Of a stretch of DNA of 53,308 bases, positions 1 through 53,308 are shown piece after piece. Both the position numbers and the translations under genes were made by a program. The first letter of the stretch is position 1. Each line of letters starts with the position of its first letter. The stretch is from Deltaproteobacteria bacterium (lineage in GTDB: Bacteria > Myxococcota_A > UBA9160 > SMWR01): positions 1 through 53,308 of the forward strand of contig JAFDBP010000040.1 in assembly GCA_019313245.1 (NCBI GenBank). Reading direction: 5' to 3'. Under the pieces are notes generated by a model. That model saw only the letters and a program-made list of their open reading frames with translations, was not told the DNA's origin and searched no databases.

Positions 1-1
1 C

Positions 2-1894
2 ATGAACCACCTCTGGCGCCAGGGCACCGGCGCGTTCCAGCTCGAGAGCATCGACGGAATGCTCGAGGGGGGCTTCCTCACGGACCTTCAGGATCGAACG
101 CGCTCGACTTCGAGCGGTTCGGAGTTCAACAGGGTAGAGTTGTCCCAGCTTCTGCACCTGAACACATTTGGATACATCTATCACCCCCGATTTCTCACGT
201 TCGACACCGGACTCAAGCTCGAAGCGATTCAGGGCCTGTCCGGACAGAGCGATACGCGGTTCCTGTGGGGTGGCGACTTTCGAATCAACTTCCTGGAGAA
301 CCATCGCAACAGCCTCTCGCTTTTCGGCACAGTACTCGACTCGGAGCAGTCGCCACCTTTCTCGGAGACCTACGACATCACGAACCAGATATTCGGAGCC
401 ACCTTCTTCCAGAAATGGGGCTGGATTCCCTTCGACCTCACGTATAGGCACGCCAGAAGGAAGGGTGGCGCAGGCAATCAGCTCGATGACAAGTCGGACA
501 AGGTGATCTTCGACGGTCGCTATTCGATCGGCGAGCGATCCGATGGAAGAATCGGGTATGACCTCGCCTACGAGGAAATTCAAGATCACGATCTTCGCAG
601 GCAGAACCTGATCGCGACCAACGTGTCCTATTTTGGCGACGGTGTCGACAAGGAGTTGAGAACCGACCTGCGGCTTTTCGAGGAGCGCGACGGCCAGAAG
701 CGTAAAACCGCCAATGGGCGGACGGCCTTCGATTGGCGGCACACCGATACCTTCCGGACGCGCTACGTATTCAACGCACGTTACAGTGATTTCGACGTCC
801 AGGACTCGACCAACCTGAACGGTCGGTTCTTTCTCATGCATCGGCTGTACGAGAGCCTGAAAACGGATCTCGAACTCTACGGAGAATACGAGGACTCCAG
901 CTTTCGCAGGCGAGACGAGTTTGGCGGCATTCTTTCCGCGAATTACCTCAAGCGGCTCGGCGATTGGGGGCGTCTCAACATCGGCGTAGCCCCGCGCACC
1001 TCGATGATCTACAACCGTCTGGAGGAGGATACGGCGTTCGTTTTCGACGAGCGCCACGTCATGGTCGGGCTTCAGCCGGTGCTGTTGAGGCAACCGGACA
1101 TCATCGTTACCAGCATCGTGGTGACAGATGAAACTGGATCGGTCGTGTACGATGAAGGGCCGGCAGGAGACTACATCGTCAACCAGACCGGAGGTGGCAT
1201 CCAGACCGAGCTGGTGCGCACTCCCATCAGCACCATCGGAGACGGGCAACTCGTCCTCGTGGATTACGAGTTCGAGTTGATCGGCGACAACGACACGCTC
1301 CAGACGGGTGTTGCCGTCCATTCCTCCTTGTCGTTCCTGGATTATTGGAGGGTGTTCGGGCGTTACGACAATCAGGATTATCACGTGATCTCGGGAGACG
1401 AAGATCGCCTCCGCTTCAATGACTTCGATCGTTACCTGGCCGGTCTGGAGTTCAGCCGGAAGTGGTTCACCGCGAAGGGAGAATATGAGGAGAACGACGC
1501 GACCTTCGGGTCCTTCCGGGGGTTCGCCGGGATGGTTGCGCTCTACACGGGCGGCATGCGGTCTTGGAACGCTCACGCCACTGCGGATTTCGCCCACAGA
1601 GACCACACGGATGACGTAGGCGAAAAGGTGAATCGCTTTTCGCTTTCAGGAGGTACGAGCAAGCGGTTCTTCAAATGGGGGATGCTGGAGGCCGAAGCAA
1701 GTTGGATGAGGGCGCGCTGGAGCGGACAGTCGAGCGAGGCGAACGACGTCGACGCTCTGCGCGTCAAGCTGAAATACACGTGGTGGTATGAGAATTTCGA
1801 GGTCAAGTTGGAGACTGGATTCGCTCAGCTCCTGCGTCCAACCGAAGACCGCAGCGTGTTCAGATTCGATCTCCGGGCGCGTCGTGTATTCTAG
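2..1894 (+). CDS. Outer-membrane beta-barrel protein (putative porin of a porin-cytochrome/nanowire export complex), probably 5'-truncated by the window edge
   Basis: 630-aa ORF of alternating polar/aromatic beta-strand segments ending in an aromatic beta-signal-like motif (FRFDLRARRVF). No signal peptide is visible, so the true start is likely upstream. First gene of a run with an NHL protein and a multiheme cytochrome. Confidence 0.75.
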   Translation: MNHLWRQGTGAFQLESIDGMLEGGFLTDLQDRTRSTSSGSEFNRVELSQLLHLNTFGYIYHPRFLTFDTGLKLEAIQGLSGQSDTRFLWGGDFRINFLENHRNSLSLFGTVLDSEQSPPFSETYDITNQIFGATFFQKWGWIPFDLTYRHARRKGGAGNQLDDKSDKVIFDGRYSIGERSDGRIGYDLAYEEIQDHDLRRQNLIATNVSYFGDGVDKELRTDLRLFEERDGQKRKTANGRTAFDWRHTDTFRTRYVFNARYSDFDVQDSTNLNGRFFLMHRLYESLKTDLELYGEYEDSSFRRRDEFGGILSANYLKRLGDWGRLNIGVAPRTSMIYNRLEEDTAFVFDERHVMVGLQPVLLRQPDIIVTSIVVTDETGSVVYDEGPAGDYIVNQTGGGIQTELVRTPISTIGDGQLVLVDYEFELIGDNDTLQTGVAVHSSLSFLDYWRVFGRYDNQDYHVISGDEDRLRFNDFDRYLAGLEFSRKWFTAKGEYEENDATFGSFRGFAGMVALYTGGMRSWNAHATADFAHRDHTDDVGEKVNRFSLSGGTSKRFFKWGMLEAEASWMRARWSGQSSEANDVDALRVKLKYTWWYENFEVKLETGFAQLLRPTEDRSVFRFDLRARRVF

Positions 1895-1901
1895 GAGCGC
1901 A

Positions 1902-2978
1902 ATGTCGGTGCTGAAATGCGGACGATCGCGGGAGCTTGTCGCCTCTGCATTTCGGAGGCTCGGCATTTTCGCAGCCATTGCCACAGCACTGGCGTGCGCG
2001 GTGTCGCCGCTCCCGCCGCCGAACTGGAACCATCCCGAAATCGCGTTGTCGTGGCCCGAGGCCCCGGAACCCGCTCGGATCGAGTACATGGGAGTCCTGC
2101 GCAACCCGGCCGACCTGGGCCGCAAACCCGGTTGGTTCGAACGGGTCAAGAACGCGGTTTTTGGCACGGAGCCGAAGTCGTTGCTGAGGCCGACCGCCGT
2201 TGCCAGGAATGCGGCGGGGGTTCTGGCCGTGGCCGATCCCGGCCTTTCGGTCGTCCACCTATTCGATCTCGATCGAAGGGAGTACAGCCAGATCGGTGAG
2301 CAGAGCGCGTCGTTTCTGCGCTCGCCCATCGGCGTCGCGGTCGACGACTCCGGGAGCATCTACGTAGCGGATTCGGTGTTGGGCAGGGTCTTCGTCTTCG
2401 ATGCCAGCCGAGATCTCGTCGCCGAACTGGGAGAGGGCGAGCTGACTCGTCCGGTAGGCGTCGCGCTCGACCCCAGTCAGGAGCACCTCTACGTCGTCGA
2501 TACGATCGAATGTGAGGTGGTCGCGTTCGATCTTTCTTCCGGGCGCGCGGTCAACCGCTTCGGGCGGCGAGGGGTGGGGCCCACCGAGTTCAACGCTCCG
2601 ACTTATGTCGCGGTGGCGCGCGATGGGTCGATCAGCGTCTCGGACTCGCTGAACTTTCGGATTCAGCGTTTTCGCCCGGACGGTACGCCAATCGCTTCGT
2701 TTGGGCTGCCCGGGGATGGGGCGGGGCACTTCGCCCGCCCGAAGGGGGTTGCCATCGACACCGAAGGGCGTATCTACGTGGTCGATGCGGGCTTCGAGAA
2801 CATCCAAATCTTCGATCCGGATGGAGTGTTGCTTCTTCCATTCGCCGGACCGGGGACGGGTCCGGGCCAGTTTTCACTCCCCGGTGGCCTCTTCATCGAT
2901 TCAACGAACACCATCTGGGTTGCCGATGCGTTCAATCGGCGGATTCAGGTGTTTCGGCTGGTGGAACACGCGCCATGA
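1902..2978 (+). CDS. NHL-repeat six-bladed beta-propeller lipoprotein
   Basis: AGGAG (1893-1897) precedes ATG 1902. Lipobox-like TALAC. Repeated P-x-G-V-A-V-D...I-Y-V-A-D...R-I/V-Q-V-F NHL motifs. Overlaps the next gene at ATGA. Confidence 0.88.
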   Translation: MSVLKCGRSRELVASAFRRLGIFAAIATALACAVSPLPPPNWNHPEIALSWPEAPEPARIEYMGVLRNPADLGRKPGWFERVKNAVFGTEPKSLLRPTAVARNAAGVLAVADPGLSVVHLFDLDRREYSQIGEQSASFLRSPIGVAVDDSGSIYVADSVLGRVFVFDASRDLVAELGEGELTRPVGVALDPSQEHLYVVDTIECEVVAFDLSSGRAVNRFGRRGVGPTEFNAPTYVAVARDGSISVSDSLNFRIQRFRPDGTPIASFGLPGDGAGHFARPKGVAIDTEGRIYVVDAGFENIQIFDPDGVLLLPFAGPGTGPGQFSLPGGLFIDSTNTIWVADAFNRRIQVFRLVEHAP

Positions 2979-4657
2979 AGATTCACTTTCTCATCACATT
3001 GTTTGCCCTACTGGCCTTGGCGCTGCCGCATTCGGCCGACGCGAAGGTGCGAGGCACGAAGCACGACCTGTCGGGCCGCAGCGCGGGTGACGGCATGGAC
3101 CAGATCTGCTTCTTCTGTCACACACCTCACACCGTGTTGCCGGCGACGCCGGCCTGGAGTCGAGCGCAATCGACAATCATCTACACGCCCTATTGGAGTC
3201 CGACGTTGGAGGCGACCGTCGGGCAGCCCACGGGTTCGTCGAAGATCTGCCTGAGCTGCCACGATGGCACCATCGCCAGGGCGTCCGCGCCGGATCCCAC
3301 CAAAGCTCGTGGTCCGCGCATGGGTTTTTTCGGGCTTTCGCAACGGGCGAATCTCACTTCTGACCTTTCCGACGATCATCCAATTTCCTTCATCTATGAC
3401 TCCGCGCTGGCTCTGGAAGATCGCGAGTTGGTGGATCCGGCGCTGTTGCCGAACGAGATCCTTCTCGATGCGAATGACGAGATGCAGTGCACGAGTTGCC
3501 ACGACCCCCACGCTTCCAGCTATCCGAAATTTCTGGCGATGAGCAATGCGTATTCGGAGCTCTGCACCGCGTGCCACGACAAGCAGGGTTGGGAGCAATC
3601 GGCCCACTCCACATCGCCGGCCGGATGGAACGGATCGGGAACGAATCCGTGGCCCTACTCGAGTGAGACTTCGGTCGCCGCGAACGGGTGCGCCAACTGT
3701 CACACCGCTCACGGTGCTGGCATCGCGGAGTCGCTTCTGGTGTTTCCGAGGGAGGAGGACAATTGTTTTTCGTGCCACGACGGGAGCACTGCCGATACCA
3801 ATGTTCTGGCTGAGTTTCGCAAGAGTTTTCGCCATCCCGTGGAATCTTCTTTCGGTTCTCACGTGGCGACAGAAGCTCCCTTTGCGATGCCACGACACGT
3901 GGAGTGCCAGGACTGTCACAATCCCCACGCGGCATTCCAGGGCGAGGCCGCGGCGCCCGACATACCCGCATCGCTGAGCGGCGTTTCGGGAGTCGGGGCT
4001 TCGGGGACACCAGTCGAAATCGCACGTTACGAATACGAAGTCTGCTTTCGCTGCCATGCCGATGGGCCGGACGTCCCGTCACCCTACATCGAGAGACAGA
4101 TCCTCGAGCCGAACATTCGCCTCAAGATGGACATCCGAAACCCCTCGTACCACCCCGTGGTGGCTCAGGGGCAGAATGTCGACGTCCCGAGCTTGATCTA
4201 CCCGCTGCGAGAGACGTCGATGATCTATTGCAGTGATTGCCATTCCGGAAGTGCTGGGTCGGCGCAATTCGGTATTCGCGGGCCGCACGGATCCGATTGG
4301 CCATTTCTGCTCGAACAGCCGTACAGCGTTGCGGACGGAACCATCGAGAGCTACCAGGCATACGCCTTGTGTTACAAGTGTCACGATCGAAATCTGCTGC
4401 TCTCCGACGGTCCGACCGGAATACACAACAAGCATGTTGTCGAAGAAGACACGACCTGCTCGGTTTGTCACGACCCCCACGGAATCAGCGCCACCCAGGG
4501 CAACGCGACCAACAATTCCCACCTCATCAACTTCGACATCAGCATCGTCGATCGCGATCCGAATACGGGGATGTTGATGTTCGAGGACATGGGCTCGAAC
4601 CACGGTCAGTGTTATCTCTCATGTCACGGAACGGTGCACAGCCCGGCGGAGTACTGA
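2975..4657 (+). CDS. Secreted 12-heme c-type cytochrome with an N-terminal OmcE-like tetraheme module
   Basis: Sec signal peptide ending in ADA. 11 CxxCH motifs plus one CxxxCH (CYLSCH). The first four hemes follow KHDLS..ICxxCHTPH..SKxCLSCHDG..DDHPISF..CxSCHxxH..LCxxCHDK. Confidence 0.92.
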   Translation: MKIHFLITLFALLALALPHSADAKVRGTKHDLSGRSAGDGMDQICFFCHTPHTVLPATPAWSRAQSTIIYTPYWSPTLEATVGQPTGSSKICLSCHDGTIARASAPDPTKARGPRMGFFGLSQRANLTSDLSDDHPISFIYDSALALEDRELVDPALLPNEILLDANDEMQCTSCHDPHASSYPKFLAMSNAYSELCTACHDKQGWEQSAHSTSPAGWNGSGTNPWPYSSETSVAANGCANCHTAHGAGIAESLLVFPREEDNCFSCHDGSTADTNVLAEFRKSFRHPVESSFGSHVATEAPFAMPRHVECQDCHNPHAAFQGEAAAPDIPASLSGVSGVGASGTPVEIARYEYEVCFRCHADGPDVPSPYIERQILEPNIRLKMDIRNPSYHPVVAQGQNVDVPSLIYPLRETSMIYCSDCHSGSAGSAQFGIRGPHGSDWPFLLEQPYSVADGTIESYQAYALCYKCHDRNLLLSDGPTGIHNKHVVEEDTTCSVCHDPHGISATQGNATNNSHLINFDISIVDRDPNTGMLMFEDMGSNHGQCYLSCHGTVHSPAEY

Positions 4658-4659
4658 TC

Positions 4660-5193
4660 TCACTCGTCCCGAACGAAGAAGTAGGAGACATCCCTCTCTT
4701 CGCCGAATAGCGGGAGTCGGGTCGTCACGAACATGTGATCGGAATCGCTGAACGTGTAGGTGAGCACGGACGGGGAGCGCTCGTGTGTATTCGCGCCGAT
4801 GGCCGCTCGGCGCGCGACCCACGAATGGCCCGAAGATCGGATCGTGAGTGTATTCGCGTTTTCTGAGACGAGTTCCCAGCGGTCGTGGAATGGGCCGCCG
4901 AGCGGGCTCGTGATCTCGTAATGTCCGTCGGAGTGGAAGGTTTCGCGAATCGACGAGAAGGTTTCGCGAAACGCCTCGTCAAAATTCTCCAGTTCGCGAG
5001 GTGAGATCCGCGCGACCTCTTCTCTCTGAGCCGCCCTGTCGATGATCCAACTCCCGATGATTAGCGGTGCCTCGGAACTCGCGAGCGCTCGCTTCGCAGA
5101 CGCATCGAAGGTCCGCTCGGGAGAGTCGCTTTCGCTACAAGCGGCGAGCGCCAGGAGCACCGCGACGGATGCGGCGGAGATGATCATTCGCAT
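4660..5193 (-). CDS. Hypothetical lipoprotein
   Basis: 177-aa ORF with a signal peptide and lipobox LAAC. The mature part is beta-rich (IIGSW start, lipocalin-like). GGGAG upstream. Confidence 0.65.
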   Translation of the reverse strand: MRMIISAASVAVLLALAACSESDSPERTFDASAKRALASSEAPLIIGSWIIDRAAQREEVARISPRELENFDEAFRETFSSIRETFHSDGHYEITSPLGGPFHDRWELVSENANTLTIRSSGHSWVARRAAIGANTHERSPSVLTYTFSDSDHMFVTTRLPLFGEERDVSYFFVRDE

Positions 5194-5526
5194 GGGACTC
5201 TCCCAGATCCGGAAGTCGTTCCGAACAGGCCCGCACTGGTGCCGGATTCGCGGTCGGCCGGCTCGCTTGGCTGGGAACTCGATCGGATTCCGACGTTACC
5301 CCAGCCTCCGGTATCCGTTTGTGCAGCGATCGGCGCGGATTGAGCCCAGAGTCGAGCCATGTAGCAAAATGCCCCATTTGTGCCGCCAGAGCGCCGTAGA
5401 ACGCTGTTTGGGCTTCGCTGCGAGAAGGGGGCCGCGAATTGCGTCAACGGTGAGTCAAATCACACTATGGATCGATCGATCAGACGCAACTTGGCCGCTA
5501 AGCCCTTCTAGATCGGATTTGTTTAT

Positions 5527-5542
5527 TGGAATGTTTTTTGCA
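5527..5542 (+). promoter_or_regulatory. Putative sigma-54 (-24/-12) promoter for the NHL-cytochrome-resB-ccsA operon
   Basis: TGGAATGTTTTTTGCA with GG (5528-5529) and GC (5540-5541) at the canonical spacing, in an AT-rich intergenic patch. Confidence 0.65.
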
Positions 5543-5620
5543 CAATCTCCCGCCTAGATGAAGCCCGGTCAGCCACGGATCTCGAGGTGGAGACGCGGGG
5601 CACCCGGGGGGAGCGCGACC

Positions 5621-6733
5621 ATGAGGCGAGTCAGCGCCAATCGACCGCTGCGGCGCGTCCGGTTTTCACGTCGGGCGACCCTTCTCGGTGCGACCTGCGC
5701 GGCGCTGTTCGCTCTTGCGGTTCCCGAGTTGGCCGGGGCGGCGGCGCTGAGCGACCAAAATCGAGACGGCGTGATCGACGTCGCCGACATCGTTCTCTTC
5801 AGCCAGTCCGAACTCGGACAGGATTGGCAGACCGTCGACTGGTGCGAGTGGCTGCAGACCCCGCGTAGGCGAGAGCGGCACCTCCAACAGCTGCTCGATT
5901 TCATCGACGAGTATTTTCGCTGCGATCAGGGCAATCCCTTTGCGATCCGCGATGCCAACGTTCATCCGACCCGCCTGACCTGGAGCGCGGACGCGAAGAA
6001 GATCTTCGTAACCGATTCCAAGATCGGCTCGGTCTTCATCTATGACTCGCTGGCGACGCCGATCGGAGAACTCAAGGATCTTGCCAAGCCGCTGGGTGTC
6101 GCCGTGAACTCGCAGGGCGACATCTACGTGGGGGACAACCATTCCAACGCGGTAGAGGTCTACAACTCCGAGGGTTCGCGGATCGCGACCATCGGCGCCG
6201 CGACGCTCAAGATGCCCAACGATCTGGCCTTCGACCAGAACGGCCGCCTCTACGTCGCTGACAGCAAGCGGAATCTGGTCGAGGTCTTCGACCCCGCGAG
6301 CGGCGCGAGCCTGCGGACGTTTGGCAGCGGCGAACTGCGCTTTCCGTCCGCGCTGGCGATTTCCGGTCAGGAGGTCTTTGTCGCCGACCAGTCGAACTTC
6401 CTCGTCAGGGTCTACGATCTCCAGGGAAACCTGCTTCGCTCGTTCGGCGGCAAGGTCACCCAGGGGTTCATGAACTACAACTGGCATGGCAAGTTCGCCC
6501 GCCTCCAGAGCCTCGCCGTCGACTCCGCGGGGCGCCTCCACGCCCTGGATAGCCACATGGGCGTGATCCAGATTCTGAGTGCCGCCGACGGCAGCTTCAT
6601 CGCTTCCTACGGGTCGAACGGGTCGGCGCCCGGAGAACTCGACCTGCCCCTGGACATCGACATCAACCAGTACGGAGAAGCGGCAGTGGCCAACACCCGC
6701 AACCGGCGGGTGGAGCTGCTCACGCCGCCCTAG
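5621..6733 (+). CDS. Secreted NHL-repeat beta-propeller with an N-terminal dockerin/EF-hand-like motif
   Basis: GGGGGAG before ATG 5621 (the ORF track start at 5558 is probably too early). Arg-rich signal peptide, DQNRDGVIDVAD motif, then NHL repeats. Confidence 0.82.
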   Translation: MRRVSANRPLRRVRFSRRATLLGATCAALFALAVPELAGAAALSDQNRDGVIDVADIVLFSQSELGQDWQTVDWCEWLQTPRRRERHLQQLLDFIDEYFRCDQGNPFAIRDANVHPTRLTWSADAKKIFVTDSKIGSVFIYDSLATPIGELKDLAKPLGVAVNSQGDIYVGDNHSNAVEVYNSEGSRIATIGAATLKMPNDLAFDQNGRLYVADSKRNLVEVFDPASGASLRTFGSGELRFPSALAISGQEVFVADQSNFLVRVYDLQGNLLRSFGGKVTQGFMNYNWHGKFARLQSLAVDSAGRLHALDSHMGVIQILSAADGSFIASYGSNGSAPGELDLPLDIDINQYGEAAVANTRNRRVELLTPP

Positions 6734-6750
6734 GAGGGAATCGGTACGCC

Positions 6751-9700
6751 ATGGGATTCGAAGCGCGCTCGCATACGCGATCCACCAGCGACGGGTGGCG
6801 TGGTGTGCGCGCAGCGCGAGTGTTCCCAGCGCTCGTTTGCTTCGGGCTGCTACTCCTGGTCGCTCCGAGTGCCTTCGCCGCACAGGAGCGCATGCCTCTC
6901 GACTCGATTGCTGCCGACGGCTGCAATTGGAACAGCTGCACGGTCGCGAATCTCGACGAAGACCCGGATGGACCCGGGACGGATTGGGCGACGGCGTTCG
7001 ACAACAACACCAATCACGACGGCCACTTCGGCTTCGGAACCCCCAGTCAGCCCCTGGCGACAGGTGCCGATCTCCAGGAGTTCCGCGCGTCGGTTCGCAA
7101 GAATTCCAGCTGTGGCACGGGCACGCCCAGCGCCCGGATCGAGCTGTGGGAGAACGGCGCGCTGGTGCGAGCGGGTACCGACACTTCTGTCACGGCCGCC
7201 AACTCGTGTACCCAGGGCAGCGACTGCCAAGTCCTCAGCTTCACCTGGAACGCGACGGAGGTCACCGCGGCCGCTAACGTCGAGGTGAAGATCTTCGGCC
7301 TCAAGGCGGGCGGCAGCCCGTCGACCCGCTGTGCGGTGGATCTCGGGGCGGTCGAGTGGAACGCCGAGGTCAGTGCCGCGACGTTGCCCACGCTATCAGC
7401 GCCGACGAGTCCGTTCGCGACGATCGATACCGGTACGGCCACGCTCGGCGCGACGATCGACACCAACGGCGGCGGAACGATCAGCGAGTACGGGACGGTA
7501 TGGGGCACCTCGCCCAACCCGACCGGCAGCGTGCTCGCCGCGGGCACCGACAATCCCGCCATGCCGCACACCTTCTCGCACAGTCGGACGATCACACAGC
7601 TTCCCGGTACGTTCATCTACTTCCGAGGTTACGCGGATAACGGTGTCGGCCGCGCCTACTCGCCCGACGGCTCCTTCTACCTCGAGCCCAATCCGCCCGA
7701 CCCGGGCGTCAGCTTCACGAACGTCACCGACAATGGCATGCGAATCAGCTGGACACCGCCGGGAACCGGCGCCGGCGACGGGGCGATCGTCGTGCTGAAG
7801 CAGGGGGCGACGGTGGATTCCGATCCGTCGGACGGCGTGGCGCACGTCGCGGATACCGTTTTCGGAAACGGCGCCGAGCTCGGGACCGGGAACTTCGTGG
7901 TCTTTCGGACCTCGGGCACGCAGGTCGACGTGACGGGTCTATCGCCCAGCACACAGTACGCCGTTGCTGTCTACACCTACGCGGGCCCGACGGCGCCGGC
8001 GATCAACTACCAGCAGGACTCTCCGGCGACCGGAACCCAGACCACCACCGGCCCGACGCCGACGCCAACGGCGACACCGACCGCCACACCGACGGCGACG
8101 CCGACTGGGACGCCGACTGCCACGCCGACCACGACACCGACCCCAACGGCCACGCCGACGGCGACGCCCACGGGTACACCTACGGCCACGCCGACCGCTA
8201 CGCCGACGTCTACGCCGACTGGGACTCCGAGCGCCACGCCGACCGCCACGCCGACGTCTACACCCACCGGGACTCCGACCGCAACGCCTACTGCTACGCC
8301 GACCGCGGCGCCATCTCAGCCGACTCGGGCTCGGTTCGAATCCACCCGGGTGGCCGAGACGGAGTTGGTTCTTTCGTGGCGACTCGGCGTGAGTGACGGC
8401 GTCATCGTTCTGATGCGATCTGGTCTCGCCGTCGACGCGGACCCGGTGGACGGAACCACGTATTCAGCCAATTCCGTGTTCGGCAATGGCTCGCAAATCG
8501 GAACGGGCAACTACGTCGTCTATATCGGTAGCGGGACGGAGCAGACGATTACCGGCATCGCGCCCGATACCACCTATCATGTGGCGATCTACACGTATAC
8601 CGGATCCGGGCCCGGCATCGATTACATCCAACTCGACCCGAGCCGCGGCCAATCGGGTCACAACGCCTCGCACGGCATCGACTGCGGCGTCTGCCACTTC
8701 GGCACCGGGACTTCCCACGGAAACTTCACGGTGCCGCGGGATGCCGATCAGCAGGCGGTCTGCGAGACCTGCCACAACGACACCGGGCCGGCGTCGGGCA
8801 AGTTGAATTTTGCACTCCACAGCGGCACGAAATACAACGCCGACGTGGATTGCGGCTCGTGCCACGAAATGCACAACAATTACGACTTCACGACGACCGA
8901 CACCCACACCGGCGGCGTGACGGCTGCAAACATCGTGTGGATCCGCTCGGATACCGCGAAGTACGTCGCGGGGGCGCTCGAGCCCGCGCTGTATCAGAGC
9001 AGCACGGGTTCCGAGGCCTGGGACGACAGCAACGCGCCGTGGAACGGCTTGTGCCAGACCTGCCATCAGAACACCGACTGGCACCGCAACGACAACAGCC
9101 TCGGGGCGGGTAGCCACGACCACGAGATGCCCACCGACAATTGCCAGGGATGCCATCCCCACACGGACGGTTTCCGCGGTGCCGGCGGCGACTGCTTGGC
9201 CTGCCACAAGCAGCAGAAGGAGATCTCGACCAGCCCGGGCACCTTCCGCCGCCAGATCACTGAAAGCAGCGCGGGGGCCGGGGACGGCGAGTTCAGCACC
9301 GGCTTCACCTCGCACCACGTCAACGACGGCAGCGGTTCACAGGTGGTGACGCTGTGGGATTGCGTGGTCTGCCACGCCGAGGGCAACGCAATTACGGGTG
9401 AAGCGGATGATAATTATCACAAGAAGGACGGCGTGCAGCTCAAGGATACGGATACGGGCGCGGTGTACAGCGACTGGTCGGGTCTGACGCCGGCCCAGCG
9501 ATCGAGCTTCTGTCTCAGCTGCCACGACTCGGACGGCGCGACCATCATCACGGGTCGCACCGATCCCGATCCGGACGCGACCACGAATCCGCTGAATCCG
9601 TTCAACGACGGCGTCACCAACTCTCACGAGCCAGACGGCTTCGATGGCACTCCGGCGCCCCACTCGCGCGGGACCGTGCTGGACGTCGAGAGTCAGTTCG

Positions 9701-10422
9701 ACACCCAGAACGTCAGCCACCACGGAGTGCTGGGCCCCGCCTACGTCTACGCAACCGACTGCGTGGCGGCCGGAGATCCGCACTCGTGTTGCACGGGATC
9801 TGGAACCGGACCCACTTGCGGGCTCCCCTTCGGATCCATCGTCAACGCCGCCATCCAGGGCGTGCGGACCGACCTCGATTGGAACTCGGTCATCGACTGC
9901 GAGGATTGCCACATCGGCCCGCCCGCGTTCGGCGGCGGTTCGGTCGTGCTGGGCGGCCACGGAACGCCGACAGCTCGCTACATGCTGAGGGACCACAATG
10001 GCGCCGAGCAGGTGACGGCACCGGTCGACGCGTCGACGGTCATCTGTCGCCGTTGCCACGACCCCGAATCTTCGAGCATCTATCCCTACCACACGCGCAG
10101 CGCGCACATGACCAACCTGCTGAACATCTTCGGCGTCGCCTGCATCGACTGTCACGGTGGCGGTGAGTGGGGGGGCATTCACGGCGTCGATGCCGTGGTT
10201 ACCGATGACGATGGCGGCGGCAGCTACAACCCCAACGTCTTTACCTACGGCAGTTCGCTCGACCTGATCCAGAACTGGACTGATTGGACGGACGGCGGCA
10301 TTTCCTGCTCGGCAGTGGCGAGTAAGACGCAGATCAACGACTGCACGCAGCACGGCGCGCAGAGCTACGCCCGCGACCCCCGGCGAGACGATGCGCCACA
10401 GCGCATCTACAGGCTTCCCTGA
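6751..10422 (+). CDS. Large modular extracellular multiheme cytochrome c (Cys-rich N-domain, FN3-like domains, Thr/Pro linker, 11 CxxCH)
   Basis: AGGAGG RBS and a signal peptide ending in AFA. Two homologous FN3-like domains flank an 84-aa TPTx repeat. The C-terminal half has 11 CxxCH motifs and many extra His. Confidence 0.9.
8053..8304 (+). repeat. 12-bp-period coding tandem repeat encoding ([12 protein letters not shown])n, about 20 units
   Basis: Translation [23 protein letters not shown]...TPT. Synonymous codons vary between units. Confidence 0.95.
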
Positions 10423-10496
10423 ATCTGAAGACGACACGGGTATACTGACGGGGATGCTGCAGCGCCGCCTGGACGCCCGGAGATTCGCCTCACGAG

Positions 10497-11888
10497 ATGA
10501 CTTCTAGCCGTCTCGGGAATTGGCTGCGGCGCCAGCACGTGCGCCTCGCATCGGGGCGCCTGACCGCCTGGCTGCTGGCGGTCCTCGTATTCGTTCTCGG
10601 CGTCTATCTGTTCATTCCGCAAGATCGACAGGTGAGCGCGCTCGCAATCGAGGGTTGGGTCGAACAGAAGGGGCTGCTGGGGCGGGTGTGTCACGCGCTC
10701 GGGTTCAACTCCATCTTGCACTCGCCGCTGTTCTGGGGCACGTGCGCGCTGATGTTCGTCAATCTGGTGCTGTGTATGATCCGGCGGATTCGCTCCACGC
10801 TGAGCCTGTTTCGCTTCCCAGAGCGGCCGCCCCAGGCTTCGCTGGCCTGGCAGCGCCGCGAGATCGCTGGGCCGACCCTCGCGGAGGAAGGCATCGCCGA
10901 GCTACTCGGCAAGCGGGGGTTTCGCACGCTCGTCGACGACGGCAGGGTCTACGGGCTGCGCGGGCGATTCGCAATTGCCGGGCACTGGATCTTTTATCTG
11001 GGTCTGCTCGCCATGTTGGTCGTCGGGACTCTTGTGGCGCTGGCCCCGAAGCCCTTTCGCGGCCTGGTCGGCGTGGGAGACGGTGAGCCATTCGCACTGC
11101 ATCGCTCGCCCTTCCTCTCGACCCGCGATGCCGTTGCGCCCGAGCTTCCGGATCTGCGCTTCCAGGTGGAAGAGATCGAGACGCTGACGGAAGGAACGGA
11201 GACGGTTCACTTCGAAGCCCACGTCACGACGCCCGAGGGCGATCGGGGAATCATCGGTGTCAACCGGCCGTTCCGGCAGACGCCCTACCAGGTGATGGTT
11301 CACGGCTTCGGCTACATGGCGGGCTGGGCGATCACCGACTCGGGCGGCCGAATGGTCAACGGAGCCTGGGTGAAGCTGATTCCCTTTCCGCTGCTGCGCT
11401 CGGATACTTTTTCCATCGGCAGAGGAGAGAGCACGGTGCGCGTGCGTCTTTACCCCGATCACTACATGGAGGGAGAAACGCATCAGAGTCGAAGTTACGA
11501 ACTGCAAAACCCCCGATACACCGCGCGCATCTTCTGGCGCGGTTCGAAGATATACGACGGATTGCTCGAGCCGGGGCAGCGGGTGCCGCTCGAAGATGGC
11601 CTGGAATTCTTCTTCCTCCCCGAGATTCGGCGCTACGCGACGCTCGAAGTCATCCAGGAACGCGGCTATGTGGCGGTTTTCGCTTGCCTGGGGGTCATGA
11701 TCCTAGGTCTCGCGATCCGCTACTTTAGGATCCGCAAAGAGGTGCTGGTGCAGCGCAGCGAGGGGTCGATGGAAGTCTTTGGGCGCGGCGAGATCTTCGA
11801 GAGCCTCTTCGCCGAAGAATTCGACCAATTGGTCGACGCGCTGGCGAGTGCGAGTTTGCGCTCCGAGGATCCGAGGGGGGCCGCTTGA
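10497..11888 (+). CDS. resB: Cytochrome c biogenesis protein ResB/CcsB-like (System II)
   Basis: HSPLFW..LMFVNLVLCMIRR motif, three N-terminal TM segments, a large periplasmic domain and a C-terminal TM. Translationally coupled to ccsA. Confidence 0.8.
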   Translation: MTSSRLGNWLRRQHVRLASGRLTAWLLAVLVFVLGVYLFIPQDRQVSALAIEGWVEQKGLLGRVCHALGFNSILHSPLFWGTCALMFVNLVLCMIRRIRSTLSLFRFPERPPQASLAWQRREIAGPTLAEEGIAELLGKRGFRTLVDDGRVYGLRGRFAIAGHWIFYLGLLAMLVVGTLVALAPKPFRGLVGVGDGEPFALHRSPFLSTRDAVAPELPDLRFQVEEIETLTEGTETVHFEAHVTTPEGDRGIIGVNRPFRQTPYQVMVHGFGYMAGWAITDSGGRMVNGAWVKLIPFPLLRSDTFSIGRGESTVRVRLYPDHYMEGETHQSRSYELQNPRYTARIFWRGSKIYDGLLEPGQRVPLEDGLEFFFLPEIRRYATLEVIQERGYVAVFACLGVMILGLAIRYFRIRKEVLVQRSEGSMEVFGRGEIFESLFAEEFDQLVDALASASLRSEDPRGAA

Positions 11889-12784
11889 GCCCGGTCGAGT
11901 ACGCAGCCTTCTGGACCACCGTCTTCGCGTACGCGCTGGGAACGGCGCTGTCGCTTTCGGGCATCGTCTTCAATCGCGAGCGCTGGCTCACAGCTGCGGG
12001 CGCCGTCTGCACGGTCGGGCTTCTCGCCCATCTCGTCGCGGTTGGCGCGCGGATCGAATTCACCGGGCACCTGCCGGTGGCGAGCCGCTACGAAAATGTC
12101 CTGACCGGATCGGCGGTCGTGATGCTCTTCAGCCTCATCACCATTTTGCGCCGGCGTAGCCTGAAGCCGATGGTCGTGTTTGTGGCGCCGTTTGCATTGT
12201 TGATGCTGGGCTATGCGCTGCTCGAGCAGCCCCGCTACACGACCATGTCGCTCGTCCTCGACAACCTCTGGATGTTCATCCACATCTTCTTCGCCTGGCT
12301 GGCCTACGGCGCCTACTCGGTAGCGGCGGCGCTCGGCGTGGTCTACCTGCTGCGCAGCCGCGCGAATGCGAATCAACTGCCCCCGTTGCTCCAGCGCCTG
12401 CCGGAGCCGAACGTGCTCGACGATCTGATCTTCCGCTCGATCATCTTCGGTTTCATCGGCCACGTGGTGATGATCTCGACGGGCGCGATCTGGGCGCGCG
12501 ATCTCTGGGGCAACTACTGGAACTGGGATCCGGTGGAAACCTGGAGCCTGCTCTCCGGCCTGCTCTACGGGCTCTGGATCCACCTGCGGGTGGGGTTGCA
12601 CTGGCGCGGGCGCCGCATGGCCTGGCTCGCCGTCGGCTCTCTACTGACTGTGGTGTTCGCGTTCTGGGGCACGAACATGTTCGGCGGGACGAGCCACTCG
12701 CTCGACGACCTTCGACTCAAGGCGCCCGGCGAAGAGGCCGGCCTCGCCCCGGAGCCTTCGATCCCCGAGCCGCCCGCGAATTGA
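11885..12784 (+). CDS. ccsA: Cytochrome c synthase CcsA/ResC (System II)
   Basis: WWD motif TGAIWARDLWGNYWNWDPVETW. Conserved His in WMFIH, WIHLR and TSHS. The TTG start overlaps the resB stop. Confidence 0.93.
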   Translation: MSPVEYAAFWTTVFAYALGTALSLSGIVFNRERWLTAAGAVCTVGLLAHLVAVGARIEFTGHLPVASRYENVLTGSAVVMLFSLITILRRRSLKPMVVFVAPFALLMLGYALLEQPRYTTMSLVLDNLWMFIHIFFAWLAYGAYSVAAALGVVYLLRSRANANQLPPLLQRLPEPNVLDDLIFRSIIFGFIGHVVMISTGAIWARDLWGNYWNWDPVETWSLLSGLLYGLWIHLRVGLHWRGRRMAWLAVGSLLTVVFAFWGTNMFGGTSHSLDDLRLKAPGEEAGLAPEPSIPEPPAN

Positions 12785-12880
12785 CGCTACATGCGGCGTG
12801 TGCCACGGTCGGCGTTCGATCGGGCCGGCCGGAAGCCCGCTGGTAAATAGTCCTACTGCGAGAGAGGCGCGATCGCTCCC

Positions 12881-13231
12881 ATGGCAATCCTCGTGATGTT
12901 CAGCAACTACTTTCACGATCTCGCGACCGCGATCTTTGCGGTGAGCGCGGTGACCGCCTACCTCCTGCAGCGTTCGCTCGCGATGCAAACCGCACCCGCG
13001 TCCCTTCAGCCCGTGGTTCGCGGAATCCAACGCATGGGCTACTACTCGCTCGCGTGGACGCTCGTGTTCGGCGCCTTTCGCAGCATGACCTACCGCGAGT
13101 ACGAGTGGGTAGAGGCCGCAGGTCGTGATCAGGTGCCCGCGTTGGTGGTGAAGCACATCTTTCTAGCCGCTCTGGTCATCACCGGTGTGATCTTCCTCTA
13201 CAAGCTTCGCCGGCTACGGGTGGCGGGGTAG
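12881..13231 (+). CDS. Small three-TM membrane protein with intramembrane His residues (CopD-like topology), function unknown
   Basis: GAGAGG RBS. Three hydrophobic helices, with NYFHDLA and VVKHIFL motifs. Confidence 0.7.
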   Translation: MAILVMFSNYFHDLATAIFAVSAVTAYLLQRSLAMQTAPASLQPVVRGIQRMGYYSLAWTLVFGAFRSMTYREYEWVEAAGRDQVPALVVKHIFLAALVITGVIFLYKLRRLRVAG

Positions 13232-13392
13232 CCCACTGACCGAGCTGCTGAACTCGCCGGCCGGGAAGGCTGGCCTGCGAGAGCGATTCCTGCAAATACC
13301 GGCGCTCATCCTCCCCCAGCATTTCGCAACGCGAGCGGGCTGCGGATCGATCTGAGGTCTTCGGCTAAAGCGTTGCGGCGTTGCGCTCCCGC

Positions 13393-14949
13393 CTAGCGGG
13401 ATGTCTGGTTCGCCGCGTCGCCGACGGTCTCTCCGGGCTCCTCGTCGTCACCGTCCAGCTTGACCGAGTAGGGGCAGAGCTTCATGGCCTCCTCCTCGAT
13501 TCCGACGATGCCGATCCGCTTGAGCAGGGCCCGGATTTCCGGGGGCATGCCCTTGCCGGAGGCCATCTTCTTGCGGACGAAGGAACTCCCCATGATGAGC
13601 TTCATCGCGCGCAGCATGTAGTCGCGGCGCGCTGAATCTCGGTCGGTGAAGACCGACACGGCTTTGTGGGTGTAGAACGAGCGGTAACAGTCGACGATCG
13701 CGTTGTCGACGTCCGCGAGGCTCATCGCTTTCGGGCGGATGACCGGGTCGATCAGGTTGTACTTCCGGTAGTCGTGCGACGCGATGTGCGGCTCCATCTC
13801 CTTCCAGAGTTGGGTGTAGGGCCAGGGCGTGATTGCGAGGTAGTGGGCGTTGTCGGGATCGTAGGTCTTCGAGAGTTCGAGGGTGCGCTTGATACTCTCG
13901 GGCGTTTCGTCGGGAAAGCCGAGCACGAAGGAGGTCTCGCTGACGATTCCGTGCTGGTAGAGCAACCGGAGCGCCTGGATGCCGCTCTCGACGTTCGCGT
14001 CCTTGTTGATCAGGTCGAGCGTCTCTTGGTCCGTGGCCTCGATGCCGACGTACACGTGGGCGATCCCGGCGGCGACGTATTTGTCGAGAATCGGCTCGTC
14101 GCGCACGACATCTCCGACGCGGGTTTCGAGCAGCAGTTTCTGTCCGAGATCCCGCTCGATCACCAGGTCGAGGATGCTCTCCCAGCGGCGCGCATCGGGC
14201 GTGGGGTACTCGTCGGAGAGCAGGATCACATCGACGTCGTGTTCGCGACGCAGAAATTCGAGTTCGTCGACCACGCACTCGGGCGATCGCCCGCGCCAGC
14301 TGCGGTTCCAGAACTTCTGCTGTGAGCAGAACGTGCAGCCGTGCATGCAGCCGCGCGAAGTGCTGATCGCGCCCAACCGCGACCCCGGATAGACGAAGTA
14401 GGTGTAGGTCGGCCAATCCAGCAGGTCCCACGCGAGCGGCAGTCCGTCGAGGCTCGGGTGCCACGGGCGCGTGGGATTGGATTCCGGGGCGCCGTCTTTG
14501 CGATGTGCGACGCCGCGCACCTTTGCGACGTCGCCGCCATCACGCAGCGCGGTCAAAAGCTCTGTGAAGCTGTGCTCGCCCTCGCCGCGAATGACGAAGT
14601 CGACCGGGTGACCCGGCTCTTCGAGAACCCGGCGCCACATGAAGGAGGCGTGGACGCCGCCCATTGCGGTGCGGGCGCCGAGCGCCTTGGCGACCTTCAT
14701 GATTTCCAGCCCATCGGGATAGGTGGCGGTGATGCAGGAGGTCGCGACGATGTCGGGCTCTTTCGTCTCGATGGCGCGCGCGATGTCATCGTGTGTCGCG
14801 TCGAGGCTCATCGCGTCGTAGATCTCGCACTCGAATCCCGCCTCGCGCGCGCTGCCGGCGAGGTAGACCAGGTGGAGCGGAATCCAGCGCCCCGCCACCT
14901 CGACGACTCCACAGTGGTACGGCGGCGTGATGAATAGAACCTTGGTCAT
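13393..14949 (-). CDS. Cobalamin (B12)-binding radical SAM enzyme (class B / BchE-like)
   Basis: N-terminal B12-binding-type domain (KVLFITPP..PLHLVYLAG..GGVHAS), SRGCMHGCTFC CxxxCxxC motif, GIEA and GFPDET motifs. Confidence 0.9.
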   Translation of the reverse strand: MTKVLFITPPYHCGVVEVAGRWIPLHLVYLAGSAREAGFECEIYDAMSLDATHDDIARAIETKEPDIVATSCITATYPDGLEIMKVAKALGARTAMGGVHASFMWRRVLEEPGHPVDFVIRGEGEHSFTELLTALRDGGDVAKVRGVAHRKDGAPESNPTRPWHPSLDGLPLAWDLLDWPTYTYFVYPGSRLGAISTSRGCMHGCTFCSQQKFWNRSWRGRSPECVVDELEFLRREHDVDVILLSDEYPTPDARRWESILDLVIERDLGQKLLLETRVGDVVRDEPILDKYVAAGIAHVYVGIEATDQETLDLINKDANVESGIQALRLLYQHGIVSETSFVLGFPDETPESIKRTLELSKTYDPDNAHYLAITPWPYTQLWKEMEPHIASHDYRKYNLIDPVIRPKAMSLADVDNAIVDCYRSFYTHKAVSVFTDRDSARRDYMLRAMKLIMGSSFVRKKMASGKGMPPEIRALLKRIGIVGIEEEAMKLCPYSVKLDGDDEEPGETVGDAANQTSR

Positions 14950-15244
14950 GAAACCTTCCGCTCGCGTGTGATTGCGTCGGGCGCGGTATTGCGGATCGCC
15001 GTTGCTAGGGGGGGGTACGCCAGACCATAGGCGAACGCGTCGAGTTTCTCCCCGCTACTCGTTGTAATCGTCCAGCCGCCGCTCTAGCGTGAACTTCGAT
15101 GGGGCCGCAGCGAAGCCGCGCGAAAACACATATTTTTGCTCGGATATGCTGTAGAAAATGCCGATAAATCAGCGGTATAGGAGCGTTTTCAATTCACTAG
15201 CATCGTCCGTACGGCAGCCGCCGCCGCTGTAGATCGCCCGCTGC

Positions 15245-15260
15245 CGGCACGTCCTTTGCA
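15245..15260 (+). promoter_or_regulatory. Putative sigma-54 (-24/-12) promoter for the FG-GAP/PEP-CTERM gene
   Basis: CGGCACGTCCTTTGCA matches GGCACG-N4-TTGCA. GG at 15246-15247, GC at 15258-15259. Confidence 0.7.
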
Positions 15261-15273
15261 CAGGTTGGTAGAC

Positions 15274-18200
15274 ATGCGAAATCTCCTGGGTTCAGTCGAA
15301 TTTGTGCGTTCGATTTGCGCGGGCATTGCGAGCCCGCGCGGCTTCTCGCGCGCGACCAACCGAGACTTCTCGCGCGATGGCCGGCGATCCCGGCCGAATG
15401 CCCTGCGAGGACTGCTGGTGGCACTCGTCCTCGCGATCCCCGCAGCGACGGTTCACGGCAGCGCTCCGGAGGCGAAGCGCGGCGTTTCGGTAATCGCGCC
15501 CGAGATTGGTAATTCGGCGCAAGTGCTAGGTGCGGATGCCGCTTGGATGGGGCGCATCCAACACCACCTGGCTGAGCGAGAGTACGCGGTGGGGCCGAAT
15601 CTCCACGGTCTGCAAGCGCCGAATCGCGCGCACAATCTGCGCACCTATTTCGACGCCACGGGCATCCAGGTCGTGGATCGCACGGCGGTGAGCAGCCCCG
15701 ATCTGCTCGCGCTGCGACTCGCGAGTATCGGCCGGGGCGCCCAGTCGCTTCCGGTCGCTCCGGGCGAGGTGACGAGCGCGGGTGCGCGCGTCGAGATCCG
15801 GCGACCCCACATCGTGGAGTGGTACCTGAACTCCGCCGCGGGTCTCGAGCACGGATTCACGCTGGAGCGACGGCCCGCGGGTGACGGGTCGCTCGCGGTC
15901 GAACTCGCCGTGCGCGGCGCACGCGCTGTCCTCGACGGCGAGCGGATCGTGTTCCTGAGCGCAACGGGGCGGCAGCTCGAGTACGGGAAGTTGGCGGTGC
16001 TCGACGCCGAGGGCGCGCGACTGGAGGCGCGCTTCGAGGTGCCGGATCCCGGGCGTGTGCGGCTGATCGTCGACGATCGAGCGGCCAGCTACCCGATCGA
16101 GATCGATCCCTTGCTCGCGGCGAACGATGCGACCGCATCGAGAGCAAAGAGTGTCGCGGAGCTCGTCCGAGAGCGGCGGCTGCGCCGCCGCGGCCAGAAG
16201 AGCTCGGTCAGCTACGCGGCGGTGGCCGCCGAAGAAGCCGCGGCGTTCGCGCGCCTGGAAGCTGCGATGGCCTTCGCGAATGGGAATCCCGTGACGGCGG
16301 ATGCGCAGCTCGAGTCGAACCAGGCGAGTGCGGCGCTGGGCACGAGCGTCGCGGGTGCGGGCGACGTAAACGGCGACGGTTACGCGGACGTGATCGTGGG
16401 CGCGCCGAGCTACGACGCCGGAGAGGCCGACGAGGGCGCGGCGTTCGTGTTCCTGGGCAGCGCTTCGGGTGTCCCCGACGGAAACCCCGTGACGGCGGAT
16501 GCGCAGCTCGAGTCGAACCAGGGGAGCGCGGCGCTGGGCACGAGCGTCGCGGGAGCGGGCGACGTGAACGGCGACGGTTACGCCGACGTGATCGTGGGCG
16601 CGCCGAGCTACGACGCCGGAGAGGCCGACGAGGGCGCGGCGTTCGTGTTCCTGGGCGGTGCTTCGGGCGTCGCCGATGGCAACCCCTCGACGGCGGATGC
16701 ACAGCTGGAATCGGACCAGGCGAGCGCGGCGTTGGGCACGAGCGTTGCGGGCGCGGGTGACGTCGATGCCGATGGTTACGCAGATGTGATCGCGGGCGCC
16801 CCGGGTTACGACGACGTAGAAGCCGAGGAAGGCGCGGCCTTCGTGTTCCTGGGTAGCGCGTCGGGTGTCGGCGATGGGGATCCGCTGACCGCAGATGCAC
16901 AGCTGGAGTCGAACCAGGCGAACGCAGCGCTAGGCACGAGCGTCGCGGGAGCCGGCGACGTCAATGGGGATGGCTTTGGCGATGTGATCGTCGGTGCGCC
17001 CGGTTACGACGACCTTGAGGCCGAGGAAGGTGCGGCATTCGTGTTTCTGGGCAGCGAGTCGGGCATCGCGGACGGGAATCCGGGAACGGCGGCAACCCAG
17101 CTCGAATCCAATCAGGCGAGTGCGCAGTTGGGCGGGAGTGTCTCTGCCGCGGGCGACGTCGACGGCGACGGCTACGGCGACGTAATTGTCGGCGCGCGCT
17201 ACTACAGCTCCGGTGCGAGTTGGGGCGAAGGGGCCGCGCTCGTATTTCTCGGCGGCGTTGCGGGCATCGCCGATGGAAATCCGGCGACGGCTGCCGTGGT
17301 CATCAAGGTCGATGGGGACAAGGTGTCGTTCGGCGCGAGCGTGTCCACCGCGGGCGACGCAAACGGCGACGGCTACGCGGACGTGATCGTCGGCGCGCCG
17401 TTGTACGACTCGGGAGATCTCGCCGAAGGGGCCGCATTTCTGTTCCTCGGCAGCGCGTCGGGCGTCACGAGCCAGAGCGTGGCTTCGGCGGCGGCGCGTT
17501 TCGAATCGGATCAGGCGGATGCTGAGTTGGGAGGCTGCGTCGCCAGTGCGGGCGACGTGAATGGCGATGGCTATGCGGATCTGATCGTAGGGGCCGCTCT
17601 TTACGACGCGGGCGAAATCGACGAGGGCGCGGCCTTCGTGTTCCTGGGCGGCGCGTCAGCCATCGCGGGCGGCGATCCCGCTGCTGCGGACGCCCAACTC
17701 GAGTCCAATCAGGCGACCGCCTGGTTGGGGACGAGCGTCTCGGGCGCCGGCGACCTCAATGGCGATGGCTATGCGGACGTGATCGTCGGTGCGCCCACCT
17801 ACGATGCGGGCGAGGTCGACGAGGGCGCTGCATTCGTGTTCCTCGGCGGCGCATCGGGCATCGCCGATGGCAACCCCGCCACTGCGGACACTCAGCTCGA
17901 GGGAGACCAGGCGGGTGCGTGGTTCGGCTTCAGCGTCTCCGGAGCCGGAGACGTAAACGGCGACGGTTACGCCGACGTGATCGTCGGCGCCTCCGACTAT
18001 TCGGCAGGCCAGACCTACGAGGGGGCCGCTTTCATCTATCTGGGCAGCGCGACGGGGATCGCCGATGGCGATCCGGTGACTGCGGATACGCAATTGGAGT
18101 CGAACCAGGCGGACGCCTATCTCGGCTGGAGCGTTTCCGCGGCGGGCGATGTGAATGGCGATGGCTATGGAGACGTGATCGTCGGATCTGCGGCCTATTC

Positions 18201-19575
18201 GGCTGGCGAGGCGATCGAGGGCGCCGCATTCATCTTTCACGGCGGCATGTCGGGCATCTCGGACGGCAACCCGACCACGGCCAACGCGCAGGTCGAGGGC
18301 AACCAGGCGTCGGCGTGGCTGGGCTCGAGCGTATCCGGGGCCGGGGACGTAAACGGCGACGGCTACGCGGACGTGATCGTGGGCGCACCCGAATACGACG
18401 CGGGCCAGGTCGATGAAGGCATTGCCGCCGTATTCCTCGGCAGCGACACCGGTATCGCGAGCGGAAACCCGACCACGGCGGATGCGCTGATCGAAGGCGA
18501 TCAAGCCAACGCGCTGATGGGCGCGAGTGTGGCCGGAGCCGGCGACGTGAACGGCGATGGCTACGCGGACGTGATCGCGGGTGCGAGTGATTACGACGCA
18601 GGCGAGATCGACGAGGGCGCGGCATTCGTCATCCTCGGAAGCGCGACCGGCATCCCGAATGCCACCCCGGCGAGCGCGAACGCCCAACTCGAAGCGAACC
18701 AGCCCTATTCGTGGCTCGGCGCGAGCGTGTCGGGTGCGGGTGACGTGAACGGCGACGGCTACGCGGATGTCATCGTCGGCGCGTCCGATTACGACGCGGG
18801 TAAGACAGACGAAGGCGCGGCCTTCGTTTTCCTCGGCGGCGCGGCGGGCATCGCGAATGGCAACCCGGCCACGGCCGATGCGCAGATCGAGGCGCGACAG
18901 GTGGAAGCCTTCCTCGGCTGGAGCGTTTCGGGTGCCGGCGACGTGAATGGCGACGGCTTCGCAGACGTGATCGTCGGAGCGACCGATTACGACGCGGGCG
19001 AAATCGACGAGGGCGCCGCGTTCGTCTTCCTCGGCAACGCCGGAGCGGACGGTCGAACGGTGCTCGCGCGCCAGCTGCGGGGAGTGGCCGGTTCGATACC
19101 CGTCGAACCCTGGGGCACCTCGTACGTCCTCGACCAATTCAAGCTCGAAATGGCCGCGACGCACCCGATGGGGCGCGGGCGGGTCAAGCTCGAGGCCGAG
19201 ATCTGCCCCCCGGCCGCGCCGTTTGGAGATCTCAGCTGCAGCAGCCAGGTCTCTCCGAACTGGATCGATGCGACGGCGACACCGGGCGGCGTGATCCTCA
19301 GCGAGACGATTTCGGGCCTGACGTCCGACACCCTCTACCGCTGGCGAGCCCGCGTTCTCTACGCGCCCTTCGGCGTCACCGAGACCGGGATCACGCCGCC
19401 TCCGAACCCGGCCCACGGGCCCTGGCGGCGCGCGTCGGCGCAGGCCGTCGAGGCGGATGTCCGGACGCTGCCGGAGCCCGGAATGCTGGTAATGCTCAGC
19501 TCCGGGATCGCGCTGCTGATGCGGATCGGCGGTAAACGGTTGTGGGCCGGCTCCTATCGCAACGCTTCCAGATAG
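15274..19575 (+). CDS. Integrin-alpha-like FG-GAP repeat surface protein (14 repeats) with a PEP-CTERM-like sorting signal; start uncertain
   Basis: Hydrophobic signal segment, an N-terminal domain ending YPIEIDPLL, 14 GD(V/L/A)(N/D)xDG(Y/F)xD..VIVGAP repeats, and a C-terminal LPEPG + TM + basic residues. Confidence 0.9.
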   Translation: MRNLLGSVEFVRSICAGIASPRGFSRATNRDFSRDGRRSRPNALRGLLVALVLAIPAATVHGSAPEAKRGVSVIAPEIGNSAQVLGADAAWMGRIQHHLAEREYAVGPNLHGLQAPNRAHNLRTYFDATGIQVVDRTAVSSPDLLALRLASIGRGAQSLPVAPGEVTSAGARVEIRRPHIVEWYLNSAAGLEHGFTLERRPAGDGSLAVELAVRGARAVLDGERIVFLSATGRQLEYGKLAVLDAEGARLEARFEVPDPGRVRLIVDDRAASYPIEIDPLLAANDATASRAKSVAELVRERRLRRRGQKSSVSYAAVAAEEAAAFARLEAAMAFANGNPVTADAQLESNQASAALGTSVAGAGDVNGDGYADVIVGAPSYDAGEADEGAAFVFLGSASGVPDGNPVTADAQLESNQGSAALGTSVAGAGDVNGDGYADVIVGAPSYDAGEADEGAAFVFLGGASGVADGNPSTADAQLESDQASAALGTSVAGAGDVDADGYADVIAGAPGYDDVEAEEGAAFVFLGSASGVGDGDPLTADAQLESNQANAALGTSVAGAGDVNGDGFGDVIVGAPGYDDLEAEEGAAFVFLGSESGIADGNPGTAATQLESNQASAQLGGSVSAAGDVDGDGYGDVIVGARYYSSGASWGEGAALVFLGGVAGIADGNPATAAVVIKVDGDKVSFGASVSTAGDANGDGYADVIVGAPLYDSGDLAEGAAFLFLGSASGVTSQSVASAAARFESDQADAELGGCVASAGDVNGDGYADLIVGAALYDAGEIDEGAAFVFLGGASAIAGGDPAAADAQLESNQATAWLGTSVSGAGDLNGDGYADVIVGAPTYDAGEVDEGAAFVFLGGASGIADGNPATADTQLEGDQAGAWFGFSVSGAGDVNGDGYADVIVGASDYSAGQTYEGAAFIYLGSATGIADGDPVTADTQLESNQADAYLGWSVSAAGDVNGDGYGDVIVGSAAYSAGEAIEGAAFIFHGGMSGISDGNPTTANAQVEGNQASAWLGSSVSGAGDVNGDGYADVIVGAPEYDAGQVDEGIAAVFLGSDTGIASGNPTTADALIEGDQANALMGASVAGAGDVNGDGYADVIAGASDYDAGEIDEGAAFVILGSATGIPNATPASANAQLEANQPYSWLGASVSGAGDVNGDGYADVIVGASDYDAGKTDEGAAFVFLGGAAGIANGNPATADAQIEARQVEAFLGWSVSGAGDVNGDGFADVIVGATDYDAGEIDEGAAFVFLGNAGADGRTVLARQLRGVAGSIPVEPWGTSYVLDQFKLEMAATHPMGRGRVKLEAEICPPAAPFGDLSCSSQVSPNWIDATATPGGVILSETISGLTSDTLYRWRARVLYAPFGVTETGITPPPNPAHGPWRRASAQAVEADVRTLPEPGMLVMLSSGIALLMRIGGKRLWAGSYRNASR
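16282..19035 (+). repeat. 14 tandem ~198-bp coding repeats (FG-GAP blades)
   Basis: 66-aa period. Units 1 and 2 (aligned from 16291 and 16489) are nearly identical at the DNA level. Confidence 0.95.
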
Positions 19576-21689
19576 GGATTCGTCTGGTTCTTCAGTTGCG
19601 GAAACGATTCTCGAACGCGGTCGAACGCCCGAATCGCATTCTCCCTTTCGCCGAGGCGGAAGTAGAGAGCCGCGAGATTGAACGGGGCATTCTCGAAATT
19701 CGGGTCGATCTGTATCGCCGTCTCGAAAGCGCGGATGGCGCGATCGTATTCGCGCAGCTTCGTCAATGCGATGCCCGCGTGATTGTAGCTGGGGGCGTGG
19801 TCCGGGTTTAGCGCGATGCTCTTCTCGTAGCTCGCGACGGCCTCTTCGTGCCGCCCGAGCTTGGCGAGCGCGTTGCCCATGTTGTAGTAGAGCGACCAAT
19901 TGTCTCCGCCCTGCCGAGACAGTTCGGCGTAGTGGCGGAGCGCCTCCTCGTGAAGGCCGATCCTGTCGAGGGCGATGGCCAGGCCGGCTCTGCGATTCAG
20001 ATCCGAGGGGTTTGCTTCGACGGCTCTCCTTCGCTCGTCCAATTGGTTCGAGACATTCGCCTGGAGCCTCTCGAGCCGAGCCCTGGCGATCGTCACGATT
20101 TCTTCGGGGGAATTGCCGCCCTTGTTCAAGACGTCCGAATAGTGATCGATGGCCCGCTGGAGATCGCCGGATCGCTCGTAGGCCTCCCCGAGCAGATATG
20201 AGACCTGATGCGGCGATTCGTGCGAAAACGAATGCCCGTCCAGGAGTTCGATCGCCCGGCGCGGGTCGTTTTGCTGCAGCGCGTATCGGGCCCGGAACAG
20301 CCGGAGGGTGTCATCGGTCTGCCGGCGCTCGGCCAGTTGCTCCAGCAGCCCGAACGCTTCGACGTATTCTGCCTGTGCGAAGTAGTGTGCAGCCAGGTTG
20401 TTGTAGGCCTTCCACGCGGTTGGCGTCGTATTGATCGTCTCCCTCCAGAGGGTTTCATCGTCCCGCCAGATGCCGCTCTGCGTCCACGCCGCGAAGGCGA
20501 GGATTGCCACCGCTGCCGCAGCGGCGAACTGCTTCGCGATGTTCGGAATCTTCGCGAGCGCGAAGACGAGGGTCGCGGAGACCAGAAACGCAGCGGCATA
20601 AGAAGGGAGGTAGGCGTATCGGTCCGCGACGATTGGGTTCGTCGCGTAGAGGTTGAGCACGGGAAAGAGCGTAACGAGGTACCACCCCAGGGCGAAGGGG
20701 AGCTCCGAGCGGCGCTTTCCGAGTCGAATTGCGAGAGAGGCCGCCGCGGCGAGAGTGAGCGCGGAGAGCCACACCGCAGGATCGCCGATGCCGCTCGCGA
20801 GCTTCAGGTCGTAGATGGCCGAAAGTCCGGTTGGCAGCAGCAGCTTGCCGAGGTAGAAGAGCGGTATCTGTGCTGCGACCGCGAGCCGGGTGGCGAGGCT
20901 CTTGGATCCGAAGACGATGACGTGATCCGGATTGATCAGGCCCGACTGAGCGGCCACCCATTTGAAGAGGATCGCAGCCGTCAGCGCGATGGCGAAGAAT
21001 GGCACAAGGCGAGGAAGCTTTGCGCGCCAGCTCCTGGCGTCGAAGGTGGCCATCAGTAGCAGGACGCCCGGCAGAACCACGGCCGTCGCCTTCGAGAAAA
21101 TTGCGAGCGCGCAGCAGATCAGCGAGGCGGCGTAGGATGCCGACCGCTTTTCATTGGGATCGGCGAAATACCTCAAGAAGAAGTAGCAAGATGAGAAGAA
21201 GAACAGCCCGGACAACAAGACATTTCGGCAGGAGATGAAGTTCACCGCCTCGCTGTGAATCGGGTGGAGCGCGTATAGCAGCGCTGTTAGCAGGGCAGCA
21301 TTTTCCGCTCGCTGCTGGGTCAGCGCGCGCTCCTCGCCGAACAAGAGCGTCGCCAGTCGCCCCGTCATCGCGTAGACGCAGACGGCGTTCAGGTAATAGA
21401 GCAGCAGATTGGTGAGGTGGAATCCGAGGGGATTCTCTCCCCAGAGCGCGTAATCGAGCGCATAGGAGAGATCGCGCAGGGGCAGGTATTCGAGTCGATT
21501 CGCGAGAGAGAAGAAAATTCGCTTCAGATCGAACGCTGCGTAGGCGTCCTGACCCAGCAGCAGCACGCGATCGTCCCAGACGAAGTCGAAGTGCAGCGCG
21601 CGCCCGAAGGTCGCAGCGACGCAGATCAGGATGACCAGCAGATGAGCGGTCCGGCTGCTGCGAGCGTTACCGAAAACGTCTCTGGTCAT
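19554..21689 (-). CDS. TMTC-like GT-C membrane glycosyltransferase with C-terminal TPR repeats
   Basis: FVWDD, YLPLRDLSYALDY, FHLTNLLL, LHPIHSEAV and ADRYAYLP motifs, then many TPRs. GGGGGA RBS before ATG 21689. Confidence 0.85.
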   Translation of the reverse strand: MTRDVFGNARSSRTAHLLVILICVAATFGRALHFDFVWDDRVLLLGQDAYAAFDLKRIFFSLANRLEYLPLRDLSYALDYALWGENPLGFHLTNLLLYYLNAVCVYAMTGRLATLLFGEERALTQQRAENAALLTALLYALHPIHSEAVNFISCRNVLLSGLFFFSSCYFFLRYFADPNEKRSASYAASLICCALAIFSKATAVVLPGVLLLMATFDARSWRAKLPRLVPFFAIALTAAILFKWVAAQSGLINPDHVIVFGSKSLATRLAVAAQIPLFYLGKLLLPTGLSAIYDLKLASGIGDPAVWLSALTLAAAASLAIRLGKRRSELPFALGWYLVTLFPVLNLYATNPIVADRYAYLPSYAAAFLVSATLVFALAKIPNIAKQFAAAAAVAILAFAAWTQSGIWRDDETLWRETINTTPTAWKAYNNLAAHYFAQAEYVEAFGLLEQLAERRQTDDTLRLFRARYALQQNDPRRAIELLDGHSFSHESPHQVSYLLGEAYERSGDLQRAIDHYSDVLNKGGNSPEEIVTIARARLERLQANVSNQLDERRRAVEANPSDLNRRAGLAIALDRIGLHEEALRHYAELSRQGGDNWSLYYNMGNALAKLGRHEEAVASYEKSIALNPDHAPSYNHAGIALTKLREYDRAIRAFETAIQIDPNFENAPFNLAALYFRLGERENAIRAFDRVRESFPQLKNQTNPYLEALR

Positions 21690-21973
21690 CGATTCCCCCA
21701 GCCTCTGCAAGCTATCTAATTTGCCTGGATTTGCCGCTGGGCATACCTTCGGCTCGTTAGGTGTTCCGCAAGAATTGGCAGCAACCTGAATTCGTACCCG
21801 CCGCGTGCAATCCCAGCACGAGTTCCGCGCCAACTTGCACGCTAGTTGCACATCGGATCCGAGTCGAAAGGGTCTTCTTCGCGCAGCGGATGCGGAAAAT
21901 TCCGCAGGTGTGCGCCAGATCACGCCGCAAGTCATTTGCATTCACCGGGGGTCCGCCCTCAGCGAGGCGTAAA

Positions 21974-21999
21974 CTCTTGAATTGCTTGATTTTCAAGAG
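21974..21999. promoter_or_regulatory. Inverted repeat enclosing an IHF-like site upstream of the sigma-54 promoter
   Basis: CTCTTGAA-N10-TTCAAGAG. The minus strand reads AATCAAGCAATTC against the IHF consensus WATCAANNNNTTR (one mismatch). Confidence 0.5.
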
Positions 22000-22019
22000 G
22001 TTTCGACCGAAGAGTTGGT

Positions 22020-22035
22020 TGGCCCTGTTCTTGCA
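22020..22035 (+). promoter_or_regulatory. Putative sigma-54 (-24/-12) promoter for the omcE-like gene
   Basis: TGGCCCTGTTCTTGCA with GG at 22021-22022 and GC at 22033-22034, canonical spacing, about 85 nt upstream of the ATG. Confidence 0.72.
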
Positions 22036-22120
22036 GATCAGTTCAGAGGCCCGAGGAGTACATCGCGAACAGATCTCCTCGACGGTCGCGAATTCGCAGA
22101 AAACAACAAAGGAGCAGTAA

Positions 22121-22744
22121 ATGAGGCGCCAACAACTCACGCAACTCATCGGAGCACTCGTGGTGGCCGCTGCGTTGGTCGGTCTCCCGGCAACCGCTTT
22201 TGCCGTCATCACGGGTTCAGCGCACGACCTCAGCGCGCAGTCGTACACGACCGAGATCTGCAACGTTTGCCACACCCCGCACAATGCTTCGACCGTGACC
22301 GCGGCACCGCTGTGGGACCACACGGAAACCTCGGCGACCTACACGGTCTATTCGAGCACCACCCTGAACGCGAGCCCGGGTCAACCGAGCGGCGTTTCGA
22401 AGCTCTGCCTGTCCTGCCACGATGGTACGGTGGCGATCGACGCTTTCGCAGGCGCCACCGGAACTACCAGCGTGACGGGCGCGGCTCTGGTCGGCACCGC
22501 GCTGGCGAACGATCACCCGATCTCCTTCACCTACAACACGGCGTTGGCGACTGCGGACGGCGAACTCTTCGATCCCTCGACAGACACGACGTCTCTCGGC
22601 GGCACGATCGCGGAAGACCTGCTGTTCTCGGACAGCCTCGAGTGTGCTTCGTGCCACGATGTGCACAACGCGCTAGGCAATGCCAACCTGCTTCAGATCG
22701 CCAACACGGACAGCGATCTCTGCCTGACCTGCCACGACAAGTAG
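22121..22744 (+). CDS. Tetraheme c-type cytochrome, OmcE-like (putative nanowire subunit)
   Basis: Strong AAGGAG RBS and a 28-aa signal peptide (AFA). Four CxxCH motifs in the layout AHDLS..ICNVCHTPHNA..PLW..YSS..SKLCLSCHDG..GTxLxNDHP..LECASCHDVH..SDLCLTCHDK-stop, as recalled for Geobacter OmcE. Confidence 0.88.
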   Translation: MRRQQLTQLIGALVVAAALVGLPATAFAVITGSAHDLSAQSYTTEICNVCHTPHNASTVTAAPLWDHTETSATYTVYSSTTLNASPGQPSGVSKLCLSCHDGTVAIDAFAGATGTTSVTGAALVGTALANDHPISFTYNTALATADGELFDPSTDTTSLGGTIAEDLLFSDSLECASCHDVHNALGNANLLQIANTDSDLCLTCHDK

Positions 22745-22786
22745 GCAGTTGCAGTAGCCGCCTCGCTTCGAGGTGGAGCATCATTT

Positions 22787-22825
22787 GGGCGCATCCCTTT
22801 GCGGGGATGCGCCCTTTGCTTTATT
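22787..22825 (+). terminator. Rho-independent terminator after the omcE-like gene
   Basis: Perfect 11-bp stem GGGCGCATCCC/GGGATGCGCCC, 6-nt loop, followed by TTTGCTTTATT. Confidence 0.85.
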
Positions 22826-22903
22826 GGGCGCGGCACACCCCCAGGGGTGTTGCAGGGAATTTGAGGTATCTTGCGCGCCGTAAACGGGAATCGGGAGTAC
22901 GGG

Positions 22904-24046
22904 GTGAGGAAGATTCGAGGTCAACGGAGTCGGTCACTATCGGCAAACAGGAGATCGCGCGCCGTTGCGCGTTCTGGCACGGCGCTCGCCGTGCTGATCG
23001 GCTTCGGAGTCTGCATTCTGCTTTCTTCCTGCGCGGGCACCGGTGAGCCGGTCGAGCGCGATTACGTTCTCTTCCCACCTCCGCCGCAGCAGTCCCGCAT
23101 TCAGTTCCTGGCAGCCTACAACGGCGACGAGGACATTCTCCCGCCGTTGAGCGGCTTTCGCCGCCTCGTCATGGGCGAACGCGAGGGCCGCTTGCTGATC
23201 AAACCCTACGGCGTGGCGATCCACGACGGTCAGATCCTGATCTGCGACACGAAGCCCAACATCGTCGCGGTATTCGACCTCAGGAACCAGACAGTCGAGA
23301 TCCTCGGTGAGGGGCCGAGCGGCCAACTCGCCAAGCCGGTCAACATCGCGGTGGATGAGGATGGCACCCGCTACGTGGCGGACGCGAAACTCAACCGGGT
23401 GATGGTCTACGACGCGGATAACCGTTACGTCCGAGCGATCGGCAATCCCGAGGCCTGGTCGCCCACCGACGTCGCCATCATCGGCAAGCGACTCTACGTC
23501 ACCGACAGGAAGAATGGAGAGGTCGTTCTCGTCGAGAAAGCGACCGGCGAGGAGCTGAGGCGATTCAGTCCGGCTGGCGCCGGAGAAAATGCGCTCTTCT
23601 TCCCGACCAACCTCGCCGTGGGCGTCGACGGAAGCGTGTACGTCACCGAGACGGGGCATGCCCGGGTCCGCAAGTTCGACGATCGGGGGAAGCTGCTCAA
23701 GACCTTCGGTTCTCTGGGCGAGAGGCTGGGCCAGTTCGTGCGCCCAAAAGGCGTCGCGGTCGATCGTGATGGCAACGTCTATGTGGCGGACGCCGCTTCC
23801 GAGGTCGTCCAGATCTTCAATCCCGATGGCGATCTGCTGCTCTTCTTTGGCGGACCGGGAAATCGCCCGGGTGGGATCAACATGCCCGCGAAGGTGGTGA
23901 TCGATTACGACAACGTCGATCTCTTCGCGGATCGCGTGGCCCCCGGTTACAAGCTCGAATACCTGGTCGTCGTCACCAGTCAATTCGGGTCGAACAAGGT
24001 GAGCGTGTTTGGTTATATCGAGCCGAACGGGCAGGGCGGTGGTTGA
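22904..24046 (+). CDS. NHL-repeat beta-propeller lipoprotein (start could also be TTG 22871)
   Basis: Lipobox LSSC. The FPPPPQQSRIQF motif resembles WPEAPEPARIEY in the 1902 paralog. NHL repeats include FVRPKGVAVD. Confidence 0.87.
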   Translation: MRKIRGQRSRSLSANRRSRAVARSGTALAVLIGFGVCILLSSCAGTGEPVERDYVLFPPPPQQSRIQFLAAYNGDEDILPPLSGFRRLVMGEREGRLLIKPYGVAIHDGQILICDTKPNIVAVFDLRNQTVEILGEGPSGQLAKPVNIAVDEDGTRYVADAKLNRVMVYDADNRYVRAIGNPEAWSPTDVAIIGKRLYVTDRKNGEVVLVEKATGEELRRFSPAGAGENALFFPTNLAVGVDGSVYVTETGHARVRKFDDRGKLLKTFGSLGERLGQFVRPKGVAVDRDGNVYVADAASEVVQIFNPDGDLLLFFGGPGNRPGGINMPAKVVIDYDNVDLFADRVAPGYKLEYLVVVTSQFGSNKVSVFGYIEPNGQGGG

Positions 24047-24104
24047 GGCTGGCCTCCCGCGGCGATCGCGGGCCCGATGGCGAAACTCGAAAGGGAGAAT
24101 GCGC

Positions 24105-24734
24105 ATGGGCGATGAGAACACGTCGGGCAGCCCCGACTTCCGCTTGGCGCTCTGGATCGGCGCGGCGGTGCTGGTGGGCGTGGCGATCATGATTGGCGTC
24201 GACTGGCCGGAGGAAACCAGCGCTCCCGCTCGAGATGCGACTGCGGGCATGGGATCGGAATTCGCGCCGCCACCCGCGGCCCCGCCGCAGACCCAGAGCC
24301 CACGAGCGGTTGCGGACCAGCTTTTCAACCGCGCGATGATGGCGCACGAAACCGGGCAGGCGCAGCAGGCCGCCATCTTCCTGCCCGAGGCCATCGCGGC
24401 GTACCAGAAGCTCGAACCCCTCGACGACGATGGCCTCTTCCACCTCTCCGTGCTCCAACTCGCGGATGGAGATGCGGTGGCGGCGCGAGCTACCTCGGAT
24501 CGCATTCTCGCCAAGGCGCCCGACCACCTGCTCGGGTTGGCGGCGGCCGCGAGGGCGTCGGAAGAGACTGCGCCGAGCGAAGCGAGGGCGTTCTGGCAAC
24601 GCTATCTCGACGTCTTCGCCGAGCAGCAGGGCAAGGAAGTCGAGTACGGGCACCACCAGCAGATGTTTCCAATGCTGAGCGCTCGCGCGAGCGAGTTCAT
24701 CGCCCGGACACCCGCGAACGCGGCGACTCCTTAG
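24105..24734 (+). CDS. Membrane-anchored alpha-helical/TPR-like hypothetical protein
   Basis: AGGGAG RBS, one N-terminal TM, a Pro/Ala linker, then TPR-like helices. Confidence 0.65.
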   Translation: MGDENTSGSPDFRLALWIGAAVLVGVAIMIGVDWPEETSAPARDATAGMGSEFAPPPAAPPQTQSPRAVADQLFNRAMMAHETGQAQQAAIFLPEAIAAYQKLEPLDDDGLFHLSVLQLADGDAVAARATSDRILAKAPDHLLGLAAAARASEETAPSEARAFWQRYLDVFAEQQGKEVEYGHHQQMFPMLSARASEFIARTPANAATP

Positions 24735-24801
24735 AGGAGGCTCGAGGAAGTTCGCGCGCTGGCCGCGTATTCCGCTTCTCTTCCGGTAGAGCGGTGAGGA
24801 C

Positions 24802-26274
24802 ATGAAGCGTCACGGCACTCGAAACGCGGTTGCGGAGAGTGGCGCCGGAATCGCCGACTGGGCGCGTCACCCACTCTCGCTGTTCCTGCTCTTCCTCGGC
24901 AGTCTGCTCCTCTACGCGAAGACGACGACGTTTGGATTCCTGCCGATGTGGGACGACGGTTTCTACGTCGTCCACAACCCGCAGATCCAGCAGTTCAGCC
25001 CGGCGAATCTGGCCGAGATTCTCGGCAGCACATTCAAGGGTTCGTATCACCCGCTGCCGTTGCTGAGTTACGCGCTCGAGCACGCACTCTGGGGACTCGC
25101 GCCGGGCGGCTACCACGCGACCAACGCATTGCTCCACGCTTTCAATAGCTGCCTGGTCTCGTTACTGCTCGTTCGGCTCACCGGCCGGCCCGGCCTGTCT
25201 CTGTTCGCGGCGATCTTATTCGCCGTTCATCCGGTCAACGTCGAGAACGTCGCCTGGGTGTCCGAGCGCAAGACCTTGCTCGCCGGGGCCTTCGGGCTGG
25301 CTTCGCTGCTGGTGTACCTGCGCCACCTCGAAACGGGTCGACGCCGAGACTACGCCGGTGCATTGGCGCTCTACCTGCTTGCGTTGTCTTCCAAGGCGAC
25401 CTTCGTCGTGCTTCCGCTGGTGCTGCTGCTCCACGCGCTGCTGCTCGACGGGGTCCGGCGTCGCTGGCGACGCTCTCTCCCGTTCTTTGCGGCGACGGCT
25501 GTGGTGCTCGCGGTAACCATCCGGGCCTTCGCGGCCGAGAGTTTGTTCGAGGCGGGTTCGCTGCGGCCTTCCACGCTCCTTGGAAGCGTGTATCCCACGA
25601 TGTTGCCGGTCTTCTGGAAATACCTCGGGCTGCTGGCGTTTCCAGCGGAGTTGAGCGGATTCTACGAAACATCACTCCACCACTCGTTCGCGAGCCTTCC
25701 CGTTCTGGCCTCGCTCCTGGGTTGGATCGCGGTATTCGCGCTCGTGCTGTTGCGCGGCAGCTCGCAGGTACGCTTCTGGTTTCTCTGGTACTGGGTCTGG
25801 TTGCTTCCGGCGTCTAATTTGATTCCCGGACTTGTCTATTACGCTGACCGCTACCTGTATTTCCCCGGTATTGGCGCCTACGTGCTGCTGGGTATGGCGG
25901 GGCGCTGGTTGGCGGGATCGGACTTCGCTGCCCGTTGGAGCCTCGCTCGGCGCCGGCGCGTTCTCGTCGCTGTGGGCGCAGCACTGGCAGCGGCCTACGC
26001 GGGCGTGGCCTTCCTGCGCATGGAGGTATGGCGCGACGAATTGGCCTTCTGGGAAGATGCAGCCCGCAAGTCACCCGGCATGTACAAGCCGCGTCTGAAT
26101 TTGGGTGTGGTTTACGAAAGCGAGGGGCGCCTGGCCGAGGCGGAGCGCGAATACCTGGCCGCGGAGCAAATCTTCCCGAATCCGAATGTCCGCGAGAATC
26201 TGCAGATCCTGCGGGCGCGGATGGCAGTGCGCGAATCGAGACCGCAAGTTCCGAAGCGTGAGGCGCAAGACTGA
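24802..26274 (+). CDS. TMTC-like GT-C membrane glycosyltransferase with a short TPR tail
   Basis: MWDDGFYV, YHPL, YHATNALLH, FAVHPVNVENVAWVSERK and ADRYLYFP motifs. GAGGA RBS. Confidence 0.85.
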   Translation: MKRHGTRNAVAESGAGIADWARHPLSLFLLFLGSLLLYAKTTTFGFLPMWDDGFYVVHNPQIQQFSPANLAEILGSTFKGSYHPLPLLSYALEHALWGLAPGGYHATNALLHAFNSCLVSLLLVRLTGRPGLSLFAAILFAVHPVNVENVAWVSERKTLLAGAFGLASLLVYLRHLETGRRRDYAGALALYLLALSSKATFVVLPLVLLLHALLLDGVRRRWRRSLPFFAATAVVLAVTIRAFAAESLFEAGSLRPSTLLGSVYPTMLPVFWKYLGLLAFPAELSGFYETSLHHSFASLPVLASLLGWIAVFALVLLRGSSQVRFWFLWYWVWLLPASNLIPGLVYYADRYLYFPGIGAYVLLGMAGRWLAGSDFAARWSLARRRRVLVAVGAALAAAYAGVAFLRMEVWRDELAFWEDAARKSPGMYKPRLNLGVVYESEGRLAEAEREYLAAEQIFPNPNVRENLQILRARMAVRESRPQVPKREAQD

Positions 26275-26322
26275 ACGCGGAAACCAGCGGAATTGTCCTG
26301 CGACGAGTTCGTTGCCGAACTC

Positions 26323-28629
26323 CTATTGGGCTTCGCGATTCAGCAGTGCGGCGAGGTGGCGGTTTGCCATCTCGAAGGTGGGGTCGAGTGCGAGTGCGCT
26401 GCGAAGGGCTTCGACGGCCTGCGGAAATTGCCCTAGCCGCTCCAACGACAATCCCAGGTTGAAATGAATTCGCGCGTCATCGGAGACGAGGCTCGCGGCG
26501 ATGCGATAACAGCGCGCCGCGAGATCGTATCGCTGCTCCTGCCAACAGAGTGCGGCGACTTCGCCCGCCAGTTGAGCGTTTCGGAGCCGAAAGCCGGTGT
26601 CCGAGGCCACCTGTGAACGCACTCGATCGAATTCGGGAGAGCCGCCATCCAATTGCGCCTCGGCTGAGGCGAGCGCCGCCCCGGTCTCCTCCAGTTTGCC
26701 GATCCGAGCTAGTGCTTTCGCGCGCAGCAGGAGCAGTTCCAGCCCCAGGTGTCCTTTCTGCTGCGCGGCATCGAGAGCGGTGAGGCTTTCGACGGGTTGG
26801 TCGGTCTCGATGAGGAGCGCCGCATATCGAAGCCATGCGTTGGAATGCCACGGGTCGAGTTGGACGGCGGCGGCAAACGCCTCCAGCGCATCCTTCGGCC
26901 GAGCCTCTCTCTCCAACGCGAGGCCGTAGCGCATCCACACCTGAACATCCCACGGCGTCAGGCGAACCAGCTTCTCACAGAGCGCGGCCACTTCGGCATA
27001 GCGATGTTGGCGCGCGAGCACCGCGCCGAGGTAATCCAGCAGCCTCGGGTTGGCAGGGTCCTCGCGAAGCAGCTGACGGAGTTCACCCTCGGCTTCGACC
27101 GTCCGGTCTGCAGCGAGCAATCCGTCGACGCGCGTCATGGTCGCTTCGAGCGCGGCGAGCACGGCGCGGGGATCCGCGGCTTCGCTCGAGCCGCTGGATT
27201 GCGCCCTCGCATCGTTCCAGATGTAACCGAGCGCAGCCATGCGATCCCTGGTTTCCGCGTCGAGTTCGAGTCTCTGAGGTGTGCGCGACTCGTCGCCTGC
27301 CGGATACAGCGAGTTCATCTGATCGAGCATCGCGCGCACTCTGGCGGGCTCGCTGGAGGCGAGATCGCGCTGCTCATCGGGGTCAGCGCGCAGGTCGTAG
27401 AGTTCCGCGGAGGCGCCCAGAACGAGTTTCCAATCAGCGTCGCGCAAGCCGCGGAGTTCCGACCAGCCGTAGCTCTCTCGGGGATACAGGCTCTCGACGT
27501 ACGCGGGAGCGGTGCTCGGGCTTCGACTCTCCCCGCGAAGTAGCGGGGAGAGGTTCGCTCCCTCGACGCCTGCCGGAATGTCGACACCCGCAGCCGCCAG
27601 GATCGTCGGCAGCAGATCGATCAGTTCAACCTGTTGGGTGAGCTGTTGGCCGCGTGCGCCGCCCGGTGCTGCGATGACCAGGGGGACGCGAATCGTCGCG
27701 TCGTAGATGAATACGCCGTGGGTGGCTTCGCTGTGCTGACCGAGGCTCTCGCCGTGATCCGATGTGAGCACGATCATCGCTCCCTCGAGGCGACCGAGTT
27801 CCCGGTATCCGTCGAGAAGTGCGCCGATCTGGCGGTCGGTGTAAGCGATTTCGCCATCGTAGGGCGTGTCCGCGAATTGGCTTCTCTCGGGCTCGGGTGG
27901 CTCGTACGGAGCGTGGGGGTCGAAAAGGTGAACCCAGACGAAACAGGGGCCCGTCTCCTGTCTGGCGAGCCAGCGCAGCGCGAGTGGAACCACCTCTTCG
28001 GCTCGCCGATGCCGATACACCCTCAGGCCCGGGTGTTCGCTCGCATCGAAGCGATCGTCGTAATGTTGGAAGCCCTGCCGAAGTCCGTAGCGTGAGCTCA
28101 AGACCTCCGCGCCGATGAAGGCTCCGGTGCAATAACTCGCTTCCCCGAGCAACTCGGCGAGCGTTCGCGCCTCTTCGGTGAGCCGGTACGTGCCGTTGTT
28201 GCGGACGCCGTGAGTCGGCGTTCTCTGACCGGTCATGATCGATGCATGGGATGGGAGGGTCAGGGGAGTCGGTGCGATCGCCTGCAGAAATGCAGTGCCC
28301 CGCTCGGCGAGGCGGTCGACATTCGGCGTGAGGCCGGTCCCGATGAATCGATCCGCGCGCGCCGTGTCGATCGTCACGAGAAGCACATCGGGCGGGCGCA
28401 GCAGCGACGCGTCGGTGGTTCCCGACTCGGATTCGCGATCGCATGCCAGTTGTAACACCGCGACGGCTGCAAAAAAGAGGAGGAGCGTTGGGAGCACGCT
28501 TTCGAATCTGCGCTTCGTCCGAAATCGTCCGCGAGCAGCCGCTCCGCCGGTCGTCGAGGCTCGCCACATATCAGTCTCCAAGCAATTCGCGCGCAGCTCG
28601 GCTCGATGCGTCGGTCGGCATGGGATCAC
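26323..28629 (-). CDS. Sulfatase-like (alkaline phosphatase superfamily) hydrolase/transferase with a C-terminal TPR domain; start may be 28569
   Basis: LLVTIDTARAD, PLTLPSHASIMTG, HLFDPH and SDHGE motifs. Lipobox-like QLAC. TPRs follow the MAALGYI motif. Confidence 0.85.
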   Translation of the reverse strand: MIPCRPTHRAELRANCLETDMWRASTTGGAAARGRFRTKRRFESVLPTLLLFFAAVAVLQLACDRESESGTTDASLLRPPDVLLVTIDTARADRFIGTGLTPNVDRLAERGTAFLQAIAPTPLTLPSHASIMTGQRTPTHGVRNNGTYRLTEEARTLAELLGEASYCTGAFIGAEVLSSRYGLRQGFQHYDDRFDASEHPGLRVYRHRRAEEVVPLALRWLARQETGPCFVWVHLFDPHAPYEPPEPERSQFADTPYDGEIAYTDRQIGALLDGYRELGRLEGAMIVLTSDHGESLGQHSEATHGVFIYDATIRVPLVIAAPGGARGQQLTQQVELIDLLPTILAAAGVDIPAGVEGANLSPLLRGESRSPSTAPAYVESLYPRESYGWSELRGLRDADWKLVLGASAELYDLRADPDEQRDLASSEPARVRAMLDQMNSLYPAGDESRTPQRLELDAETRDRMAALGYIWNDARAQSSGSSEAADPRAVLAALEATMTRVDGLLAADRTVEAEGELRQLLREDPANPRLLDYLGAVLARQHRYAEVAALCEKLVRLTPWDVQVWMRYGLALEREARPKDALEAFAAAVQLDPWHSNAWLRYAALLIETDQPVESLTALDAAQQKGHLGLELLLLRAKALARIGKLEETGAALASAEAQLDGGSPEFDRVRSQVASDTGFRLRNAQLAGEVAALCWQEQRYDLAARCYRIAASLVSDDARIHFNLGLSLERLGQFPQAVEALRSALALDPTFEMANRHLAALLNREAQ

Positions 28630-30372
28630 TCAGCGCTCCGTGGTGTCGATTCGCCGGTAGATCTTGAGCGGCGGCTTTTCCGCTGGAATCCGGAACTTGT
28701 GGAACAACGGATCGGGATTGTTGCTCCAGATGAGATCGCTGGCAGCCGTTTCTTCTTCGCGATACGGGACGCCGGCGAGCGAGCGCAGGAACGCCTCATC
28801 CTGGTTGAGAGGATAGGGGGGGCGCGGAATCACGAAATCGGGCACCCCCCCTCCGTAATTCCAGCGAGAGATGATGTGGAGTTCGGGGTGGTAGAACATG
28901 AGCGACAGATCCTCGTAGGAGGTCTTGACCACCTGCCCGGGCGCCGACCAGCGTTCGAGGTACGCAGAAATTCCCTCCTCGGGGTCGGCGATGTGGTGGC
29001 TGATTTCGTAGAGAAAGAGCGCCTGCTCGGATCGGATGGGCGTCCAACGCCAGAGTTCGGACGGGAAGACCGTGTACTCCTCGCGCGAACTTTCATCGCT
29101 CGGGACGAGCATTTCCACGAGTCTGAGCGGCAAAGCGGAGAGGGCATTCGAACCCAGCAGCAGGAAGACGAGGATCCACGTCGCTCTGCCCATTTCCTCG
29201 AAAAGGAGTTTGAGCAGAGTCGCTCCCCAAAGCATCAGCAGCGGTGACACCGGCAGCAGGTAGCGAAGGAAGGGGTAGGGGGAAGCTACGGACATTCCTA
29301 CGAGATAGAGCGGCACCAGGATCGCGAGGATCTGGAAGAGTGCCCGTGCCGGTTCGCTCGCCTCGGCGTTGTCACTGGATTCACGCGAATGAGCCGAGCG
29401 CAACGACACGGCTGCGAGAATTGCCAGCAGCCCGATCAGGGCGAGCATCGGCATTCGCATCGTCTCGACTGCCGACCCGAGCAGGAAGGCGGCATACGCC
29501 GCGAGTGCGTACGGGCGTACCGCCTTGCGGAAGAATCCGGCGACGACCGGAATCGCAAATGGCAGAACAGCTGCATTGATCCACAGCAGATCGATCCAGA
29601 TGGACCCGCCGACGTCGAGCAGCGACGAGGGCCCTTCCGTTGGGCGGTTCAGAAGATCTGAGTAGGCGGTGAATGGCAGCGCGCCGCCGAGAAGCAGCGC
29701 GGTTGCAAGTGCGATCGGACGCAGGAAGCAGCTACGTCGGTGTTTCCACAGCGCGTGGATCCAGATCGCGGCGAGGTTCAGCGCTGCGACCGCGAAGAAC
29801 GAGTGGAAAGTGAGAAGCAACGCGGCCGATAGGTGGGCCCATCCCGATTTTTGATGGCGGAGAATTGCCAGATAGCCCCAGATGCTCCAGAGCGTGCCCA
29901 GGCTGACGAGGCTGTAGTAGCGACATTGGCGCAGGTGAAGCAGCAGGGGCACCGAAGTGATCAAGATCGCGAGCGCCAGGATCTCGAATTTCGGGTCGCC
30001 CGGCGCGATTCGTCTGGAAAGGCGCCAATAGATCGAGAAACAGGCGAAGCCGACCAGCGCGAACGGGATTCGAGCGGCCCACTCGCTTTCTCCGAAGAGC
30101 GCGAAGGAGCCCGCTGTGAGGTAGAACGGCAACCAGGTGTTCCAGACGAAGACCCGATCGCGGTTGAAGTCGGAGGCGTCGGCGCGATCCGTCGGCAGAT
30201 TTTCGTTCGCCGCAACCTTGGGAAGCCCGGATTCGAGCACGCCCCTTCCGAGCAGGGCCGTTTGCGCCTCGTCGTACCAGAGCGTGCGGTCACCGAGATT
30301 GGCGAGCAGAAGCGCCGCTCCGAGGAGAAGCAGGGCATGGGCGGCGCTTGCGCGTTGCGGGAATCGCTTCAT
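28630..30372 (-). CDS. ArnT/PMT-family (GT-C) membrane glycosyltransferase
   Basis: LWYDEA motif after TM1, FGESEWAARIP and QCRYYSL motifs, many TM helices. Confidence 0.8.
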   Translation of the reverse strand: MKRFPQRASAAHALLLLGAALLLANLGDRTLWYDEAQTALLGRGVLESGLPKVAANENLPTDRADASDFNRDRVFVWNTWLPFYLTAGSFALFGESEWAARIPFALVGFACFSIYWRLSRRIAPGDPKFEILALAILITSVPLLLHLRQCRYYSLVSLGTLWSIWGYLAILRHQKSGWAHLSAALLLTFHSFFAVAALNLAAIWIHALWKHRRSCFLRPIALATALLLGGALPFTAYSDLLNRPTEGPSSLLDVGGSIWIDLLWINAAVLPFAIPVVAGFFRKAVRPYALAAYAAFLLGSAVETMRMPMLALIGLLAILAAVSLRSAHSRESSDNAEASEPARALFQILAILVPLYLVGMSVASPYPFLRYLLPVSPLLMLWGATLLKLLFEEMGRATWILVFLLLGSNALSALPLRLVEMLVPSDESSREEYTVFPSELWRWTPIRSEQALFLYEISHHIADPEEGISAYLERWSAPGQVVKTSYEDLSLMFYHPELHIISRWNYGGGVPDFVIPRPPYPLNQDEAFLRSLAGVPYREEETAASDLIWSNNPDPLFHKFRIPAEKPPLKIYRRIDTTER

Positions 30373-30400
30373 CGGCAACCGTGGTTACGCGGTGTGCGCA

Positions 30401-32332
30401 TCAATGAGTGGGTACCTCGGGATCGGCGGCAGCGAGCGCGGCGCGAAGGCGGTCGAGGTTGTTGCGGTATTTGGAGTTGTCCGCGTCCAGCCGGAGTGCC
30501 TCTTGCACGAGTGAAAGCGCCTCGTCGAGGTCGCCGCGCACGTAGGCGAGAAATGCCAGCTCGTTGAGCGCCGATGCATTCTGGGAATCCAGTGCCAGTA
30601 GGCTTCGGTAGGTTGCTTCCGCGCCCGCGTAGTCTTTCAGGCCGAGCTGCAGGGGACCCAGCTGTTCGAGCAGCCTCTGCGGGCGCCAGCCGAACGCGAG
30701 TGCGCGCTCGAGCGCCGCGACCTGTAGCGCGGGTTCGCCAATGCGGTCGTAGAAGGCGGCCAGGATCACGGCGTCTTCGAATCGGGGGGGAAGCGCATCC
30801 AGGGCTGCGCGCGGATCCCGCGCGCGGATTGTCGCGGGTGTCGTCCCCGGCATCCAAAAGGAGGCCGCCTGATCGAGGTAGACCAGGCGCCAGTTTGCAT
30901 CTCGCGCGAGATCGGGCAGTAACGCTTCCGCCTCCGGTGAGGTGTGCGCCAGCAGGATTCCGCGGAGATCGTGGGCGCGCACGGCATCTCTCCACTCTCC
31001 GGGAGTTCGCGTGGAGGCCAGGACGAATTCGATCCTCTCTGGGCCATAGACCTCCCATCTCCCATCGGTGAGCGGAAGGTTCTGCGGGTAGCGGTGGTAG
31101 ATCACGAAGCCGCCAAGCGTGTTCGAGTTCAGCACGTTGCCATCAAAATCGATCCGCTCGAGAAAATTCGGCAGACCGTGAGGAAAGAATGACTGCGTTA
31201 CGCCGAAACCCGCTCGTGTCGGAAGTTCGAGGTCGAGGTAGAAGCGACCGGAAAGCGGCATCCAACTCCACGCCAACATGGCCAGGGCGAGGGCGACGCA
31301 AGGGGCGGTTCGTCTGCCGAGCCGGTCGAGCATCGGCCCGATCGCTTCCGCCAAGAAAGGGACCGCGACTGCCGCGAAGAGGACGATGTTGCGGCGGCCC
31401 ATCAGCGCCGCGACGAACATGGCCGCCACGATGATGCTGCGCGCGAGCGGGAGCGGGCGGCGGCGCGCGAGCGCATGGATCGCAGAGCCCGCGAGCAGTG
31501 CGACCAGAGCGGCGAAGAACCAGAATGCCGGCGACGAGCGCGCGTTGGCACCGAAGGTTGGGCTCATCTCTCCGAGGCCGCTCACGATTCCCGGTGCGCT
31601 GGCCTCGGTCAGGATGAGGGCCGCGTACGCCCAGGCGCCACCTCCGTAGGGCGTGACCAGCGTCGCCAGCAGGACTGCACCCAGTGTTGCGAGCGCGGGT
31701 TTCCAATCTCGTGCTTTCGATCGCACGCCGGCCCAGACGGCTTCGACTGCGTATGCGCCGACCATGCCCGGTCCGATTGCAAAGAGGCCGTGGCTGTTCA
31801 CCCAGATCAGCTGGAGTGCGAACAGTATGGCAATCCGAAATCGGAGCGGGCGTTCCCGATCGGCGAGAACCAGGTAGAAGGCCGCGACCATCAGCACCGT
31901 GATGGCCTCTGGGCGCGGCAGGAAGCGCTCGACGCAGGCCATCGCGGCGAGAAATGTCAGAGCTGCACTCGTCGGCGCCTCGGCCCAGCGCCGCGCCGCC
32001 CGGTAGGTGAGCGCAAACGTGCCGCCCCAGAGGCCGATCTGGACCCACTGCGCGCCCAGGAGTCCGAAGGCGCGGTGAAAGACGCCGAGGAGCAGCTGGA
32101 ACAGCCAATGAGAGTCGTGATACGGAAGCCCCAGACCCAGTACGGTGTAGCGATCGACGCGGGGGATGGATCTGTGATCGAGGATGTCCCGACCGATTGC
32201 GATGTGCCACCACGCGTCGAGCGAGTAGAGCTCCTGAACGAGGAACGAGGCGATGACCCACGCGAGCGCCGCCAGCAGTGCGGCGTGCGCCAGGCGGTTC
32301 GCGTCACTTGCAGAGTGGGACCTCGGCGACAA
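30401..32332 (-). CDS. Polytopic membrane protein, GT-C-like (DxWWH family), with C-terminal TPRs
   Basis: DAWWHIAIG, HWLFQ, PRPE and WVNSHGLF motifs, many TMs, terminal TPRs. TTG start. Confidence 0.7.
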   Translation of the reverse strand: MSPRSHSASDANRLAHAALLAALAWVIASFLVQELYSLDAWWHIAIGRDILDHRSIPRVDRYTVLGLGLPYHDSHWLFQLLLGVFHRAFGLLGAQWVQIGLWGGTFALTYRAARRWAEAPTSAALTFLAAMACVERFLPRPEAITVLMVAAFYLVLADRERPLRFRIAILFALQLIWVNSHGLFAIGPGMVGAYAVEAVWAGVRSKARDWKPALATLGAVLLATLVTPYGGGAWAYAALILTEASAPGIVSGLGEMSPTFGANARSSPAFWFFAALVALLAGSAIHALARRRPLPLARSIIVAAMFVAALMGRRNIVLFAAVAVPFLAEAIGPMLDRLGRRTAPCVALALAMLAWSWMPLSGRFYLDLELPTRAGFGVTQSFFPHGLPNFLERIDFDGNVLNSNTLGGFVIYHRYPQNLPLTDGRWEVYGPERIEFVLASTRTPGEWRDAVRAHDLRGILLAHTSPEAEALLPDLARDANWRLVYLDQAASFWMPGTTPATIRARDPRAALDALPPRFEDAVILAAFYDRIGEPALQVAALERALAFGWRPQRLLEQLGPLQLGLKDYAGAEATYRSLLALDSQNASALNELAFLAYVRGDLDEALSLVQEALRLDADNSKYRNNLDRLRAALAAADPEVPTH

Positions 32333-32486
32333 CCGGCCTCCAGGGTCGATACGTGCCCGCCATGGGGGGTCTCGGCGCGCGTTCGCGTGTAGTGCGGGGG
32401 AATTCTATCCGATCTGCTCTGCGATTCGAGTGCGATGCGCGCGCGATCGAAGCCGCGCTGCAATTTCGCGTTACACTCGCGAGCCG

Positions 32487-34208
32487 ATGGAGTCGAACCG
32501 CACCGGCGCCGAACGGGATGAAGTGATGGGCGACGCTTCCTTCTCCTTGCGGGCGCGCAGCGACGCGCGGCTCGTCATTGGGCTCTGCCTGCTGCTGGCC
32601 GCGGCAACCTTCGCGAGTTATGGACCGCTTCGCGACGCGGCATTCGTCAACTTCGACGATCAGGAGTACGTCTACGAAAACGCGCACGTCGTCTCTGGTT
32701 TGACCTGGGAGAACGTCCGCTGGGCATTTGCCACCACGCAAATGGGCAATTGGAACCCGCTCACCTGGCTGTCGCATATGCTCGATTGCGAACTGTTCGG
32801 GTTGAATGCCCGCGGTCATCATCTGACGAATCTGCTGCTGCACGTCGCGAACACCCTTCTACTGTTTCTCATCTTGCTGCGCGCGACCCGATCTCACTGG
32901 AGGAGCGGCTTCGTCGCGGCGCTCTTCGCGCTCCACCCCCTCCACGTGGAGTCGGTGGCGTGGGTGTCCGAGCGGAAGGACGTGCTCAGCACCTTCTTCT
33001 GGATGCTCACGGTCGGGAGCTACCTGCGGTTCGTGAGGGTCCCATCCGCTCGCAGCTATCTCCCCGTCGGCCTCTTCTTCGCACTCGGCCTGATGGCCAA
33101 GCCGATGCTGGTCACGCTGCCGTTCTCACTGCTTCTATTGGACTTCTGGCCGCTGCGTCGAATCGAAATCGAGCGGTCGAGCGCTGCGGCCGGCACCGCG
33201 TGGCGGCAGCTTCTGACTCTCGTTCGCGAGAAGCTTCCGCTGTTTGTGCTCTCGGGAATTGCGAGTGCCATTGCCTTGTGGGCCCAGCAAGGCAGCGGCG
33301 CGGTGCGCTCTCTCGATGCCTGGCCGCTCGGTATCCGCATCGCAAACGCCGCAGTCGTCTATGTCGAGTACATCGCGAAGATGTTCTGGCCCACGCAGCT
33401 CGCCATCTACTATCCCCATCCGGGTTTTCCGCCCGTCTGGAAGCTCGCGCTTTCCGTAGCTGCATTGGTGGCGATCTCGCTCTTCGCGCTCCGCGCGGCG
33501 AGTCGTCGGCCCGCTCTTACAGTGGGATGGCTGTGGTATCTCGGCACCCTGCTTCCCGTGATCGGACTCGTGCAGATCGGTTCGCAGGCGATGGCCGATC
33601 GATACACCTACGTGCCGCTGATCGGTCTGTTCATCGCGCTCGCGTGGGCAATTCCGGAATCTGCAGTGCGCGGGCGCCAGCGGCAGCTCGCGCTAGGGGC
33701 CGGCGCCGCGGCGGTTCTCGCGCTGTTTTCGCTGCTGACGTGGCAGCAGGTGGGATACTGGCGAGGCGGTATCCGGCTCTTCGAGCGCGCGCTGGAAGTC
33801 ACGCAGAACAACAGCCTGGCGCATTTCAGTCTCGGGTTGGCGCTGGGCCACGAGGGGCGATTCGCGGAGGCCCTGACGCACCACGAGGCGGCGCTGCGCA
33901 TCGACCCGAACCACGAGGAGGCCCTTTACGAGATCGGCATCCTCTTCGAGCGACTGGGTAGAACGGAAGATGCGATTCGGGCATACAGCGAAGCGATCCG
34001 AATGCATCCCCACCACGTGCGCGCGCGCAACAACCTCGCGGCAATCTTTGCGCGTGCGGGGCGGCTCGACGAGGCCATCTTTCAGCTGCGCGAAGCGCTC
34101 CGCGTCGATCCCGCTAATCAGCAGGTGCGGAGGAACCTCGAGAAGATCGAAGAATTTCGGACTCGCACAGGAGTGCGGCTCCCGCCCGCTCGAATGCCAT
34201 CCGGGTAG
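32487..34208 (+). CDS. TMTC-like GT-C membrane glycosyltransferase with TPR repeats
   Basis: FVNFDDQEYV, NWNPLTWLSHMLD, HHLTNLLLH, LHPLHVESVAWVSERKDVL and ADRYTYVP motifs, plus TPRs. Start is 32487 or 32526. Confidence 0.88.
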   Translation: MESNRTGAERDEVMGDASFSLRARSDARLVIGLCLLLAAATFASYGPLRDAAFVNFDDQEYVYENAHVVSGLTWENVRWAFATTQMGNWNPLTWLSHMLDCELFGLNARGHHLTNLLLHVANTLLLFLILLRATRSHWRSGFVAALFALHPLHVESVAWVSERKDVLSTFFWMLTVGSYLRFVRVPSARSYLPVGLFFALGLMAKPMLVTLPFSLLLLDFWPLRRIEIERSSAAAGTAWRQLLTLVREKLPLFVLSGIASAIALWAQQGSGAVRSLDAWPLGIRIANAAVVYVEYIAKMFWPTQLAIYYPHPGFPPVWKLALSVAALVAISLFALRAASRRPALTVGWLWYLGTLLPVIGLVQIGSQAMADRYTYVPLIGLFIALAWAIPESAVRGRQRQLALGAGAAAVLALFSLLTWQQVGYWRGGIRLFERALEVTQNNSLAHFSLGLALGHEGRFAEALTHHEAALRIDPNHEEALYEIGILFERLGRTEDAIRAYSEAIRMHPHHVRARNNLAAIFARAGRLDEAIFQLREALRVDPANQQVRRNLEKIEEFRTRTGVRLPPARMPSG

Positions 34209-34262
34209 AGCGAGAGTTTTCGCCCCAACACCGAACATCGAGCGGTGAGCGTGATCGCGCGG

Positions 34263-35765
34263 TTAATTTGCGCCGCCGATCCGCTCGATCATGTAGGCAG
34301 CGTGGCTTTGCTCTCGGGTGATCCCGAGCGCTCGTTCCAACGGAAGGGCCTTCTCGTACCAGACCAGGGCCTCCTCGTCATTGCCGCGTTCGTGGGCCCT
34401 GTCGCCGAAGCGGATGTGGCGCTGCGCGTAGTAGCGCGTGTTTTCGACGCCGGCGGCGATATGCCGTTGCGCGTCCGCTTCGCGCCCCAGTCGGGAGTAC
34501 TCTCGGATCAGGTTGATCCGGACGGCATTCGAACGCGGGGTCTTTTGCGCGGCATCCTCGAAGATCGCAATGTTGTCCACCCAGGATCGGTTGCGGTTGA
34601 TCGTCGCGGATCCCAGTACCAGGCAGAGCGCCACGAACACCGCGAAGATGGCGCGGCGCGACCGCATCTCGGTCCAATTCTCGGGGATGAGGCTCGCGAG
34701 CAGAAAGAAGATTCCGAGCGCCGGCAGGTAACAGAATCGCTCCCCCATCATGTCGCCGCGGATCGGAATGACGTTCATCACGGGGAGCAGTGTGATGAAG
34801 AACCAGGCGATGCCGAATGCCAGCTGGGGGCGGCGACGGATCGAAATCGCCATCACGGTCAGCAGCCCGAGGATGACGAGAACCGAAATCGCCACGGCGG
34901 GATCGAAGGCGGATTCTGGCACGGGAACATCGTGACGGATGGACTGATTCACCGGAACCAGGATGAGTCCGAGATATCGCGCCACTACGGTCGCCTGCAT
35001 GAGCATGGTGCGGAGAAACGTCACGCCGGCATAGGACGCGCCCTGTCCGATGTCGCCCACCAGGCTGCTGCGCAATGCGACGAAACCGATCGACAGCGCC
35101 AGCAGAAGCGCGATGCAGCCGAGGCACACCCGTCTGCTCTCAGGTTTTCTCAGGCCGGTCTTTCTCGTCAGATCGGAAGCGGCGAGAAGCAACGGCAGAC
35201 TCAGCGCCGATTCCTTCGAGAGAAGCGACAACGCGTAACAAGCCGCCAACCCGCAAATCGCAGAGGTCTTGTGGGCCGTCTCCGGAACGCGGAGATACAG
35301 CGAGAAAGCCAGCAGATAGAAGAGGGCGAACATGACGTCAGTGAGGCCGGTGATGCTGGAGACGGCCTCGGTCATCAATGGGTGCACTGCGAAGAGCGCG
35401 GCTACCGCGGTTGCGGTGTCCGATCGGCCCGACAGTCGGCGAAACAGGTTGAAGACCAGCACCACATTCAGCATGTGCAGAATTACGCAGAGCAGGTGGT
35501 ACGGCCAAGCCTGCAATCCAATGACTCGGTGCATCAGCGCATAGGTCAGCGTTCTGAGGGGTCGAAAGAACTTCTGCGCTTCATCGATGGATCCGGTAGA
35601 CGCGTCGGTGAAGAAAGTCGCCCAGTTGGAGAGATCCTGAACGGCGGTATTTCGCGTCAGTACGTACTCGTCGTCCCAGACGAAGCCGTTGGTCACCGCG
35701 TTGGCGTAGACGAGACCTGTGACGCCAACGAGAATTGCGACGCGAAGGATCGCTAGGCGATTCAT
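34263..35765 (-). CDS. TMTC-like GT-C membrane glycosyltransferase with a short TPR tail
   Basis: GFVWDDEYV, FFRPL, FAVHPLMTEAV, SKES and GERFCYLP motifs. GGAG RBS before ATG 35765. Confidence 0.85.
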   Translation of the reverse strand: MNRLAILRVAILVGVTGLVYANAVTNGFVWDDEYVLTRNTAVQDLSNWATFFTDASTGSIDEAQKFFRPLRTLTYALMHRVIGLQAWPYHLLCVILHMLNVVLVFNLFRRLSGRSDTATAVAALFAVHPLMTEAVSSITGLTDVMFALFYLLAFSLYLRVPETAHKTSAICGLAACYALSLLSKESALSLPLLLAASDLTRKTGLRKPESRRVCLGCIALLLALSIGFVALRSSLVGDIGQGASYAGVTFLRTMLMQATVVARYLGLILVPVNQSIRHDVPVPESAFDPAVAISVLVILGLLTVMAISIRRRPQLAFGIAWFFITLLPVMNVIPIRGDMMGERFCYLPALGIFFLLASLIPENWTEMRSRRAIFAVFVALCLVLGSATINRNRSWVDNIAIFEDAAQKTPRSNAVRINLIREYSRLGREADAQRHIAAGVENTRYYAQRHIRFGDRAHERGNDEEALVWYEKALPLERALGITREQSHAAYMIERIGGAN

Positions 35766-35926
35766 TGCGGAATTCTCCAGCTCGTCCGCGCAATGTCGCG
35801 GCGCGGATCGCGGAATACCGAGGTTACGAGTGGAGCGAGTAATTTGAATTGAATCCCTCGCAACCATCCATCGCGAATAGACTCTACTGGTGTCCGCTGT
35901 GTGAAGCACATGCGGGAGAAGCCGTA

Positions 35927-36850
35927 TTAGCGGGCGTTGCTCGCAGGTCCGAACTGGCGCGCGCCGCCATTGAGAATCTGCCCCGACTGCGGGCGGAAAC
36001 CGTCGGGCGTATTCGTCGCGAACCGGATGTCCACGGTTTGCCACTCCAGGTCTTCATCCACCGTGAATACGTCGAAGTGGAGGTGGGGGCTCTGGCTGTA
36101 ACCGGTGTTGCCGCTGTAGCCGATCAGGTCGCCCGCGGCGACGCGGTCGCCGACGTCGACGTGCGCGCCTCCCTGCTTCAGGTGCAGATAGCGTGCGATG
36201 GTTCCGTCGTCGTGGAGAATGAAGATCTGGTTTGCGCGCTTCTTGAATCGCTCCTCGAGACCACCCTGGCGGAAGTTCTCGATTGCCCGGATCACGGTGC
36301 CACCCCGCGCGGCGCGGATTGGCGTTCCAGACGGCGTCCAGAAATCGAACGCGAAGTGCGACTTGCCGGTGTGCGAAAAGGAGCCGCCGATCGCCTGGCC
36401 GACCTCGAAGCGAAAATTCGGCGCCCAGGGCAGCCAATATCGAGCGTTTGCATCGTGCCGAGCGCCGAGGACGCCGGTCGTCCAGTCCCAACGCGAGCGC
36501 CAGCTGAACGAATCCGCCCGTTCGTGCGCCCGGATTTCGACCAATCGCTTCCGGGTTCCGGCCGGGACGACGGCCCTCACGGGCAGCGCCTCGGAGCTCT
36601 TCATGTTCTCGAGGATCGGAAAATCGAGCTGCAGGCTCACGGGCGCATCGAGTTGATTTACCGCATACAGCGATGCGCCGGCTTCCTCTCGCTCGACCTC
36701 GATGCAGACGCCATCCGGGCAATCGATCTCGTCGGCTCGGCTCGGCAACAGGGCAAAGCAGGCCAGCAGCAGCGCGACTCGCGCGATCCGGAGCGAAGCC
36801 GACAGCGGGCGGTCGCCTCGCGGGGCGCTCGATGTCGCGCAACACGCCAT
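35927..36850 (-). CDS. M23 family metallopeptidase
   Basis: SH..FAFDF, GTPIRAARGG, YLHL and GYSGNTGYSQSPHLHF motifs. Signal peptide. Confidence 0.87.
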   Translation of the reverse strand: MACCATSSAPRGDRPLSASLRIARVALLLACFALLPSRADEIDCPDGVCIEVEREEAGASLYAVNQLDAPVSLQLDFPILENMKSSEALPVRAVVPAGTRKRLVEIRAHERADSFSWRSRWDWTTGVLGARHDANARYWLPWAPNFRFEVGQAIGGSFSHTGKSHFAFDFWTPSGTPIRAARGGTVIRAIENFRQGGLEERFKKRANQIFILHDDGTIARYLHLKQGGAHVDVGDRVAAGDLIGYSGNTGYSQSPHLHFDVFTVDEDLEWQTVDIRFATNTPDGFRPQSGQILNGGARQFGPASNAR

Positions 36851-36939
36851 ATCCCTCTTTTCGAAATCCCGCCTCCCGAAGTGAAGGCCGGCTCGGCGCG
36901 CGTGATACCTTTGGCGGCCAGGGGGTGTTGTCCGTCGCG

Positions 36940-38412
36940 ATGGAATGGCTGTTGAGCAGCGTTGGGCGCGGGGCGCTCGCCGCCCTGGTGGGCGGAATTG
37001 GGCTGGCCGGGGGCTGTGCGCCGGAGCCGGGCGATTCCCGGCCGTCCATCCTGCTCGTGGTGATCGATACGCTGCGTGCAGACGCGGTTTCTGCGTACGG
37101 CGCGGTCGAGGGGACCACGCCCGCGTTCGACGCTCTGGCCTCCGAGGGGCTGCTCTACGGGCGCGCTTTCGCGCCCTCGCCCTGGACGCTGCCCTCTCAC
37201 GCATCGCTGATGACTGGGCTCGAGGTCGATCGGCACGGCGTCGGCGTCGGCGGGCAGATGGGGCTGCGCGCCGAATTCGCGACGCTCGCCGAGCGGCTGC
37301 TGGCCGCCGGTTATCAGACGGCTGGGTTTTCGGAGAACCCACTCGTGAGCGACCTATTCGGCTTCGCACAGGGCTTCGAGCGCTTTGCCGCGGTCACGGT
37401 CGACGATGTGATCGAAGAGGATGAGCGCCCCGGCAGTCTGCAATTCGACATCGTCGCAGAGGTGGCGGCCTTCGCCGCGGGCCGAGATCGCGAGCGCCCG
37501 TTTTTCATCTTCGTCAATCTATTCGATCCCCACTCTCCCTATCGGGATCGCGGGCAGAACCGATTTATCGGCCGCGGCGTTTCGATCGGCGACACCTGGA
37601 CGGCGGATGCGTTGAAGGCGTCGCCCAATCGGATCTGCGACCGGCTTCCGCCTCCGGAGGATCTGAAGCAGTTGCACGGGCTGTATCTGGGCGACGTCGC
37701 GGCGGCGGATGAGAAGCTCGGAAAGATCGCGGCGATCGCGCGCGAGGCGGCGGAGGGCGGGTTGGTCAGCGTCGCAACCGCGGATCACGGGGAGCATTTC
37801 GGTGAGCACCGGCTGCTCGATCACGAGTTCAGCGTTCGGGCGCCGGTTCTGAGCATTCCCCTCGCCGTCCACGGGCTTCCCGGTGTGCGGGCGGACCGCA
37901 TCGAAGCACCGGTGACACTCGTCGATGTGGCAGCTTCGGTGCTGCGTTGGGCCGGTGCGGAAATCCCCTCGGAGTTCGCCGGACGGCCGCTGCCGATACG
38001 CAAATCGGAAGTCGATCGGTCTGGTGTCGACCTGCTCGCCGTCTACAGCGACGAAAGATTGAGCGTGCCCGAGGACTGGAGCGAAGATCTCGCGCCTGCA
38101 GAAGCCGCCAGGGATACCAAGCGGTCGGGCTGCTGGCCGAGCGACCGGGTCTTCGGAGACATGGCGGCGCTGACGCGCTGGCCGTTCAAACTGATCTGGT
38201 TCGAGAACTACCCGGCCGAACTCTACGACTTGAGCTGGGATCAGTTGGAGCGCTCGGATCTCGCCGAGCTGCGGCCCGAGGTCCGCGGCCCGCTGGTCGA
38301 AGAAGCCCAGCACCGAGTAGAGGAACTCGGACTGGCGCGCGCCGCGGGCGCGGTCGAGCTGCCGTCCGAAGCGGAACTCGAGGCATTGCGGGAACTCGGC
38401 TACCGGGAGTAG
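36940..38412 (+). CDS. Sulfatase-like hydrolase/transferase lipoprotein
   Basis: Lipobox-like LAGGC. LLVVIDTLRAD, PWTLPSHASLMTG, FDPHSPY, ADHGE and C-terminal LRELGY motifs. Confidence 0.85.
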   Translation: MEWLLSSVGRGALAALVGGIGLAGGCAPEPGDSRPSILLVVIDTLRADAVSAYGAVEGTTPAFDALASEGLLYGRAFAPSPWTLPSHASLMTGLEVDRHGVGVGGQMGLRAEFATLAERLLAAGYQTAGFSENPLVSDLFGFAQGFERFAAVTVDDVIEEDERPGSLQFDIVAEVAAFAAGRDRERPFFIFVNLFDPHSPYRDRGQNRFIGRGVSIGDTWTADALKASPNRICDRLPPPEDLKQLHGLYLGDVAAADEKLGKIAAIAREAAEGGLVSVATADHGEHFGEHRLLDHEFSVRAPVLSIPLAVHGLPGVRADRIEAPVTLVDVAASVLRWAGAEIPSEFAGRPLPIRKSEVDRSGVDLLAVYSDERLSVPEDWSEDLAPAEAARDTKRSGCWPSDRVFGDMAALTRWPFKLIWFENYPAELYDLSWDQLERSDLAELRPEVRGPLVEEAQHRVEELGLARAAGAVELPSEAELEALRELGYRE

Positions 38413-38446
38413 CGCCGCTGCTGGACGCGGTGCCGGGTTGGGATTC

Positions 38447-38836
38447 CTACTCGGGATCCAGTACGAGGATCGCGTCGATCTCCACGGACACGCCCAGCGG
38501 TAGCGAGGCCACACCGATCGCCGCGCGAGCGGGATAGGGCTCGTCGAAGAACCGCGCCATGACTTCGTTGACGTGCGGGAAGTTAACGAGGTCCGTCAAG
38601 TAGACGGTCAGTTTCGCGACGTTCGCGAGCGATCCCCCGGCCGCCTCTGCGACTGCCCTGAGATTCTCGAAAACCCGCTCGATTTGCTGCTCGATCGACC
38701 CGTCCACCAGCTTCATCGTGGCGGGGTCGAGCGGGATCTGACCGGAGAGGTAGACAGTCTCGCCGGTTCGAATGGCCTGGGAGTAACTCCCGATCGCTTT
38801 GGGTGCTTTGTCGGTGTGGATGGGTTTCCTGTTCAT
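38447..38836 (-). CDS. ridA: RidA/YjgF/UK114 family reactive-intermediate deaminase
   Basis: [22 protein letters not shown] and [20 protein letters not shown] motifs. Confidence 0.93.
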
Positions 38837-38962
38837 GCTCCAGATATTAGCGGTGTGGATGCGCGGCGCCTGCGATGCTTTAATCTGCGCGCCAAGAGTC
38901 GATCTCCGCATCTTCGGCACCGCGACTCGAATCTGATTCGGATCAGTCTGGGGGGAAGATCG

Positions 38963-40225
38963 TTGGACGCGAGCCCGCTCGGAATTCCCATGGTTCTCTG
39001 GATTGCGGGCGGACTCGCCATGTACATGGCGTGGGCGATCGGCGCCAACGACGTCGCCAACGCGATGGGCACGAGCGTCGGCTCTGGTGCGCTGACGATC
39101 CGCCGAGCGGTCATCGTGGCTGCGGTGCTCGAGTTTTCGGGAGCGCTGTTCGTGGGCGGCCACGTTACGGACACCGTCCGTAAGGGCATGCTCGACATGC
39201 AGCTCGTCCAGGCGGATCCGCAGCTGCTTCTCTACGGCATGCTGGGCGCGCTCGCAGCGGCGGCCACGCTGCTGGCCGTCGCGACCGCTTACGGCCTGCC
39301 GGTCTCGACCACGCACTCGATCGTGGGTGCGATCGTCGGCTTCGGCTCGGTGGCACTCGGCGCCGAGGCCGTCAACTGGAGCAAGGTCGCGCAGATCGTG
39401 GCCTCGTGGGTCACGTCACCGCTGATCGGCGGTGTGCTCGCCTTCCTGACCTTCAACCTGGTTCGCCAGCTGATTCTCGATCGCGAGGACCCATTCGAGT
39501 CGGCGCGGCGGACCGGTCCGTTCTTCTTCTTCTTCGTCACGTTCGTGATCGGACTCGTGACGCTGTTCAAGGGGCTCAAGAACCTCAAATTGAATTTCGA
39601 CTTGCCCGAGGCGCTCGCGCTCTCTTTCGCGATCGGAATCGTGGGCGCCGTGCTGGGTTGGTGGGTCATCCACCGCGTCAAACGCGCGACCCCGGCAGGC
39701 AAGGACAGGCGTTTCGGCGGAGTGGAGCGGATCTTCGTGGTGCTCCAGATCATGACCGCCTGCGCGGTCGCGTTCGCGCACGGCTCGAACGACGTCGCCA
39801 ACTCGATCGGACCCTTGGCGGCCGTCGCGGCCGTGGTGCGGGACGCGGACCTCAGCCAGAAGGCGCCCGTCGAAATCTGGATGCTCGTGATTGGCGGCAT
39901 CGGAATCGTCTTCGGACTCGCGACCTGGGGCTATCGGGTGATGGAAACCGTGGGCCGAAAGATCACCGAACTCACGCCGAGCCGCGGTTTCTCCGCGGAA
40001 ATGGCGGCCGCGTTGACGATCGTGCTGGCATCTCGGCTCGGCATTCCGGTGTCGACCACGCACATTCTGGTCGGATCCGTGCTGGGCGTCGGGCTCGCCC
40101 GCGGGATCGGGGCCCTCGACCTGCGGGTGGTGGGGCGAATCCTGGTGTCGTGGGTCGCCACGCTTCCCATCGCAGCGGCGTTGTCGATATTCTTCTTCTA
40201 CTTCTTCAAAGGGCTGCTTTCCTAG
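38963..40225 (+). CDS. PiT family inorganic phosphate transporter (start TTG 38963 or ATG 38990)
   Basis: Duplicated [16 protein letters not shown] and PVSTTH signature motifs. Confidence 0.93.
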
Positions 40226-40237
40226 GAGGCACGGGTC

Positions 40238-40906
40238 ATGTCATTGATTGCCAATCTCTTCGGCCAATCGCCAATCCGCCCGATGCAGGAGCACATGCGG
40301 GCGGCGGTCGAATGCGCGCGGCAGATCCTGCCGCTGTTCGAGGAGATGGTCGCCGGTGACAAGGCCGCCATTGCGAATCGGCGCCAGGAGATCGATCGCC
40401 TGGAGCACAATGCCGATCGGATCAAGAACGAGATCCGAAGCAATCTTCCCAAGCGCATGTTCCTGGCCGTCGAACGCAGGGACATGCTGGAGATCCTCGA
40501 CTACCAGGATTCGATTGCGGACGTCGCCCAGGACATCGCAGAAATCGCCGACCTGCGGGGCATGGTCGTCCCCAAGGAACTCGCCGAAGCGTTTCTCGAT
40601 CTGGTTCGGCGGGTCGTGTCGGCTTGCGAACAGGCCGAACTCGTGATCAACGAGTTGGATGAGTTGGTGGAGACCGGATTTCGCGGCCGCGAAGTGGTGC
40701 GCGTGGACCAGATGATCGAGGAGCTGTCGCGGATGGAAACCCACACCGACGACCTCGAAGAGCGCGTCAAGCGGCTTCTATTCGGCATCGAGGACGAACT
40801 CGGGATCTCGGCCATCTTCTGGTACCGGCTGATCGACGATGTCGGCAATATGGCCGACTACGCGGAGCGCGTGGGCAATCGCCTGCGGCTGCTCACCGCG
40901 AATTGA
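40238..40906 (+). CDS. DUF47/TIGR00153 PhoU-like phosphate transport regulator
   Basis: LFGQSPIRPMQEH, LEHNADRIK and QDSIAD motifs. Directly downstream of the PiT gene. Confidence 0.9.
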   Translation: MSLIANLFGQSPIRPMQEHMRAAVECARQILPLFEEMVAGDKAAIANRRQEIDRLEHNADRIKNEIRSNLPKRMFLAVERRDMLEILDYQDSIADVAQDIAEIADLRGMVVPKELAEAFLDLVRRVVSACEQAELVINELDELVETGFRGREVVRVDQMIEELSRMETHTDDLEERVKRLLFGIEDELGISAIFWYRLIDDVGNMADYAERVGNRLRLLTAN

Positions 40907-42443
40907 TCTGCGGAAGGCGGTGCTTCTGAACCTTGCCGCTCGCGGTGCGCGGCAGGGAGTCCACGACGACGAACTCGCTCGGTAGCTTGAATCGCGCGAG
41001 CCGCTCGCTCGCCCAGGCGAGCAATGCCTCCGCGTCGATTGCGCTGCCCTCGGTGGGCACCACGTAAGCTCTCCCGGTTTCTCCCCACTTCGCGTGCGGA
41101 ATACCGGTGACGGCGACTTCCCGGATCGCCGGGTGTTCGGCGAAGGCATTCTCGATCTCGGCCGGATAGACGTTCTCTCCGCCCGAGATGTACATCTCGC
41201 GCGCCCGCGCCACGAGGGTGACGAATCCCTCCTCGTCGACGGTCGCGAGGTCGCCCGTGCGCACCCAGCCATCGCGTAGTGTCTCCGCAGTCGCCTCCGG
41301 GAGATTCCAGTAGCCGAGAAAGGTGATCGGGCCGCGCGCCACGATTTCGCCGGTTTCGCCTACGGCGACGTCGCGCCAGCCTCCGATCCGGTCCGAGAGC
41401 GTCTCGCGGTCGATGACGCGGAGTTCGACGTGAAAGACCGGACGGCCGACGCTGCCCGCTTTGCGGATGGCGTCCCGGGCGTCGAGGCAACACAGAATCG
41501 AAGTCTCGGTCTGTCCGTAGCCCTGTTTCAACAACAGGCCGCGCTTCTCGAATGCGAGCACCAATTCTGTCGACACCGCGGCGCCCGCGGTGAACATGAA
41601 CCGCAGCGAATCGCGCTCGAGGCGGGTTGCGGGTTCGCGTCCGAGGGCCTCCAGCAGCGATTGAAACATCGTCGGTACGCCACCGAGCAGTGTGATCCGC
41701 TCGCGGTCGACGAGCTTCCACAGCTCGTCCGGGTCGAAGCGCGGCATCAGGTGAACGCTGCCACCCGCGTAGAGGGTCGGGAGCGCGAGGATCAACAGCC
41801 CGAAGGAGTGAAAGAGGGGTAGGGGCACGAGGGTTCGATCGCTGCGGGTCAACTCGAAGTACAGCTGCGCGTTGAGGCTGTTGAAGAGCGCCTTTCGATG
41901 CGGGAGCAACGCGCCCTTGGGAAAGCCGGTGGTTCCCGAGGTGTAGAGCAGGAGCATCGGATCGTCGGGAGAGACCGGCTCGAGATCGCCCGCTGGCTGC
42001 GCCGCTTCCAATGCCGCCTCGTAGGGATCGTCTTCGCCACCGCACGCGATTCGCCGCATCCGAGACAGCTGGCCGAGTTCGGCCGCCGCCTCGGCCTGCG
42101 CGGCGAGTTCGCTCTCGTGGATCAGGACGCGGGGCTTGCAGTCCTCGAGGATGCGTCGGATCTCCGGTGGCGTGAAGCGCGCGTTGACCGGGACCGCGAT
42201 GGCACCGAGGCGGGCGGTGGCGAAGACGGTTTCGATGTAGGCGCTGCGGTTGCCGAGCAGGATCGCGACGCGGTCGCCGCGCTCGACGCCCGCGTCGCGC
42301 AATACGGCCGCGCAGCGCCGGGTTCGATCGCAGAGCGCCGCGTAGTCGAGATCGCGCTCGGCGTCGACGATCGCGCGCCGGTCGCCAGCGGTATCGGCGT
42401 GCCGATCGAGCCAGCGGCCGACGTTGTGGGTCGGGGATTCCAC
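40893..42443 (-). CDS. AMP-forming acyl-CoA synthetase (FadD/MenE-like)
   Basis: YTSGTTGFPKG, GYGQTE, RTGD, SGGENVYPAEIE and LPRTASGKVQK motifs. Confidence 0.93.
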   Translation of the reverse strand: MESPTHNVGRWLDRHADTAGDRRAIVDAERDLDYAALCDRTRRCAAVLRDAGVERGDRVAILLGNRSAYIETVFATARLGAIAVPVNARFTPPEIRRILEDCKPRVLIHESELAAQAEAAAELGQLSRMRRIACGGEDDPYEAALEAAQPAGDLEPVSPDDPMLLLYTSGTTGFPKGALLPHRKALFNSLNAQLYFELTRSDRTLVPLPLFHSFGLLILALPTLYAGGSVHLMPRFDPDELWKLVDRERITLLGGVPTMFQSLLEALGREPATRLERDSLRFMFTAGAAVSTELVLAFEKRGLLLKQGYGQTETSILCCLDARDAIRKAGSVGRPVFHVELRVIDRETLSDRIGGWRDVAVGETGEIVARGPITFLGYWNLPEATAETLRDGWVRTGDLATVDEEGFVTLVARAREMYISGGENVYPAEIENAFAEHPAIREVAVTGIPHAKWGETGRAYVVPTEGSAIDAEALLAWASERLARFKLPSEFVVVDSLPRTASGKVQKHRLPQINSR

Positions 42444-42582
42444 TCGCGGTGCTTACCGGAGCCACCCGCGACGCGCCAGCGGTGCCGGCTTTGCCGTCTG
42501 ATCCGCTCGCCCAGAGCTGCCGCGCGGTTCGAGCCGGGATGCCGCCAGACCCGGTCCGGCTCGGGCGTACTAAACTCGGGTC

Positions 42583-43617
42583 ATGTTGATCGGCGAATTG
42601 AAACGGGCGGTGGATGCGCTCGGCCTAAGTGGTCGGAGCGTTCTGGTGGCCGTTTCGGGCGGCCTCGATTCGAACGCGCTGGCTCACGCGCTCCTAGAAA
42701 TCGCTGGAGAAAAGGACCTCAAGTTGTCGATTGGACACGTGAATCACGCCCTGCGAGGGAGCGAATCGGAGGCCGATCAAGCGTCGGTCGCAGAACTCGC
42801 GAGGCAGCTCGGCGTTCCCGTCTTCAGCCGCCGCGCCGAGCCCGAGCAGCTGCGCGTGGAGCGCTCGAGTCGCGAACGGCCCACGATTCAGGAAGCCGCG
42901 CGAACCCTGCGTTACCGGGCGCTGCGGGAGATGGCCGCGGAGGCCGGTTGCTCGCAGATCGCCACGGCCCACAACGCAAACGACCAGGCCGAAACCGTAC
43001 TGCTGCGCCTATTTCGCGGATCGGGCCCCGACGGTCTGGGTGGGATCCCCGAGCGCTCCGCCGACGGTGTGGTGGTGAGGCCACTGCTGCGCGTCAATCG
43101 GGCGCAGATCGCAGCCTACGTCGCTGAGAGAGGTTTTGAGTGGCGCGAGGACCGATCGAACAGCAGTGTCGCCTACGCGCGCAATCGGCTGCGGCTGCAC
43201 TGGTTGCCGGGGCTGGCCGCGGACTTCAACGATCAGTTGCTCATGGCCGTAGGCAATCTGGCCGAAGCGCAGAGGCGAGACTCGGAGTGGATCGGCCAGC
43301 TGGTCGAACGAGAGGCGGCGCTGCGATTTACAGCCGAGGGTTGCTGGTTGCGGACGCGTGCAGAGGATTGGGCCGATCTGCCGGAAGCGCTCGCTCGCCG
43401 GCTCGCGCGTTGGGGGTTGCGGCGATGTGGCGGAGAGCGAGACGCGACGCGAGTGCACCTGAAGCGGATGCTCGATTTTCTTCGCGCGGCGAAATCCGGC
43501 ACGCGAATCGAATTGCCGGGCGGTACGCGCCTCGAGCGCGACCGAGAGGGATTTCGACTGGGCCCGATCGAATCGACGGAGCCGAGCGAACCAAGAGGGC
43601 GGGGTGGGTGTCGATAG
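42583..43617 (+). CDS. tilS: tRNA(Ile)-lysidine synthetase
   Basis: VAVSGGLDS PP-loop, HVNHALR, AARTLRY, TAHNANDQAET and ARNRLR motifs. Confidence 0.93.
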   Translation: MLIGELKRAVDALGLSGRSVLVAVSGGLDSNALAHALLEIAGEKDLKLSIGHVNHALRGSESEADQASVAELARQLGVPVFSRRAEPEQLRVERSSRERPTIQEAARTLRYRALREMAAEAGCSQIATAHNANDQAETVLLRLFRGSGPDGLGGIPERSADGVVVRPLLRVNRAQIAAYVAERGFEWREDRSNSSVAYARNRLRLHWLPGLAADFNDQLLMAVGNLAEAQRRDSEWIGQLVEREAALRFTAEGCWLRTRAEDWADLPEALARRLARWGLRRCGGERDATRVHLKRMLDFLRAAKSGTRIELPGGTRLERDREGFRLGPIESTEPSEPRGRGGCR

Positions 43618-43741
43618 CCCGTGCTAGTCTTCCGATGACGCGGGTTTGCGGCTGCGCCCGAGGCGCAGACACGACTGGCCCATTCCGGTCCTGTCCGGGC
43701 CGAAAATCCGTTCACAGCCGAGATCTGGTTTGGGGGTGTGG

Positions 43742-45667
<1,926 letters not shown>

Positions 45668-45669
45668 GA

Positions 45670-46536
45670 GTGCCCTTGACTGCGTCGACGATCTTTCCGC
45701 GCGAGCGCGTGACGGTCGTCGGTGTCCTGAACACCACCCCGGATTCCTTCTCGGATGGAGGGCGTCTGGTGGATGATCGGGATGCCGCAAACGTGGATGC
45801 CGCGGTCGCCGCGGCCGCGCAGATGATCGATGCGGGCGCGCAGATGATCGACGTGGGTGGCGAGTCCACCCGCCCCGGTGCGCTGGAGATCCCCCAGGCG
45901 ATCGAGATCGATCGCACCGCGCCGGTCGTGGAGGCGCTCGCCAAGCGCTTCGCGGTCGCGATTTCGATCGACACCCGCAAGGCCGCGGTCGCCGAAGCCG
46001 CCATTGAAGCGGGAGCCCGGATCGTCAACGACGTGTCGGGATTGCGCTTCGACGCAGCGCTCGCCGACGTCGCCGCGGCAGCCGGGGCGTCTCTGATCGT
46101 CGGCCACCTGCGCGGAACGCCCGAAACCATGCAGCAGAACCCGCATTTCGACGATGTGCTCGCTGAGGTGATCTCGGAGCTCGGCGTTTCGCTCGCCGCA
46201 GCGCGCGCAGCCGGCATCCCCGACGAGCGGCTGGCTGTCGATCCCGGGATCGGCTTCGGCAAGCGCCTGGAAGACAACCTCGCGCTGCTGGCCAATGCGG
46301 GCAGCATCGGGGCGAGTCTGGGCTTGCCCGTTCTGGTGGGGCCGTCCCGGAAGGCATTTCTCGGCAGCTTGACGGGCGATCCAGTAGAGTGTCGAGACGC
46401 GGCTACTGCGGCCGCGTGTGCAGTGGCTATCTTTGCGGGAGCGGATGCAGTGCGTGTCCATGATGTGACCGGAGCCATTCGAGCAGCAGCCGTTGCGGCC
46501 GCATTGCGCGATGCGCGACGGGAGGCGATCGCGTGA
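45670..46536 (+). CDS. folP: Dihydropteroate synthase
   Basis: LNTTPDSFSDGG, GGESTRPG, DPGIGFGK, SRK and RVHDV motifs. Confidence 0.96.
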   Translation: MPLTASTIFPRERVTVVGVLNTTPDSFSDGGRLVDDRDAANVDAAVAAAAQMIDAGAQMIDVGGESTRPGALEIPQAIEIDRTAPVVEALAKRFAVAISIDTRKAAVAEAAIEAGARIVNDVSGLRFDAALADVAAAAGASLIVGHLRGTPETMQQNPHFDDVLAEVISELGVSLAAARAAGIPDERLAVDPGIGFGKRLEDNLALLANAGSIGASLGLPVLVGPSRKAFLGSLTGDPVECRDAATAAACAVAIFAGADAVRVHDVTGAIRAAAVAAALRDARREAIA

Positions 46537-47483
46537 TCGAATACCTCTGGGAACTCTGGGGAGAACTCTGGGAATATCTGTCCGCGAATTACGACCCCCT
46601 CCGCGACACGATCGACATCCTTCTGGTCGCTCTCGGGATCTACTGGTTGCTGCTATTGATGCGCGGCACCCGGGCGGTCCAGATCCTGGTGGGCCTGATC
46701 GTGCTCGTGGTCGCGAACGTGGCGTCGGATCTCTTCAACCTGCTCACGATGAGCGAGATCCTCGACAAGCTCACCGAACCCGCGGTGATCATCATCGTGA
46801 TCCTGTTTCAGCACGACATCCGGCGCGCACTCGCGCGGGTGGGTCGCGGCTTCTTCCGCTCGGTTTCGGATCAGAAGGAATCCCAGATGCTCGAAGAGGT
46901 GGTTCGCGCCGCCCAGGGGCTCGCGCAGCGGCGCGTGGGAGCGTTGATCGTATTGGAGCGCGAGACCGGGCTGGAGGATCAGATCGAAGCGGGAACCGCA
47001 CTCGACTCCAATGTTTCGAAGGATTTGCTGATTTCACTCTTCGTTCCGTATTCGCCGCTCCACGATGGGGCCGTGGTGATCCAACGCGGGCGCATCTCCT
47101 ACGCGGGCTGCATCCTCCCGCTCACACTCAGTGACCGCCTCCCGGAGGGCGTGGGCACGCGGCATCGGGCGGCAGTCGGGATTACCGAAGAGACGGATGC
47201 CCTGGTGATCGTGGTTTCCGAAGAGACGGCATCGATCTCGGCCGTGATGGGCGGCGAAATGGTGAGCGATCTGGATGCAGCGCGATTGCGGGTCGTCTTG
47301 CGAGACGCGATGAGTGGTGCGATGGAGCTTCACGCGCCCGAGGAGGCTGCGACCGCGGCGGCTGAACTGCAGCCCGGCGGCGACGGCGATGCGCGGACGG
47401 ATCTCGGGTCGGTTGGATCCGATGAGGAAGCCGCCGCGGAGCAGAGCGCCAACCAGAGCCAACAGGTTCGTTCGGCGGGATAG
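46533..47483 (+). CDS. cdaA: Membrane diadenylate cyclase CdaA/DacA
   Basis: Three TMs, PLHDGAV, GTRHRAA and VVSEET motifs. Confidence 0.95.
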   Translation: MIEYLWELWGELWEYLSANYDPLRDTIDILLVALGIYWLLLLMRGTRAVQILVGLIVLVVANVASDLFNLLTMSEILDKLTEPAVIIIVILFQHDIRRALARVGRGFFRSVSDQKESQMLEEVVRAAQGLAQRRVGALIVLERETGLEDQIEAGTALDSNVSKDLLISLFVPYSPLHDGAVVIQRGRISYAGCILPLTLSDRLPEGVGTRHRAAVGITEETDALVIVVSEETASISAVMGGEMVSDLDAARLRVVLRDAMSGAMELHAPEEAATAAAELQPGGDGDARTDLGSVGSDEEAAAEQSANQSQQVRSAG

Positions 47484-47484
47484 A

Positions 47485-48156
47485 ATGCGCGCTTACCAGA
47501 TTCGCTACGGCCTGCTTGCACTCGCGATTTCCGCGGCCCTCTGGGGGATGTCGCACGGCTCGTCGAAGATCGAGCGCGGTTTCGACATTCCGGTGGCCTT
47601 CGTCGGGATGCCCGAAGAACTCGTGATCACACGCAAGAGCACCCAGGAGATCAACATTCGCGTGCTGGGGCCACGGGCTGCGCTCCGAGACATTTCCAGC
47701 AAGGACATCGAATACGCGGTCAATCTCGAGGGTGCGAAACCCGGAAACGCGGTCTACCTCGTCGACGAAACCACCCTGGTGATGCCCCAGGGCGCGCGGA
47801 TCCTGAGCCGCTCGCCGGCCACCATCGAATTGAAATTCGAGCGGAAGAGCCGAAAATCGGTCCGCGTCACGGCCGATCTGGAGGGCGAGCCCGCGGAGGG
47901 CTTCGTGTTCACCGAAGTGGGGATCGACCCGCCCCGGGTCTGGCTCGAAGGTGCCCGCAGCAAGGTGCTCCGGCTTTCCGAGGTAATGACCGAAACGATC
48001 GATGTGGCCGGACTGAGTGCGCCCCTCGAGCGCGAAGTCCGGCTCTCGCTGGGTGTGGATCACATCTGGGTCGAAGACGACAAGCCGGTCAAGTTGCGAA
48101 TTCAGGTCGATCCGATTCCGGATCTCGTAGCCGAGGAGGGTGTCGGAAATGAGTGA
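47485..48156 (+). CDS. cdaR: CdaR (YbbR-domain) regulator
   Basis: N-terminal TM and two YbbR-like domains. Lies between cdaA and glmM. Confidence 0.88.
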
Positions 48157-49525
48157 GAAGCGGCTGTTCGGTACCGACGGTGTTCGGGGAACGGCCAACG
48201 TACACCCGATGACGGCTGAGATGGCGCTGTCGCTGGGCCAGGCGATCGCGCGGGTCTTTCGCACGGACGGCACCCGCAACCGCCGCATCATCATCGGAAA
48301 GGACACGCGGCTATCGGGCTATCTGTTCGAGGATGCGCTCGCGGCCGGAATCTGTTCGATGGGTGTGGACGTGATCCAGGTGGGCCCGATGCCCACGCCG
48401 GGCATGGCTTTTCTGACCGCGGACATGCGCTGCCAGGCGGGCGTGATGATTTCGGCCAGCCACAATCCGTACCACGACAACGGGATCAAGTTCTTTTCGA
48501 GCGACGGCTACAAGTTGCCCGACTCGATCGAACGCGACATCGAAAAGTTGATCGCCTCGGGAGACCTCCCCGGACTTCGCGCGCCGGCCGATGAGATCGG
48601 GCGCGCGCATCGGATCGAAGATGTCGCCGGGCGCTACGTGGTCTTCCTGAAGAAGACATTTCCGATCGATCTTTCACTTGACGGCGTGCGCGTGGTCCTC
48701 GATTGCGCGAATGGCGCTTCGTACAAGGTGGGACCGACCGTGCTGGAAGAACTCGGCGCGGAGGTCTTCCGCCTCGGCGTTTCGCCCAATGGGCGCAACA
48801 TCAACGAGGGCTGTGGCTCGCTCCACCCCGAGAAGGTGTCCGAGAAGGTCAAGGAAGTTCGCGCCGATGTGGGTATCGCACTCGATGGGGATGCCGACCG
48901 CGTCGTGATGGTCGACGAAAAGGGCGCAATCCTCGACGGCGACCAATTGCTCGCGCTGTGTGCGCGGGACATGGTGGAGCGCGGCGTCTTGCGCGGCGGA
49001 CAGGTCGTCGCGACCGTGATGAGCAACCTCGGCCTCGAGGAGGCGCTCGGGGAATTGGACATTGGGTTGCTTCGAACCCAGGTGGGCGACCGCTACGTCG
49101 TGGATGCCATGCGCGAGGGCGGATTCAATCTCGGCGGCGAGCAGTCCGGTCACATCATCTTTCTGGATCACAACACCAGCGGAGATGGCCTGATCACGGC
49201 GCTGCAGGTACTCGCCTACATGCGACGCAAAGAGAGCACGCTTTCCGAATTGACGACGGATTTCGTTCGGTATCCGCAAGTGCTGAAGAACGTGCGTGTC
49301 GCCAAGAAGACACCGATCGACGAGCTTCCCGAAATTCTGCGATCGATCGAAAAGGTCGAACGCGCACTGATGGGCCGCGGACTGAAGGGCCGCGGGCGCG
49401 TTCTGGTGCGGTACAGCGGGACCGAGCCGTTGGCCCGCATCATGATCGAAGGCGACGACGAGAAGAAAATTGCCGAATACGCAAACGATCTCGCCGGCGA
49501 TCTGCGTCGCGCACTGGGAGGGTGA
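48149..49525 (+). CDS. glmM: Phosphoglucosamine mutase
   Basis: [32 protein letters not shown] and RYSGTEP motifs. Confidence 0.97.
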
Positions 49526-49529
49526 TCTG

Positions 49530-50240
49530 ATTCGGCGTTTGGTTCTGGTTCTGGATGCCCTGGTCGGTCTCCGCGAGGCGACCCACAGCGGGGATGTGGA
49601 TGTGGCGGCGGCGGTTACGCTCGCAGAACTCGCCGGTGTCGATGCCGTGCGGCTCGGGATCGATGACGAGTTGAAGCCCGTCGCAGAGAGCGACGTGCGC
49701 AATGCGCGCAGGGCGGCCCGGCGCTTCGAGCTTTGCATGGCAGCGAGCCCCGGACTCTTGAAGGTCGCGCTCGAAGCCCGACCCGACCGGGTGCTGCTCG
49801 CGGCCGGCGCTCGAGAAGCGGGATGGGTGGGTGGCCCGTTGGATCTGCGCGCGGGGCGTCAGCCGCTGACACCTGTGATGCACGGCCTTCAAGAAGCGGG
49901 AATTCCCGTCTCGCTGCGGGTGCATCCACGACTCGATGCGGTCAAGGTCGCGCATGCGGAAGGCGCGACCGGAGTCGAACTCTATACCGGTGCGATGCTC
50001 GATCTACCCGAGGCGGAGCGCCGGACAGAATTGGAGGCGCTCTCCGATGCGGTTCGACTGGCGGCCAAATTGCGCCTGCGCATCGCGATCGGCGGCGGGC
50101 TCGGCTACGCGACCGCCCCGGAGGTGCTCGCCGGTGTCCCCGCTACCGAAATCGTCGCGGTTGGCAGAGCCGCCATATCGCGGGCGCTGCTGGTGGGCCT
50201 GGATCGCGCCGTTCGCGACCTGAGGGCCGCCGTCCAGTGA
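49530..50240 (+). CDS. pdxJ: PdxJ (pyridoxine 5'-phosphate synthase)-like protein lacking catalytic residues; start codon uncertain
   Basis: Fold motifs (AELAGVDA, VELYTG, GGGLGY, VGRAAISRALLVGLDRAV) and position between glmM and acpS. The conserved His/Glu/Arg residues are replaced. Confidence 0.72.
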   Translation: MRRLVLVLDALVGLREATHSGDVDVAAAVTLAELAGVDAVRLGIDDELKPVAESDVRNARRAARRFELCMAASPGLLKVALEARPDRVLLAAGAREAGWVGGPLDLRAGRQPLTPVMHGLQEAGIPVSLRVHPRLDAVKVAHAEGATGVELYTGAMLDLPEAERRTELEALSDAVRLAAKLRLRIAIGGGLGYATAPEVLAGVPATEIVAVGRAAISRALLVGLDRAVRDLRAAVQ

Positions 50241-50611
50241 TCGTCGGAGTCGGGATCGAACTCGTGGATCGGGCGCGATTCGAATCTCTTCTCGAAAGAT
50301 ATGGCGATCGGTTGCGGAAAAAGTTGTTCACCGACGGCGAGCGCGAATACGCGGCCCGCAAGAAGCGAGGTGGCGAGAGCCTTGCGGTCCGCTTCGCGGC
50401 GAAACTCGCCGCCAGACGCGCGCTGGGCACCCGCGCGGTGGGTTGGCGCGACATCGAAGTGGTCCGGAGTCGTCAGGGGCCGCCCACACTTCGGCTGGCA
50501 GGGGCTGCCGATCGCGCGGCGAGGCGCGCGGGGGTTTCGAAGATTGCGCTCACGCTGACCCACGACGCGCAGTGGTGTGTCGGGCAGGTGATCCTGGAAT
50601 CCGCCCAATGA
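50237..50611 (+). CDS. acpS: Holo-ACP synthase AcpS-like protein with substituted acidic catalytic residues
   Basis: MIVGVGIELVD, LFTDGE, LAVRFAAKLA, WRDIEV and LTLTHD motifs. The GTG start overlaps the pdxJ stop. Confidence 0.8.
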   Translation: MIVGVGIELVDRARFESLLERYGDRLRKKLFTDGEREYAARKKRGGESLAVRFAAKLAARRALGTRAVGWRDIEVVRSRQGPPTLRLAGAADRAARRAGVSKIALTLTHDAQWCVGQVILESAQ

Positions 50612-52281
50612 CTTCCAATCGGGACCGCAATGGCGCTTCGAATCCCCGGGGCGCGAACAGCGCACGGAAACCGCGGCCAGAGCGTTGGCCGTTGGTCGGC
50701 GCACGGGAAATGCGCGAACTCGATCGCCACGCGATCGAGACGATCGGAATCCCCTCCGACACCCTGATGGAAAATGCGGGCCGCGCGGTTGCGGATCAGT
50801 TGCTTCGCGAGCTTCCAGAGGGCGCCTCGGTTTCGATCGTCTGTGGACGGGGCAACAACGGCGGCGATGGGCTGGTTGCGGCCCGGCACCTGCATCACCG
50901 GGACGTCGATGTGTGCGTCATCCTGCTGGGCGAAGCCGGCAATCTGAGTGGCGATGCAGCGGTCAACCTCGAACGGGCCTGCCAGGTCGGCGTACCCCTC
51001 GCAGACCAGGAATGGCACCCGCCCACGCGCGGGGTCGTGGTCGACGCGATCTTCGGCACCGGCCTGTCTCGCGACGTGGAAGGGGTCGAGGCCGACTGGA
51101 TTCGCCGCATCAATGCGTGCCGAGCCGACGCGCGTGGCGCTGTGCAGGTGGTTTCCGTGGATCTGCCCTCGGGCCTGTGTGGCGATACGGGGGCGGTGCT
51201 CGGCACCTGTATCGAGGCAGACGTCACGGTGGCGCTCGCCCTGCCCAAGCTCGGTCTCACGTTGGAGCCCGGACGCAGCGCGGCGGGGCGGATTCTGGTT
51301 GCGAATATCGGGATTGACGACCCGCCACCCAACCAATTGCCGCGCGCGGAACTCTGGACGCGAGCGTATGCGGGCTCGCTTTTGCCGGCGCGTCCCGCCG
51401 CCGGCCACAAGGGGAGTTTCGGTCACGCGCTGATCGTCGCGGGCTCCGAAGGCAAGACGGGCGCGGCGGCGCTTGCAGCCGAAGGAGCAGCGCGCGCAGG
51501 GGTTGGGTTGGTGACCATCGCCTGTCCGGCGGGCCTCAACGACATACTCGAAATCAAGTGTACGGAAGCCATGACGGCGCCGGTTGCGGACACCCCCGAG
51601 CGGGCATTCGCGTCGAGCGCCGCTGAGTCGATCCTCGCGCTGGCCGCGACGAGAGACGCATTGGGAATCGGACCGGGGATCGGGTGCAGCGAGGAGACCC
51701 AGGCGCTCGTTCTCGCGCTGACCAAACGCCTGGAGCTTCCGCTGGTGGTCGACGCCGATGGACTGGTTCCGTTTGCCCGCGAGCCCGATTGGCTGCGCGA
51801 GCGCGAGGCGCCGACCGTCTTGACCCCGCATCCGGGTGAGGCTGCTCGATTGCTCGGGATCGAGGCGGATGAGATCAATCGCGATCGCCCGGCGGCGGCG
51901 CGCGAACTCGCGATGCGATTCGGTTCGATCGTCGTGCTCAAGGGAGCCGCCAGCGTCATCGCGGCACCCGACGGCCGGATTGCGATCAATCCGACCGGAG
52001 GGCCCGCACTCGCAACCGGTGGCACGGGGGATGTGCTGCTCGGCATGGTGGCCGGGCTGCTCGCGCAGGGACTCGACGCCTTCGAGGCGGCGGCGCTGGC
52101 GGTGTTCGTTCACGGAGCTGCCGCCGATCGCCTGGCGCAGCGAGCCGGCGCGGTGGGGCATCTGGCGGGCGAAATCGCCCGCGAGATTCCGGCGGCGACA
52201 GCCCAGCTGCGCGCGGATTTGGCCACTGCGGTCCGCGGCGATTTTCCGGTCGGCCATGCGGTTTCATTCCCAGAGCCCTGA
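50608..52281 (+). CDS. nnr: Bifunctional NAD(P)H-hydrate epimerase/dehydratase (NnrE-NnrD)
   Basis: LMENAG, GNNGGDG, DAIFGTG, HKGSFG, LTPHPGE and GGTGDVL motifs. Confidence 0.95.
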   Translation: MTSNRDRNGASNPRGANSARKPRPERWPLVGAREMRELDRHAIETIGIPSDTLMENAGRAVADQLLRELPEGASVSIVCGRGNNGGDGLVAARHLHHRDVDVCVILLGEAGNLSGDAAVNLERACQVGVPLADQEWHPPTRGVVVDAIFGTGLSRDVEGVEADWIRRINACRADARGAVQVVSVDLPSGLCGDTGAVLGTCIEADVTVALALPKLGLTLEPGRSAAGRILVANIGIDDPPPNQLPRAELWTRAYAGSLLPARPAAGHKGSFGHALIVAGSEGKTGAAALAAEGAARAGVGLVTIACPAGLNDILEIKCTEAMTAPVADTPERAFASSAAESILALAATRDALGIGPGIGCSEETQALVLALTKRLELPLVVDADGLVPFAREPDWLREREAPTVLTPHPGEAARLLGIEADEINRDRPAAARELAMRFGSIVVLKGAASVIAAPDGRIAINPTGGPALATGGTGDVLLGMVAGLLAQGLDAFEAAALAVFVHGAAADRLAQRAGAVGHLAGEIAREIPAATAQLRADLATAVRGDFPVGHAVSFPEP

Positions 52282-52786
52282 CGCCACCCAGGCGGCTGCG
52301 GGGTTGCTGGCCGCCTCGCTGCCCGCCGACGGTCTGCTGGTGGTCTTGAGCGGTCCGTTGGGAGCCGGCAAGACCCTTTTTGCGAAGGGGATCGCCGAGG
52401 GCCTTGGGGTGGATCCCGAAGCGGTCACCAGTCCGACCTTCGCGATCAGCACCGAATACGATCTCGCGGACGGGCGCCGCCTGGCCCATCTGGACGGTTA
52501 TCGACTCGAAAGTGCAGCCGAACTCGAGAGCGCGGGCTTTCTCGATCTGCTGGTGACGGGTACGATCATCCTGATCGAGTGGGGCGAGCGCTTCCTCGAT
52601 GCGCTTCCTGCGGATCGGATCGAGATTCGGATTTCTCGCCCCGACGAAACGCCCACCCAACGGCGGCTGGACGCGGTAGCCTCTGGACCCACCTCGACTC
52701 GCGCATTGTCCGAGTGGGAGAGCAAGCTGGTGGGTGAAAACGGGCAGCAGCTGGGACTGGAGCTGCTGGATGAGAAGGACGGGTAA
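52256..52786 (+). CDS. tsaE: tRNA t6A biosynthesis ATPase TsaE
   Basis: [21 protein letters not shown] and LIEWG motifs. Confidence 0.94.
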
Positions 52787-52788
52787 CG

Positions 52789-53308
52789 GTGGGACTGATC
52801 GTTCAGAAATATGGAGGCACCAGCGTCGGCGACCTGGATCGGATCCAGAACGTCGCGCGCAGGGTGATCAAGACTGTGAAGGCGGGCCATCAGGTGGCTG
52901 TGGTGGTCTCCGCAATGGCGGGTGAAACCGACGAACTCGTCGCGCTCGCACACGGTGCGGGTGGCGACACGCCGTTGGCGCGCGAATACGATGCGTTGCT
53001 CTCGACCGGAGAACAAAAGACGATCGCGTTGCTGGCGATGACGATCTCGCGACTCGGGCAGCCGGCGCAGAGCTTCAACGGTCGCCAGGCGGGAATTCGA
53101 ACCGATGCGGCGCATTTGCGGGCCCGCATCGAAAACATCGATACGAGAGATTTGCGCGAGGCGCTCGACGCGGGTGTCGTCGCCGTGATCGCGGGTTTTC
53201 AGGGTTTCGACGACGGGGGAAACATCACCACGCTCGGTCGCGGCGGTTCGGACACCACGGCGGTCGCGGTGGCGGCGGCGCTCGACGCCGACGCGTGTGA
53301 GATCTACA
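52789..53308 (+). CDS. lysC: Aspartate kinase (partial, runs off the window; absent from the ORF track)
   Basis: GTG 52789 translates as [43 protein letters not shown]. Confidence 0.95.

Follow-up and report, generated by a model that had tools for sequence, protein, structure and literature searches.

An OmcE-type cytochrome gene cluster, a candidate extracellular wire, with a 12-haem partner readable as three OmcE-like modules

An OmcE-type extracellular multi-haem cytochrome assembly, and a candidate wire, is the somewhat favored reading of the locus described here, as judged from its sequence. The analysed window (53,308 nucleotides) is a whole contig of a 3.88-Mb, 308-contig assembly that is 84% complete. 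This kind of cluster is already known: its content agrees with that of the OmcE cluster which a 2026 mBio article describes, as laid out in the available part of the text (PMC13712944). The parts list drawn up in an earlier note on this DNA was recovered, with a tetrahaem, a 12-haem and an 11-haem cytochrome, a barrel, three NHL propellers, ResB/CcsA, a B12 radical SAM enzyme and a pair of sulfatase-like genes (Table 1). A recount of the haem motifs (12 + 11 + 4) gives the 27 announced there, and housekeeping genes do follow beyond about 38 kb.

By its FtsH, the host is no Geobacter relative, as the note had supposed: this protein shares 70-73% identity with MAGs carrying Myxococcota or delta proteobacterium labels, and no more than 62% with records of Geobacter type. 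The further remark that this host is not known for electroactivity can be doubted: 34 open frames of its genome carry at least four CxxCH motifs.

Table 1. Features of the locus, with the evidence for each assignment
Position	Strand	Product	Evidence
2..1894	+	Large outer-membrane beta-barrel, candidate secretion pore or sheath	AF2 fold, Foldseek
1788..2978	+	NHL beta-propeller, probable lipoprotein	Pfam NHL 4.4e-26; ALAC lipobox
2975..4657	+	12-haem cytochrome, candidate base or anchor of wire	11 CxxCH + 1 CxxxCH
4660..5193	-	177-aa lipoprotein, no assigned family	LAAC lipobox
5558..6733	+	Third NHL propeller	Pfam NHL 8e-23; signal peptide
6751..10422	+	11-haem cytochrome, 1223 aa, with fn3 domain	11 haem motifs
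10497..12784	+	ResB + CcsA, System II cytochrome c maturation	Pfam 2e-23, 2e-33
12881..13231	+	116-aa membrane protein, no assigned family	Conserved with CcsA and radical SAM gene
13393..14949	-	BchE-like B12-binding radical SAM enzyme	Pfam B12-binding, Radical_SAM
15256..19575	+	FG-GAP repeat surface protein, PEP-CTERM-like tail	FG-GAP, 14 repeats, 4e-101
19554..21941	-	GT-C-like polytopic membrane protein, C-terminal TPR (inserted segment 1)	Paralogue HMM 1.3e-43
22121..22744	+	OmcE-family tetrahaem cytochrome, candidate wire subunit	207 aa, 4 CxxCH
22871..24046	+	NHL beta-propeller lipoprotein, constant tetrahaem neighbor	Pfam NHL 4e-19; LSSC lipobox
24009..24734	+	Membrane-anchored protein, weak TPR-like C-terminal part	One TM-like segment
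24802..36044		Inserted segment 2	Four PMT_2-type GT-C, one polytopic membrane/TPR, one sulfatase-like/TPR gene
24802-26274		PMT_2-type GT-C	Pfam PMT_2 cut-off reached in six-frame search only
26323-28629		Sulfatase-like/TPR (inserted segment 2)	T-L-P-S-H motif
28630-30378		PMT_2-type GT-C	Pfam PMT_2 cut-off reached
30401-32332		Polytopic membrane + TPR protein	Structural lead only
32253-34208		PMT_2-type GT-C	Pfam PMT_2 cut-off reached
34263-36044		PMT_2-type GT-C	Pfam PMT_2 cut-off reached
36673..38412	+	Sulfatase-fold enzyme	Pfam Sulfatase 6e-29; T-L-P-S-H at nucleophile site
From 38573		Housekeeping block	PHO4, PhoU-like, acyl-AMP ligase, TilS, FtsH, CdaA

The tetrahaem cytochrome and its 12-haem partner

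The tetrahaem protein is a full-length member of the OmcE family, in agreement with the earlier proposal. Its whole length aligns with both solved OmcE filament subunits (9YUQ, the best PDB match, 5.5e-28; 7TFS, from Geobacter sulfurreducens, 1.2e-23), and it shares 35-39% identity with the OmcE homologues of four fetched Desulfuromonadia loci; the two solved filament formers are themselves 41% identical, according to the accessible text of PMC13712944. The haem-ligand pattern is that of G. sulfurreducens OmcE. Four CxxCH motifs, three internal distal histidines and an N-terminal donor histidine are retained, and all these Cys and His ligands are kept in 42/42 alignment rows. In a quick tree, the Geobacteraceae OmcE cluster with the tetrahaem subfamily and not with the N-terminal module of the 12-haem protein (SH-aLRT 92). 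Directly 3' of the gene lies a strong hairpin terminator (22787-22814; 12-bp stem, 9 GC pairs), a placement that resembles the one found after major-subunit genes and suggests a much higher dosage than that of the partners.

The subfamily departs from the Geobacteraceae proteins at one position. A ninth histidine is conserved in the stand-alone tetrahaems (PLWN-H in 85/91 rows), whereas R or K is found there in 3/4 Geobacteraceae OmcE homologues and in 39/51 of the 12-haem N-modules; the OmcE of the fetched Geobacteraceae clusters has PLWN-R. If this histidine were an axial ligand, the tetrahaem could be self-satisfied and non-polymerizing; it may, at a position otherwise held by R or K, do no more than bind a haem propionate.

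The 12-haem protein can be read as three tandem OmcE-like modules (residues about 24-206, 205-392 and 386-560), each with its own donor histidine, and is a candidate filament base. Its N-terminal part matches 9YUQ (6e-28) and 7TFS (2e-21). With hhalign, the tetrahaem profile aligned to module 1 at 6e-67 and to module 2 at 6.8e-13 (97.8% probability, collinear over 3-178 of 179 columns); module 2 aligned to module 3 at 1.6e-8, and module 3 gave no direct match to the tetrahaem profile (29% probability). Among the eight control cytochromes, six scored no better than about 1e-5 to 1e-6, with 31-97 columns aligned. An 8-haem control from a Geobacteraceae omcE cluster also reached 3e-11, and part of the module signal may therefore be a family-wide likeness of haem motifs. 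Each module contains exactly four invariant non-motif histidines (H30 nearly invariant), and exactly 12 haem motifs are present in 51/55 orthologous ORFs. AF2 modelled the protein poorly (mean pLDDT 67, below 50 for residues 32-128), and the only structural match of the model is 7TFS (E 8e-3). A complex of the tetrahaem with module 1, predicted by ESMFold2, scored 0.53 (runs 0.53, 0.58, 0.52) against 0.00 for the best control, with partner pLDDT of at least 69 and at least 85% of contacts agreeing between runs. The verdict is 'weak support': the mark is attained by 58/80 solved complexes and 2/110 mismatched pairs, scores of 0.60 or less being those of 7 of these 80 and of both mismatches. Like complexes are already solved, so that the pass may reflect likeness.

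Conserved neighbors and alternative readings

The tetrahaem, the 12-haem cytochrome, the NHL lipoproteins and the barrel of about 28 strands constitute the core set, which was compared in 80 tetrahaem loci from other phyla (38 of them fully flanked) and in 41 related genomes. The companionship of these genes, put forward previously, holds at both scales. In the fully flanked loci, a 12-haem orthologue is found in 35/38, NHL genes in 38/38 (at least two copies in 37/38), a barrel in 28/38 and all three in 26/38; over the 80 loci, the figures are 75/80 for NHL and 48/80 for barrel homologues. Most loci have one tetrahaem and one 12-haem gene, and the NHL gene corresponding to 1788..2978 precedes the 12-haem gene in other phyla too. 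The tetrahaem is patchy among the related genomes (8/41), and all six genomes with the barrel hold it. In G010, from another genus of the family, a contiguous cluster comprises CcsA, the 116-aa membrane protein, the radical SAM enzyme, tetrahaem, NHL, MHC, barrel, NHL and 12-haem genes.

The contig start truncates the barrel, whose N-terminus lacks roughly 30-60 residues by comparison with homologues; its C-terminus ends in Phe. No Pfam or NCBIfam match was obtained. The AF2 model (mean pLDDT 90) is all-beta, with about 28 long strands and a small beta domain inserted at residues 344-425, and Foldseek matched it only to large outer-membrane barrels, namely MtrB (best TM 0.44), the FimD usher, LptD and TonB-dependent receptors. 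Of the NHL proteins, that at 1788..2978 probably starts at Met39, and a lipobox was sought in that at 5558..6733 and not found. The 177-aa lipoprotein has no match in Pfam or NCBIfam; its counterpart in G005 (74% identity) adjoins the 12-haem gene. The membrane-anchored protein at 24009..24734 (71% identity in G003) gave no TPR match better than E 0.1.

The 11-haem cytochrome is lineage-specific, with weak matches in 3/80 loci of other phyla. Its Thr/Pro linker spans about 100 residues (per 100, 48 are Thr and 25 are Pro), and its PDB matches are confined to the low-complexity part. The locus does carry maturation genes of its own, as claimed: CcsA has the WWD motif (WGNYWNWD) and a counterpart of 90% identity adjoining the G010 cluster, and this System II pair comes in addition to System I, whose CcmE was found on another contig. 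The 116-aa membrane protein occupies the same position in G010 (72% identity) and matched no family in searches including Pfam and NCBIfam. The radical SAM enzyme scores 367 bits with TIGR02026, under the cut-off of 481; its counterpart lies beside the G010 cluster (82% identity), and the gene is present in 0/80 loci of other phyla. What had been called a PEP-CTERM adhesin is an FG-GAP protein whose C-terminus does run from PEP to a hydrophobic and then a basic stretch, but its six matches to PEP-CTERM families are all weak and sub-threshold (E 0.014-0.29). Three to four exosortase matches exist in the genome, and the FG-GAP gene is missing from the G010 cluster.

Two other readings of the cytochromes have to be weighed. 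It is rather unlikely, while deserving serious thought, that the locus encodes a finite conduit across the outer membrane and no polymer: a single tetrahaem would cap the 12-haem protein to form a chain of 16 haems, located within the barrel or on it, in an Mtr-like or porin-cytochrome-like manner, with the NHL lipoproteins stabilizing the whole. The ninth histidine fits the prediction, in the available part of PMC13712944, of a terminating 'anchor' with four haems and nine histidines; against this reading, it may be a ligand of a haem propionate only. The usual one-to-one ratio of tetrahaem and 12-haem genes suits a conduit, whereas the terminator suggests unequal dosage. MtrB as best match of the barrel points in the same direction as the gene ratio, and the weak docking score fits conduit and filament base equally; the tree nevertheless makes filament-forming OmcE the closest relative of the subfamily, and the donor histidine is invariably kept. 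Small tetrahaems are often periplasmic, and the signal peptide is the sole localization signal seen in this one. That it is an ordinary soluble electron carrier, in a cluster serving periplasmic respiration, is nonetheless highly improbable given its full-length homology to two extracellular filament subunits and its constant linkage to a very large outer-membrane barrel and lipoproteins.

The GT-C and sulfatase-like genes

The earlier note saw in this locus a self-contained glycosylating module, and this part of its claim is not supported in that form. Genome comparison identifies the GT-C/TPR and sulfatase-fold genes as a recent, species-specific insertion on both sides of the tetrahaem gene. 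The six GT-C-like genes, together with one sulfatase-like gene, are confined to two segments (about 19531-21840 and 24716-35946). Both segments are missing from G003, of the same genus, in an otherwise intact synteny where 32 nt replace segment 2; the sulfatase-fold gene at 36673..38412 is conserved there (73% identity). Five of the six GT-C-like assignments are supported; for 30401-32332, the lead is one neighboring Atlas cluster with GT87 in 15% of its members. Both sulfatase-like genes have T-L-P-S-H in place of the sulfatase C-x-P-x-R.

The chances seem evenly balanced that these genes are unrelated to the cytochromes and belong to an envelope-glycoconjugate family, expanded genome-wide, that was inserted at a permissive site. 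Of the 17 PMT_2 matches in the genome, 13 are on other contigs, but the remaining four fall within 1.4% of the genome; sulfatase-like paralogues occur on at least 14 other contigs. One gene of the GT-C region has no match in 5/5 same-genus genomes and a second only paralogues of 26-34% identity, each of these genomes having 3-12 paralogues and no orthologue of the two genes tested. The array is also missing from the contiguous G010 cluster, which retains the cytochrome genes as G003 does. Against such independence, the two segments flank the 2.9-kb tetrahaem-NHL block, and the first GT-C gene follows it on the same strand after 68 nt. Only three of the 80 loci of other phyla have GT-C neighbors, clear in L057, weak in L011 and marginal in L025, whereas GT39-type/GT-C genes stand beside omcE in 2/4 fetched Desulfuromonadia loci: in a genome labelled Geobacter, a PMT_2 gene separates omcE from an NHL gene, and in one labelled Trichloromonas, another is found about 9.5 kb away from the OmcE homologue. 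For Geobacter and Geomonas, clusters of glycosylation genes next to omcE are likewise reported (PMC13712944, available part). Profile searches of the window detected no GT2, GT4 or sugar-nucleotide enzymes. The mature tetrahaem has a Ser+Thr content of 25.7% (rank 2 of 71), compared with 20.4% in the same-genus orthologue without the array. A glycosylation link to the cytochromes is, on this evidence, weakly suggested.

Known systems and a possible assembly route

In the available part of PMC13712944, the minimal OmcE cluster consists of OmcE, a barrel, a pair of MHCs and two propeller lipoproteins, with resB/ccsB adjacent, and five phyla are listed for it; this host and most comparison loci carry other phylum labels. 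The G. sulfurreducens cluster shares with this locus NHL genes on either side of the subunit gene and adjacent resB/ccsB; according to the same source, it also has a barrel, and the glycosylation genes in its vicinity include those for GT39 and TPR proteins. Unlike that cluster, the present locus has glycosylation genes of the GT-C/TPR kind only, in a species-specific insertion; it also has the 12-haem three-module protein in place of the 9-10-haem and 8-haem cytochromes of the fetched Geobacteraceae clusters. The Desulfuromonas soudanensis WTL cluster, source of the OmcE bundles of 9YUQ, follows the same minimal logic; in the accessible account it lacks glycosylation genes, and no candidate for an anchor or a tip was found in it (PMC13712944), whereas here the neighboring 12-haem protein contains a fused OmcE-like module.

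By gene content, two other systems can be likened to this one. In 'Ca. Tenderia electrophaga', the Uet cluster, linked to electron uptake, unites an extracellular tetrahaem, a beta-barrel, two NHL proteins, an undecahaem cytochrome and CcsA/CcsB in one block (bioRxiv 10.1101/2022.05.06.490989; PMC10734462); its PPIase, three trihaem c7 proteins and cupredoxin were not seen in this locus. In Desulfovibrio ferrophilus IS5, DFE_448-451 and DFE_461-465 combine 12-haem and smaller cytochromes with NHL beta-propellers and are proposed, in the parts of the articles available, to form an outer-membrane cytochrome complex (PMC5815863, PMC9769857). Deletion of DFE_0448-0450, a cluster of similar composition (12-haem and NHL), left Fe(III) oxide reduction unimpaired according to the available text (PMC9769857); this result counts against a wire reading, for clusters likened by composition only. 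MtrCAB and other porin-cytochrome conduits also combine a large barrel with multi-haem cytochromes; the barrel described here differs in its strand number and inserted domain, and no above-cut-off sequence match to the MtrA, MtrB or MtrC families was found in the locus.

Under the favored reading of a candidate wire, ResB/CcsA would attach the haems in the periplasm. Within the 12-haem protein, the donor histidine of each later module would complete the last haem of the preceding one, like neighboring subunits in OmcE filaments. The N-terminal donor histidine of this protein, left free, would then dock the first free tetrahaem subunit, and further subunits would polymerize outward. The barrel would give the assembly a passage through the outer membrane or a seat in it, with the NHL lipoproteins assisting assembly or anchoring. 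As the weakest step, the GT-C/TPR and sulfatase-fold products may carry out O-glycosylation, either of the tetrahaem, rich in Ser and Thr, or of the 11-haem protein at its Thr/Pro linker. What this locus would add to the known OmcE cluster is a 12-haem partner readable as three OmcE-like modules in tandem, a ninth histidine in its tetrahaem subfamily, and the occurrence of this type of cluster under many phylum labels.

An OmcE-type gene cluster, its host and its relatives

The window is the complete contig C40 of an assembly of 3.88 Mb in 308 contigs (completeness 84%, contamination 3.5%). GC3-guided ORF picking placed 23 genes at 2-38412, followed by housekeeping genes, and nearly every item of the gene list in the earlier note was borne out by Pfam, NCBIfam and inspection of the sequence. 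The 27 haem motifs were counted as 12, 11 and 4, the three expected NHL propellers were recognized by Pfam, two of them with a lipobox, and T-L-P-S-H replaces C-x-P-x-R in both of the Thr-type sulfatase-like proteins. The locus does hold its own haem lyase, composed of ResB (Pfam, 2.1e-23) and CcsA (Cytochrom_C_asm, 1.9e-33), the latter with the WWD haem-handling motif WGNYWNWD at residues 208-215, and the announced B12 radical SAM enzyme is BchE-like, under the BchE cut-off. The beta-barrel was also recovered: its predicted fold (mean pLDDT 90), which comprises about 28 strands and one inserted domain of beta structure, matches only large outer-membrane barrels, the best being MtrB (TM-score 0.44), besides FimD, LptD and TonB-dependent receptors. 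Five of the six proposed GT-C-like genes can be tied to Pfam PMT_2, but for the sixth the GT-C nature is only a lead. In NCBIfam neither the barrel nor the small ORFs matched a named family, and the tetrahaem cytochrome matched generic CxxCH domains only; Rfam and tRNA scans of the window returned no matches.

In agreement with the earlier note, the host is not a Geobacter relative: its FtsH shares 70-73% identity with MAGs that carry the label Myxococcota bacterium or delta proteobacterium, and at most 62% with Geobacter-type records. It can be called not known for electroactivity only insofar as it is uncultured; the genome is cytochrome-rich, since 34 open frames carry at least four CxxCH motifs and 14 at least eight. 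Two further cytochrome islands of this genome are listed in the table.

Positions of the features discussed (on the window unless another contig or locus is named)
Feature	Position	Observation
Barrel gene	2-1894	First ORF, 5' truncated by the contig start
12-haem cytochrome gene	2975-4657	Modules 1, 2 and 3 at about residues 24-206, 205-392 and 386-560
Third NHL gene	5558-6733	No lipobox; N-terminal part D-x-N-x-D-G-x-I-D-like, by eye recalling dockerin/EF-hand calcium loops
11-haem cytochrome gene	6751-10422	
(T-P-T-A)n linker of the 11-haem protein	8026-8325	Residues 426-525
Radical SAM and 116-aa membrane protein genes	12881-14949	Place near CcsA and tetrahaem kept in G010 (L188:261-2204)
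GT-C-like gene tied to PMT_2 only via a paralogue HMM	19554-21941	
Blocks aligned with G003	19308-19530, 21841-24715, 35947-39500	DNA level
First inserted segment	19531-21840	About 2.3 kb; 113 nt in G003
Tetrahaem cytochrome gene	22121-22744	207 aa
His67 codon	22319-22321	
Hairpin	22787-22814	
Second inserted segment	24716-35946	11.2 kb; 32 nt in G003
Sulfatase-fold gene	26323-28629	
Array gene	28630-30378	Matched in none of 5 same-genus genomes (77-97% complete); search for related loci gave 40 pattern matches, none confirmed
Sixth GT-C-like (membrane/TPR) gene	30401-32332	No PMT_2 match by Pfam or the paralogue HMM; GT-C nature a structural lead
Array gene	34263-36044	Only 26-34% paralogues in same-genus genomes
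Stretch between divergent genes	36045-36940	About 900 nt, up to the probable true start of the next sulfatase-fold gene; about 83% DNA identity in G003
Rejected ORF	36198-36656	Probably not a gene: odd composition, no family, surrounding stretch conserved as DNA
Sulfatase-fold gene	36673-38412	True start probably later (lipobox at residue 112)
Cytochrome island	C234:16621-29516	Frames with 26 and 16 CxxCH, NHL-like gene, relative of the membrane/TPR gene
Cytochrome island	C205:6758-15110	13-CxxCH frame; adjacent to it, a second CcsA-like gene and a frame of 1202 aa that has ResB-like stretches
Split form in other genomes	L181:3672-7172, L182:8299-11302, L183:2100-5043	

Co-conservation of the core components, which had been put forward as a test of the module, was found. 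When one genome per species was scanned, the tetrahaem had at least 539 relatives; the best 80 of them were analysed as loci. A full-length 12-haem orthologue is present at 51 of these 80 loci, an NHL gene at 75 and a barrel at 48; among the 38 loci with full 10-kb flanks the corresponding counts are 35, 38 (two or more NHL genes in 37) and 28, and all three companions occur together at 26. Exactly 12 haem motifs were counted in 51 of the 55 ORFs classed as full-length 12-haem proteins. Within 41 related genomes, the window's own included, the tetrahaem was detected in eight (one a weak partial match at 1.7e-4) and the barrel in six, all of which also hold the tetrahaem; the fused N-module also occurs in five of the tetrahaem-bearing genomes. 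In a genome of another genus of the same family (G010), a contiguous run encodes CcsA (90% identity), the membrane protein of 116 aa (72%), the radical SAM enzyme (82%), the tetrahaem, an NHL protein, another cytochrome, the barrel, a second NHL protein and the 12-haem protein.

The best 80 of the at least 539 relatives carry the labels Bacteroidota, Ignavibacteria/Chlorobiota, Calditrichota, Gemmatimonadota, Planctomycetota, Omnitrophota, KSB1, Sumerlaeota, Holophagae, Deferribacteres, Opitutia, Bdellovibrio and several proteobacterial classes. Among MAGs, clusters in which tetrahaem, NHL, barrel, NHL and 12-haem genes stand together are found under at least a dozen phylum-level labels; these labels are taken from the records and may be affected by binning errors.

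The window's ResB/CcsA pair cannot be the sole maturation system, since System I CcmE is encoded on contig C223 and C205 carries another ResB/CcsA-like pair; it is therefore an additional set, as also seen in Desulfuromonadia and Tenderia clusters. The radical SAM enzyme and the 116-aa membrane protein were found at none of the 80 loci of other phyla, and might conceivably act in modifying haem or cytochromes. The FG-GAP protein combines 14 repeats with a PEP-CTERM-like tail, in which a PEP motif near the C-terminus is joined by a hydrophobic helix and a cluster of basic residues. All six weak NCBIfam matches of this tail are C-terminal ends of PEP-CTERM families (E 0.014-0.29, all sub-threshold), and the genome has three strong exosortase matches plus one barely over the cut-off. 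In the 11-haem protein, the linker between the fn3-containing N-terminal part and the haem domain contains 48 Thr and 25 Pro per 100 residues; PDB matches of this protein to circumsporozoite protein are spurious and caused by the linker.

The tetrahaem subunit and the three modules of the 12-haem protein

The tetrahaem had been described as OmcE-like, and it aligns from end to end with solved filament subunits: 9YUQ of D. soudanensis (5.5e-28, residues 12-207 to 4-218 of 218) and 7TFS of G. sulfurreducens (1.2e-23, residues 13-207 to 9-232 of 232). By this homology it is a member of the OmcE family. The haem-motif residues C47/C50/H51, C96/C99/H100, C175/C178/H179 and C201/C204/H205 are kept in 42 of 42 rows, as are the further histidines H35, H54, H132 and H182; this check took the first 40 of 91 tetrahaem ORFs. 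The protein has three internal distal histidines and an N-terminal histidine in H-D-L-S. Its identity to the OmcE homologues of four fetched Desulfuromonadia loci is 35-39%, and in a quick tree these homologues group with the tetrahaem subfamily (SH-aLRT 92); the tree covered 81 of 151 rows, with every second row taken from the two large groups. A GC-rich hairpin with a 12-bp stem, nine GC pairs and a T-rich tail lies 43 nt 3' of the tetrahaem stop; this strong intrinsic-terminator-like structure would raise the dosage of the tetrahaem above that of the downstream NHL gene. The tetrahaem is a candidate filament subunit at this locus.

Residues 1-200 of the 12-haem protein also match the filament subunits (9YUQ, 6e-28; 7TFS, 2e-21), and the resemblance extends further along the chain. 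The tetrahaem profile recovers module 1 over its full length (probability 100%, E 6e-67) and module 2 collinearly over 3-178 of 179 (97.8%, E 6.8e-13), the alignment pairing His35 with His211 in the donor motif S-A-H-x-x-S..W. Module 3 was not significant against this profile (probability 29%), and it matches module 2 at 95.5% (E 1.6e-8) with haems 5/9, 6/10 and 7/11 and His287/His487 paired. Of eight control cytochromes, six gave values of about 1e-5 to 1e-6, with 31-97 columns aligned, or poorer ones; in one Geobacteraceae omcE cluster the 8-haem protein reached 3e-11 over 98 columns, and its counterpart in the other cluster 2e-6. The residues invariant in 54 orthologues (an alignment that leaves out, as short or second copies, four of the 55 12-haem ORFs, with two added from relatives) follow the pattern H ... 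CxxCHxxH ... CxxCH ... H ... CxxCHxxH ... CxxCH three times, the third repeat being degraded. Each module has four invariant non-motif histidines, H30 being only nearly invariant.

In OmcE filaments, a histidine of the neighbouring subunit completes a haem, according to the available portions of PMC9473688 and PMC12954529. By analogy, His211 and His393 would each complete the last haem of the preceding module, which would leave His30 free and module 3 with spare histidines. His30 could then complete the open haem of a separate tetrahaem, and module 3 would complete itself with the conserved His484 and His555. The 12-haem protein would in this way be a covalent trimer of the OmcE repeat with a self-completed "anchor" end, its free N-terminal donor histidine nucleating or terminating a tetrahaem polymer at the barrel, a reading that we advance tentatively and hold to be less likely than not. 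The accessible text of PMC13712944 predicts such an anchor, and reports none in the operons examined there, which are from Desulfuromonadia. An ESMFold2 complex of the tetrahaem, module 1 and four haems scored 0.53 against 0.00 for the best control, with partner pLDDT no lower than 69 and 85% or more of the contacts common to the runs, and was given the verdict "weak support". Among solved complexes 58 of 80 attain the same mark, as do 2 of 110 mismatched pairs; at scores up to 0.60 only 7 of the 80 do so, together with both mismatches; since like complexes are already solved, this pass may reflect memory. The AF2 model of the whole 12-haem protein is poor (mean pLDDT 67), and a Foldseek search with this low-confidence model returned nothing at E <=0.001, the best match being 7TFS at 8e-3.

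The role of a ninth histidine bears directly on this reading. The motif P-L-W-N-H, whose histidine is His67, is present in 85 of 91 stand-alone tetrahaems of this cluster type, and R or K takes the place of the histidine in three of four Geobacteraceae OmcE homologues and in 39 of 51 12-haem N-modules. The stand-alone tetrahaem therefore has nine conserved histidines for four haems (alignment of the first 70 of the 91 ORFs). If His67 is an axial ligand, the tetrahaem may cap the 12-haem protein instead of polymerising, and the product may be a finite 16-haem conduit within the barrel. The end-to-end match to solved filament subunits speaks for a polymerising tetrahaem, and the near-constancy of His67 for the capped conduit.

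The pair of NHL and 12-haem genes also has a split form, found away from omcE in two Geobacteraceae and one Trichloromonas-labelled genome. An NHL gene is followed there by a four-haem OmcE-like gene of 259-303 aa and then by a 7-CxxCH gene, both cytochromes having their own signal peptide. These two cytochromes may correspond to OmcP/OmcO.

The GT-C and sulfatase-fold array

PMT_2 was found above the gathering score in four genes, each with 4-9 TM-like segments. In a genome of the same genus (G003), contig C44 aligns with the window in three blocks at the DNA level, and synteny then continues through PHO4, PhoU, AMP ligase and TilS with protein identity of about 90%. The two window segments replaced in G003 by short sequences contain all six GT-C-like genes and one sulfatase-like gene, and the array is also missing from the G010 cluster. 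Judged from these comparisons, the glycosylation array is a species-specific insertion and not a conserved part of the cytochrome system. The GT-C family is dispersed as well, with 17 PMT_2 matches genome-wide, four of them within the window, and sulfatase-like paralogues on at least 14 other contigs. At the 80 loci of other phyla, a GT-C family HMM finds only one clear neighbour (L057), besides a weak (L011) and a marginal one (L025). The proposal that the array glycosylates the wire as part of one module is weakened by this insertion, by its absence from G003 and G010 and by this dispersal.

A link to the tetrahaem is kept open by four observations. The GT-C family HMM finds neighbours at two of four Desulfuromonadia omcE loci, one of them between omcE and an NHL gene. 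The inserted segments flank the tetrahaem block, one on each side. Ser and Thr make up 25.7% of the mature tetrahaem, rank 2 of 71, versus 20.4% in the G003 orthologue, where the array is absent. The fourth is the Thr/Pro linker of the 11-haem protein.

The array content is limited to PMT_2 (GT39-like)/TPR and sulfatase-fold genes, and no GT2, GT4 or sugar-nucleotide enzyme was found among the 23 proteins scanned. Neither sulfatase-fold protein has the formylglycine arylsulfatase motif C/S-x-P-x-R, and both also match Phosphodiest (8e-13 and 6.5e-7); with the T-L-P-S-H site, this makes a phospho-transfer or phosphodiesterase role more likely than that of a sulfatase. Some members of the T-L-P-S-H family, to which both proteins belong, are fused to TPR, in parallel with the GT-C/TPR expansion.

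Comparison with described clusters and significance

In the OmcE cluster of Petersen et al. (mBio 2026; PMC13712944, available portion), which adjoins resB/ccsB, OmcE is accompanied by a large barrel, two multi-haem cytochromes and two lipoproteins of the beta-propeller type. The core of the window and of G010 shares this architecture, and the large outer-membrane barrel and beta-propeller lipoprotein by which that text recognizes OmcE companions are both present in the window. The framework of the earlier note, an OmcE-type core with its own maturation genes, is therefore right, and already published. Clusters of D. ferrophilus (PMC5815863) and the Uet cluster (bioRxiv 2022.05.06.490989) are of related composition. 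A second pattern in the available text of PMC13712944 consists of 15-70 genes after the cluster, with GT2/GT4/GT39, sugar modification, methyltransferases, exporters, TPR proteins and regulators. Systems of this kind are known; the variant lies in the fused three-module 12-haem partner, the nine-histidine subunit and the GT-C-only inserted array, a combination not found described in the literature surveyed.

An open question raised in the accessible part of PMC13712944 is the way in which cytochrome nanowires are secreted, begun, terminated and anchored to the cell. The locus gives a testable candidate for the base: a 12-haem protein of three wire-like modules, encoded beside the subunit together with a large barrel and two NHL lipoproteins. 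If the anchor reading is true, it would supply the base of OmcE-type nanowires sought without success in the Desulfuromonadia operons of that text, and the fused cluster type would be the common form of the system, the Geobacteraceae holding a split form at a separate locus. The array, of lesser weight, offers at best a natural comparison between a species with it and a sister species without. The cluster type occurs under many phylum labels outside Desulfuromonadia, five phyla being named in the portion of PMC13712944 available. Some of the labelled groups, Ignavibacterium and Melioribacteraceae among them, have cultured members, which makes the idea testable in culture. If wires form, long-range electron transfer would extend to far more bacteria than the five phyla listed so far.

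Follow-up and report, generated by a model that had tools for sequence, protein, structure and literature searches.

Could a cytochrome that carries an OmcE-type unit at its N-terminus be the fixed end of a chain of free tetraheme cytochromes? How cytochrome nanowires start, end, attach and get electrons is named as open in the 2026 paper on OmcE bundles, which sought an OmcE-like anchor or tip and, in the part of its text available, gives no candidate in OmcE operons (PMC13712944). The question is raised here by contig JAFDBP010000040.1 (assembly GCA_019313245.1, Deltaproteobacteria bacterium), of which positions 1 to 53,308, hereafter the window, were analysed. An earlier note on this DNA had proposed that a 12-heme cytochrome encoded near its start begins with a full copy of the OmcE-like subunit encoded downstream, and that it could be the base or cap adaptor of a filament. 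We find that this adaptor idea is plausible but unproven; chains of the free tetraheme may be anchored or seeded by the 12-heme protein.

The 12-heme cytochrome and the adjacent barrel

The 560-aa product of the gene (Table 1) contains 11 CXXCH motifs, with the first Cys at residues 45, 92, 172, 197, 239, 264, 311, 357, 419, 466, and 495, and a single CX3CH motif at residue 546 that is invariant across 83 family members. The label "12-heme" given in the earlier note agrees with these twelve motifs, but only 11 of them are canonical CXXCH, the twelfth being CX3CH. The signal-peptide cleavage site was placed by reading the sequence by eye, and the 560-aa sequence contains no lipobox or membrane anchor. 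In the alignment of the 83 sequences, 28 His are invariant for 12 hemes, W206 and H211 just past the junction between the N-terminal unit and the extension are invariant, and the last residue, Y560, is invariant or nearly so. Pfam and NCBIfam assigned only generic names to the protein (Paired_CXXCH_1, cytochrome c3/c7).

Table 1. Features of the window discussed in the text
Feature	Position	Strand	Basis or remark
Outer-membrane beta-barrel (UetC-like porin)	2..1894	+	5' end cut by contig start
NHL-repeat beta-propeller ("NHL1" type)	1788..2978	+	Pfam NHL E 4.4e-26
Multiheme (12-heme) cytochrome, 560 aa	2975..4657	+	
Signal peptide of 12-heme cytochrome, residues 1-23	2975..3043	+	hydrophobic N-terminus; ADA motif, then mature KVRGTKHDLS
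OmcE-type tetraheme unit, residues 24-203	3044..3583	+	4 CXXCH and 4 further invariant His (H30, H52, H135, H179)
Octaheme extension, residues 204-560	3584..4657	+	7 CXXCH and 1 CX3CH; C-terminal beta-hairpin
Second NHL propeller ("NHL2")	5558..6733	+	Pfam NHL E 8.3e-23
1223-aa cytochrome with fibronectin-III domain, Pro/Thr-rich linker and 11 CXXCH	6751..10422	+	Pfam fn3, Cytochrome_C7; motif count
ResB and CcsA-type (System II) cytochrome c maturation genes	10497..12784	+	Pfam ResB E 2.1e-23, Cytochrom_C_asm E 1.9e-33
Free OmcE-like tetraheme (UetA-type), 207 aa	22121..22744	+	BLASTP, phmmer
Third NHL propeller ("NHL3" type), usual neighbour of free tetraheme	22871..24046	+	Pfam NHL E 3.6e-19

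The stop codon of the NHL1 gene, the true start of which is probably the second Met codon near position 1902, overlaps the start of the 12-heme gene (2975-2978). The barrel encoded at the contig start generated no match in Pfam or NCBIfam. Barrel homologues of ~650-840 aa adjoin the 12-heme gene in other loci (phmmer), and single-sequence phmmer detected the barrel in 27 of the 40 full-flank loci, defined as those with at least 7.5 kb on both sides of the 12-heme gene. The AF2 model of one homologue (locus L004; pLDDT 81.5) shows 18 strands, a small insert, and about 12 more strands. In Foldseek this model hit large outer-membrane barrels including MtrB (6r2q_B, TMq 0.39), LptD, and ushers, and a profile of the barrel family compared with PDB sequences generated nothing below E 0.85.

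An OmcE-type unit at the N-terminus

In BLASTP, residues 1-203 of the 12-heme protein aligned with residues 1-207 of the free tetraheme, the entire length of that protein, with 84 of 219 columns identical (38%) and an E value of 4e-41. In phmmer searches of PDB sequences, the 12-heme protein (query residues 8-203) matched 9yuq_N (E 6.1e-28) and 7tfs_A (E 2.4e-21), and the 207-aa tetraheme matched the same two chains (E 5.5e-28 and E 1.2e-23). Because both window proteins align end to end with these solved OmcE-type filament subunits (7TFS from G. sulfurreducens and 9YUQ from D. soudanensis), their likeness exceeds the sharing of heme motifs. VIA also matched the model of the 12-heme protein to 7tfs_A (Z 6.6, 152 residues aligned, model residues 29-202), in a part where the model is of low confidence. 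Judged by sequence, residues 1-203 are a full-length OmcE-type unit, beyond mere paired CXXCH motifs. The full OmcE-like copy proposed in the earlier note is thereby borne out, as are the five motif pairs quoted there, all of which occur in the two translations as written. The possibility raised against it in the same note, that the module is just a generic paired-CXXCH domain, does not hold, given the full length of the module, its end-to-end matches in the PDB, and the VIA score.

Like OmcE, both window units have four CXXCH motifs and four extra His. Within the module of the 12-heme family, H30, C45xxCH49, H52, C92xxCH96, H135, C172xxCH176, H179, and C197xxCH201 are invariant (83 sequences), and none of these eight His varies among the 36 members of the free tetraheme family. 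The free tetraheme family and both solved OmcE chains terminate 2-3 residues past the fourth CXXCH, and the window tetraheme stops three residues past it (CHDK, stop). Unlike OmcE, the window unit continues from its C-terminus into eight more hemes, seven with CXXCH and one with CX3CH, as had been noted; the chain runs on for 357 residues from the exact end point of the tetraheme, leaving this unit no free C-terminus. Fusion thus occurs precisely where the OmcE-type unit ends, so that only its C-terminal end is covalently extended, also in agreement with the earlier reading. In the genome to which the window belongs (84% complete), only the two OmcE-like units of the window were found.

The octaheme extension

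The AF2 model of the 12-heme protein, which contains no hemes, has a pLDDT mostly of 80-90 in the octaheme extension and below 50 for residues 18-136, and no interface can therefore be inspected in the module. The top structural match in VIA was MtrA (6r2q_A; Z 9.2, rmsd 4.0 A), with 223 of 265 residues aligned at 28% identity, co-linear from model residues 123-519 to MtrA residues 69-333; a weaker match was to OmcS (6ef8_A; Z 5.1, model residues 284-556). Foldseek of the model against the PDB generated no match at E <= 0.001, an empty result that is to be anticipated when a heme protein rich in coil is folded in the absence of its hemes. In the NCBIfam model for the DmsE/MtrA family (TIGR03508), the protein scored 63.1 bits against a cut-off of 192.2, which does not make it a member. 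As in MtrCAB, where MtrA is chain A of 6R2Q, a linear heme rod is encoded beside a large barrel, but the window protein has 12 hemes against 10 in MtrA, and its OmcE-type N-terminal unit has no MtrA counterpart. The barrels also differ, the model of the window barrel family having about 30 strands against 26 given for MtrB in the available text of the uet paper (10.1101/2022.05.06.490989).

Residues 24-205 and 206-380 were compared with hhalign, which aligned them co-linearly over all motifs with H30 facing H211 (97% probability, E 1.1e-10), and the profile of the free tetraheme family matched residues 206-380 with 98.4% probability (E 7.6e-15). As a control, an unrelated 13-heme family of the same loci was matched by the free-tetraheme profile with 97.3% probability (E 2.6e-11) and by the OmcE-type module with E 3.6e-12. 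The third segment, residues 381-560, reached just 56-80% probability. An internal repeat of three OmcE units is thus not established, since the unrelated 13-heme control scores similarly.

Two points had gone unmentioned in the earlier note: the likeness of the extension to MtrA, a cytochrome located inside the MtrB barrel, and the membership of the protein in a very large, known UetJ-type family.

Relation to the uet and OmcE clusters

The uet cluster was described in "Candidatus Tenderia electrophaga" (Tenderiales) and, according to the available text, comprises the undecaheme UetJ, the tetraheme UetA, the 28-strand barrel UetC, and the NHL proteins UetH and UetI, followed by ccsAB, as well as the three c7-type trihemes UetD/E/G, the PPIase UetB, and the cupredoxin UetF; it is known there from genomics and expression only (10.1101/2022.05.06.490989). 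By gene content, the window cluster corresponds to the published uet cluster, and from gene order its 12-heme protein is taken as UetJ-type and its free tetraheme as UetA-type. An 11-CXXCH cytochrome gene lies directly 3' of an NHL gene, cytochrome-maturation genes follow downstream, and a tetraheme, further NHL propellers, and a very large barrel, whose family model has about 30 strands, are also present. The likeness is incomplete, as the window tetraheme lies ~17 kb from the 12-heme gene whereas that of uet is at the head of the cluster, and as no triheme (UetD/E/G-type) frame occurs in the 53-kb window, the DNA upstream of the barrel being off the contig. Only three frames in the window have at least two CXXCH motifs, namely those of the 12-heme, 1223-aa, and tetraheme proteins, and among the 29 ORFs scanned, most of at least 180 aa, there were no cupredoxin or PPIase family matches. 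UetJ-like proteins are listed in a survey of Gallionellaceae as "doubled CXXCH, 11 and 12 hemes".

The gene content of the window also matches that of the published minimal OmcE cluster, which in the text available encodes OmcE together with a large barrel and two each of multiheme cytochromes and propeller lipoproteins, with GT39/TPR genes often coming next (PMC13712944). OmcE is not mentioned in the available text of the uet paper (10.1101/2022.05.06.490989), and no link between uet and OmcE was found in the texts searched. The present comparison joins these two literatures, one on electron-uptake bacteria and the other on nanowire clusters, which share parts and between which no cross-citation was found: the uet "undecaheme" bears an OmcE-type unit at its N-terminus.

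The 12-heme family, with 11 CXXCH and one CX3CH, is large and cross-phylum, so that whatever it does would be relevant to sediments, soils, and groundwater alike. An NHL1-type propeller gene lies directly upstream of the 12-heme gene and ends at its start in 75 of 80 loci, and the order barrel, propeller, 12-heme gene recurs in many phyla, stop codons overlapping the start of the next gene.

Split forms

Among 401 Desulfobacterota genomes sampled, nine encode side by side, in this order, an NHL propeller, an OmcE-like tetraheme (222-308 aa), and an octaheme (357-470 aa); the octaheme has a separate signal peptide and, ~11 residues ahead of its first CXXCH, a conserved His. The adjacency of separate genes in these nine genomes argues for the OmcE-type tetraheme and the octaheme being physical partners. 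The fused and split forms together name a concrete protein pair for end-to-end docking. The split pair is probably OmcP/OmcO, judging from gene order. The published order NHL protein (Gmet_0556), OmcP, OmcO (GSU2913/GSU2912; Gmet_0557/Gmet_0558), as given in the available parts of PMC9070056 and 10.1101/2022.05.06.490989, fits the split arrangement, as does the grouping of OmcE with OmcP in published work. Only if the split pair is OmcP/OmcO does it weigh against the docking reading given below that these proteins are reported as dispensable for Fe(III) oxide reduction in G. sulfurreducens (PMC9070056).

Possible roles of the 12-heme protein

With about even confidence, we regard the 12-heme protein as a UetJ-type cytochrome in which an OmcE unit and an MtrA-like octaheme rod form a barrel-associated conduit with a docking site for the free tetraheme. 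A Sec signal peptide would direct its export, the ResB/CcsA system encoded nearby would supply its hemes, and the protein would associate with the adjacent ~30-strand barrel as MtrA does with MtrB, electrons thereby crossing the outer membrane. In the OmcE-type unit, the extension takes up the end at heme 4, and the opposite end, at heme 1, would be free, with His30 seven residues into the mature chain and possibly taking part in docking. One heme of OmcE receives a histidine ligand from the adjacent subunit, according to the accessible parts of two sources (PMC9473688; PMC13712944), and by analogy with OmcE filaments the free tetraheme could dock at this end, hemes and histidine meeting end to end. 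In a polymer or short stack of the tetraheme, the first position would then be held by the 12-heme protein, serving as base, anchor, or cap. In the available text of the uet paper, the authors independently suggest that UetJ and UetA may interact and that one of them may polymerise (10.1101/2022.05.06.490989). Against docking, eight His per four hemes suit a monomer equally well as a polymer. A reduced form of the hetero-oligomer modelling called for in the earlier note, with the mature 12-heme protein (residues 24-560, 83-row alignment), the mature free tetraheme (residues 29-207, 36 rows), and four hemes, run without controls, scored 0.30 and 0.28, where the mark is 0.32, and bears neither for nor against binding.

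A possible though less probable reading is a plain porin-cytochrome conduit, in which the 12-heme protein sits in the barrel like MtrA, the OmcE-like unit is a heme wire inherited from an old duplication and fusion, and the free tetraheme has its place elsewhere, either shuttling in the periplasm or bound on the outer side at the C-terminal end, without homotypic docking. MtrA being the best structural match (Z 9.2) suits this reading, as does the broad similarity of paired-CXXCH proteins seen in the match of the free-tetraheme profile to the 13-heme family. In the phylogenetic tree, a branch with an SH-aLRT of 92 separates the free tetrahemes from a group made up of the fused modules and the split tetrahemes; because fused modules and free tetrahemes are two old, separate clades, their similarity need not mean contact. 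Yet all eight OmcE His and long non-ligand motifs are kept in both clades, and in the split forms the octaheme has an OmcE-type tetraheme as its separately encoded partner. Linkage of the two genes is likewise very tight, a free OmcE-like tetraheme gene lying within 10 kb of the 12-heme gene in 39 of the 40 full-flank loci, and an NHL3-type gene directly following the free tetraheme in 46 of the 52 loci that hold one. For 15 genomes whose locus had no free tetraheme, one was found elsewhere in the genome in 10; in the remaining five, which are MAGs of unknown completeness carrying the 12-heme gene, none was found, in keeping with a conduit that does not depend on docking. Should the plain conduit prove true, the annotation of the UetJ-type conduit as an OmcE unit joined to an MtrA-like rod would still be useful.

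The docking reading has a bolder form, which we consider rather unlikely, in which an OmcE-type nanowire has its fixed end in the 12-heme protein. A filament unit would be joined to a barrel-threaded rod, the first tetraheme would stack on the unit, and a single covalent chain of hemes would both anchor the polymer and connect it electrically to the periplasm; the extension might be two degenerate OmcE-type units, making a covalent three-subunit seed, and Geobacter-like lineages would have the tetraheme and octaheme as two proteins. The following points count against docking in either form. The N-terminus of MtrA is periplasmic. If the MtrA match also sets the orientation of the 12-heme protein, its N-terminal unit would be periplasmic, which does not fit an extracellular filament growing from that unit. 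In a Geobacter-type genome (G107), the cluster that holds the true OmcE orthologue (E 7e-119 to 7tfs_A) is a different one, which encodes cytochromes of 8 and 9 hemes (~330 aa) but no 12-heme protein, showing that validated OmcE filaments need no such fusion in cis. In the tree, this orthologue falls, on a long branch, with the clade of modules and split forms, not with the free tetrahemes, so that the tree does not support the free tetraheme as the filament-forming orthologue.

It is improbable that the 12-heme protein is itself a filament subunit with a 12-heme repeat, its N-terminal unit packing head to tail against the C-terminal end of the next copy and the free tetraheme serving as a separate wire or cap. 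The OmcE-type N-terminal end, the weak likeness to OmcS over residues 284-556, and the spare ligands implied by 28 invariant His for 12 hemes would suit such a subunit. Polymerisation of UetJ is also raised as a possibility by the uet authors (10.1101/2022.05.06.490989). The C-terminal end, however, is unlike OmcE, with its CX3CH heme, conserved beta-hairpin, and terminal Y560, and the constant pairing with a barrel and the likeness to MtrA better fit a fixed conduit.

That the protein is soluble in the periplasm and stores or carries electrons without being fixed at the barrel, its neighbourhood reflecting co-regulation only, is very improbable given the barrel, propeller, 12-heme order and the codon overlaps maintained in many phyla, even though the sequence has no lipobox or membrane anchor and GSU0616-type and other Geobacter multihemes are called periplasmic from predictions in the available text of PMC1829397.

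Two further features of the neighbourhood recur elsewhere: pairs of an NHL gene and a large multiheme gene downstream of the 12-heme gene are also present in loci L032, L057, and L071, and a ResB/CcsA-type pair also flanks the Geobacter-type OmcE cluster.

An OmcE-type unit opens the 12-heme cytochrome

The whole of the small protein, a free OmcE-like tetraheme of UetA type, aligns to residues 1-203 of the 12-heme protein with 84 of 219 columns identical (E 4e-41 in BLASTP), and it stops three residues past its fourth CXXCH, the same point from which the large chain continues. Both proteins match solved OmcE-type nanowire subunits end to end, the small one with E-values of 5.5e-28 (9yuq_N) and 1.2e-23 (7tfs_A) and the large one with 6.1e-28 and 2.4e-21, respectively. 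The five motif pairs that the earlier note had quoted between the two proteins are all present in the translations as written, and its proposal that the 12-heme cytochrome begins with a full copy of an OmcE-like subunit was confirmed by the BLASTP alignment and the end-to-end OmcE matches. Judged from sequence, the likeness of the two proteins is far greater than shared heme motifs would give. The OmcE-type unit (residues 24-203, hereafter the module) has all its ligands and is extended at its C-terminal end only, by an octaheme extension (residues 204-560). The module and the free tetraheme are the only OmcE-like units in their own genome, which is 84% complete.

Features of the window, with positions and strands
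Feature	Position	Strand	Description
Barrel ORF	2..1894
NHL1 propeller	1788..2978
12-heme cytochrome	2975..4657	+	ORF, 560 aa; signal peptide, 11 CXXCH and one CX3CH
177-aa ORF	4660-5193	-	Directly after the 12-heme gene; lipoprotein-like N-terminus (LAAC)
NHL2 propeller	5558-6733	+	Precedes the 1223-aa protein
1223-aa secreted protein	6751-10422	+	Multiheme cytochrome
B12-binding radical SAM protein	13393-14949	-	Between cytochrome maturation genes and FG-GAP protein
FG-GAP repeat protein	15256-19575	+	1439 aa, 12 scored repeats
Tetraheme	22121..22744	+	ORF, 207 aa
NHL3 propeller	22871..24046
Large membrane proteins around the free tetraheme	19554-21941, 24802-26274, 28630-30378, 30401-32332, 32253-34208; 26323-28629, 36673-38412	-, +, -, -, +; -, +

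Family and distribution

A word-indexed search with the large protein gave E <= 1e-5 for 7599 of 8000 scored candidates. The best 120 of these 7599 relatives are nearly all 535-615 aa long, align over their full length at 47-81% identity, and are named only 'cytochrome c3 family' or 'predicted CXXCH cytochrome'. By these alignments the large protein is a family member and no singular fusion. Eleven of the 12 heme motifs do not vary in alignments of either 24 or 83 members, nor do the eight histidines of the OmcE-type unit or, just past the junction, W206 and H211. In the fifth motif, C242 (the second Cys) and H243 (the His) fall just short of this, being conserved in 90% or more of the 83 rows.

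When one genome per species was scanned, at least 589 relatives turned up among the 600 matched stretches listed, and 80 of the loci were kept for cluster analysis. These come from Myxococcota, Acidobacteriota, Nitrospirota, Calditrichota, Planctomycetota, Ignavibacteria, Bacteroidota, Verrucomicrobiota, Betaproteobacteria, Gammaproteobacteria, Desulfobacterota and Zixibacteria. As the 12-heme protein occurs in just 4 of 30 relatives of the window's genome (a fifth has an OmcE-like match alone), the cluster was regarded as accessory.

Conserved gene cluster and its relation to uet

ORFs were called in the 80 loci and searched with the window's proteins. An NHL1-type propeller gene ends where the 12-heme gene starts in 75 of 80 loci. 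Of the 80 loci, 52 have a free tetraheme (3-5 CXXCH, < 345 aa, E < 1e-15, best match to the window's small protein); among the 40 whose two flanks each reach 7.5 kb or more, 39 have one. An NHL3-type propeller lies directly 3' of the tetraheme in 46 of the 52. With single-sequence phmmer, 27 of these 40 full-flank loci showed a homologue of the barrel ORF, likely an undercount. Genes typically run tetraheme, NHL3, then in some loci a 5- or 13-heme protein, followed by barrel, NHL1 and 12-heme protein. Whole genomes were searched for 15 of the 28 loci without a tetraheme: 10 carry one elsewhere, and none was found in the other five, which are MAGs of unknown completeness. The barrel, the propellers and the free OmcE-like tetraheme are the constant company of the 12-heme protein. 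Four loci (L028, L029, L073 and L081) have two free OmcE-like tetrahemes each; in L029 and L073 the second copy immediately precedes the NHL1 propeller/12-heme pair, with a 14-heme protein on its other side.

In gene content, the window agrees with the uet cluster of Ca. Tenderia electrophaga (10.1101/2022.05.06.490989). In the available part of that source, the cluster comprises the tetraheme UetA, the 28-strand barrel UetC with a pore of about 5 nm, the NHL proteins UetH and UetI, and UetJ with eleven CXXCH, with ccsAB downstream; its authors consider an interaction of UetJ with UetA possible, and likewise the polymerisation of one of the two, and that part makes no mention of OmcE (10.1101/2022.05.06.490989). 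The cluster and family are therefore already known by name, and the 12-heme protein is UetJ-type. UetJ-like proteins with 11 and 12 hemes are listed in a Gallionellaceae survey, and a 2026 peat preprint, as far as its available text goes, describes, for Acidobacteriota and Verrucomicrobiota, syntenic porin-cytochrome clusters that include proteins called 'OmcE-like' and 'MtrA-like'. A 2026 paper on OmcE bundles defines a minimal OmcE cluster and, in its available part, states that an anchor or tip protein is sought for OmcE and that OmcE operons encode no candidate (PMC13712944); Uet, Tenderia, undecaheme and OmcP are not mentioned in its text. A literature search on UetJ and UetA found no link to OmcE among relevant papers. 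In print, supplements and figures aside, we found no account of an 'undecaheme' starting with a full OmcE-type unit, nor of a UetJ-type protein split in some lineages.

Split forms and a third architecture

In 43 of 401 genomes sampled from the phylum of one locus (L053), a match reached E <= 1e-20, and twelve regions were examined. In nine genomes, an NHL1-type propeller, an OmcE-like tetraheme (222-308 aa) and an octaheme (357-470 aa) are encoded by adjacent genes. The split octahemes carry 7 CXXCH and 1 CX3CH and align with the window protein from residue about 221/281 to 560. Each has a signal peptide to itself, and a conserved His lies about 11 residues ahead of the first CXXCH. Therefore, the 12-heme protein corresponds to a tetraheme plus an octaheme, and the existence of fused and split forms is the classic sign that the two parts cooperate physically.

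A quick IQ-TREE analysis of 137 rows included 81 fused modules, 46 free tetrahemes, 9 split tetrahemes and an OmcE orthologue; free tetrahemes without exactly 4 CXXCH, of 300 aa or longer, or with E >= 1e-25 were excluded. One branch (SH-aLRT 92) has all free tetrahemes on one side and the modules and split tetrahemes on the other, so the fusion is old. The OmcE orthologue fell on the module side, a place that is unsure because its branch is long.

A Geobacter-type genome (G107) with the split pair also carries a close orthologue of G. sulfurreducens OmcE (E 7e-119 to 7tfs_A), of which the split-pair tetraheme is only a distant relative (E 1.5e-18). The OmcE cluster is separate from the split pair (purE/D, resB/ccsB, 9-heme, 8-heme, propeller, OmcE, 746-aa barrel, glycosyltransferases) and fits the Geobacter OmcE cluster in the available part of the published description (PMC13712944). 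The published gene order of NHL protein Gmet_0556, OmcP Gmet_0557 and OmcO Gmet_0558 and the grouping of OmcE with OmcP, both from partial sources, suggest that the split pair may be OmcP/OmcO.

A third architecture of 734-784 aa (L092, 6162-8366, minus strand, and six further genomes) combines the OmcE-type unit and about 140 more residues of the 12-heme family (query 11-345) with a C-terminal part that is unrelated; the whole protein has 11 CXXCH and is preceded by an NHL1-type propeller. In L083 (1-7441) and L085 (8751-16002), a triheme follows the split tetraheme-octaheme pair, with no barrel; the next genes resemble GspF/PilC, GspE/PilB and PilM/N/O by size and starts, a set named by eye from translations as type II secretion or type IV pilus-like.

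Structural models and a putative nanowire base

The AF2 model of the 12-heme protein (83 sequences) has a pLDDT of 71.2 and a pTM of 0.71; the extension is well modelled and residues 18-136 are below pLDDT 50. Foldseek found nothing with this model. VIA-align against 48,161 representative chains matched MtrA (6r2q_A; Z 9.2, rmsd 4.0, 223 aligned, model 123-519), a lead and no proof because a best Z of 7-8 is common in VIA-align, as well as OmcE (7tfs_A; Z 6.6, 152 aligned, model 29-202, including the low-confidence part over 18-136) and OmcS (6ef8_A; Z 5.1, model 284-556). For the barrel family, neither Pfam nor NCBIfam nor PDB sequences gave a match; the AF2 model of its L004 homologue (pLDDT 81.5) has 18 strands, a small insert and about 12 more strands, and resembles large barrels of the outer membrane, MtrB, LptD and ushers among them.

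The co-linear MtrA match would place the OmcE-type unit on the periplasmic side. The octaheme rod would sit inside the barrel, as MtrA in MtrB, and the free heme-1 end of the unit would receive the free tetraheme via a filament-type contact, the junction being crossed by His30 or by an N-terminal histidine of the partner. The extension might itself be two more degenerate OmcE units, a reading with some support from sequence; the control, an unrelated 13-heme family, gave similar scores. Gene linkage and the occurrence of both fused and split forms lend partial support to the suggestion that the 12-heme protein is an adaptor at the filament base or cap, and the nanowire-base reading merits direct testing.

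Other genes in the window

Downstream of the 12-heme gene, the second NHL gene is followed by the 1223-aa cytochrome, in which a fibronectin-III domain and a long linker rich in Pro and Thr (TPTATP-like) accompany 11 CXXCH located in the C-terminal half; ResB/CcsA maturation genes and the FG-GAP protein lie further on. L032, L057 and L071 likewise have, after the 12-heme gene, an NHL protein paired with a large multiheme (16-24 hemes), and a 1193-aa protein in L093 matches both. The 177-aa ORF has no match in Pfam or NCBIfam. The FG-GAP protein ends in PEPG, a hydrophobic stretch and basic residues, a pattern that resembles a PEP-CTERM sorting signal. The free tetraheme lies within a run of PMT_2/TPR and sulfatase genes, with PMT_2 (GT39-like) in two products, TPR repeats in three, and two of the sulfatase family. 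The available part of the OmcE bundle paper places GT39 and TPR genes behind OmcE clusters of Geobacter type and links them to filament glycosylation (PMC13712944).

Follow-up and report, generated by a model that had tools for sequence, protein, structure and literature searches.

We propose that the gene at positions 6751-10422 encodes a surface cytochrome that docks on a beta-propeller and carries an adhesive arm of variable length, within an operon-like cluster for extracellular electron transfer; we give this reading about an even chance of being right. The window is the whole stretch of DNA analysed (53,308 nt), from a diderm bacterium known solely from a metagenome-assembled genome, in which three Omp85 and two secretin matches were above the cut-off. 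The architecture of the protein, its conservation, the synteny of its locus, gene fusions in related loci, a complex model that passed its mark and the diderm status of the source were all computed.

An eleven-heme domain with a beta-module arm

The target gene and the domains of its product, in order, are as follows:

6751-10422, + strand: target gene, a single uninterrupted ORF of 1223 aa
6751-6879, + strand: predicted signal peptide, residues 1-43, with an Arg-rich n-region, a hydrophobic core at 18-36, and A-F-A followed by A-Q
6880-7374, + strand: head, residues 44-208, a jelly-roll beta sandwich with six Cys, of the galactose-binding/CBM32-like fold class (AlphaFold2 and VIA-align)
7387-7686, + strand: FN3-like sandwich, residues ~213-312 (about 210-314), from language-model features
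7693-8034, + strand: FN3-A, residues ~315-428, with a Pfam fn3 stretch at 315-412; paralogue of FN3-B
8041-8316, + strand: Thr/Pro linker, residues 431-522 (92 aa), the longest run of T, P, A, S and G only
8332-8649, + strand: FN3-B, residues ~528-633, with the second Pfam fn3 stretch; paralogue of FN3-A
8659-10422, + strand: undecaheme c-type cytochrome domain, residues 637-1223 and the stop codon, with 11 CxxCH

The intact ORF, the Pfam matches and the conservation of orthologues support the overall architecture given in the initial annotation, in which a heme module is joined to an adhesin-like arm. That annotation had also raised the possibility of an assembly chimera. The target is not a chimera: the same architecture is found on four independent contigs at 59-61% identity (two full-length orthologues, P0002 and P0004, at 60-61%, and two partial ones, P0003 and P0005, at 59-61%), and contigs from public runs cover both linker junctions. 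The four public runs used for read support consist of contigs, and no single piece covers all of 7400-9000. The repeat also attracts many short pieces that derive from other organisms, and only junction-bridging contigs were used. A contig of run X1 covers 7853-8298 and is one 12-nt unit shorter, and a contig of run X4 covers 8240-8390 with no differences.

One public gene call starts the protein at Met48, which would lose the signal peptide; we favour the longer ORF, from the ATG at 6751, because the signal peptide is kept in frame in orthologues (P0002, P0004 and P0006) and a GGAGG lies 13 nt 5' of that ATG. Residues 18-36 of the signal peptide are the sole hydrophobic segment of the protein and no lipobox pattern was found on inspection, in agreement with the earlier statement that the protein lacks both a lipobox and a membrane anchor. 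No outer-membrane sorting signal of a recognised kind was found in the target.

The heme domain has 11 CxxCH motifs, as had been annotated, at residues 645-1131, and no CxxCK or longer-spaced heme motif was found in the target. Each of the 11 motifs is kept in 97-100% of 33 homologues (those of the 46 alignment rows with a domain coverage of at least 85%), and a further 22 His outside the motifs are at least 80% conserved in the same homologues, far above chance; these conserved residues would fit a bis-His electron wire. A Cys pair at 1186/1198 is conserved as well. Two Pfam cytochrome profiles match the target, Cytochrome_C7 (PF14522; 48.4 bits, cut-off 24.8) and PF14537 (Cytochrom_c3_2 class; 30.2 bits, cut-off 25). 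Multiple CxxCH motifs, a profile above its cut-off, a signal-peptide-like segment, and ResB and CcsA genes directly 3' mark the product as a multiheme c-type cytochrome, with putative covalent attachment of 11 hemes.

The domain matches 399 representative proteins at E<=1e-3. It is 26-42% identical to 13- to 30-heme proteins from Sideroxydans, Thiodiazotropha and uncultured Gammaproteobacteria. Sequence and profile searches of the PDB found no full-length similarity to any solved cytochrome. The profile search returned local c7-type matches, the best to 3ov0 (E 5.5e-12 over 80 positions), a local match to 7tfs_A ('Cytochrome c'; E 1.4e-4 over ~40 positions), which we take to be the OmcE filament, and an insignificant match to 4lmh_A (E 0.019); the single-sequence search returned low-complexity linker matches only, such as circumsporozoite protein. 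The AlphaFold2 model of the heme domain is unusable because of its low confidence (mean pLDDT 52.5, pTM 0.47), and a wide VIA-align search with this poor model, which gave three chains at Z>=2 (best 2.1), has no bearing on fold novelty.

The head had been described as a Cys-paired beta domain of unknown type. It is indeed a Cys-bearing beta domain, and its type can now be given as a jelly roll, modelled by AlphaFold2 at pLDDT >90 (89-98 over model residues 1-160). The best VIA-align score was for IFT25 (Z 10.1, rmsd 2.9, 122 aligned), followed by allantoicase (Z 9.9), the CBM32 of AlyQ (Z 9.2), several CBM32 chains (Z 8.1-9.2) and many CBMs (Z 8-9); scores of 8-10 are close to the typical best VIA-align score for models without a true match, and the CBM-like match is generic. 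Since IFT25 and allantoicase rank above the CBM32 chains, ours is a fold-class assignment only (CBM32/discoidin class). No Pfam family matched the head, which is a mobile module that also occurs in RHS, CotH and cohesin proteins, at times repeated and internal.

The domain that follows, annotated simply as a beta-sandwich, is a sandwich-type module that language-model features refine to FN3-like: its nearest ESM Atlas clusters carry fn3/Pur_ac_phosph_N, with scores of 0.96-0.97 that serve as a lead only. It has no Pfam match and is poorly modelled by AlphaFold2 (pLDDT 32-43); relatives have one to five copies, always ahead of an FN3. Pfam fn3 (PF00041) matches the target in two stretches (46.5 bits, cut-off 25), and the proposed paralogy of FN3-A and FN3-B is confirmed by 45% identity over 106 aa (E 2e-31). 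FN3-B is the FN3 that is retained beside the heme domain in most relatives, and most of the short relatives, those with the first heme at residue 91-240, carry its GTGN-type signature.

At the DNA level, the core of the Thr/Pro linker is a tandem array (8053-8306, with periods of 12, 36 and 48) that encodes 84 aa in ~21 TPTx units, matching the 84-aa run of about 20 units noted before. None of 182 relatives has such a linker, and it is not a family trait; in the closest orthologues, P0002 and P0004, its position is taken by a second FN3-like module of ~90 aa, which the linker replaces. Thr/Pro linkers are found in ~13 other frames of the source genome, including three tetraheme cytochromes as well as FG-GAP, RCC1 and DUF7450 proteins, and the run is the usual, generic linker of this genome. 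The target's contig also encodes five TPR-repeat proteins that span the membrane several times, three of them with a PMT_2 match, and with these genes present the linker may be O-glycosylated. A different role, compatible with any other reading of the protein, would be that the linker is itself a metal-oxide-binding element, by analogy with the (PT)n of PgcA, rather than a glycosylated spacer. In PgcA, binding to Fe(III) oxide is reported to be driven mainly by the Pro/Thr stretches (PMC10570954), but we regard this role as possible and doubtful for the target; a generic spacer fits, because the same linker joins the non-redox FG-GAP, RCC1 and DUF7450 proteins of the genome and is missing from 182 of 182 relatives.

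What varies within the family is the length of the arm, which ranges from no beta modules to at least 10. The first heme lies anywhere between residues 44 and 1068, and related proteins include a 1457-aa orthologue (L001) and an armless 578-aa form with 47% identity (L002). The closest of the 79 loci kept is from a MAG labelled Myxococcales (71% identity over the heme domain), and relatives are found in lineages of Fe(III) reducers and of Fe(II) oxidisers.

The gene cluster and a candidate docking partner

The genes around the target follow an operon-like order. A beta-barrel-like gene and an NHL propeller come first, then a 560-aa cytochrome with 11 hemes and another NHL propeller, and finally the target and ResB/CcsA.

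2-1894, + strand: outer-membrane beta-barrel-like protein (from composition), at the contig edge and probably N-terminally truncated
1788-2978, + strand: first NHL beta-propeller (Pfam NHL, E 4e-26)
2975-4657, + strand: second 11-heme cytochrome, 560 aa, doubled-CXXCH type with 11 CxxCH, candidate conduit partner
5558-6733, + strand: NHL beta-propeller, predicted docking partner of the target (Pfam NHL, E 8e-23)
10497-11888, + strand: ResB, System II cytochrome c maturation (Pfam ResB)
11885-12784, + strand: CcsA-type protein, System II cytochrome c maturation (Pfam Cytochrom_C_asm)

The product of 2-1894 matches no Pfam or NCBIfam family and has no hydrophobic helix; it is a putative beta-barrel, to judge from its composition and the terminal Phe of its C-terminal R-R-V-F. 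The ORF of the first NHL propeller overlaps this gene, so its true start is probably after 1788. The 560-aa cytochrome has a Paired_CXXCH_1 match (E 9e-33) and an MtrC domain II/IV-like match in Pfam, and its family is very large (7603 of 8000 scored candidates, ~560 aa). Paralogy between this cytochrome and the target was considered and rejected (best E 0.007). ResB and CcsA begin 75 nt 3' of the target, and an NCBIfam TIGR03144 match in this pair scores 151.9 bits, below the cut-off of 187.6; ResB homologues are present in 19 of the 79 loci and CcsA-type homologues in 22. A tetraheme cytochrome, possibly UetA-like, is located 12 kb off, at 22121-22744. No frame within the window has more than 11 CxxCH.

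The NHL propeller immediately upstream is likely to be the docking partner of the target, on the basis of adjacency, three fusions and a complex prediction. Its gene (5558-6733) ends 17 nt 5' of the target. Of the 79 related loci, 27 have an NHL homologue; in 23 of the 27 it lies upstream of the heme domain on the same strand, at a distance of 0-5000 nt, and in 11 loci it is within 220 nt; the other 52 loci, many of them cut by contig ends, have none. NHL genes adjoin this cytochrome family in many phyla, and NHL and cytochrome are fused in a single ORF in three loci (L020, L035 and L040). Complex prediction for the NHL protein and the target gave 0.61 (median of three runs) versus 0.01 for the best control, a mark reached by 116 of 157 solved complexes and two of 215 mismatched pairs, counts that hold only roughly here because our own alignments were used. 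At least 74% of contacts agree between runs and the partner has a pLDDT of at least 80; the interface rests on a weakly folded heme chain modelled without hemes (pLDDT 61-65), and the predicted NHL interface residues are not enriched for conservation (10/37 vs 72/272 at >=90%). In the model, the heme domain meets the propeller through its end with hemes 1 and 2, beside FN3-B, and the predicted contact on the propeller face is the loop that follows heme 2 (residues ~676-682); this arrangement would leave the jelly-roll head free.

We propose that the anchor missing from the target is probably supplied by this partner. The NHL protein is not established as an anchor in the window, because it has no lipobox by pattern and just three of 11 aligned homologues have one.

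Proposed mechanism and alternatives

The undecaheme cytochrome would be exported by Sec, and presumably onward across the outer membrane, with 11 hemes attached to its C-terminal 590 aa by the adjacent ResB/CcsA System II to form a bis-His wire. The N-terminal end of the heme domain (hemes 1-2, near FN3-B) would dock in vivo on the co-encoded NHL propeller, which would keep the cytochrome at the cell surface, near an outer-membrane conduit that the 560-aa cytochrome would form together with the beta-barrel-like protein. The N-terminal half, free of cofactors, would combine FN3-like modules, a flexible (TPTA)n leash and a CBM-like jelly-roll at the tip; this arm would set the reach of the protein and would probably bind a surface, with a polysaccharide matrix, another cell or a mineral coating as the presumed ligand of the head. 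In the source organism, one arm module would have been swapped for the lineage's standard Thr/Pro linker. On glycosylation and the direction of electron flow, we infer rather than compute.

The orientation could be the reverse, with the head fixed to the cell's own envelope or exopolysaccharide and a free heme module that, on its flexible leash, picks up electrons from cytochromes at the surface and passes them on by tethered diffusion, the mechanism proposed for PgcA. The 92-aa flexible linker between head and heme module would suit such an arrangement, and PgcA has been shown to work by tethered diffusion, with a stretch to 180 Å (PMC11520253). In this genome, (TPTA)n leashes are also found on three tetraheme cytochromes. 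One of these has a tail weakly resembling PEP-CTERM (NF038119, E 0.0013, below the cut-off), which would place the anchor at the non-heme end, and the genome has four exosortase matches. We nonetheless consider this orientation unlikely: the family does not conserve flexibility, since the closest orthologues have a folded module in place of the leash, and both the complex model and the three fusions assign the partner to the heme module rather than to the head.

A location in the periplasm, where the protein would store or relay electrons and its FN3 and jelly-roll modules would make protein-protein contacts, seems to us quite unlikely. The head is common to RHS, CotH and cohesin proteins, the genome's Thr/Pro linkers are found in FG-GAP, RCC1 and DUF7450 proteins, and, as a matter of general knowledge, four beta modules and a 92-aa linker could exceed the usual periplasmic width. 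In favour of this location, the sorting information found was a Sec signal peptide only, and many multiheme cytochromes of such clusters are described as periplasmic (PMC10734462, PMC5566968). It is highly improbable that the heme domain polymerises as a nanowire of the OmcS, OmcE or OmcZ kind, whose fibre the arm would decorate. The authors of the Uet study raise polymerisation of extracellular undecahemes (bioRxiv 10.1101/2022.05.06.490989), and the local profile match to 7tfs_A points the same way, but the target has no full-length similarity to solved cytochromes and an arm of 640 aa per subunit would seem hard to pack.

Extracellular electron transfer drives Fe and S cycling in sediments, and most large environmental multiheme cytochromes have no assigned partner or geometry. 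In this setting the family is a tractable case, with a fixed 11-heme module, a predicted NHL partner and a non-redox arm of naturally varying length. It bears on what NHL propellers do in the Geobacter, Desulfovibrio, Tenderia and Gallionella clusters where they accompany cytochromes, and on how anchorless cytochromes stay at the cell surface. Our literature searches found no description of the family, and on tethered or linker-bearing multiheme cytochromes only the PgcA papers were relevant. We offer tentatively, and with considerable doubt, the broader suggestion of a widespread, undescribed 'adhesin-cytochrome' family, in which a conserved FN3 and 11-heme wire docks on an NHL propeller and a cofactor-free, CBM-like-tipped arm is tuned module by module for reach. 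If true, Thr/Pro leashes would have been adopted on at least four cytochromes of the lineage, tethered flexible electron transfer would be a general design principle, so far shown for Geobacter PgcA only, and a conserved BchE-like radical SAM enzyme, together with the dedicated ResB/CcsA, might specifically mature or modify the hemes of this cytochrome family.

Comparison with known systems

UetJ of 'Ca. Tenderia electrophaga' is described as an undecaheme protein with a signal peptide, predicted to be extracellular, with NHL genes before it and System II ccs genes after it (bioRxiv 10.1101/2022.05.06.490989); the Uet module also holds a beta-barrel gene and a tetraheme cytochrome (bioRxiv 10.1101/2022.05.06.490989; PMC10734462). 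The window has the same types: 11 CxxCH, a signal peptide, NHL genes, ccsA/ccsB, a beta-barrel-like protein and a tetraheme cytochrome. This likeness rests on gene types and descriptions, not on the UetJ sequence. Unlike UetJ, for which the description consulted gives no other domain, the target has a 640-aa arm in which a jelly roll is combined with three FN3-type modules and a linker. The Gallionella UetJ is labelled 'doubled CXXCH' (PMC10734462), which fits the 2975-4657 cytochrome better than the target. UetB (PPIase), UetD/E/G (triheme c7) and UetF (cupredoxin) were not among the 17 ORFs scanned at 1-30378. No Tenderia or Gallionella record was among the 79 loci kept, the named matches listed for the target or the 120 matches listed for the 560-aa cytochrome.

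PgcA of Geobacter sulfurreducens (GSU1761), the 'hemes on a string' protein, is extracellular and has long Pro/Thr repeats (PMC10570954). The target resembles it as an extracellular-type cytochrome with such repeats, for which flexible tethering has been proposed to extend reach; no sequence relationship between the two was found. The repeats of PgcA are reported to separate three monoheme domains, so that electrons cross by tethered diffusion, whereas the 11 hemes of the target (645-1131) are in one compact domain and its repeat (431-522) separates two non-heme FN3 modules, upstream of all hemes.

The defining proteins of the PCC3 system are a porin, a periplasmic cytochrome with 21-27 hemes and an inner-membrane protein of five helices (PMC5566968, PMC10734462). 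None of these three proteins was found in the window, and gene scans found no five-helix inner-membrane protein next to the target. Like the target, the extracellular cytochromes of PCC3 are described as large multiheme proteins of variable length; they vary by adding hemes, whereas in the target family the additions are non-heme modules.

A 24-heme cytochrome of Geoalkalibacter ferrihydriticus, Ga0056053_03448, bears two FN3 domains at its N-terminus, which have been read as adhesion-related (PMC12016550). Set beside the target by description, it is similar in having N-terminal FN3 fused to a multiheme cytochrome. It differs in its 24 hemes and in that neither a jelly-roll head nor a Thr/Pro linker features in that description. 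The fusion of FN3 to a cytochrome is already in print, and our result adds to the field incrementally and does not amount to a new principle.

MtrC and OmcA of Shewanella are surface decaheme lipoproteins on an outer-membrane conduit, with beta-sandwich domains interleaved with heme domains. Unlike them, the target has no lipobox and carries its beta modules as a separate arm; like them, it is proposed to be a surface terminal cytochrome on a conduit, with beta-sandwich domains.

Layout and integrity of the target cytochrome

The window is an entire contig (C40, 53,308 bp) of a metagenome-assembled genome (MAG) that totals 3.88 Mb over 308 contigs, with 84% completeness and 3.5% contamination. 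The target ORF at 6751-10422 (+) encodes 1223 aa without interruption, and its architecture is as first annotated, with only small corrections:

Residues 1-43, signal-peptide-like segment containing the protein's sole hydrophobic stretch (18-36), with A-F-A at its end
Residues 44-208, six-Cys head domain, no Pfam family; a beta sandwich in the structure model (pLDDT 89-98)
Residues about 213-312, FN3-like candidate module missed by Pfam; nearest language-model clusters fn3/Pur_ac_phosph_N (0.96-0.97, a lead only)
Residues 315-428, FN3-A (Pfam)
Residues 431-522, Thr/Pro run composed only of T, P, A, S and G
Residues 528-633, FN3-B (Pfam)
Residues 637-1223, undecaheme domain, with 11 CxxCH motifs

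FN3-A and FN3-B, proposed to be paralogs, share 45% identity over 106 aa (E 2e-31), and the predicted 84-aa linker matches a tandem DNA array (8053-8306; periods 12, 36 and 48) that encodes 84 aa. One public record of the protein begins at Met48 (window position 6892 rather than 6751) and lacks the signal peptide. We favour the upstream start, since an in-frame signal peptide is kept in orthologs P0002, P0004 and P0006, and a GGAGG sequence precedes the ATG at 6751 by 13 nt.

The concern that the fusion might be an assembly chimera can be set aside: P0002 (1263 aa) and P0004 (1237 aa) have an identical order of parts at 60-61% identity to the target, and contigs from public sequencing runs cover both junctions of the linker. 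A 434-nt contig from run X1 spans 7853-8298 and differs by two substitutions and by one 12-nt unit (one TPTx) that is absent at 8097, although its support is not independent because X1 is perhaps the source sample; a contig from run X4 spans 8240-8390 with zero differences. The length of the linker may be polymorphic, or uncertain from repeat assembly.

A conserved heme domain on a variable arm

Of 7999 candidates scored in a word-indexed search with the target, 1094 matched at E<=0.001; the first 39 listed (P0002-P0040) span 37% or more of the query, and the remainder cover at most 24%, mainly the low-complexity linker. The 39 include partial relatives (P0003 and P0005), and carry exactly 11 CxxCH in 28 cases, 10 in seven, nine in one, eight in one (a partial sequence) and none in two (N-terminal fragments). 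A 1457-aa ortholog from a MAG labelled Myxococcales has a heme domain 71% identical to that of the target. With the heme domain alone, an exhaustive HMMER scan matched 399 representative proteins (E<=1e-3), 55 of them at E<=1e-30. Each of the 11 heme motifs is retained in 97-100% of 33 homologs (those of the 46 aligned whose coverage of the domain is 85% or more), and 22 additional His residues are at least 80% conserved in the same set; a motif scan of the target found no CxxCK. The conserved His residues are enough for bis-His ligation of all 11 hemes, a pattern that would suit a wire for electron transfer rather than a heme used in catalysis. Sequence and profile searches of solved structures found only local c7-type matches, and a heme-free model of the domain was unusable.

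The arm is the variable part of the family. The first heme of relatives lies anywhere from residue 44 to residue 1068; some members have three to five sandwich+FN3 pairs, P0033 has HYDIN-like Ig modules (precomputed Pfam labels), P0039 has a different head with weak similarity to that of the target (E 0.003), and a 578-aa relative in locus L002, 47% identical, has no arm. In close orthologs, a second FN3-like module holds the position of the Thr/Pro run at near-equal residue length, and a Thr/Pro-rich window is absent from all 182 relatives examined.

The head was initially described as a Cys-paired beta domain of no assigned type. Its beta, six-Cys character stands, and comparison of the structure model now places it among galactose-binding/CBM32/discoidin jelly rolls, with best Z scores of 10.1 (IFT25), 9.9 (allantoicase) and 9.2 (CBM32 of AlyQ) and many carbohydrate-binding modules at 8-9; because the alignment tool commonly gives a best Z of 7-8 when no true match exists, these values would establish fold class only. 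Foldseek also paired the head with FN3 in MAM-Ig-FN ectodomains and phage tail proteins. Eighteen proteins match it: six family members, three RHS/DUF6531 proteins, one CotH + cupredoxin protein, one cohesin protein and seven without a Pfam family. Outside the family the module is sometimes internal and repeated. The head is a mobile module, and the kinds of protein that share it suggest that it binds something outside the cell.

The Thr/Pro linker is a habit of the source genome, in which 15 stop-to-stop frames have a 30-aa window of at least 70% T+P (the target is one, and another is apparently spurious). Among the rest are FG-GAP, RCC1 and DUF7450 proteins, as well as three tetraheme cytochromes that are paralogs of one another. 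In each of these cytochromes a (TPTA)n leash of 70-140 aa follows the heme part:

C50:30682-31713 (-), tetraheme cytochrome L085
C53:13653-15527 (+), tetraheme cytochrome L086, with DUF7450 repeats at its end
C149:5784-7001 (+), tetraheme cytochrome L089

L085 ends in a P-E-P motif and hydrophobic tail (a weak PEP-CTERM match, NF038119, E 0.0013, below cut-off), and the genome has four exosortase matches. The window itself encodes five multi-pass TPR membrane proteins (19554-21941 (-), 24802-26274 (+), 28630-30378 (-), 32253-34208 (+) and 34263-36044 (-)), three with a PMT_2 (GT-C glycosyltransferase) match, and among their genes are two for sulfatase-family proteins (26323-28629 (-) and 36673-38412 (+)). 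Homologs of the first two TPR proteins occur in 8/79 and 7/79 related loci, mainly from Geobacteraceae. These membrane proteins are candidates for glycosylating Thr-rich linkers.

Gene neighbourhood and a putative propeller partner

The genes from 1788 to 13231 share the + strand and either overlap slightly or leave short gaps between them; a gene cut by the contig edge precedes them:

Contig edge (+), beta-barrel-like protein, cut; C-terminal R-R-V-F, no helix
From 1788 (+), NHL propeller
2975-4657 (+), 560-aa 11-heme cytochrome of doubled-CXXCH type
5558-6733 (+), second NHL propeller
6751-10422 (+), target
10497-12784 (+), ResB, then CcsA
12881-13231 (+), 116-aa membrane protein

The source organism is diderm: its genome has three Omp85 and two secretin matches, all above cut-off. 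Among 79 related loci, homologs were found of the second NHL gene (27), CcsA (22), ResB (19), the small membrane protein (15), a tetraheme cytochrome of the window (13) and a B12 radical SAM enzyme (12). The last, at 13393-14949 (-), belongs to the BchE family (TIGR02026 at 367 bits, short of its cut-off of 481); it and the 116-aa membrane protein are conserved neighbours of the cytochrome family and its ResB/CcsA. Ten of the enzyme's homologs are 47-79% identical to it, and it is more conserved than the cytochrome (79% versus 47% in L002). Since the substrate of BchE is a tetrapyrrole, the enzyme might conceivably modify heme or the cytochrome.

Relatives of the 560-aa cytochrome are very numerous and uniform in length: 7603 matched out of 8000 candidates scored, and the matches listed are mostly 535-615 aa, with labels including Binatia, Myxococcota, Nitrospiraceae, Planctomycetota and Calditrichaeota. 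A 1439-aa protein at 15256-19575 (+) has 14 FG-GAP repeat matches (E 4e-101) and no homolog in the 79 loci. The genome is rich in cytochromes: 34 stop-to-stop frames have at least four CxxCH, including adjoining 26- and 16-heme frames, and multiheme sites include C234:26201-29516 and C104:10145-12334 and 11443-14301; on C104, a single frameshifted gene may account for two 11-heme frames that overlap.

The second NHL propeller gene ends 17 nt upstream of the target. Among the 27 loci with a homolog, 23 have it on the same strand and ahead of the first heme-domain match by 0-5000 nt, and in 11 loci it is within 220 nt of such a match; the MAGs are labelled Myxococcales, Sideroxydans, Thiodiazotropha, Sedimenticolaceae, Gemmatimonadota, Planctomycetota and others. 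Moreover, three single stop-free ORFs from Planctomycetota/Phycisphaerae MAGs, each with an N-terminal propeller followed by 12-15 hemes in a target-related part, fuse what the window encodes as two separate proteins:

L020, 2045-4688, NHL-cytochrome fusion
L035, 8480-11797, NHL-cytochrome fusion
L040, 8423-11281, NHL-cytochrome fusion

A fourth ORF examined, in L067, has the propeller and zero heme motifs. Complex prediction for heme domain and propeller passed, scoring 0.61 (median of three runs) against 0.01 for the best control; the mark used is reached by 116/157 solved complexes and 2/215 mismatched pairs, counts that hold only roughly here because we used our own alignments. At least 74% of contacts agree between runs, with partner pLDDT of at least 80, and the modelled contact joins one propeller face to heme-domain residues 12-53 (protein residues 641-682), a region that takes in the first two hemes and the loop following the second. 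Points against this predicted docking are an interface on the propeller that is not enriched for conserved residues (10/37, versus 72/272 elsewhere), a heme chain folded without hemes (pLDDT 61-65), and the lack of a lipobox in the window's propeller, found in only 3/11 aligned homologs. Separately, an acidic motif of D-x-N-x-D-G-x-I-D type follows the signal peptide in two NHL proteins, the one at 5558-6733 in the window (residues about 65-85) and the one at 6244-7362 in L001; we take this motif to resemble a dockerin or EF-hand calcium loop; Pfam reports no dockerin in the window's protein.

Alternative roles and known systems

Rival to the proposed surface cytochrome docked on the propeller is the reverse orientation, in which the target would be a tethered shuttle by analogy with PgcA; other rivals give it a periplasmic role or make it a filament former. 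The Thr/Pro repeat raises a related question: it could be a mineral-binding element, as is reported for the Pro/Thr repeat of PgcA (PMC10570954), or alternatively a spacer, possibly glycosylated.

A narrow literature search found no description of the target family or of NHL-cytochrome fusions. Published accounts do include FN3-cytochrome fusions (PMC12016550), Pro/Thr-linked cytochromes (PMC10570954, PMC11520253) and NHL genes beside cytochromes (bioRxiv 10.1101/2022.05.06.490989, PMC12016550). The nearest described system is the uet cluster (bioRxiv 10.1101/2022.05.06.490989), whose gene types recur in the window, although three of its components (PPIase, triheme c7 and cupredoxin) were not found among 17 ORFs scanned between 1 and 30378. 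UetJ, as described for that cluster, lacks an arm, whereas the target has one. Because UetJ is labelled 'doubled CXXCH' in a Gallionella survey (PMC10734462), its counterpart may be the 560-aa neighbour rather than the target.

What the first reader, a model, noticed from the sequence alone, without database searches (positions are those of the whole stretch)
22020..22825. OmcE-like tetraheme with the expression signature of an abundant structural subunit
The 179-aa mature protein is a bare four-heme unit ending right after the last CxxCH (HDK-stop). It has candidate distal His residues in AHDLS, TPH, NDH and DVH, about 26% Ser+Thr (27 Thr and 19 Ser by manual count), no Arg and only two Lys. 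It has its own sigma-54 promoter, a strong AAGGAG RBS and an immediate strong terminator ahead of the co-oriented NHL gene. That arrangement would give much more subunit than accessory protein, as in pilin or flagellin loci.
Basis: partly seen in the sequence, partly recalled or inferred. Interest (0 to 1): 0.87.

Follow-up and report, generated by a model that had tools for sequence, protein, structure and literature searches.

The report
OmcE-family nanowire cytochrome gene
This gene encodes a four-heme protein clearly related to the subunits of two known bacterial "nanowire" filaments and sits among the usual helper genes, so it is a new member of a published family, not a new kind of system.

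Summary
ORF 22121-22744 (+) encodes a 207-aa precursor and a 179-aa mature protein with four CxxCH motifs, 27 Thr, 19 Ser, no Arg and 2 Lys, ending CHDK.

It is a true OmcE homologue. It aligns full-length to the two solved OmcE-type filament subunits: 9YUQ at E 5.5e-28 and 7TFS at E 1.2e-23. All four distal His, the N-terminal HD arm and the C-terminal CHxK end are conserved.

A sigma-54-type -24/-12 element, an AAGGAG RBS and a strong terminator are present. All are conserved in a same-genus relative. Such promoters and terminators are enriched family-wide.

Polymerisation and relative expression could not be tested. No RNA runs were listed, and the fold and complex models were uninformative.

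Verdict: a real, well-supported new member of a known kind. Extras are a ninth invariant His, a 12-heme cytochrome with an OmcE-like N-module, and the same cassette in many more phyla than the paper reports.

The parts
21891..21906 (.). Imperfect palindrome TGCGGAAAATTCCGCA, about 115 nt upstream of the -24 element. It is a candidate binding site (UAS) for a sigma-54 activator.
   Evidence: Read. A near-identical palindrome sits at the aligned place in the same-genus relative L001. The function is inferred.
22020..22035 (+). Sigma-54-type -24/-12 promoter element TGGCCC-N5-TTGCA.
   Evidence: one mismatch to the consensus. It is conserved in 15 of 16 bases at the same distance from the ATG in L001. 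rpoN is present in the genome. No sigma-70-like site was found in 21500-24200. Activity was not tested.
22044..22120 (+). Predicted 5' UTR with a conserved block and a 5' stem-loop. The RBS AAGGAG is at 22109-22114.
   Evidence: One search shows a block conserved with L001. folds it at -19.9 kcal/mol, z -1.97, which is modest. The RBS was read.
22121..22744 (+). OmcE-family tetraheme c-type cytochrome precursor. The signal peptide is 22121-22204 and the mature protein is 179 aa.
22758..22776 (+). First 3' hairpin, directly after the stop codon.
   Evidence: A compensatory C-G to T-A change keeps the stem in L001.
22787..22824 (+). Intrinsic-terminator-like hairpin (12 bp, 9 GC) plus a T-rich tail.
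   Evidence: The stem is conserved in L001.
22871..24046 (+). NHL-repeat beta-propeller lipoprotein with lipobox LSSC. The real start may be the GTG at 22904.
   Evidence: NHL, E 3.6e-19. A homologue lies within 1200 nt downstream of the OmcE-like gene in 65 of 73 genome loci and 46 of 54 metagenome loci that have room for it.
24009..24734 (+). 241-aa membrane-anchored protein of unknown family.
   Evidence: No Pfam family at E<=0.1; only three far-sub-threshold NCBIfam matches (best E 0.012, 16 bits against a cut-off of 70). It is conserved at 71% identity at the same position in L001.
19554..21941 (-). Divergent multi-pass membrane protein with C-terminal TPR repeats, GT39/PMT_2-like. The real start is probably near 21689.
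   Evidence: One search finds the TPR repeats; 27% identity, E 2e-29, to the PMT_2+TPR protein at 32253-34208.
24802..26274 (+). Second GT39/PMT_2-like membrane protein with TPR repeats.
   Evidence: 30% identity, E 2e-33, to the PMT_2+TPR protein at 32253-34208.
26323..38412 (.). Further putative glycan-modification genes. These are sulfatase-domain+TPR (26323-28629, -), PMT_2 (28630-30378, -), PMT_2+TPR (32253-34208, +), PMT_2 (34263-36044, -) and sulfatase-domain (36673-38412, +).
2..1894 (+). Large outer-membrane beta-barrel, cut at its N-terminus by the contig end.
   Evidence: No Pfam hit. The AF2 model has pLDDT 91.2 and about 33 strands. Foldseek finds FimD usher, TonB-dependent receptors and LptD, with the best TM-score for MtrB (6r2q_B, 0.48). 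Homologues occur in 44 of 79 genome loci.
2975..4657 (+). 560-aa cytochrome with 11 CxxCH plus one CxxxCH. Residues 8-203 form an OmcE-like module, followed by an extension carrying 8 more heme motifs (7 CxxCH plus the CxxxCH).
   Evidence: 44% identity to P0001; 9YUQ E 6.1e-28 and 7TFS E 2.4e-21, aligned to the very end of the solved subunit.
5558..6733 (+). Second NHL beta-propeller protein.
6751..10422 (+). 1223-aa cytochrome with 11 CxxCH and an fn3 domain.
10497..12784 (+). ResB and CcsB, the System II cytochrome c maturation proteins.

Best explanation
The gene encodes the main subunit of an OmcE-type extracellular tetraheme cytochrome filament (a 'cytochrome nanowire').

Shown here:
- It is a full-length homologue of the two solved OmcE-type filament subunits, with all eight heme-ligating His, the N-terminal HD arm and the CHxK C-terminus.
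- The contig carries the published accessory set.

Inferred:
- The precursor is exported by Sec and cut after A28.
- It receives four hemes from the ResB/CcsB system encoded on the same contig.
- It is probably O-glycosylated on its many Ser/Thr by the flanking GT39-like/TPR enzymes.
- It crosses or is mounted on the outer membrane through the large beta-barrel, helped by the NHL lipoproteins.
- It polymerises head to tail. My recollection is that the N-terminal arm His (H35) completes the coordination of a heme in the adjacent subunit, giving one continuous heme chain.

Transcription most likely starts at a sigma-54 promoter driven by an activator bound at the upstream palindrome. Most transcripts would stop at the terminator before the NHL gene, so that more subunit than accessory protein is made.
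For: Homology
- phmmer against the PDB gives 9YUQ (D. soudanensis OmcE bundle, PMC13712944) at E 5.5e-28 and 7TFS (G. sulfurreducens OmcE filament) at E 1.2e-23. Both alignments run from the signal peptide to the last residue.
- These are the only two convincing matches among the 12 sequences listed at E<=10.
- 7tfs is also the only Foldseek match, at 32% identity.

Ligands and termini
- H35, H54, H132, H182 and the four CxxCH are invariant in 44 of 44 homologues. They align to His in both solved subunits.
- 149 of 150 four-heme family members end exactly two residues after the last CxxCH, mostly as CHxK.

Natural fusions
- Database proteins carry 2-4 OmcE-like modules in tandem (P0122, P0123, P0124, P0140).
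- The last CxxCH of one module is followed by the next module's HD after 8-9 residues at 6 of 7 junctions read.
- That equals the C-terminal tail (2) plus the mature N-arm (6) of this protein. Free subunits would therefore meet end to end without a linker.

Context
- An NHL lipoprotein lies directly downstream. The contig also carries a large beta-barrel (pLDDT 91, best TM to MtrB), a second NHL protein, two large multiheme cytochromes and ResB/CcsB.
- Petersen et al. describe the minimal OmcE cluster as two multiheme cytochromes, two beta-propeller lipoproteins, OmcE and a large beta-barrel. They say it is often followed by GT2/4/39, TPR and sugar genes (section read).
- The order OmcE-like, NHL, barrel, NHL, ~560-aa cytochrome recurs across phyla.

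Glycosylation
- Both flanking membrane-TPR proteins are paralogues of a PMT_2+TPR protein.
- OmcE is described as extensively glycosylated (PMC9473688, passages read).

Expression signals
- See for the window and its relative.
- A sigma-54-like motif with at least 10 of 11 matches lies upstream of 16 of 135 nine-His family genes, against 10 of 2085 random windows.
- A hairpin plus T-tail lies downstream of 54 of 167 family genes, against 18 of 377 control ORFs.
Against: - No direct evidence of polymerisation, extracellular location, glycosylation or transcript levels exists for this protein.
- The heme-free AF2 monomer is poor (pLDDT 59.3). Its Foldseek match to 7tfs is weak (E 7e-3, TM 0.28), so the fold and heme geometry are not shown.
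- The barrel and the other cytochromes lie 17-20 kb away rather than adjacent. In most other loci they follow directly.
- The protein has nine conserved His for four hemes. Petersen et al. (discussion read) suggest that count for a terminating 'anchor' subunit rather than the polymerising one.
- The sigma-54 motif is not significant within the window alone. The relative that conserves it is of the same genus.
- The gene is patchy among relatives: 6 of 31 genomes including this one.
- Whether cytochrome filaments serve as electron conduits in vivo is itself disputed (PMC11077965, abstract seen in the listing).
Confidence: 0.62

Rival explanations
1. It is a non-polymerising tetraheme electron carrier. 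It would work as the periplasmic or cell-surface partner of a porin-cytochrome conduit formed by the large beta-barrel and the 12-heme and 11-heme cytochromes, in the manner of MtrCAB. No long filament would be built.
For: - The barrel model's best TM-score is to MtrB of the Mtr complex.
- The contig encodes two large multiheme cytochromes.
- The family is very large: 4862 clusters at 50% identity with E<=1e-3. It occurs in many phyla not known for nanowires.
- Petersen et al. themselves restricted 'nanowire-capable' homologues to a subset.
- Nine His could allow all four hemes to be ligated within one chain.
Against: - Both experimentally characterised members of the family are filaments.
- The N-terminal arm His and the exact CHxK end, which are termini and usually variable in monomers, are invariant or nearly so.
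- Tandem fusions show modules joined end to end.
- Position 67 is R or K in the solved subunits and in 63 of 68 long-cytochrome N-modules. This points to a basic side chain rather than an axial ligand.
Confidence: 0.25
2. It is a minor terminating or 'anchor' subunit of a filament whose main subunit is encoded elsewhere in the incompletely assembled genome. The ninth His (H67) would satisfy the interface heme internally.
For: - Petersen et al. propose that an ideal anchor has nine His and four hemes with an OmcE-like structure.
- This protein has exactly that.
- The genome is only 84% complete.
Against: - It is the only stand-alone OmcE-like gene found in the genome.
- The nine-His form is the commonest stand-alone form: 173 of the 198 stand-alone (small) proteins among the 266 modules aligned, and 115 of 143 representatives.
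- It usually sits first in the cassette and is followed by a terminator-like hairpin, as expected of a major subunit.
- Tandem-fused modules also keep this His.
Confidence: 0.08
3. The promoter is not sigma-54-dependent. The motif would be a chance match, and the gene would be transcribed from an unrecognised promoter or by read-through, with the hairpin acting mainly as an mRNA stabiliser.
For: - There are 3 matches in the window against 1.16 expected, and 8 of 100 shuffles reach 3.
- No activator gene was found in the window.
- The conservation comes from a same-genus genome in which the whole last 100 nt upstream is conserved.
Against: - The GG-N10-GC spacing is exact, on the right strand and in an intergenic region 86 nt from the ATG.
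- 15 of 16 bases are conserved, against 71% for the region.
- rpoN is present.
- No sigma-70-like site was found.
- Such motifs are about 25-fold enriched upstream of family genes.
Confidence: 0.35

Closest known systems
OmcE of Geobacter sulfurreducens (PDB 7TFS), a tetraheme filament subunit
   Same: - Full-length sequence homology: E 1.2e-23, and 32% identity in the Foldseek alignment.
- Four CxxCH, four distal His, an N-terminal K/A-HD-LS arm, and an end two residues after the last CxxCH.
- S/T-rich, with glycosylation genes nearby. OmcE is described as extensively glycosylated (PMC9473688).
   Different: - This protein is shorter (207 against 232 aa precursor).
- It has His where OmcE has Arg in PLWN-R.
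- It comes from an uncultured lineage whose FtsH is closest (72-73%) to Myxococcota and 'delta proteobacterium' MAGs.
- Its accessory genes are split over the contig.
DSOUD_2954 of Desulfuromonas soudanensis WTL (PDB 9YUQ), an OmcE homologue forming anti-parallel bundles (PMC13712944)
   Same: - It is the best PDB match: E 5.5e-28, aligned end to end.
- It shares the same cluster logic of beta-propeller lipoproteins, a large beta-barrel and two multiheme cytochromes.
   Different: - The D. soudanensis protein shows no glycan density and its cluster lacks glycosylation genes. This locus is embedded in GT39-like/TPR genes.
- The bundling loops are reported as not conserved among homologues, so bundling cannot be inferred here.
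OmcS (6EF8) and the archaeal tetraheme filaments PcECN and AvECN
   Same: They are 'insulated' filaments in which a heme is ligated by a His of the adjacent subunit. The heme stacking is the same as in OmcE (PMC9473688 and PMC12954529, passages read).
   Different: None of them matched this protein by sequence at E<=10 in the PDB search. The likeness is one of working principle, not of family membership.
Desulfovibrio ferrophilus IS5 outer-membrane cytochrome clusters (DFE_448-451, DFE_461-465)
   Same: [quoted passage not shown]
   Different: Homology to the genes here was not tested, because I held no sequences from that organism. The paper proposes a surface complex, not a filament.
Major pilin and flagellin loci (expression architecture)
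   Same: The subunit gene has its own promoter and is followed by a terminator ahead of the accessory genes. Sigma-54 dependence of Geobacter pilA through PilR is recalled from memory and was not checked here.
   Different: The proteins are unrelated, and no transcript data exist for this locus.

Membership tests
OmcE-type tetraheme filament cytochromes | Significant full-length sequence similarity to solved OmcE subunits | tested here: met
   9YUQ E 5.5e-28 (query residues 12-207 against 4-218 of 218). 7TFS E 1.2e-23 (13-207 against 9-232 of 232).
OmcE-type tetraheme filament cytochromes | Four CxxCH motifs in a mature protein of about 180-200 aa | tested here: met
   motifs at 47, 96, 175 and 201; the mature protein is 179 aa.
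OmcE-type tetraheme filament cytochromes | Four further conserved His for bis-His ligation. [quoted passage not shown] | tested here: met
   H35, H54, H132 and H182 are invariant in 44 of 44 sequences and align to His in 7TFS and 9YUQ. The actual ligation was not observed.
OmcE-type tetraheme filament cytochromes | One heme ligated by a His of the adjacent subunit; head-to-tail polymer | not testable with these tools
   No usable multimer model was obtained. Indirect support only: invariant termini and tandem-module fusions with 8-9-residue junctions.
OmcE-type tetraheme filament cytochromes | Alternating parallel and T-shaped heme chain | not testable with these tools
   The AF2 model has no hemes and a pLDDT of 59.3.
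OmcE gene cluster (Petersen et al. 2026) | Beta-propeller lipoprotein encoded next to the subunit gene | tested here: met
   The NHL protein at 22871-24046 has lipobox LSSC. The adjacency is conserved in 65 of 73 and 46 of 54 loci.
OmcE gene cluster (Petersen et al. 2026) | Large outer-membrane beta-barrel nearby | tested here: met
   Window 2-1894: pLDDT 91.2, about 33 strands. Foldseek matches large outer-membrane barrels. It lies 20 kb from the subunit gene, not adjacent.
OmcE gene cluster (Petersen et al. 2026) | Two further multiheme cytochromes and a second beta-propeller | tested here: met
   2975-4657 (12 heme motifs), 6751-10422 (11 CxxCH) and NHL at 5558-6733.
OmcE gene cluster (Petersen et al. 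2026) | Optional glycosylation block (GT39 and others, TPR proteins) | tested here: met
   Three PMT_2 hits plus two flanking PMT_2-like paralogues. Glycosylation of the protein itself was not tested.
Sigma-54-dependent promoter | GG at -24 and GC at -12 with TGGCAC-N5-TTGCW spacing, upstream of the gene on its strand | tested here: met
   22020-22035, one mismatch. It is not significant by count within the window alone.
Sigma-54-dependent promoter | RpoN encoded in the genome | tested here: met
   TIGR02395, 459 bits, above the cut-off.
Sigma-54-dependent promoter | Cognate activator (EBP) and its upstream binding site; activity dependent on RpoN | tested here: inconclusive
   A conserved palindrome at 21891-21906 is a candidate site. 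No Pfam match to a sigma-54 activator family was listed for any of the window's proteins scanned. Activity is not testable here.
Intrinsic (Rho-independent) terminator | GC-rich hairpin followed by a U-tract directly after the stop codon | tested here: met
   The stem is conserved in L001. Termination efficiency was not tested.

The most novel reading that the evidence does not exclude
The 'nine-His' OmcE-like subunit and its five-gene cassette (subunit, NHL lipoprotein, large barrel, second NHL, ~560-aa cytochrome) form one nanowire system spread across far more phyla than the five reported. By record titles these include Bacteroidota, Chlorobiota/Ignavibacteria, Calditrichota, Gemmatimonadota, Verrucomicrobiota, Planctomycetota, Omnitrophota and Myxococcota.

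In this reading the cassette's ~560-aa cytochrome is the operon-encoded base or tip adaptor. Its first 200 residues are a complete OmcE-like module, and an 8-heme extension continues exactly where a free subunit would end. Petersen et al. say no such adaptor has been found in OmcE operons.

The ninth His (H67) could act as a stand-in ligand before assembly.
Probability: 0.3. Interest if true: 0.75.

Novelty: new member of a known kind. Interest (0 to 1): 0.45.

Why it matters
Only two bacterial OmcE-type filaments have been solved, both from Desulfuromonadia. The published survey reported likely homologues in five phyla.

This locus shows the same subunit and helper set in an uncultured lineage related to Myxococcota or 'delta proteobacterium' MAGs, judged by FtsH similarity. 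The comparison loci show it in many more phyla. Cytochrome-filament electron transfer may therefore be much more widespread in sediments than is now assumed.

The conserved promoter and terminator layout gives a testable rule for telling the major subunit gene from its helpers. The 12-heme cytochrome with an OmcE-like N-module is a concrete candidate for the open question of how such filaments are anchored or capped.

Tried and rejected
- **Homo-oligomer model.** Complex prediction with two copies of residues 29-207 (alignment A1) plus four hemes scored 0.02 against a mark of 0.42. The tool's verdict was 'no answer', so it gives no support and no evidence against. Only 4 of the 8 hemes needed could be supplied.
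- **Monomer AF2 model.** pLDDT 59.3. This is too poor for fold comparison, and Foldseek returned only 7tfs at E 7e-3.
- **RNA evidence.** The look-up of sequencing runs listed no RNA holder, and the best DNA holder had a 0.20 share of words. I therefore did not use read laying, and the coverage step at 22825 remains untested.
- **Closer relatives for footprinting.** The metagenome scan returned nothing closer than 63% identity.
- **First promoter scan.** The script dropped 23 of 80 loci through a start-finding fault. I redid it.
- **Rfam.** No match at E<=1 in 21600-23000.
- **OmcE structure paper.** Wang et al. 2022 Nat Microbiol could not be read. Which His is donated between subunits is therefore recalled or inferred, not cited. 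Supplements of all papers were closed. The homologue list and alignment figure of PMC13712944 might already include relatives of this protein.
- **Literature on OmcE beyond the five phyla.** (OmcE with six phylum names) returned no relevant paper. One search ('OmcE-like') found only PMC13712944 and one peat preprint, which has a single mention.
Full report
**1. What is in the sequence**

The window is a whole 53,308-bp contig (C40) of a 3.88-Mb, 308-contig genome bin that is 84% complete. ORF 22121-22744 (+) encodes 207 aa.

Cleavage after AFA (A28) is my reading of the sequence. It leaves 179 aa with 27 Thr, 19 Ser, no Arg, 2 Lys and 9 His. There are four CxxCH motifs, and the protein ends CHDK-stop.

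The expression signals are as follows.
- **RBS:** AAGGAG at 22109-22114 sits 6 nt before the ATG.
- **Promoter-like element:** TGGCCCTGTTCTTGCA at 22020-22035 differs from TGGCAC-N5-TTGCW at one base. Three such sites occur in the window against 1.16 expected, and 8 of 100 shuffles reach three. The motif alone is therefore not significant.
- **Sigma-70:** no sigma-70-like site was found in 21500-24200.
- **Terminator:** a 12-bp stem with 9 GC pairs at 22787-22814 is followed by TTTGCTTTAT. The 3' region folds at -47.6 kcal/mol, z -4.25, and 0 of 200 shuffles fold as well.
- **Rfam:** nothing was found.

**2. What the protein is**

Pfam sees only the generic Paired_CXXCH_1 domain. A phmmer search of all PDB sequences gives two convincing matches among the 12 listed at E<=10.
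- 9YUQ, 'putative multiheme cytochrome c', has 16 chains in the entry and scores E 5.5e-28.
- 7TFS, the G. sulfurreducens OmcE filament, scores E 1.2e-23.

Both alignments run from the signal peptide to the last residue.

9YUQ is the D. soudanensis OmcE homologue DSOUD_2954, which forms anti-parallel nanowire bundles (Petersen et al., mBio 2026, PMC13712944). I read that paper's outline, its sections 8, 9 and 12, and passages.

They align to His in both solved subunits. [quoted passage not shown]

The heme-free AF2 model is poor (pLDDT 59.3). This is expected for a protein described as about 80% coil. Its only Foldseek match is 7tfs (E 7e-3, TM 0.28, 32% identity). Family membership therefore rests on sequence, not on fold.

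**3. Family size and family-wide traits**

The word-indexed search found 5963 proteins at E<=1e-3 among the 8000 candidates scored. The exhaustive search of 50%-identity representatives found 4862 clusters at E<=1e-3, 3223 at E<=1e-10 and 413 at E<=1e-30.

I examined 150 four-heme, nine-His members from the fetched loci.
- Median S+T is 21.6%. The window protein, at 25.7%, is higher than 96% of them.
- Median K+R is 3.2%.
- 149 of 150 end exactly two residues after the last CxxCH, mostly as CHxK.

The 'bare unit', S/T-rich and K/R-poor character is thus a family trait, not something special to this gene.

**4. A ninth invariant His**

H67 (PLWDH) is invariant in 44 of 44 sequences. Both solved subunits have Arg at this position.

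I aligned 266 OmcE-like modules from the loci. Of these, 198 are stand-alone (small) proteins and 68 are N-modules of ~560-aa cytochromes.
- 173 of the 198 stand-alone proteins have all nine His.
- The N-terminal modules of the ~560-aa cytochromes have R (51), K (12), Q (2), E (2) or H (1) at this position.
- 8 stand-alone proteins have the Arg pattern.

Among 143 single-module representatives, 115 have nine His and 14 have the Arg pattern.

The position is therefore nearly always basic. I infer a propionate-pairing or similar role rather than axial ligation, but this is not shown.

Petersen et al. write that an ideal 'anchor' subunit would have nine His and four hemes. I keep that reading as a minor rival.

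**5. Context in the window**

| Coordinates | Strand | Product |
|---|---|---|
| 2-1894 | + | protein with no Pfam match (beta-barrel, see below) |
| 2975-4657 | + | cytochrome with 11 CxxCH plus one CxxxCH |
| 5558-6733 | + | NHL propeller |
| 6751-10422 | + | cytochrome with 11 CxxCH and fn3 |
| 10497-12784 | + | ResB and CcsB |
| 13393-14949 | - | B12-binding radical SAM enzyme |
| 15256-19575 | + | FG-GAP repeat protein |
| 19554-21941 | - | membrane protein with TPR |
| 22121-22744 | + | the OmcE-like gene |
| 22871-24046 | + | NHL propeller with lipobox LSSC |
| 24009-24734 | + | 241-aa protein |
| 24802-26274 | + | membrane protein with TPR |
| 26323-38412 | mixed | sulfatase-domain and PMT_2 (GT39) genes |

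The 2-1894 product, modelled with 38 homologues, is a confident all-beta protein (pLDDT 91.2, about 33 strands). It matches large outer-membrane barrels: FimD usher, TonB-dependent receptors and LptD. Its best TM-score is for MtrB, 6r2q_B, at 0.48.

The two membrane-TPR proteins flanking the cytochrome gene are paralogues of the PMT_2+TPR protein at 32253-34208 (E 2e-33 and 2e-29).

This layout matches Petersen et al.. [quoted passage not shown] These are commonly followed by GT2/4/39, TPR, sugar-modification and regulator genes, which they link to OmcE glycosylation.

The difference here is that the barrel and large cytochromes lie 17-20 kb upstream of the subunit gene.

**6. Context elsewhere**

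By their titles they come from MAGs of Bacteroidota, Chlorobiota/Ignavibacteria, Calditrichota, Gemmatimonadota, Verrucomicrobiota, Planctomycetota, Omnitrophota, Kiritimatiellota, Sumerlaeota, Spirochaetota, Deferribacteres, Myxococcota, and Beta-, Gamma- and 'Delta'-proteobacteria, including Geobacter.

The metagenome scan gave 80 more loci. Counts:
- **NHL downstream, genome loci:** 65 of the 73 loci with at least 1300 nt downstream have an NHL gene within 1200 nt.
- **NHL downstream, metagenome loci:** 46 of 54.
- **Barrel homologue:** 44 of 79 genome loci.
- **~560-aa cytochrome:** 51 of 79 genome loci.
- **Barrel, large cytochrome and at least two NHL genes together:** 32 of 79 genome loci.

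Contig ends and the divergence of the barrel make these lower bounds. The recurrent order is subunit, NHL, barrel, (cytochrome), NHL, ~560-aa cytochrome.

Petersen et al. reported likely homologues in five phyla. I could not see their supplements.

Within the window's own lineage the gene is patchy. It occurs in 6 of 31 genomes at E<=1e-10, counting this one, and in 2 of 6 other genomes of the same genus.

FtsH of the window is closest (72-73%) to MAGs titled Myxococcota and 'delta proteobacterium'.

**7. Evidence bearing on polymerisation**

Direct tests failed and are listed under Tried and rejected. Three indirect lines remain.
- **Known members:** both characterised members of the family are filaments.
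- **Conserved termini:** I30, G32, S33, H35 and D36 at the N-terminus and K207 at the C-terminus are invariant or nearly so. This is unusual for a monomer.
- **Tandem fusions:** natural proteins carry OmcE-like modules in tandem (P0122, P0123, P0124, P0140). At 6 of the 7 junctions I read, 8-9 residues separate the last CxxCH of one module from the next module's HD; the seventh has 17. In this protein the C-terminal tail (DK) plus the mature N-arm (VITGSA) is 8 residues.

The fusions thus look like subunits joined end to end without a linker. That is a Rosetta-stone argument for head-to-tail contact between the last heme and the next subunit's N-terminal His.

A heme in OmcE is ligated by a His of the adjacent subunit; this is stated in PMC9473688 and PMC12954529 (passages read). 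That the donated His is the N-terminal one is my recollection and inference. The primary paper could not be read.

**8. Expression signals**

The relative L001 has the same match coordinates as G003:C44, a same-genus genome. Its protein is 72-74% identical. In the upstream region, which is 71% identical overall, L001 conserves several features:
- 15 of 16 bases of the -24/-12 element, at the same distance from the ATG;
- an imperfect palindrome (window 21891-21906) about 115 nt further upstream;
- a 5'-UTR block;
- the RBS.

Both 3' hairpins are kept, the first through a compensatory C-G to T-A change. rpoN is present in the genome.

Across the family, two counts support the pattern.
- **Promoter:** a sigma-54-like motif with at least 10 of 11 matches lies in the 360 nt upstream of 16 of 135 nine-His genes, against 10 of 2085 random windows of the same loci.
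- **Terminator:** a hairpin of -12 kcal/mol or better with a T-rich tail lies within 130 nt downstream of 54 of 167 genes, against 18 of 377 control ORFs of at least 250 aa.

The terminator control is rough because it includes spurious ORFs. My crude tail test also missed the window's own terminator, which one search detects.

These counts make a subunit gene with its own strong signals and a terminator before the helpers a credible general pattern. The transcript ratio itself is untested, because no RNA run was listed.

**9. Mechanism, rivals and verdict**

The most likely reading (about 0.6) is that this is the major subunit of an OmcE-type filament. The proposed path is as follows:
1. Export by Sec.
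2. Maturation by ResB/CcsB.
3. Probable O-glycosylation by the GT39-like/TPR enzymes.
4. Passage or mounting through the barrel with the NHL lipoproteins.
5. Head-to-tail polymerisation.

Transcription would come from a sigma-54 promoter and be largely terminated before the NHL gene.

The rivals are a non-polymerising member of a porin-cytochrome conduit (about 0.25) and a minor anchor subunit (about 0.08). A chance sigma-54 motif (about 0.35) bears on the promoter claim only.

The protein is a member of the OmcE family by every feature that could be tested. The filament-defining features (inter-subunit His ligation and heme geometry) could not be tested.

Because the family, its filaments and its accessory cluster are published, this is a new member of a known kind. 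What goes beyond the literature I could read is:
- the nine-His signature;
- the breadth of the cassette across phyla;
- the tandem-fusion argument;
- the 12-heme cytochrome with an OmcE-like N-module, a candidate filament adaptor.

Noticed in passing
window 2975-4657 (+): This 560-aa cytochrome has 11 CxxCH plus one CxxxCH. Its residues 8-203 align end to end with the solved OmcE-type subunits (9YUQ E 6.1e-28, 7TFS E 2.4e-21). It is 44% identical to the stand-alone subunit. An extension with 8 more heme motifs starts exactly where a free subunit ends. The protein is conserved in the cassette across phyla (51 of 79 genome loci). It is a candidate base or tip adaptor of the filament. Petersen et al. 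say no such candidate is known in OmcE operons.
   Followed up: partly
proteins P0122, P0123, P0124, P0127, P0140: Database proteins of 459-1400 aa carry two to four OmcE-like modules in tandem with 8-9-residue junctions. P0124 adds a long C-terminal non-heme region. They look like covalent stretches of nanowire.
   Followed up: partly
window 22319-22321 (codon of H67); family-wide: There is a ninth invariant His (PLWxH) where the solved OmcE subunits have Arg. It is the dominant form among stand-alone relatives (173 of the 198 stand-alone proteins among 266 modules; 115 of 143 representatives). Its role is unknown.
   Followed up: partly
loci L011, L012, L019, L025, L040, L042, L056, L062 and others: 33 of 157 loci carry two or more small OmcE-like genes. 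These include five-heme variants and paralogues that lack one distal His or, in L012 at 16645, the N-terminal His. They could be minor or terminal subunits. None was found in the window's genome.
   Followed up: no
window 15256-19575 (+): This 1439-aa FG-GAP repeat protein has 12 repeats. Its C-terminus reads like a PEP-CTERM sorting signal (PEP, a hydrophobic stretch, then basic residues). A weak sigma-54-like site (CGGCACGTCCTTTGCA, 15245-15260) overlaps its listed start. A homologue also precedes the OmcE-like gene in L001.
   Followed up: no
window 19554-21941 (-): This GT39-like/TPR gene sits between the FG-GAP gene and the OmcE-like gene. The same-genus relative L001 has no gene there: its FG-GAP gene ends 350 nt before the cytochrome gene. 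This suggests a local insertion or deletion.
   Followed up: no
window 26323-28629 (-) and 36673-38412 (+): Two sulfatase-domain proteins, one fused to TPR repeats, lie among the PMT_2 genes. A homologue of the second follows the 241-aa gene in L001. They may modify the glycan or the envelope.
   Followed up: no
genome G026 (same order): One relative holds 10 separate matches to the subunit, while most relatives (25 of 31) hold none at E<=1e-10. The distribution is strongly patchy and points to gain and loss or transfer.
   Followed up: no
window 13393-14949 (-): A B12-binding radical SAM enzyme lies between the cytochrome maturation genes and the FG-GAP gene. Any link to the cluster is unknown.
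   Followed up: no
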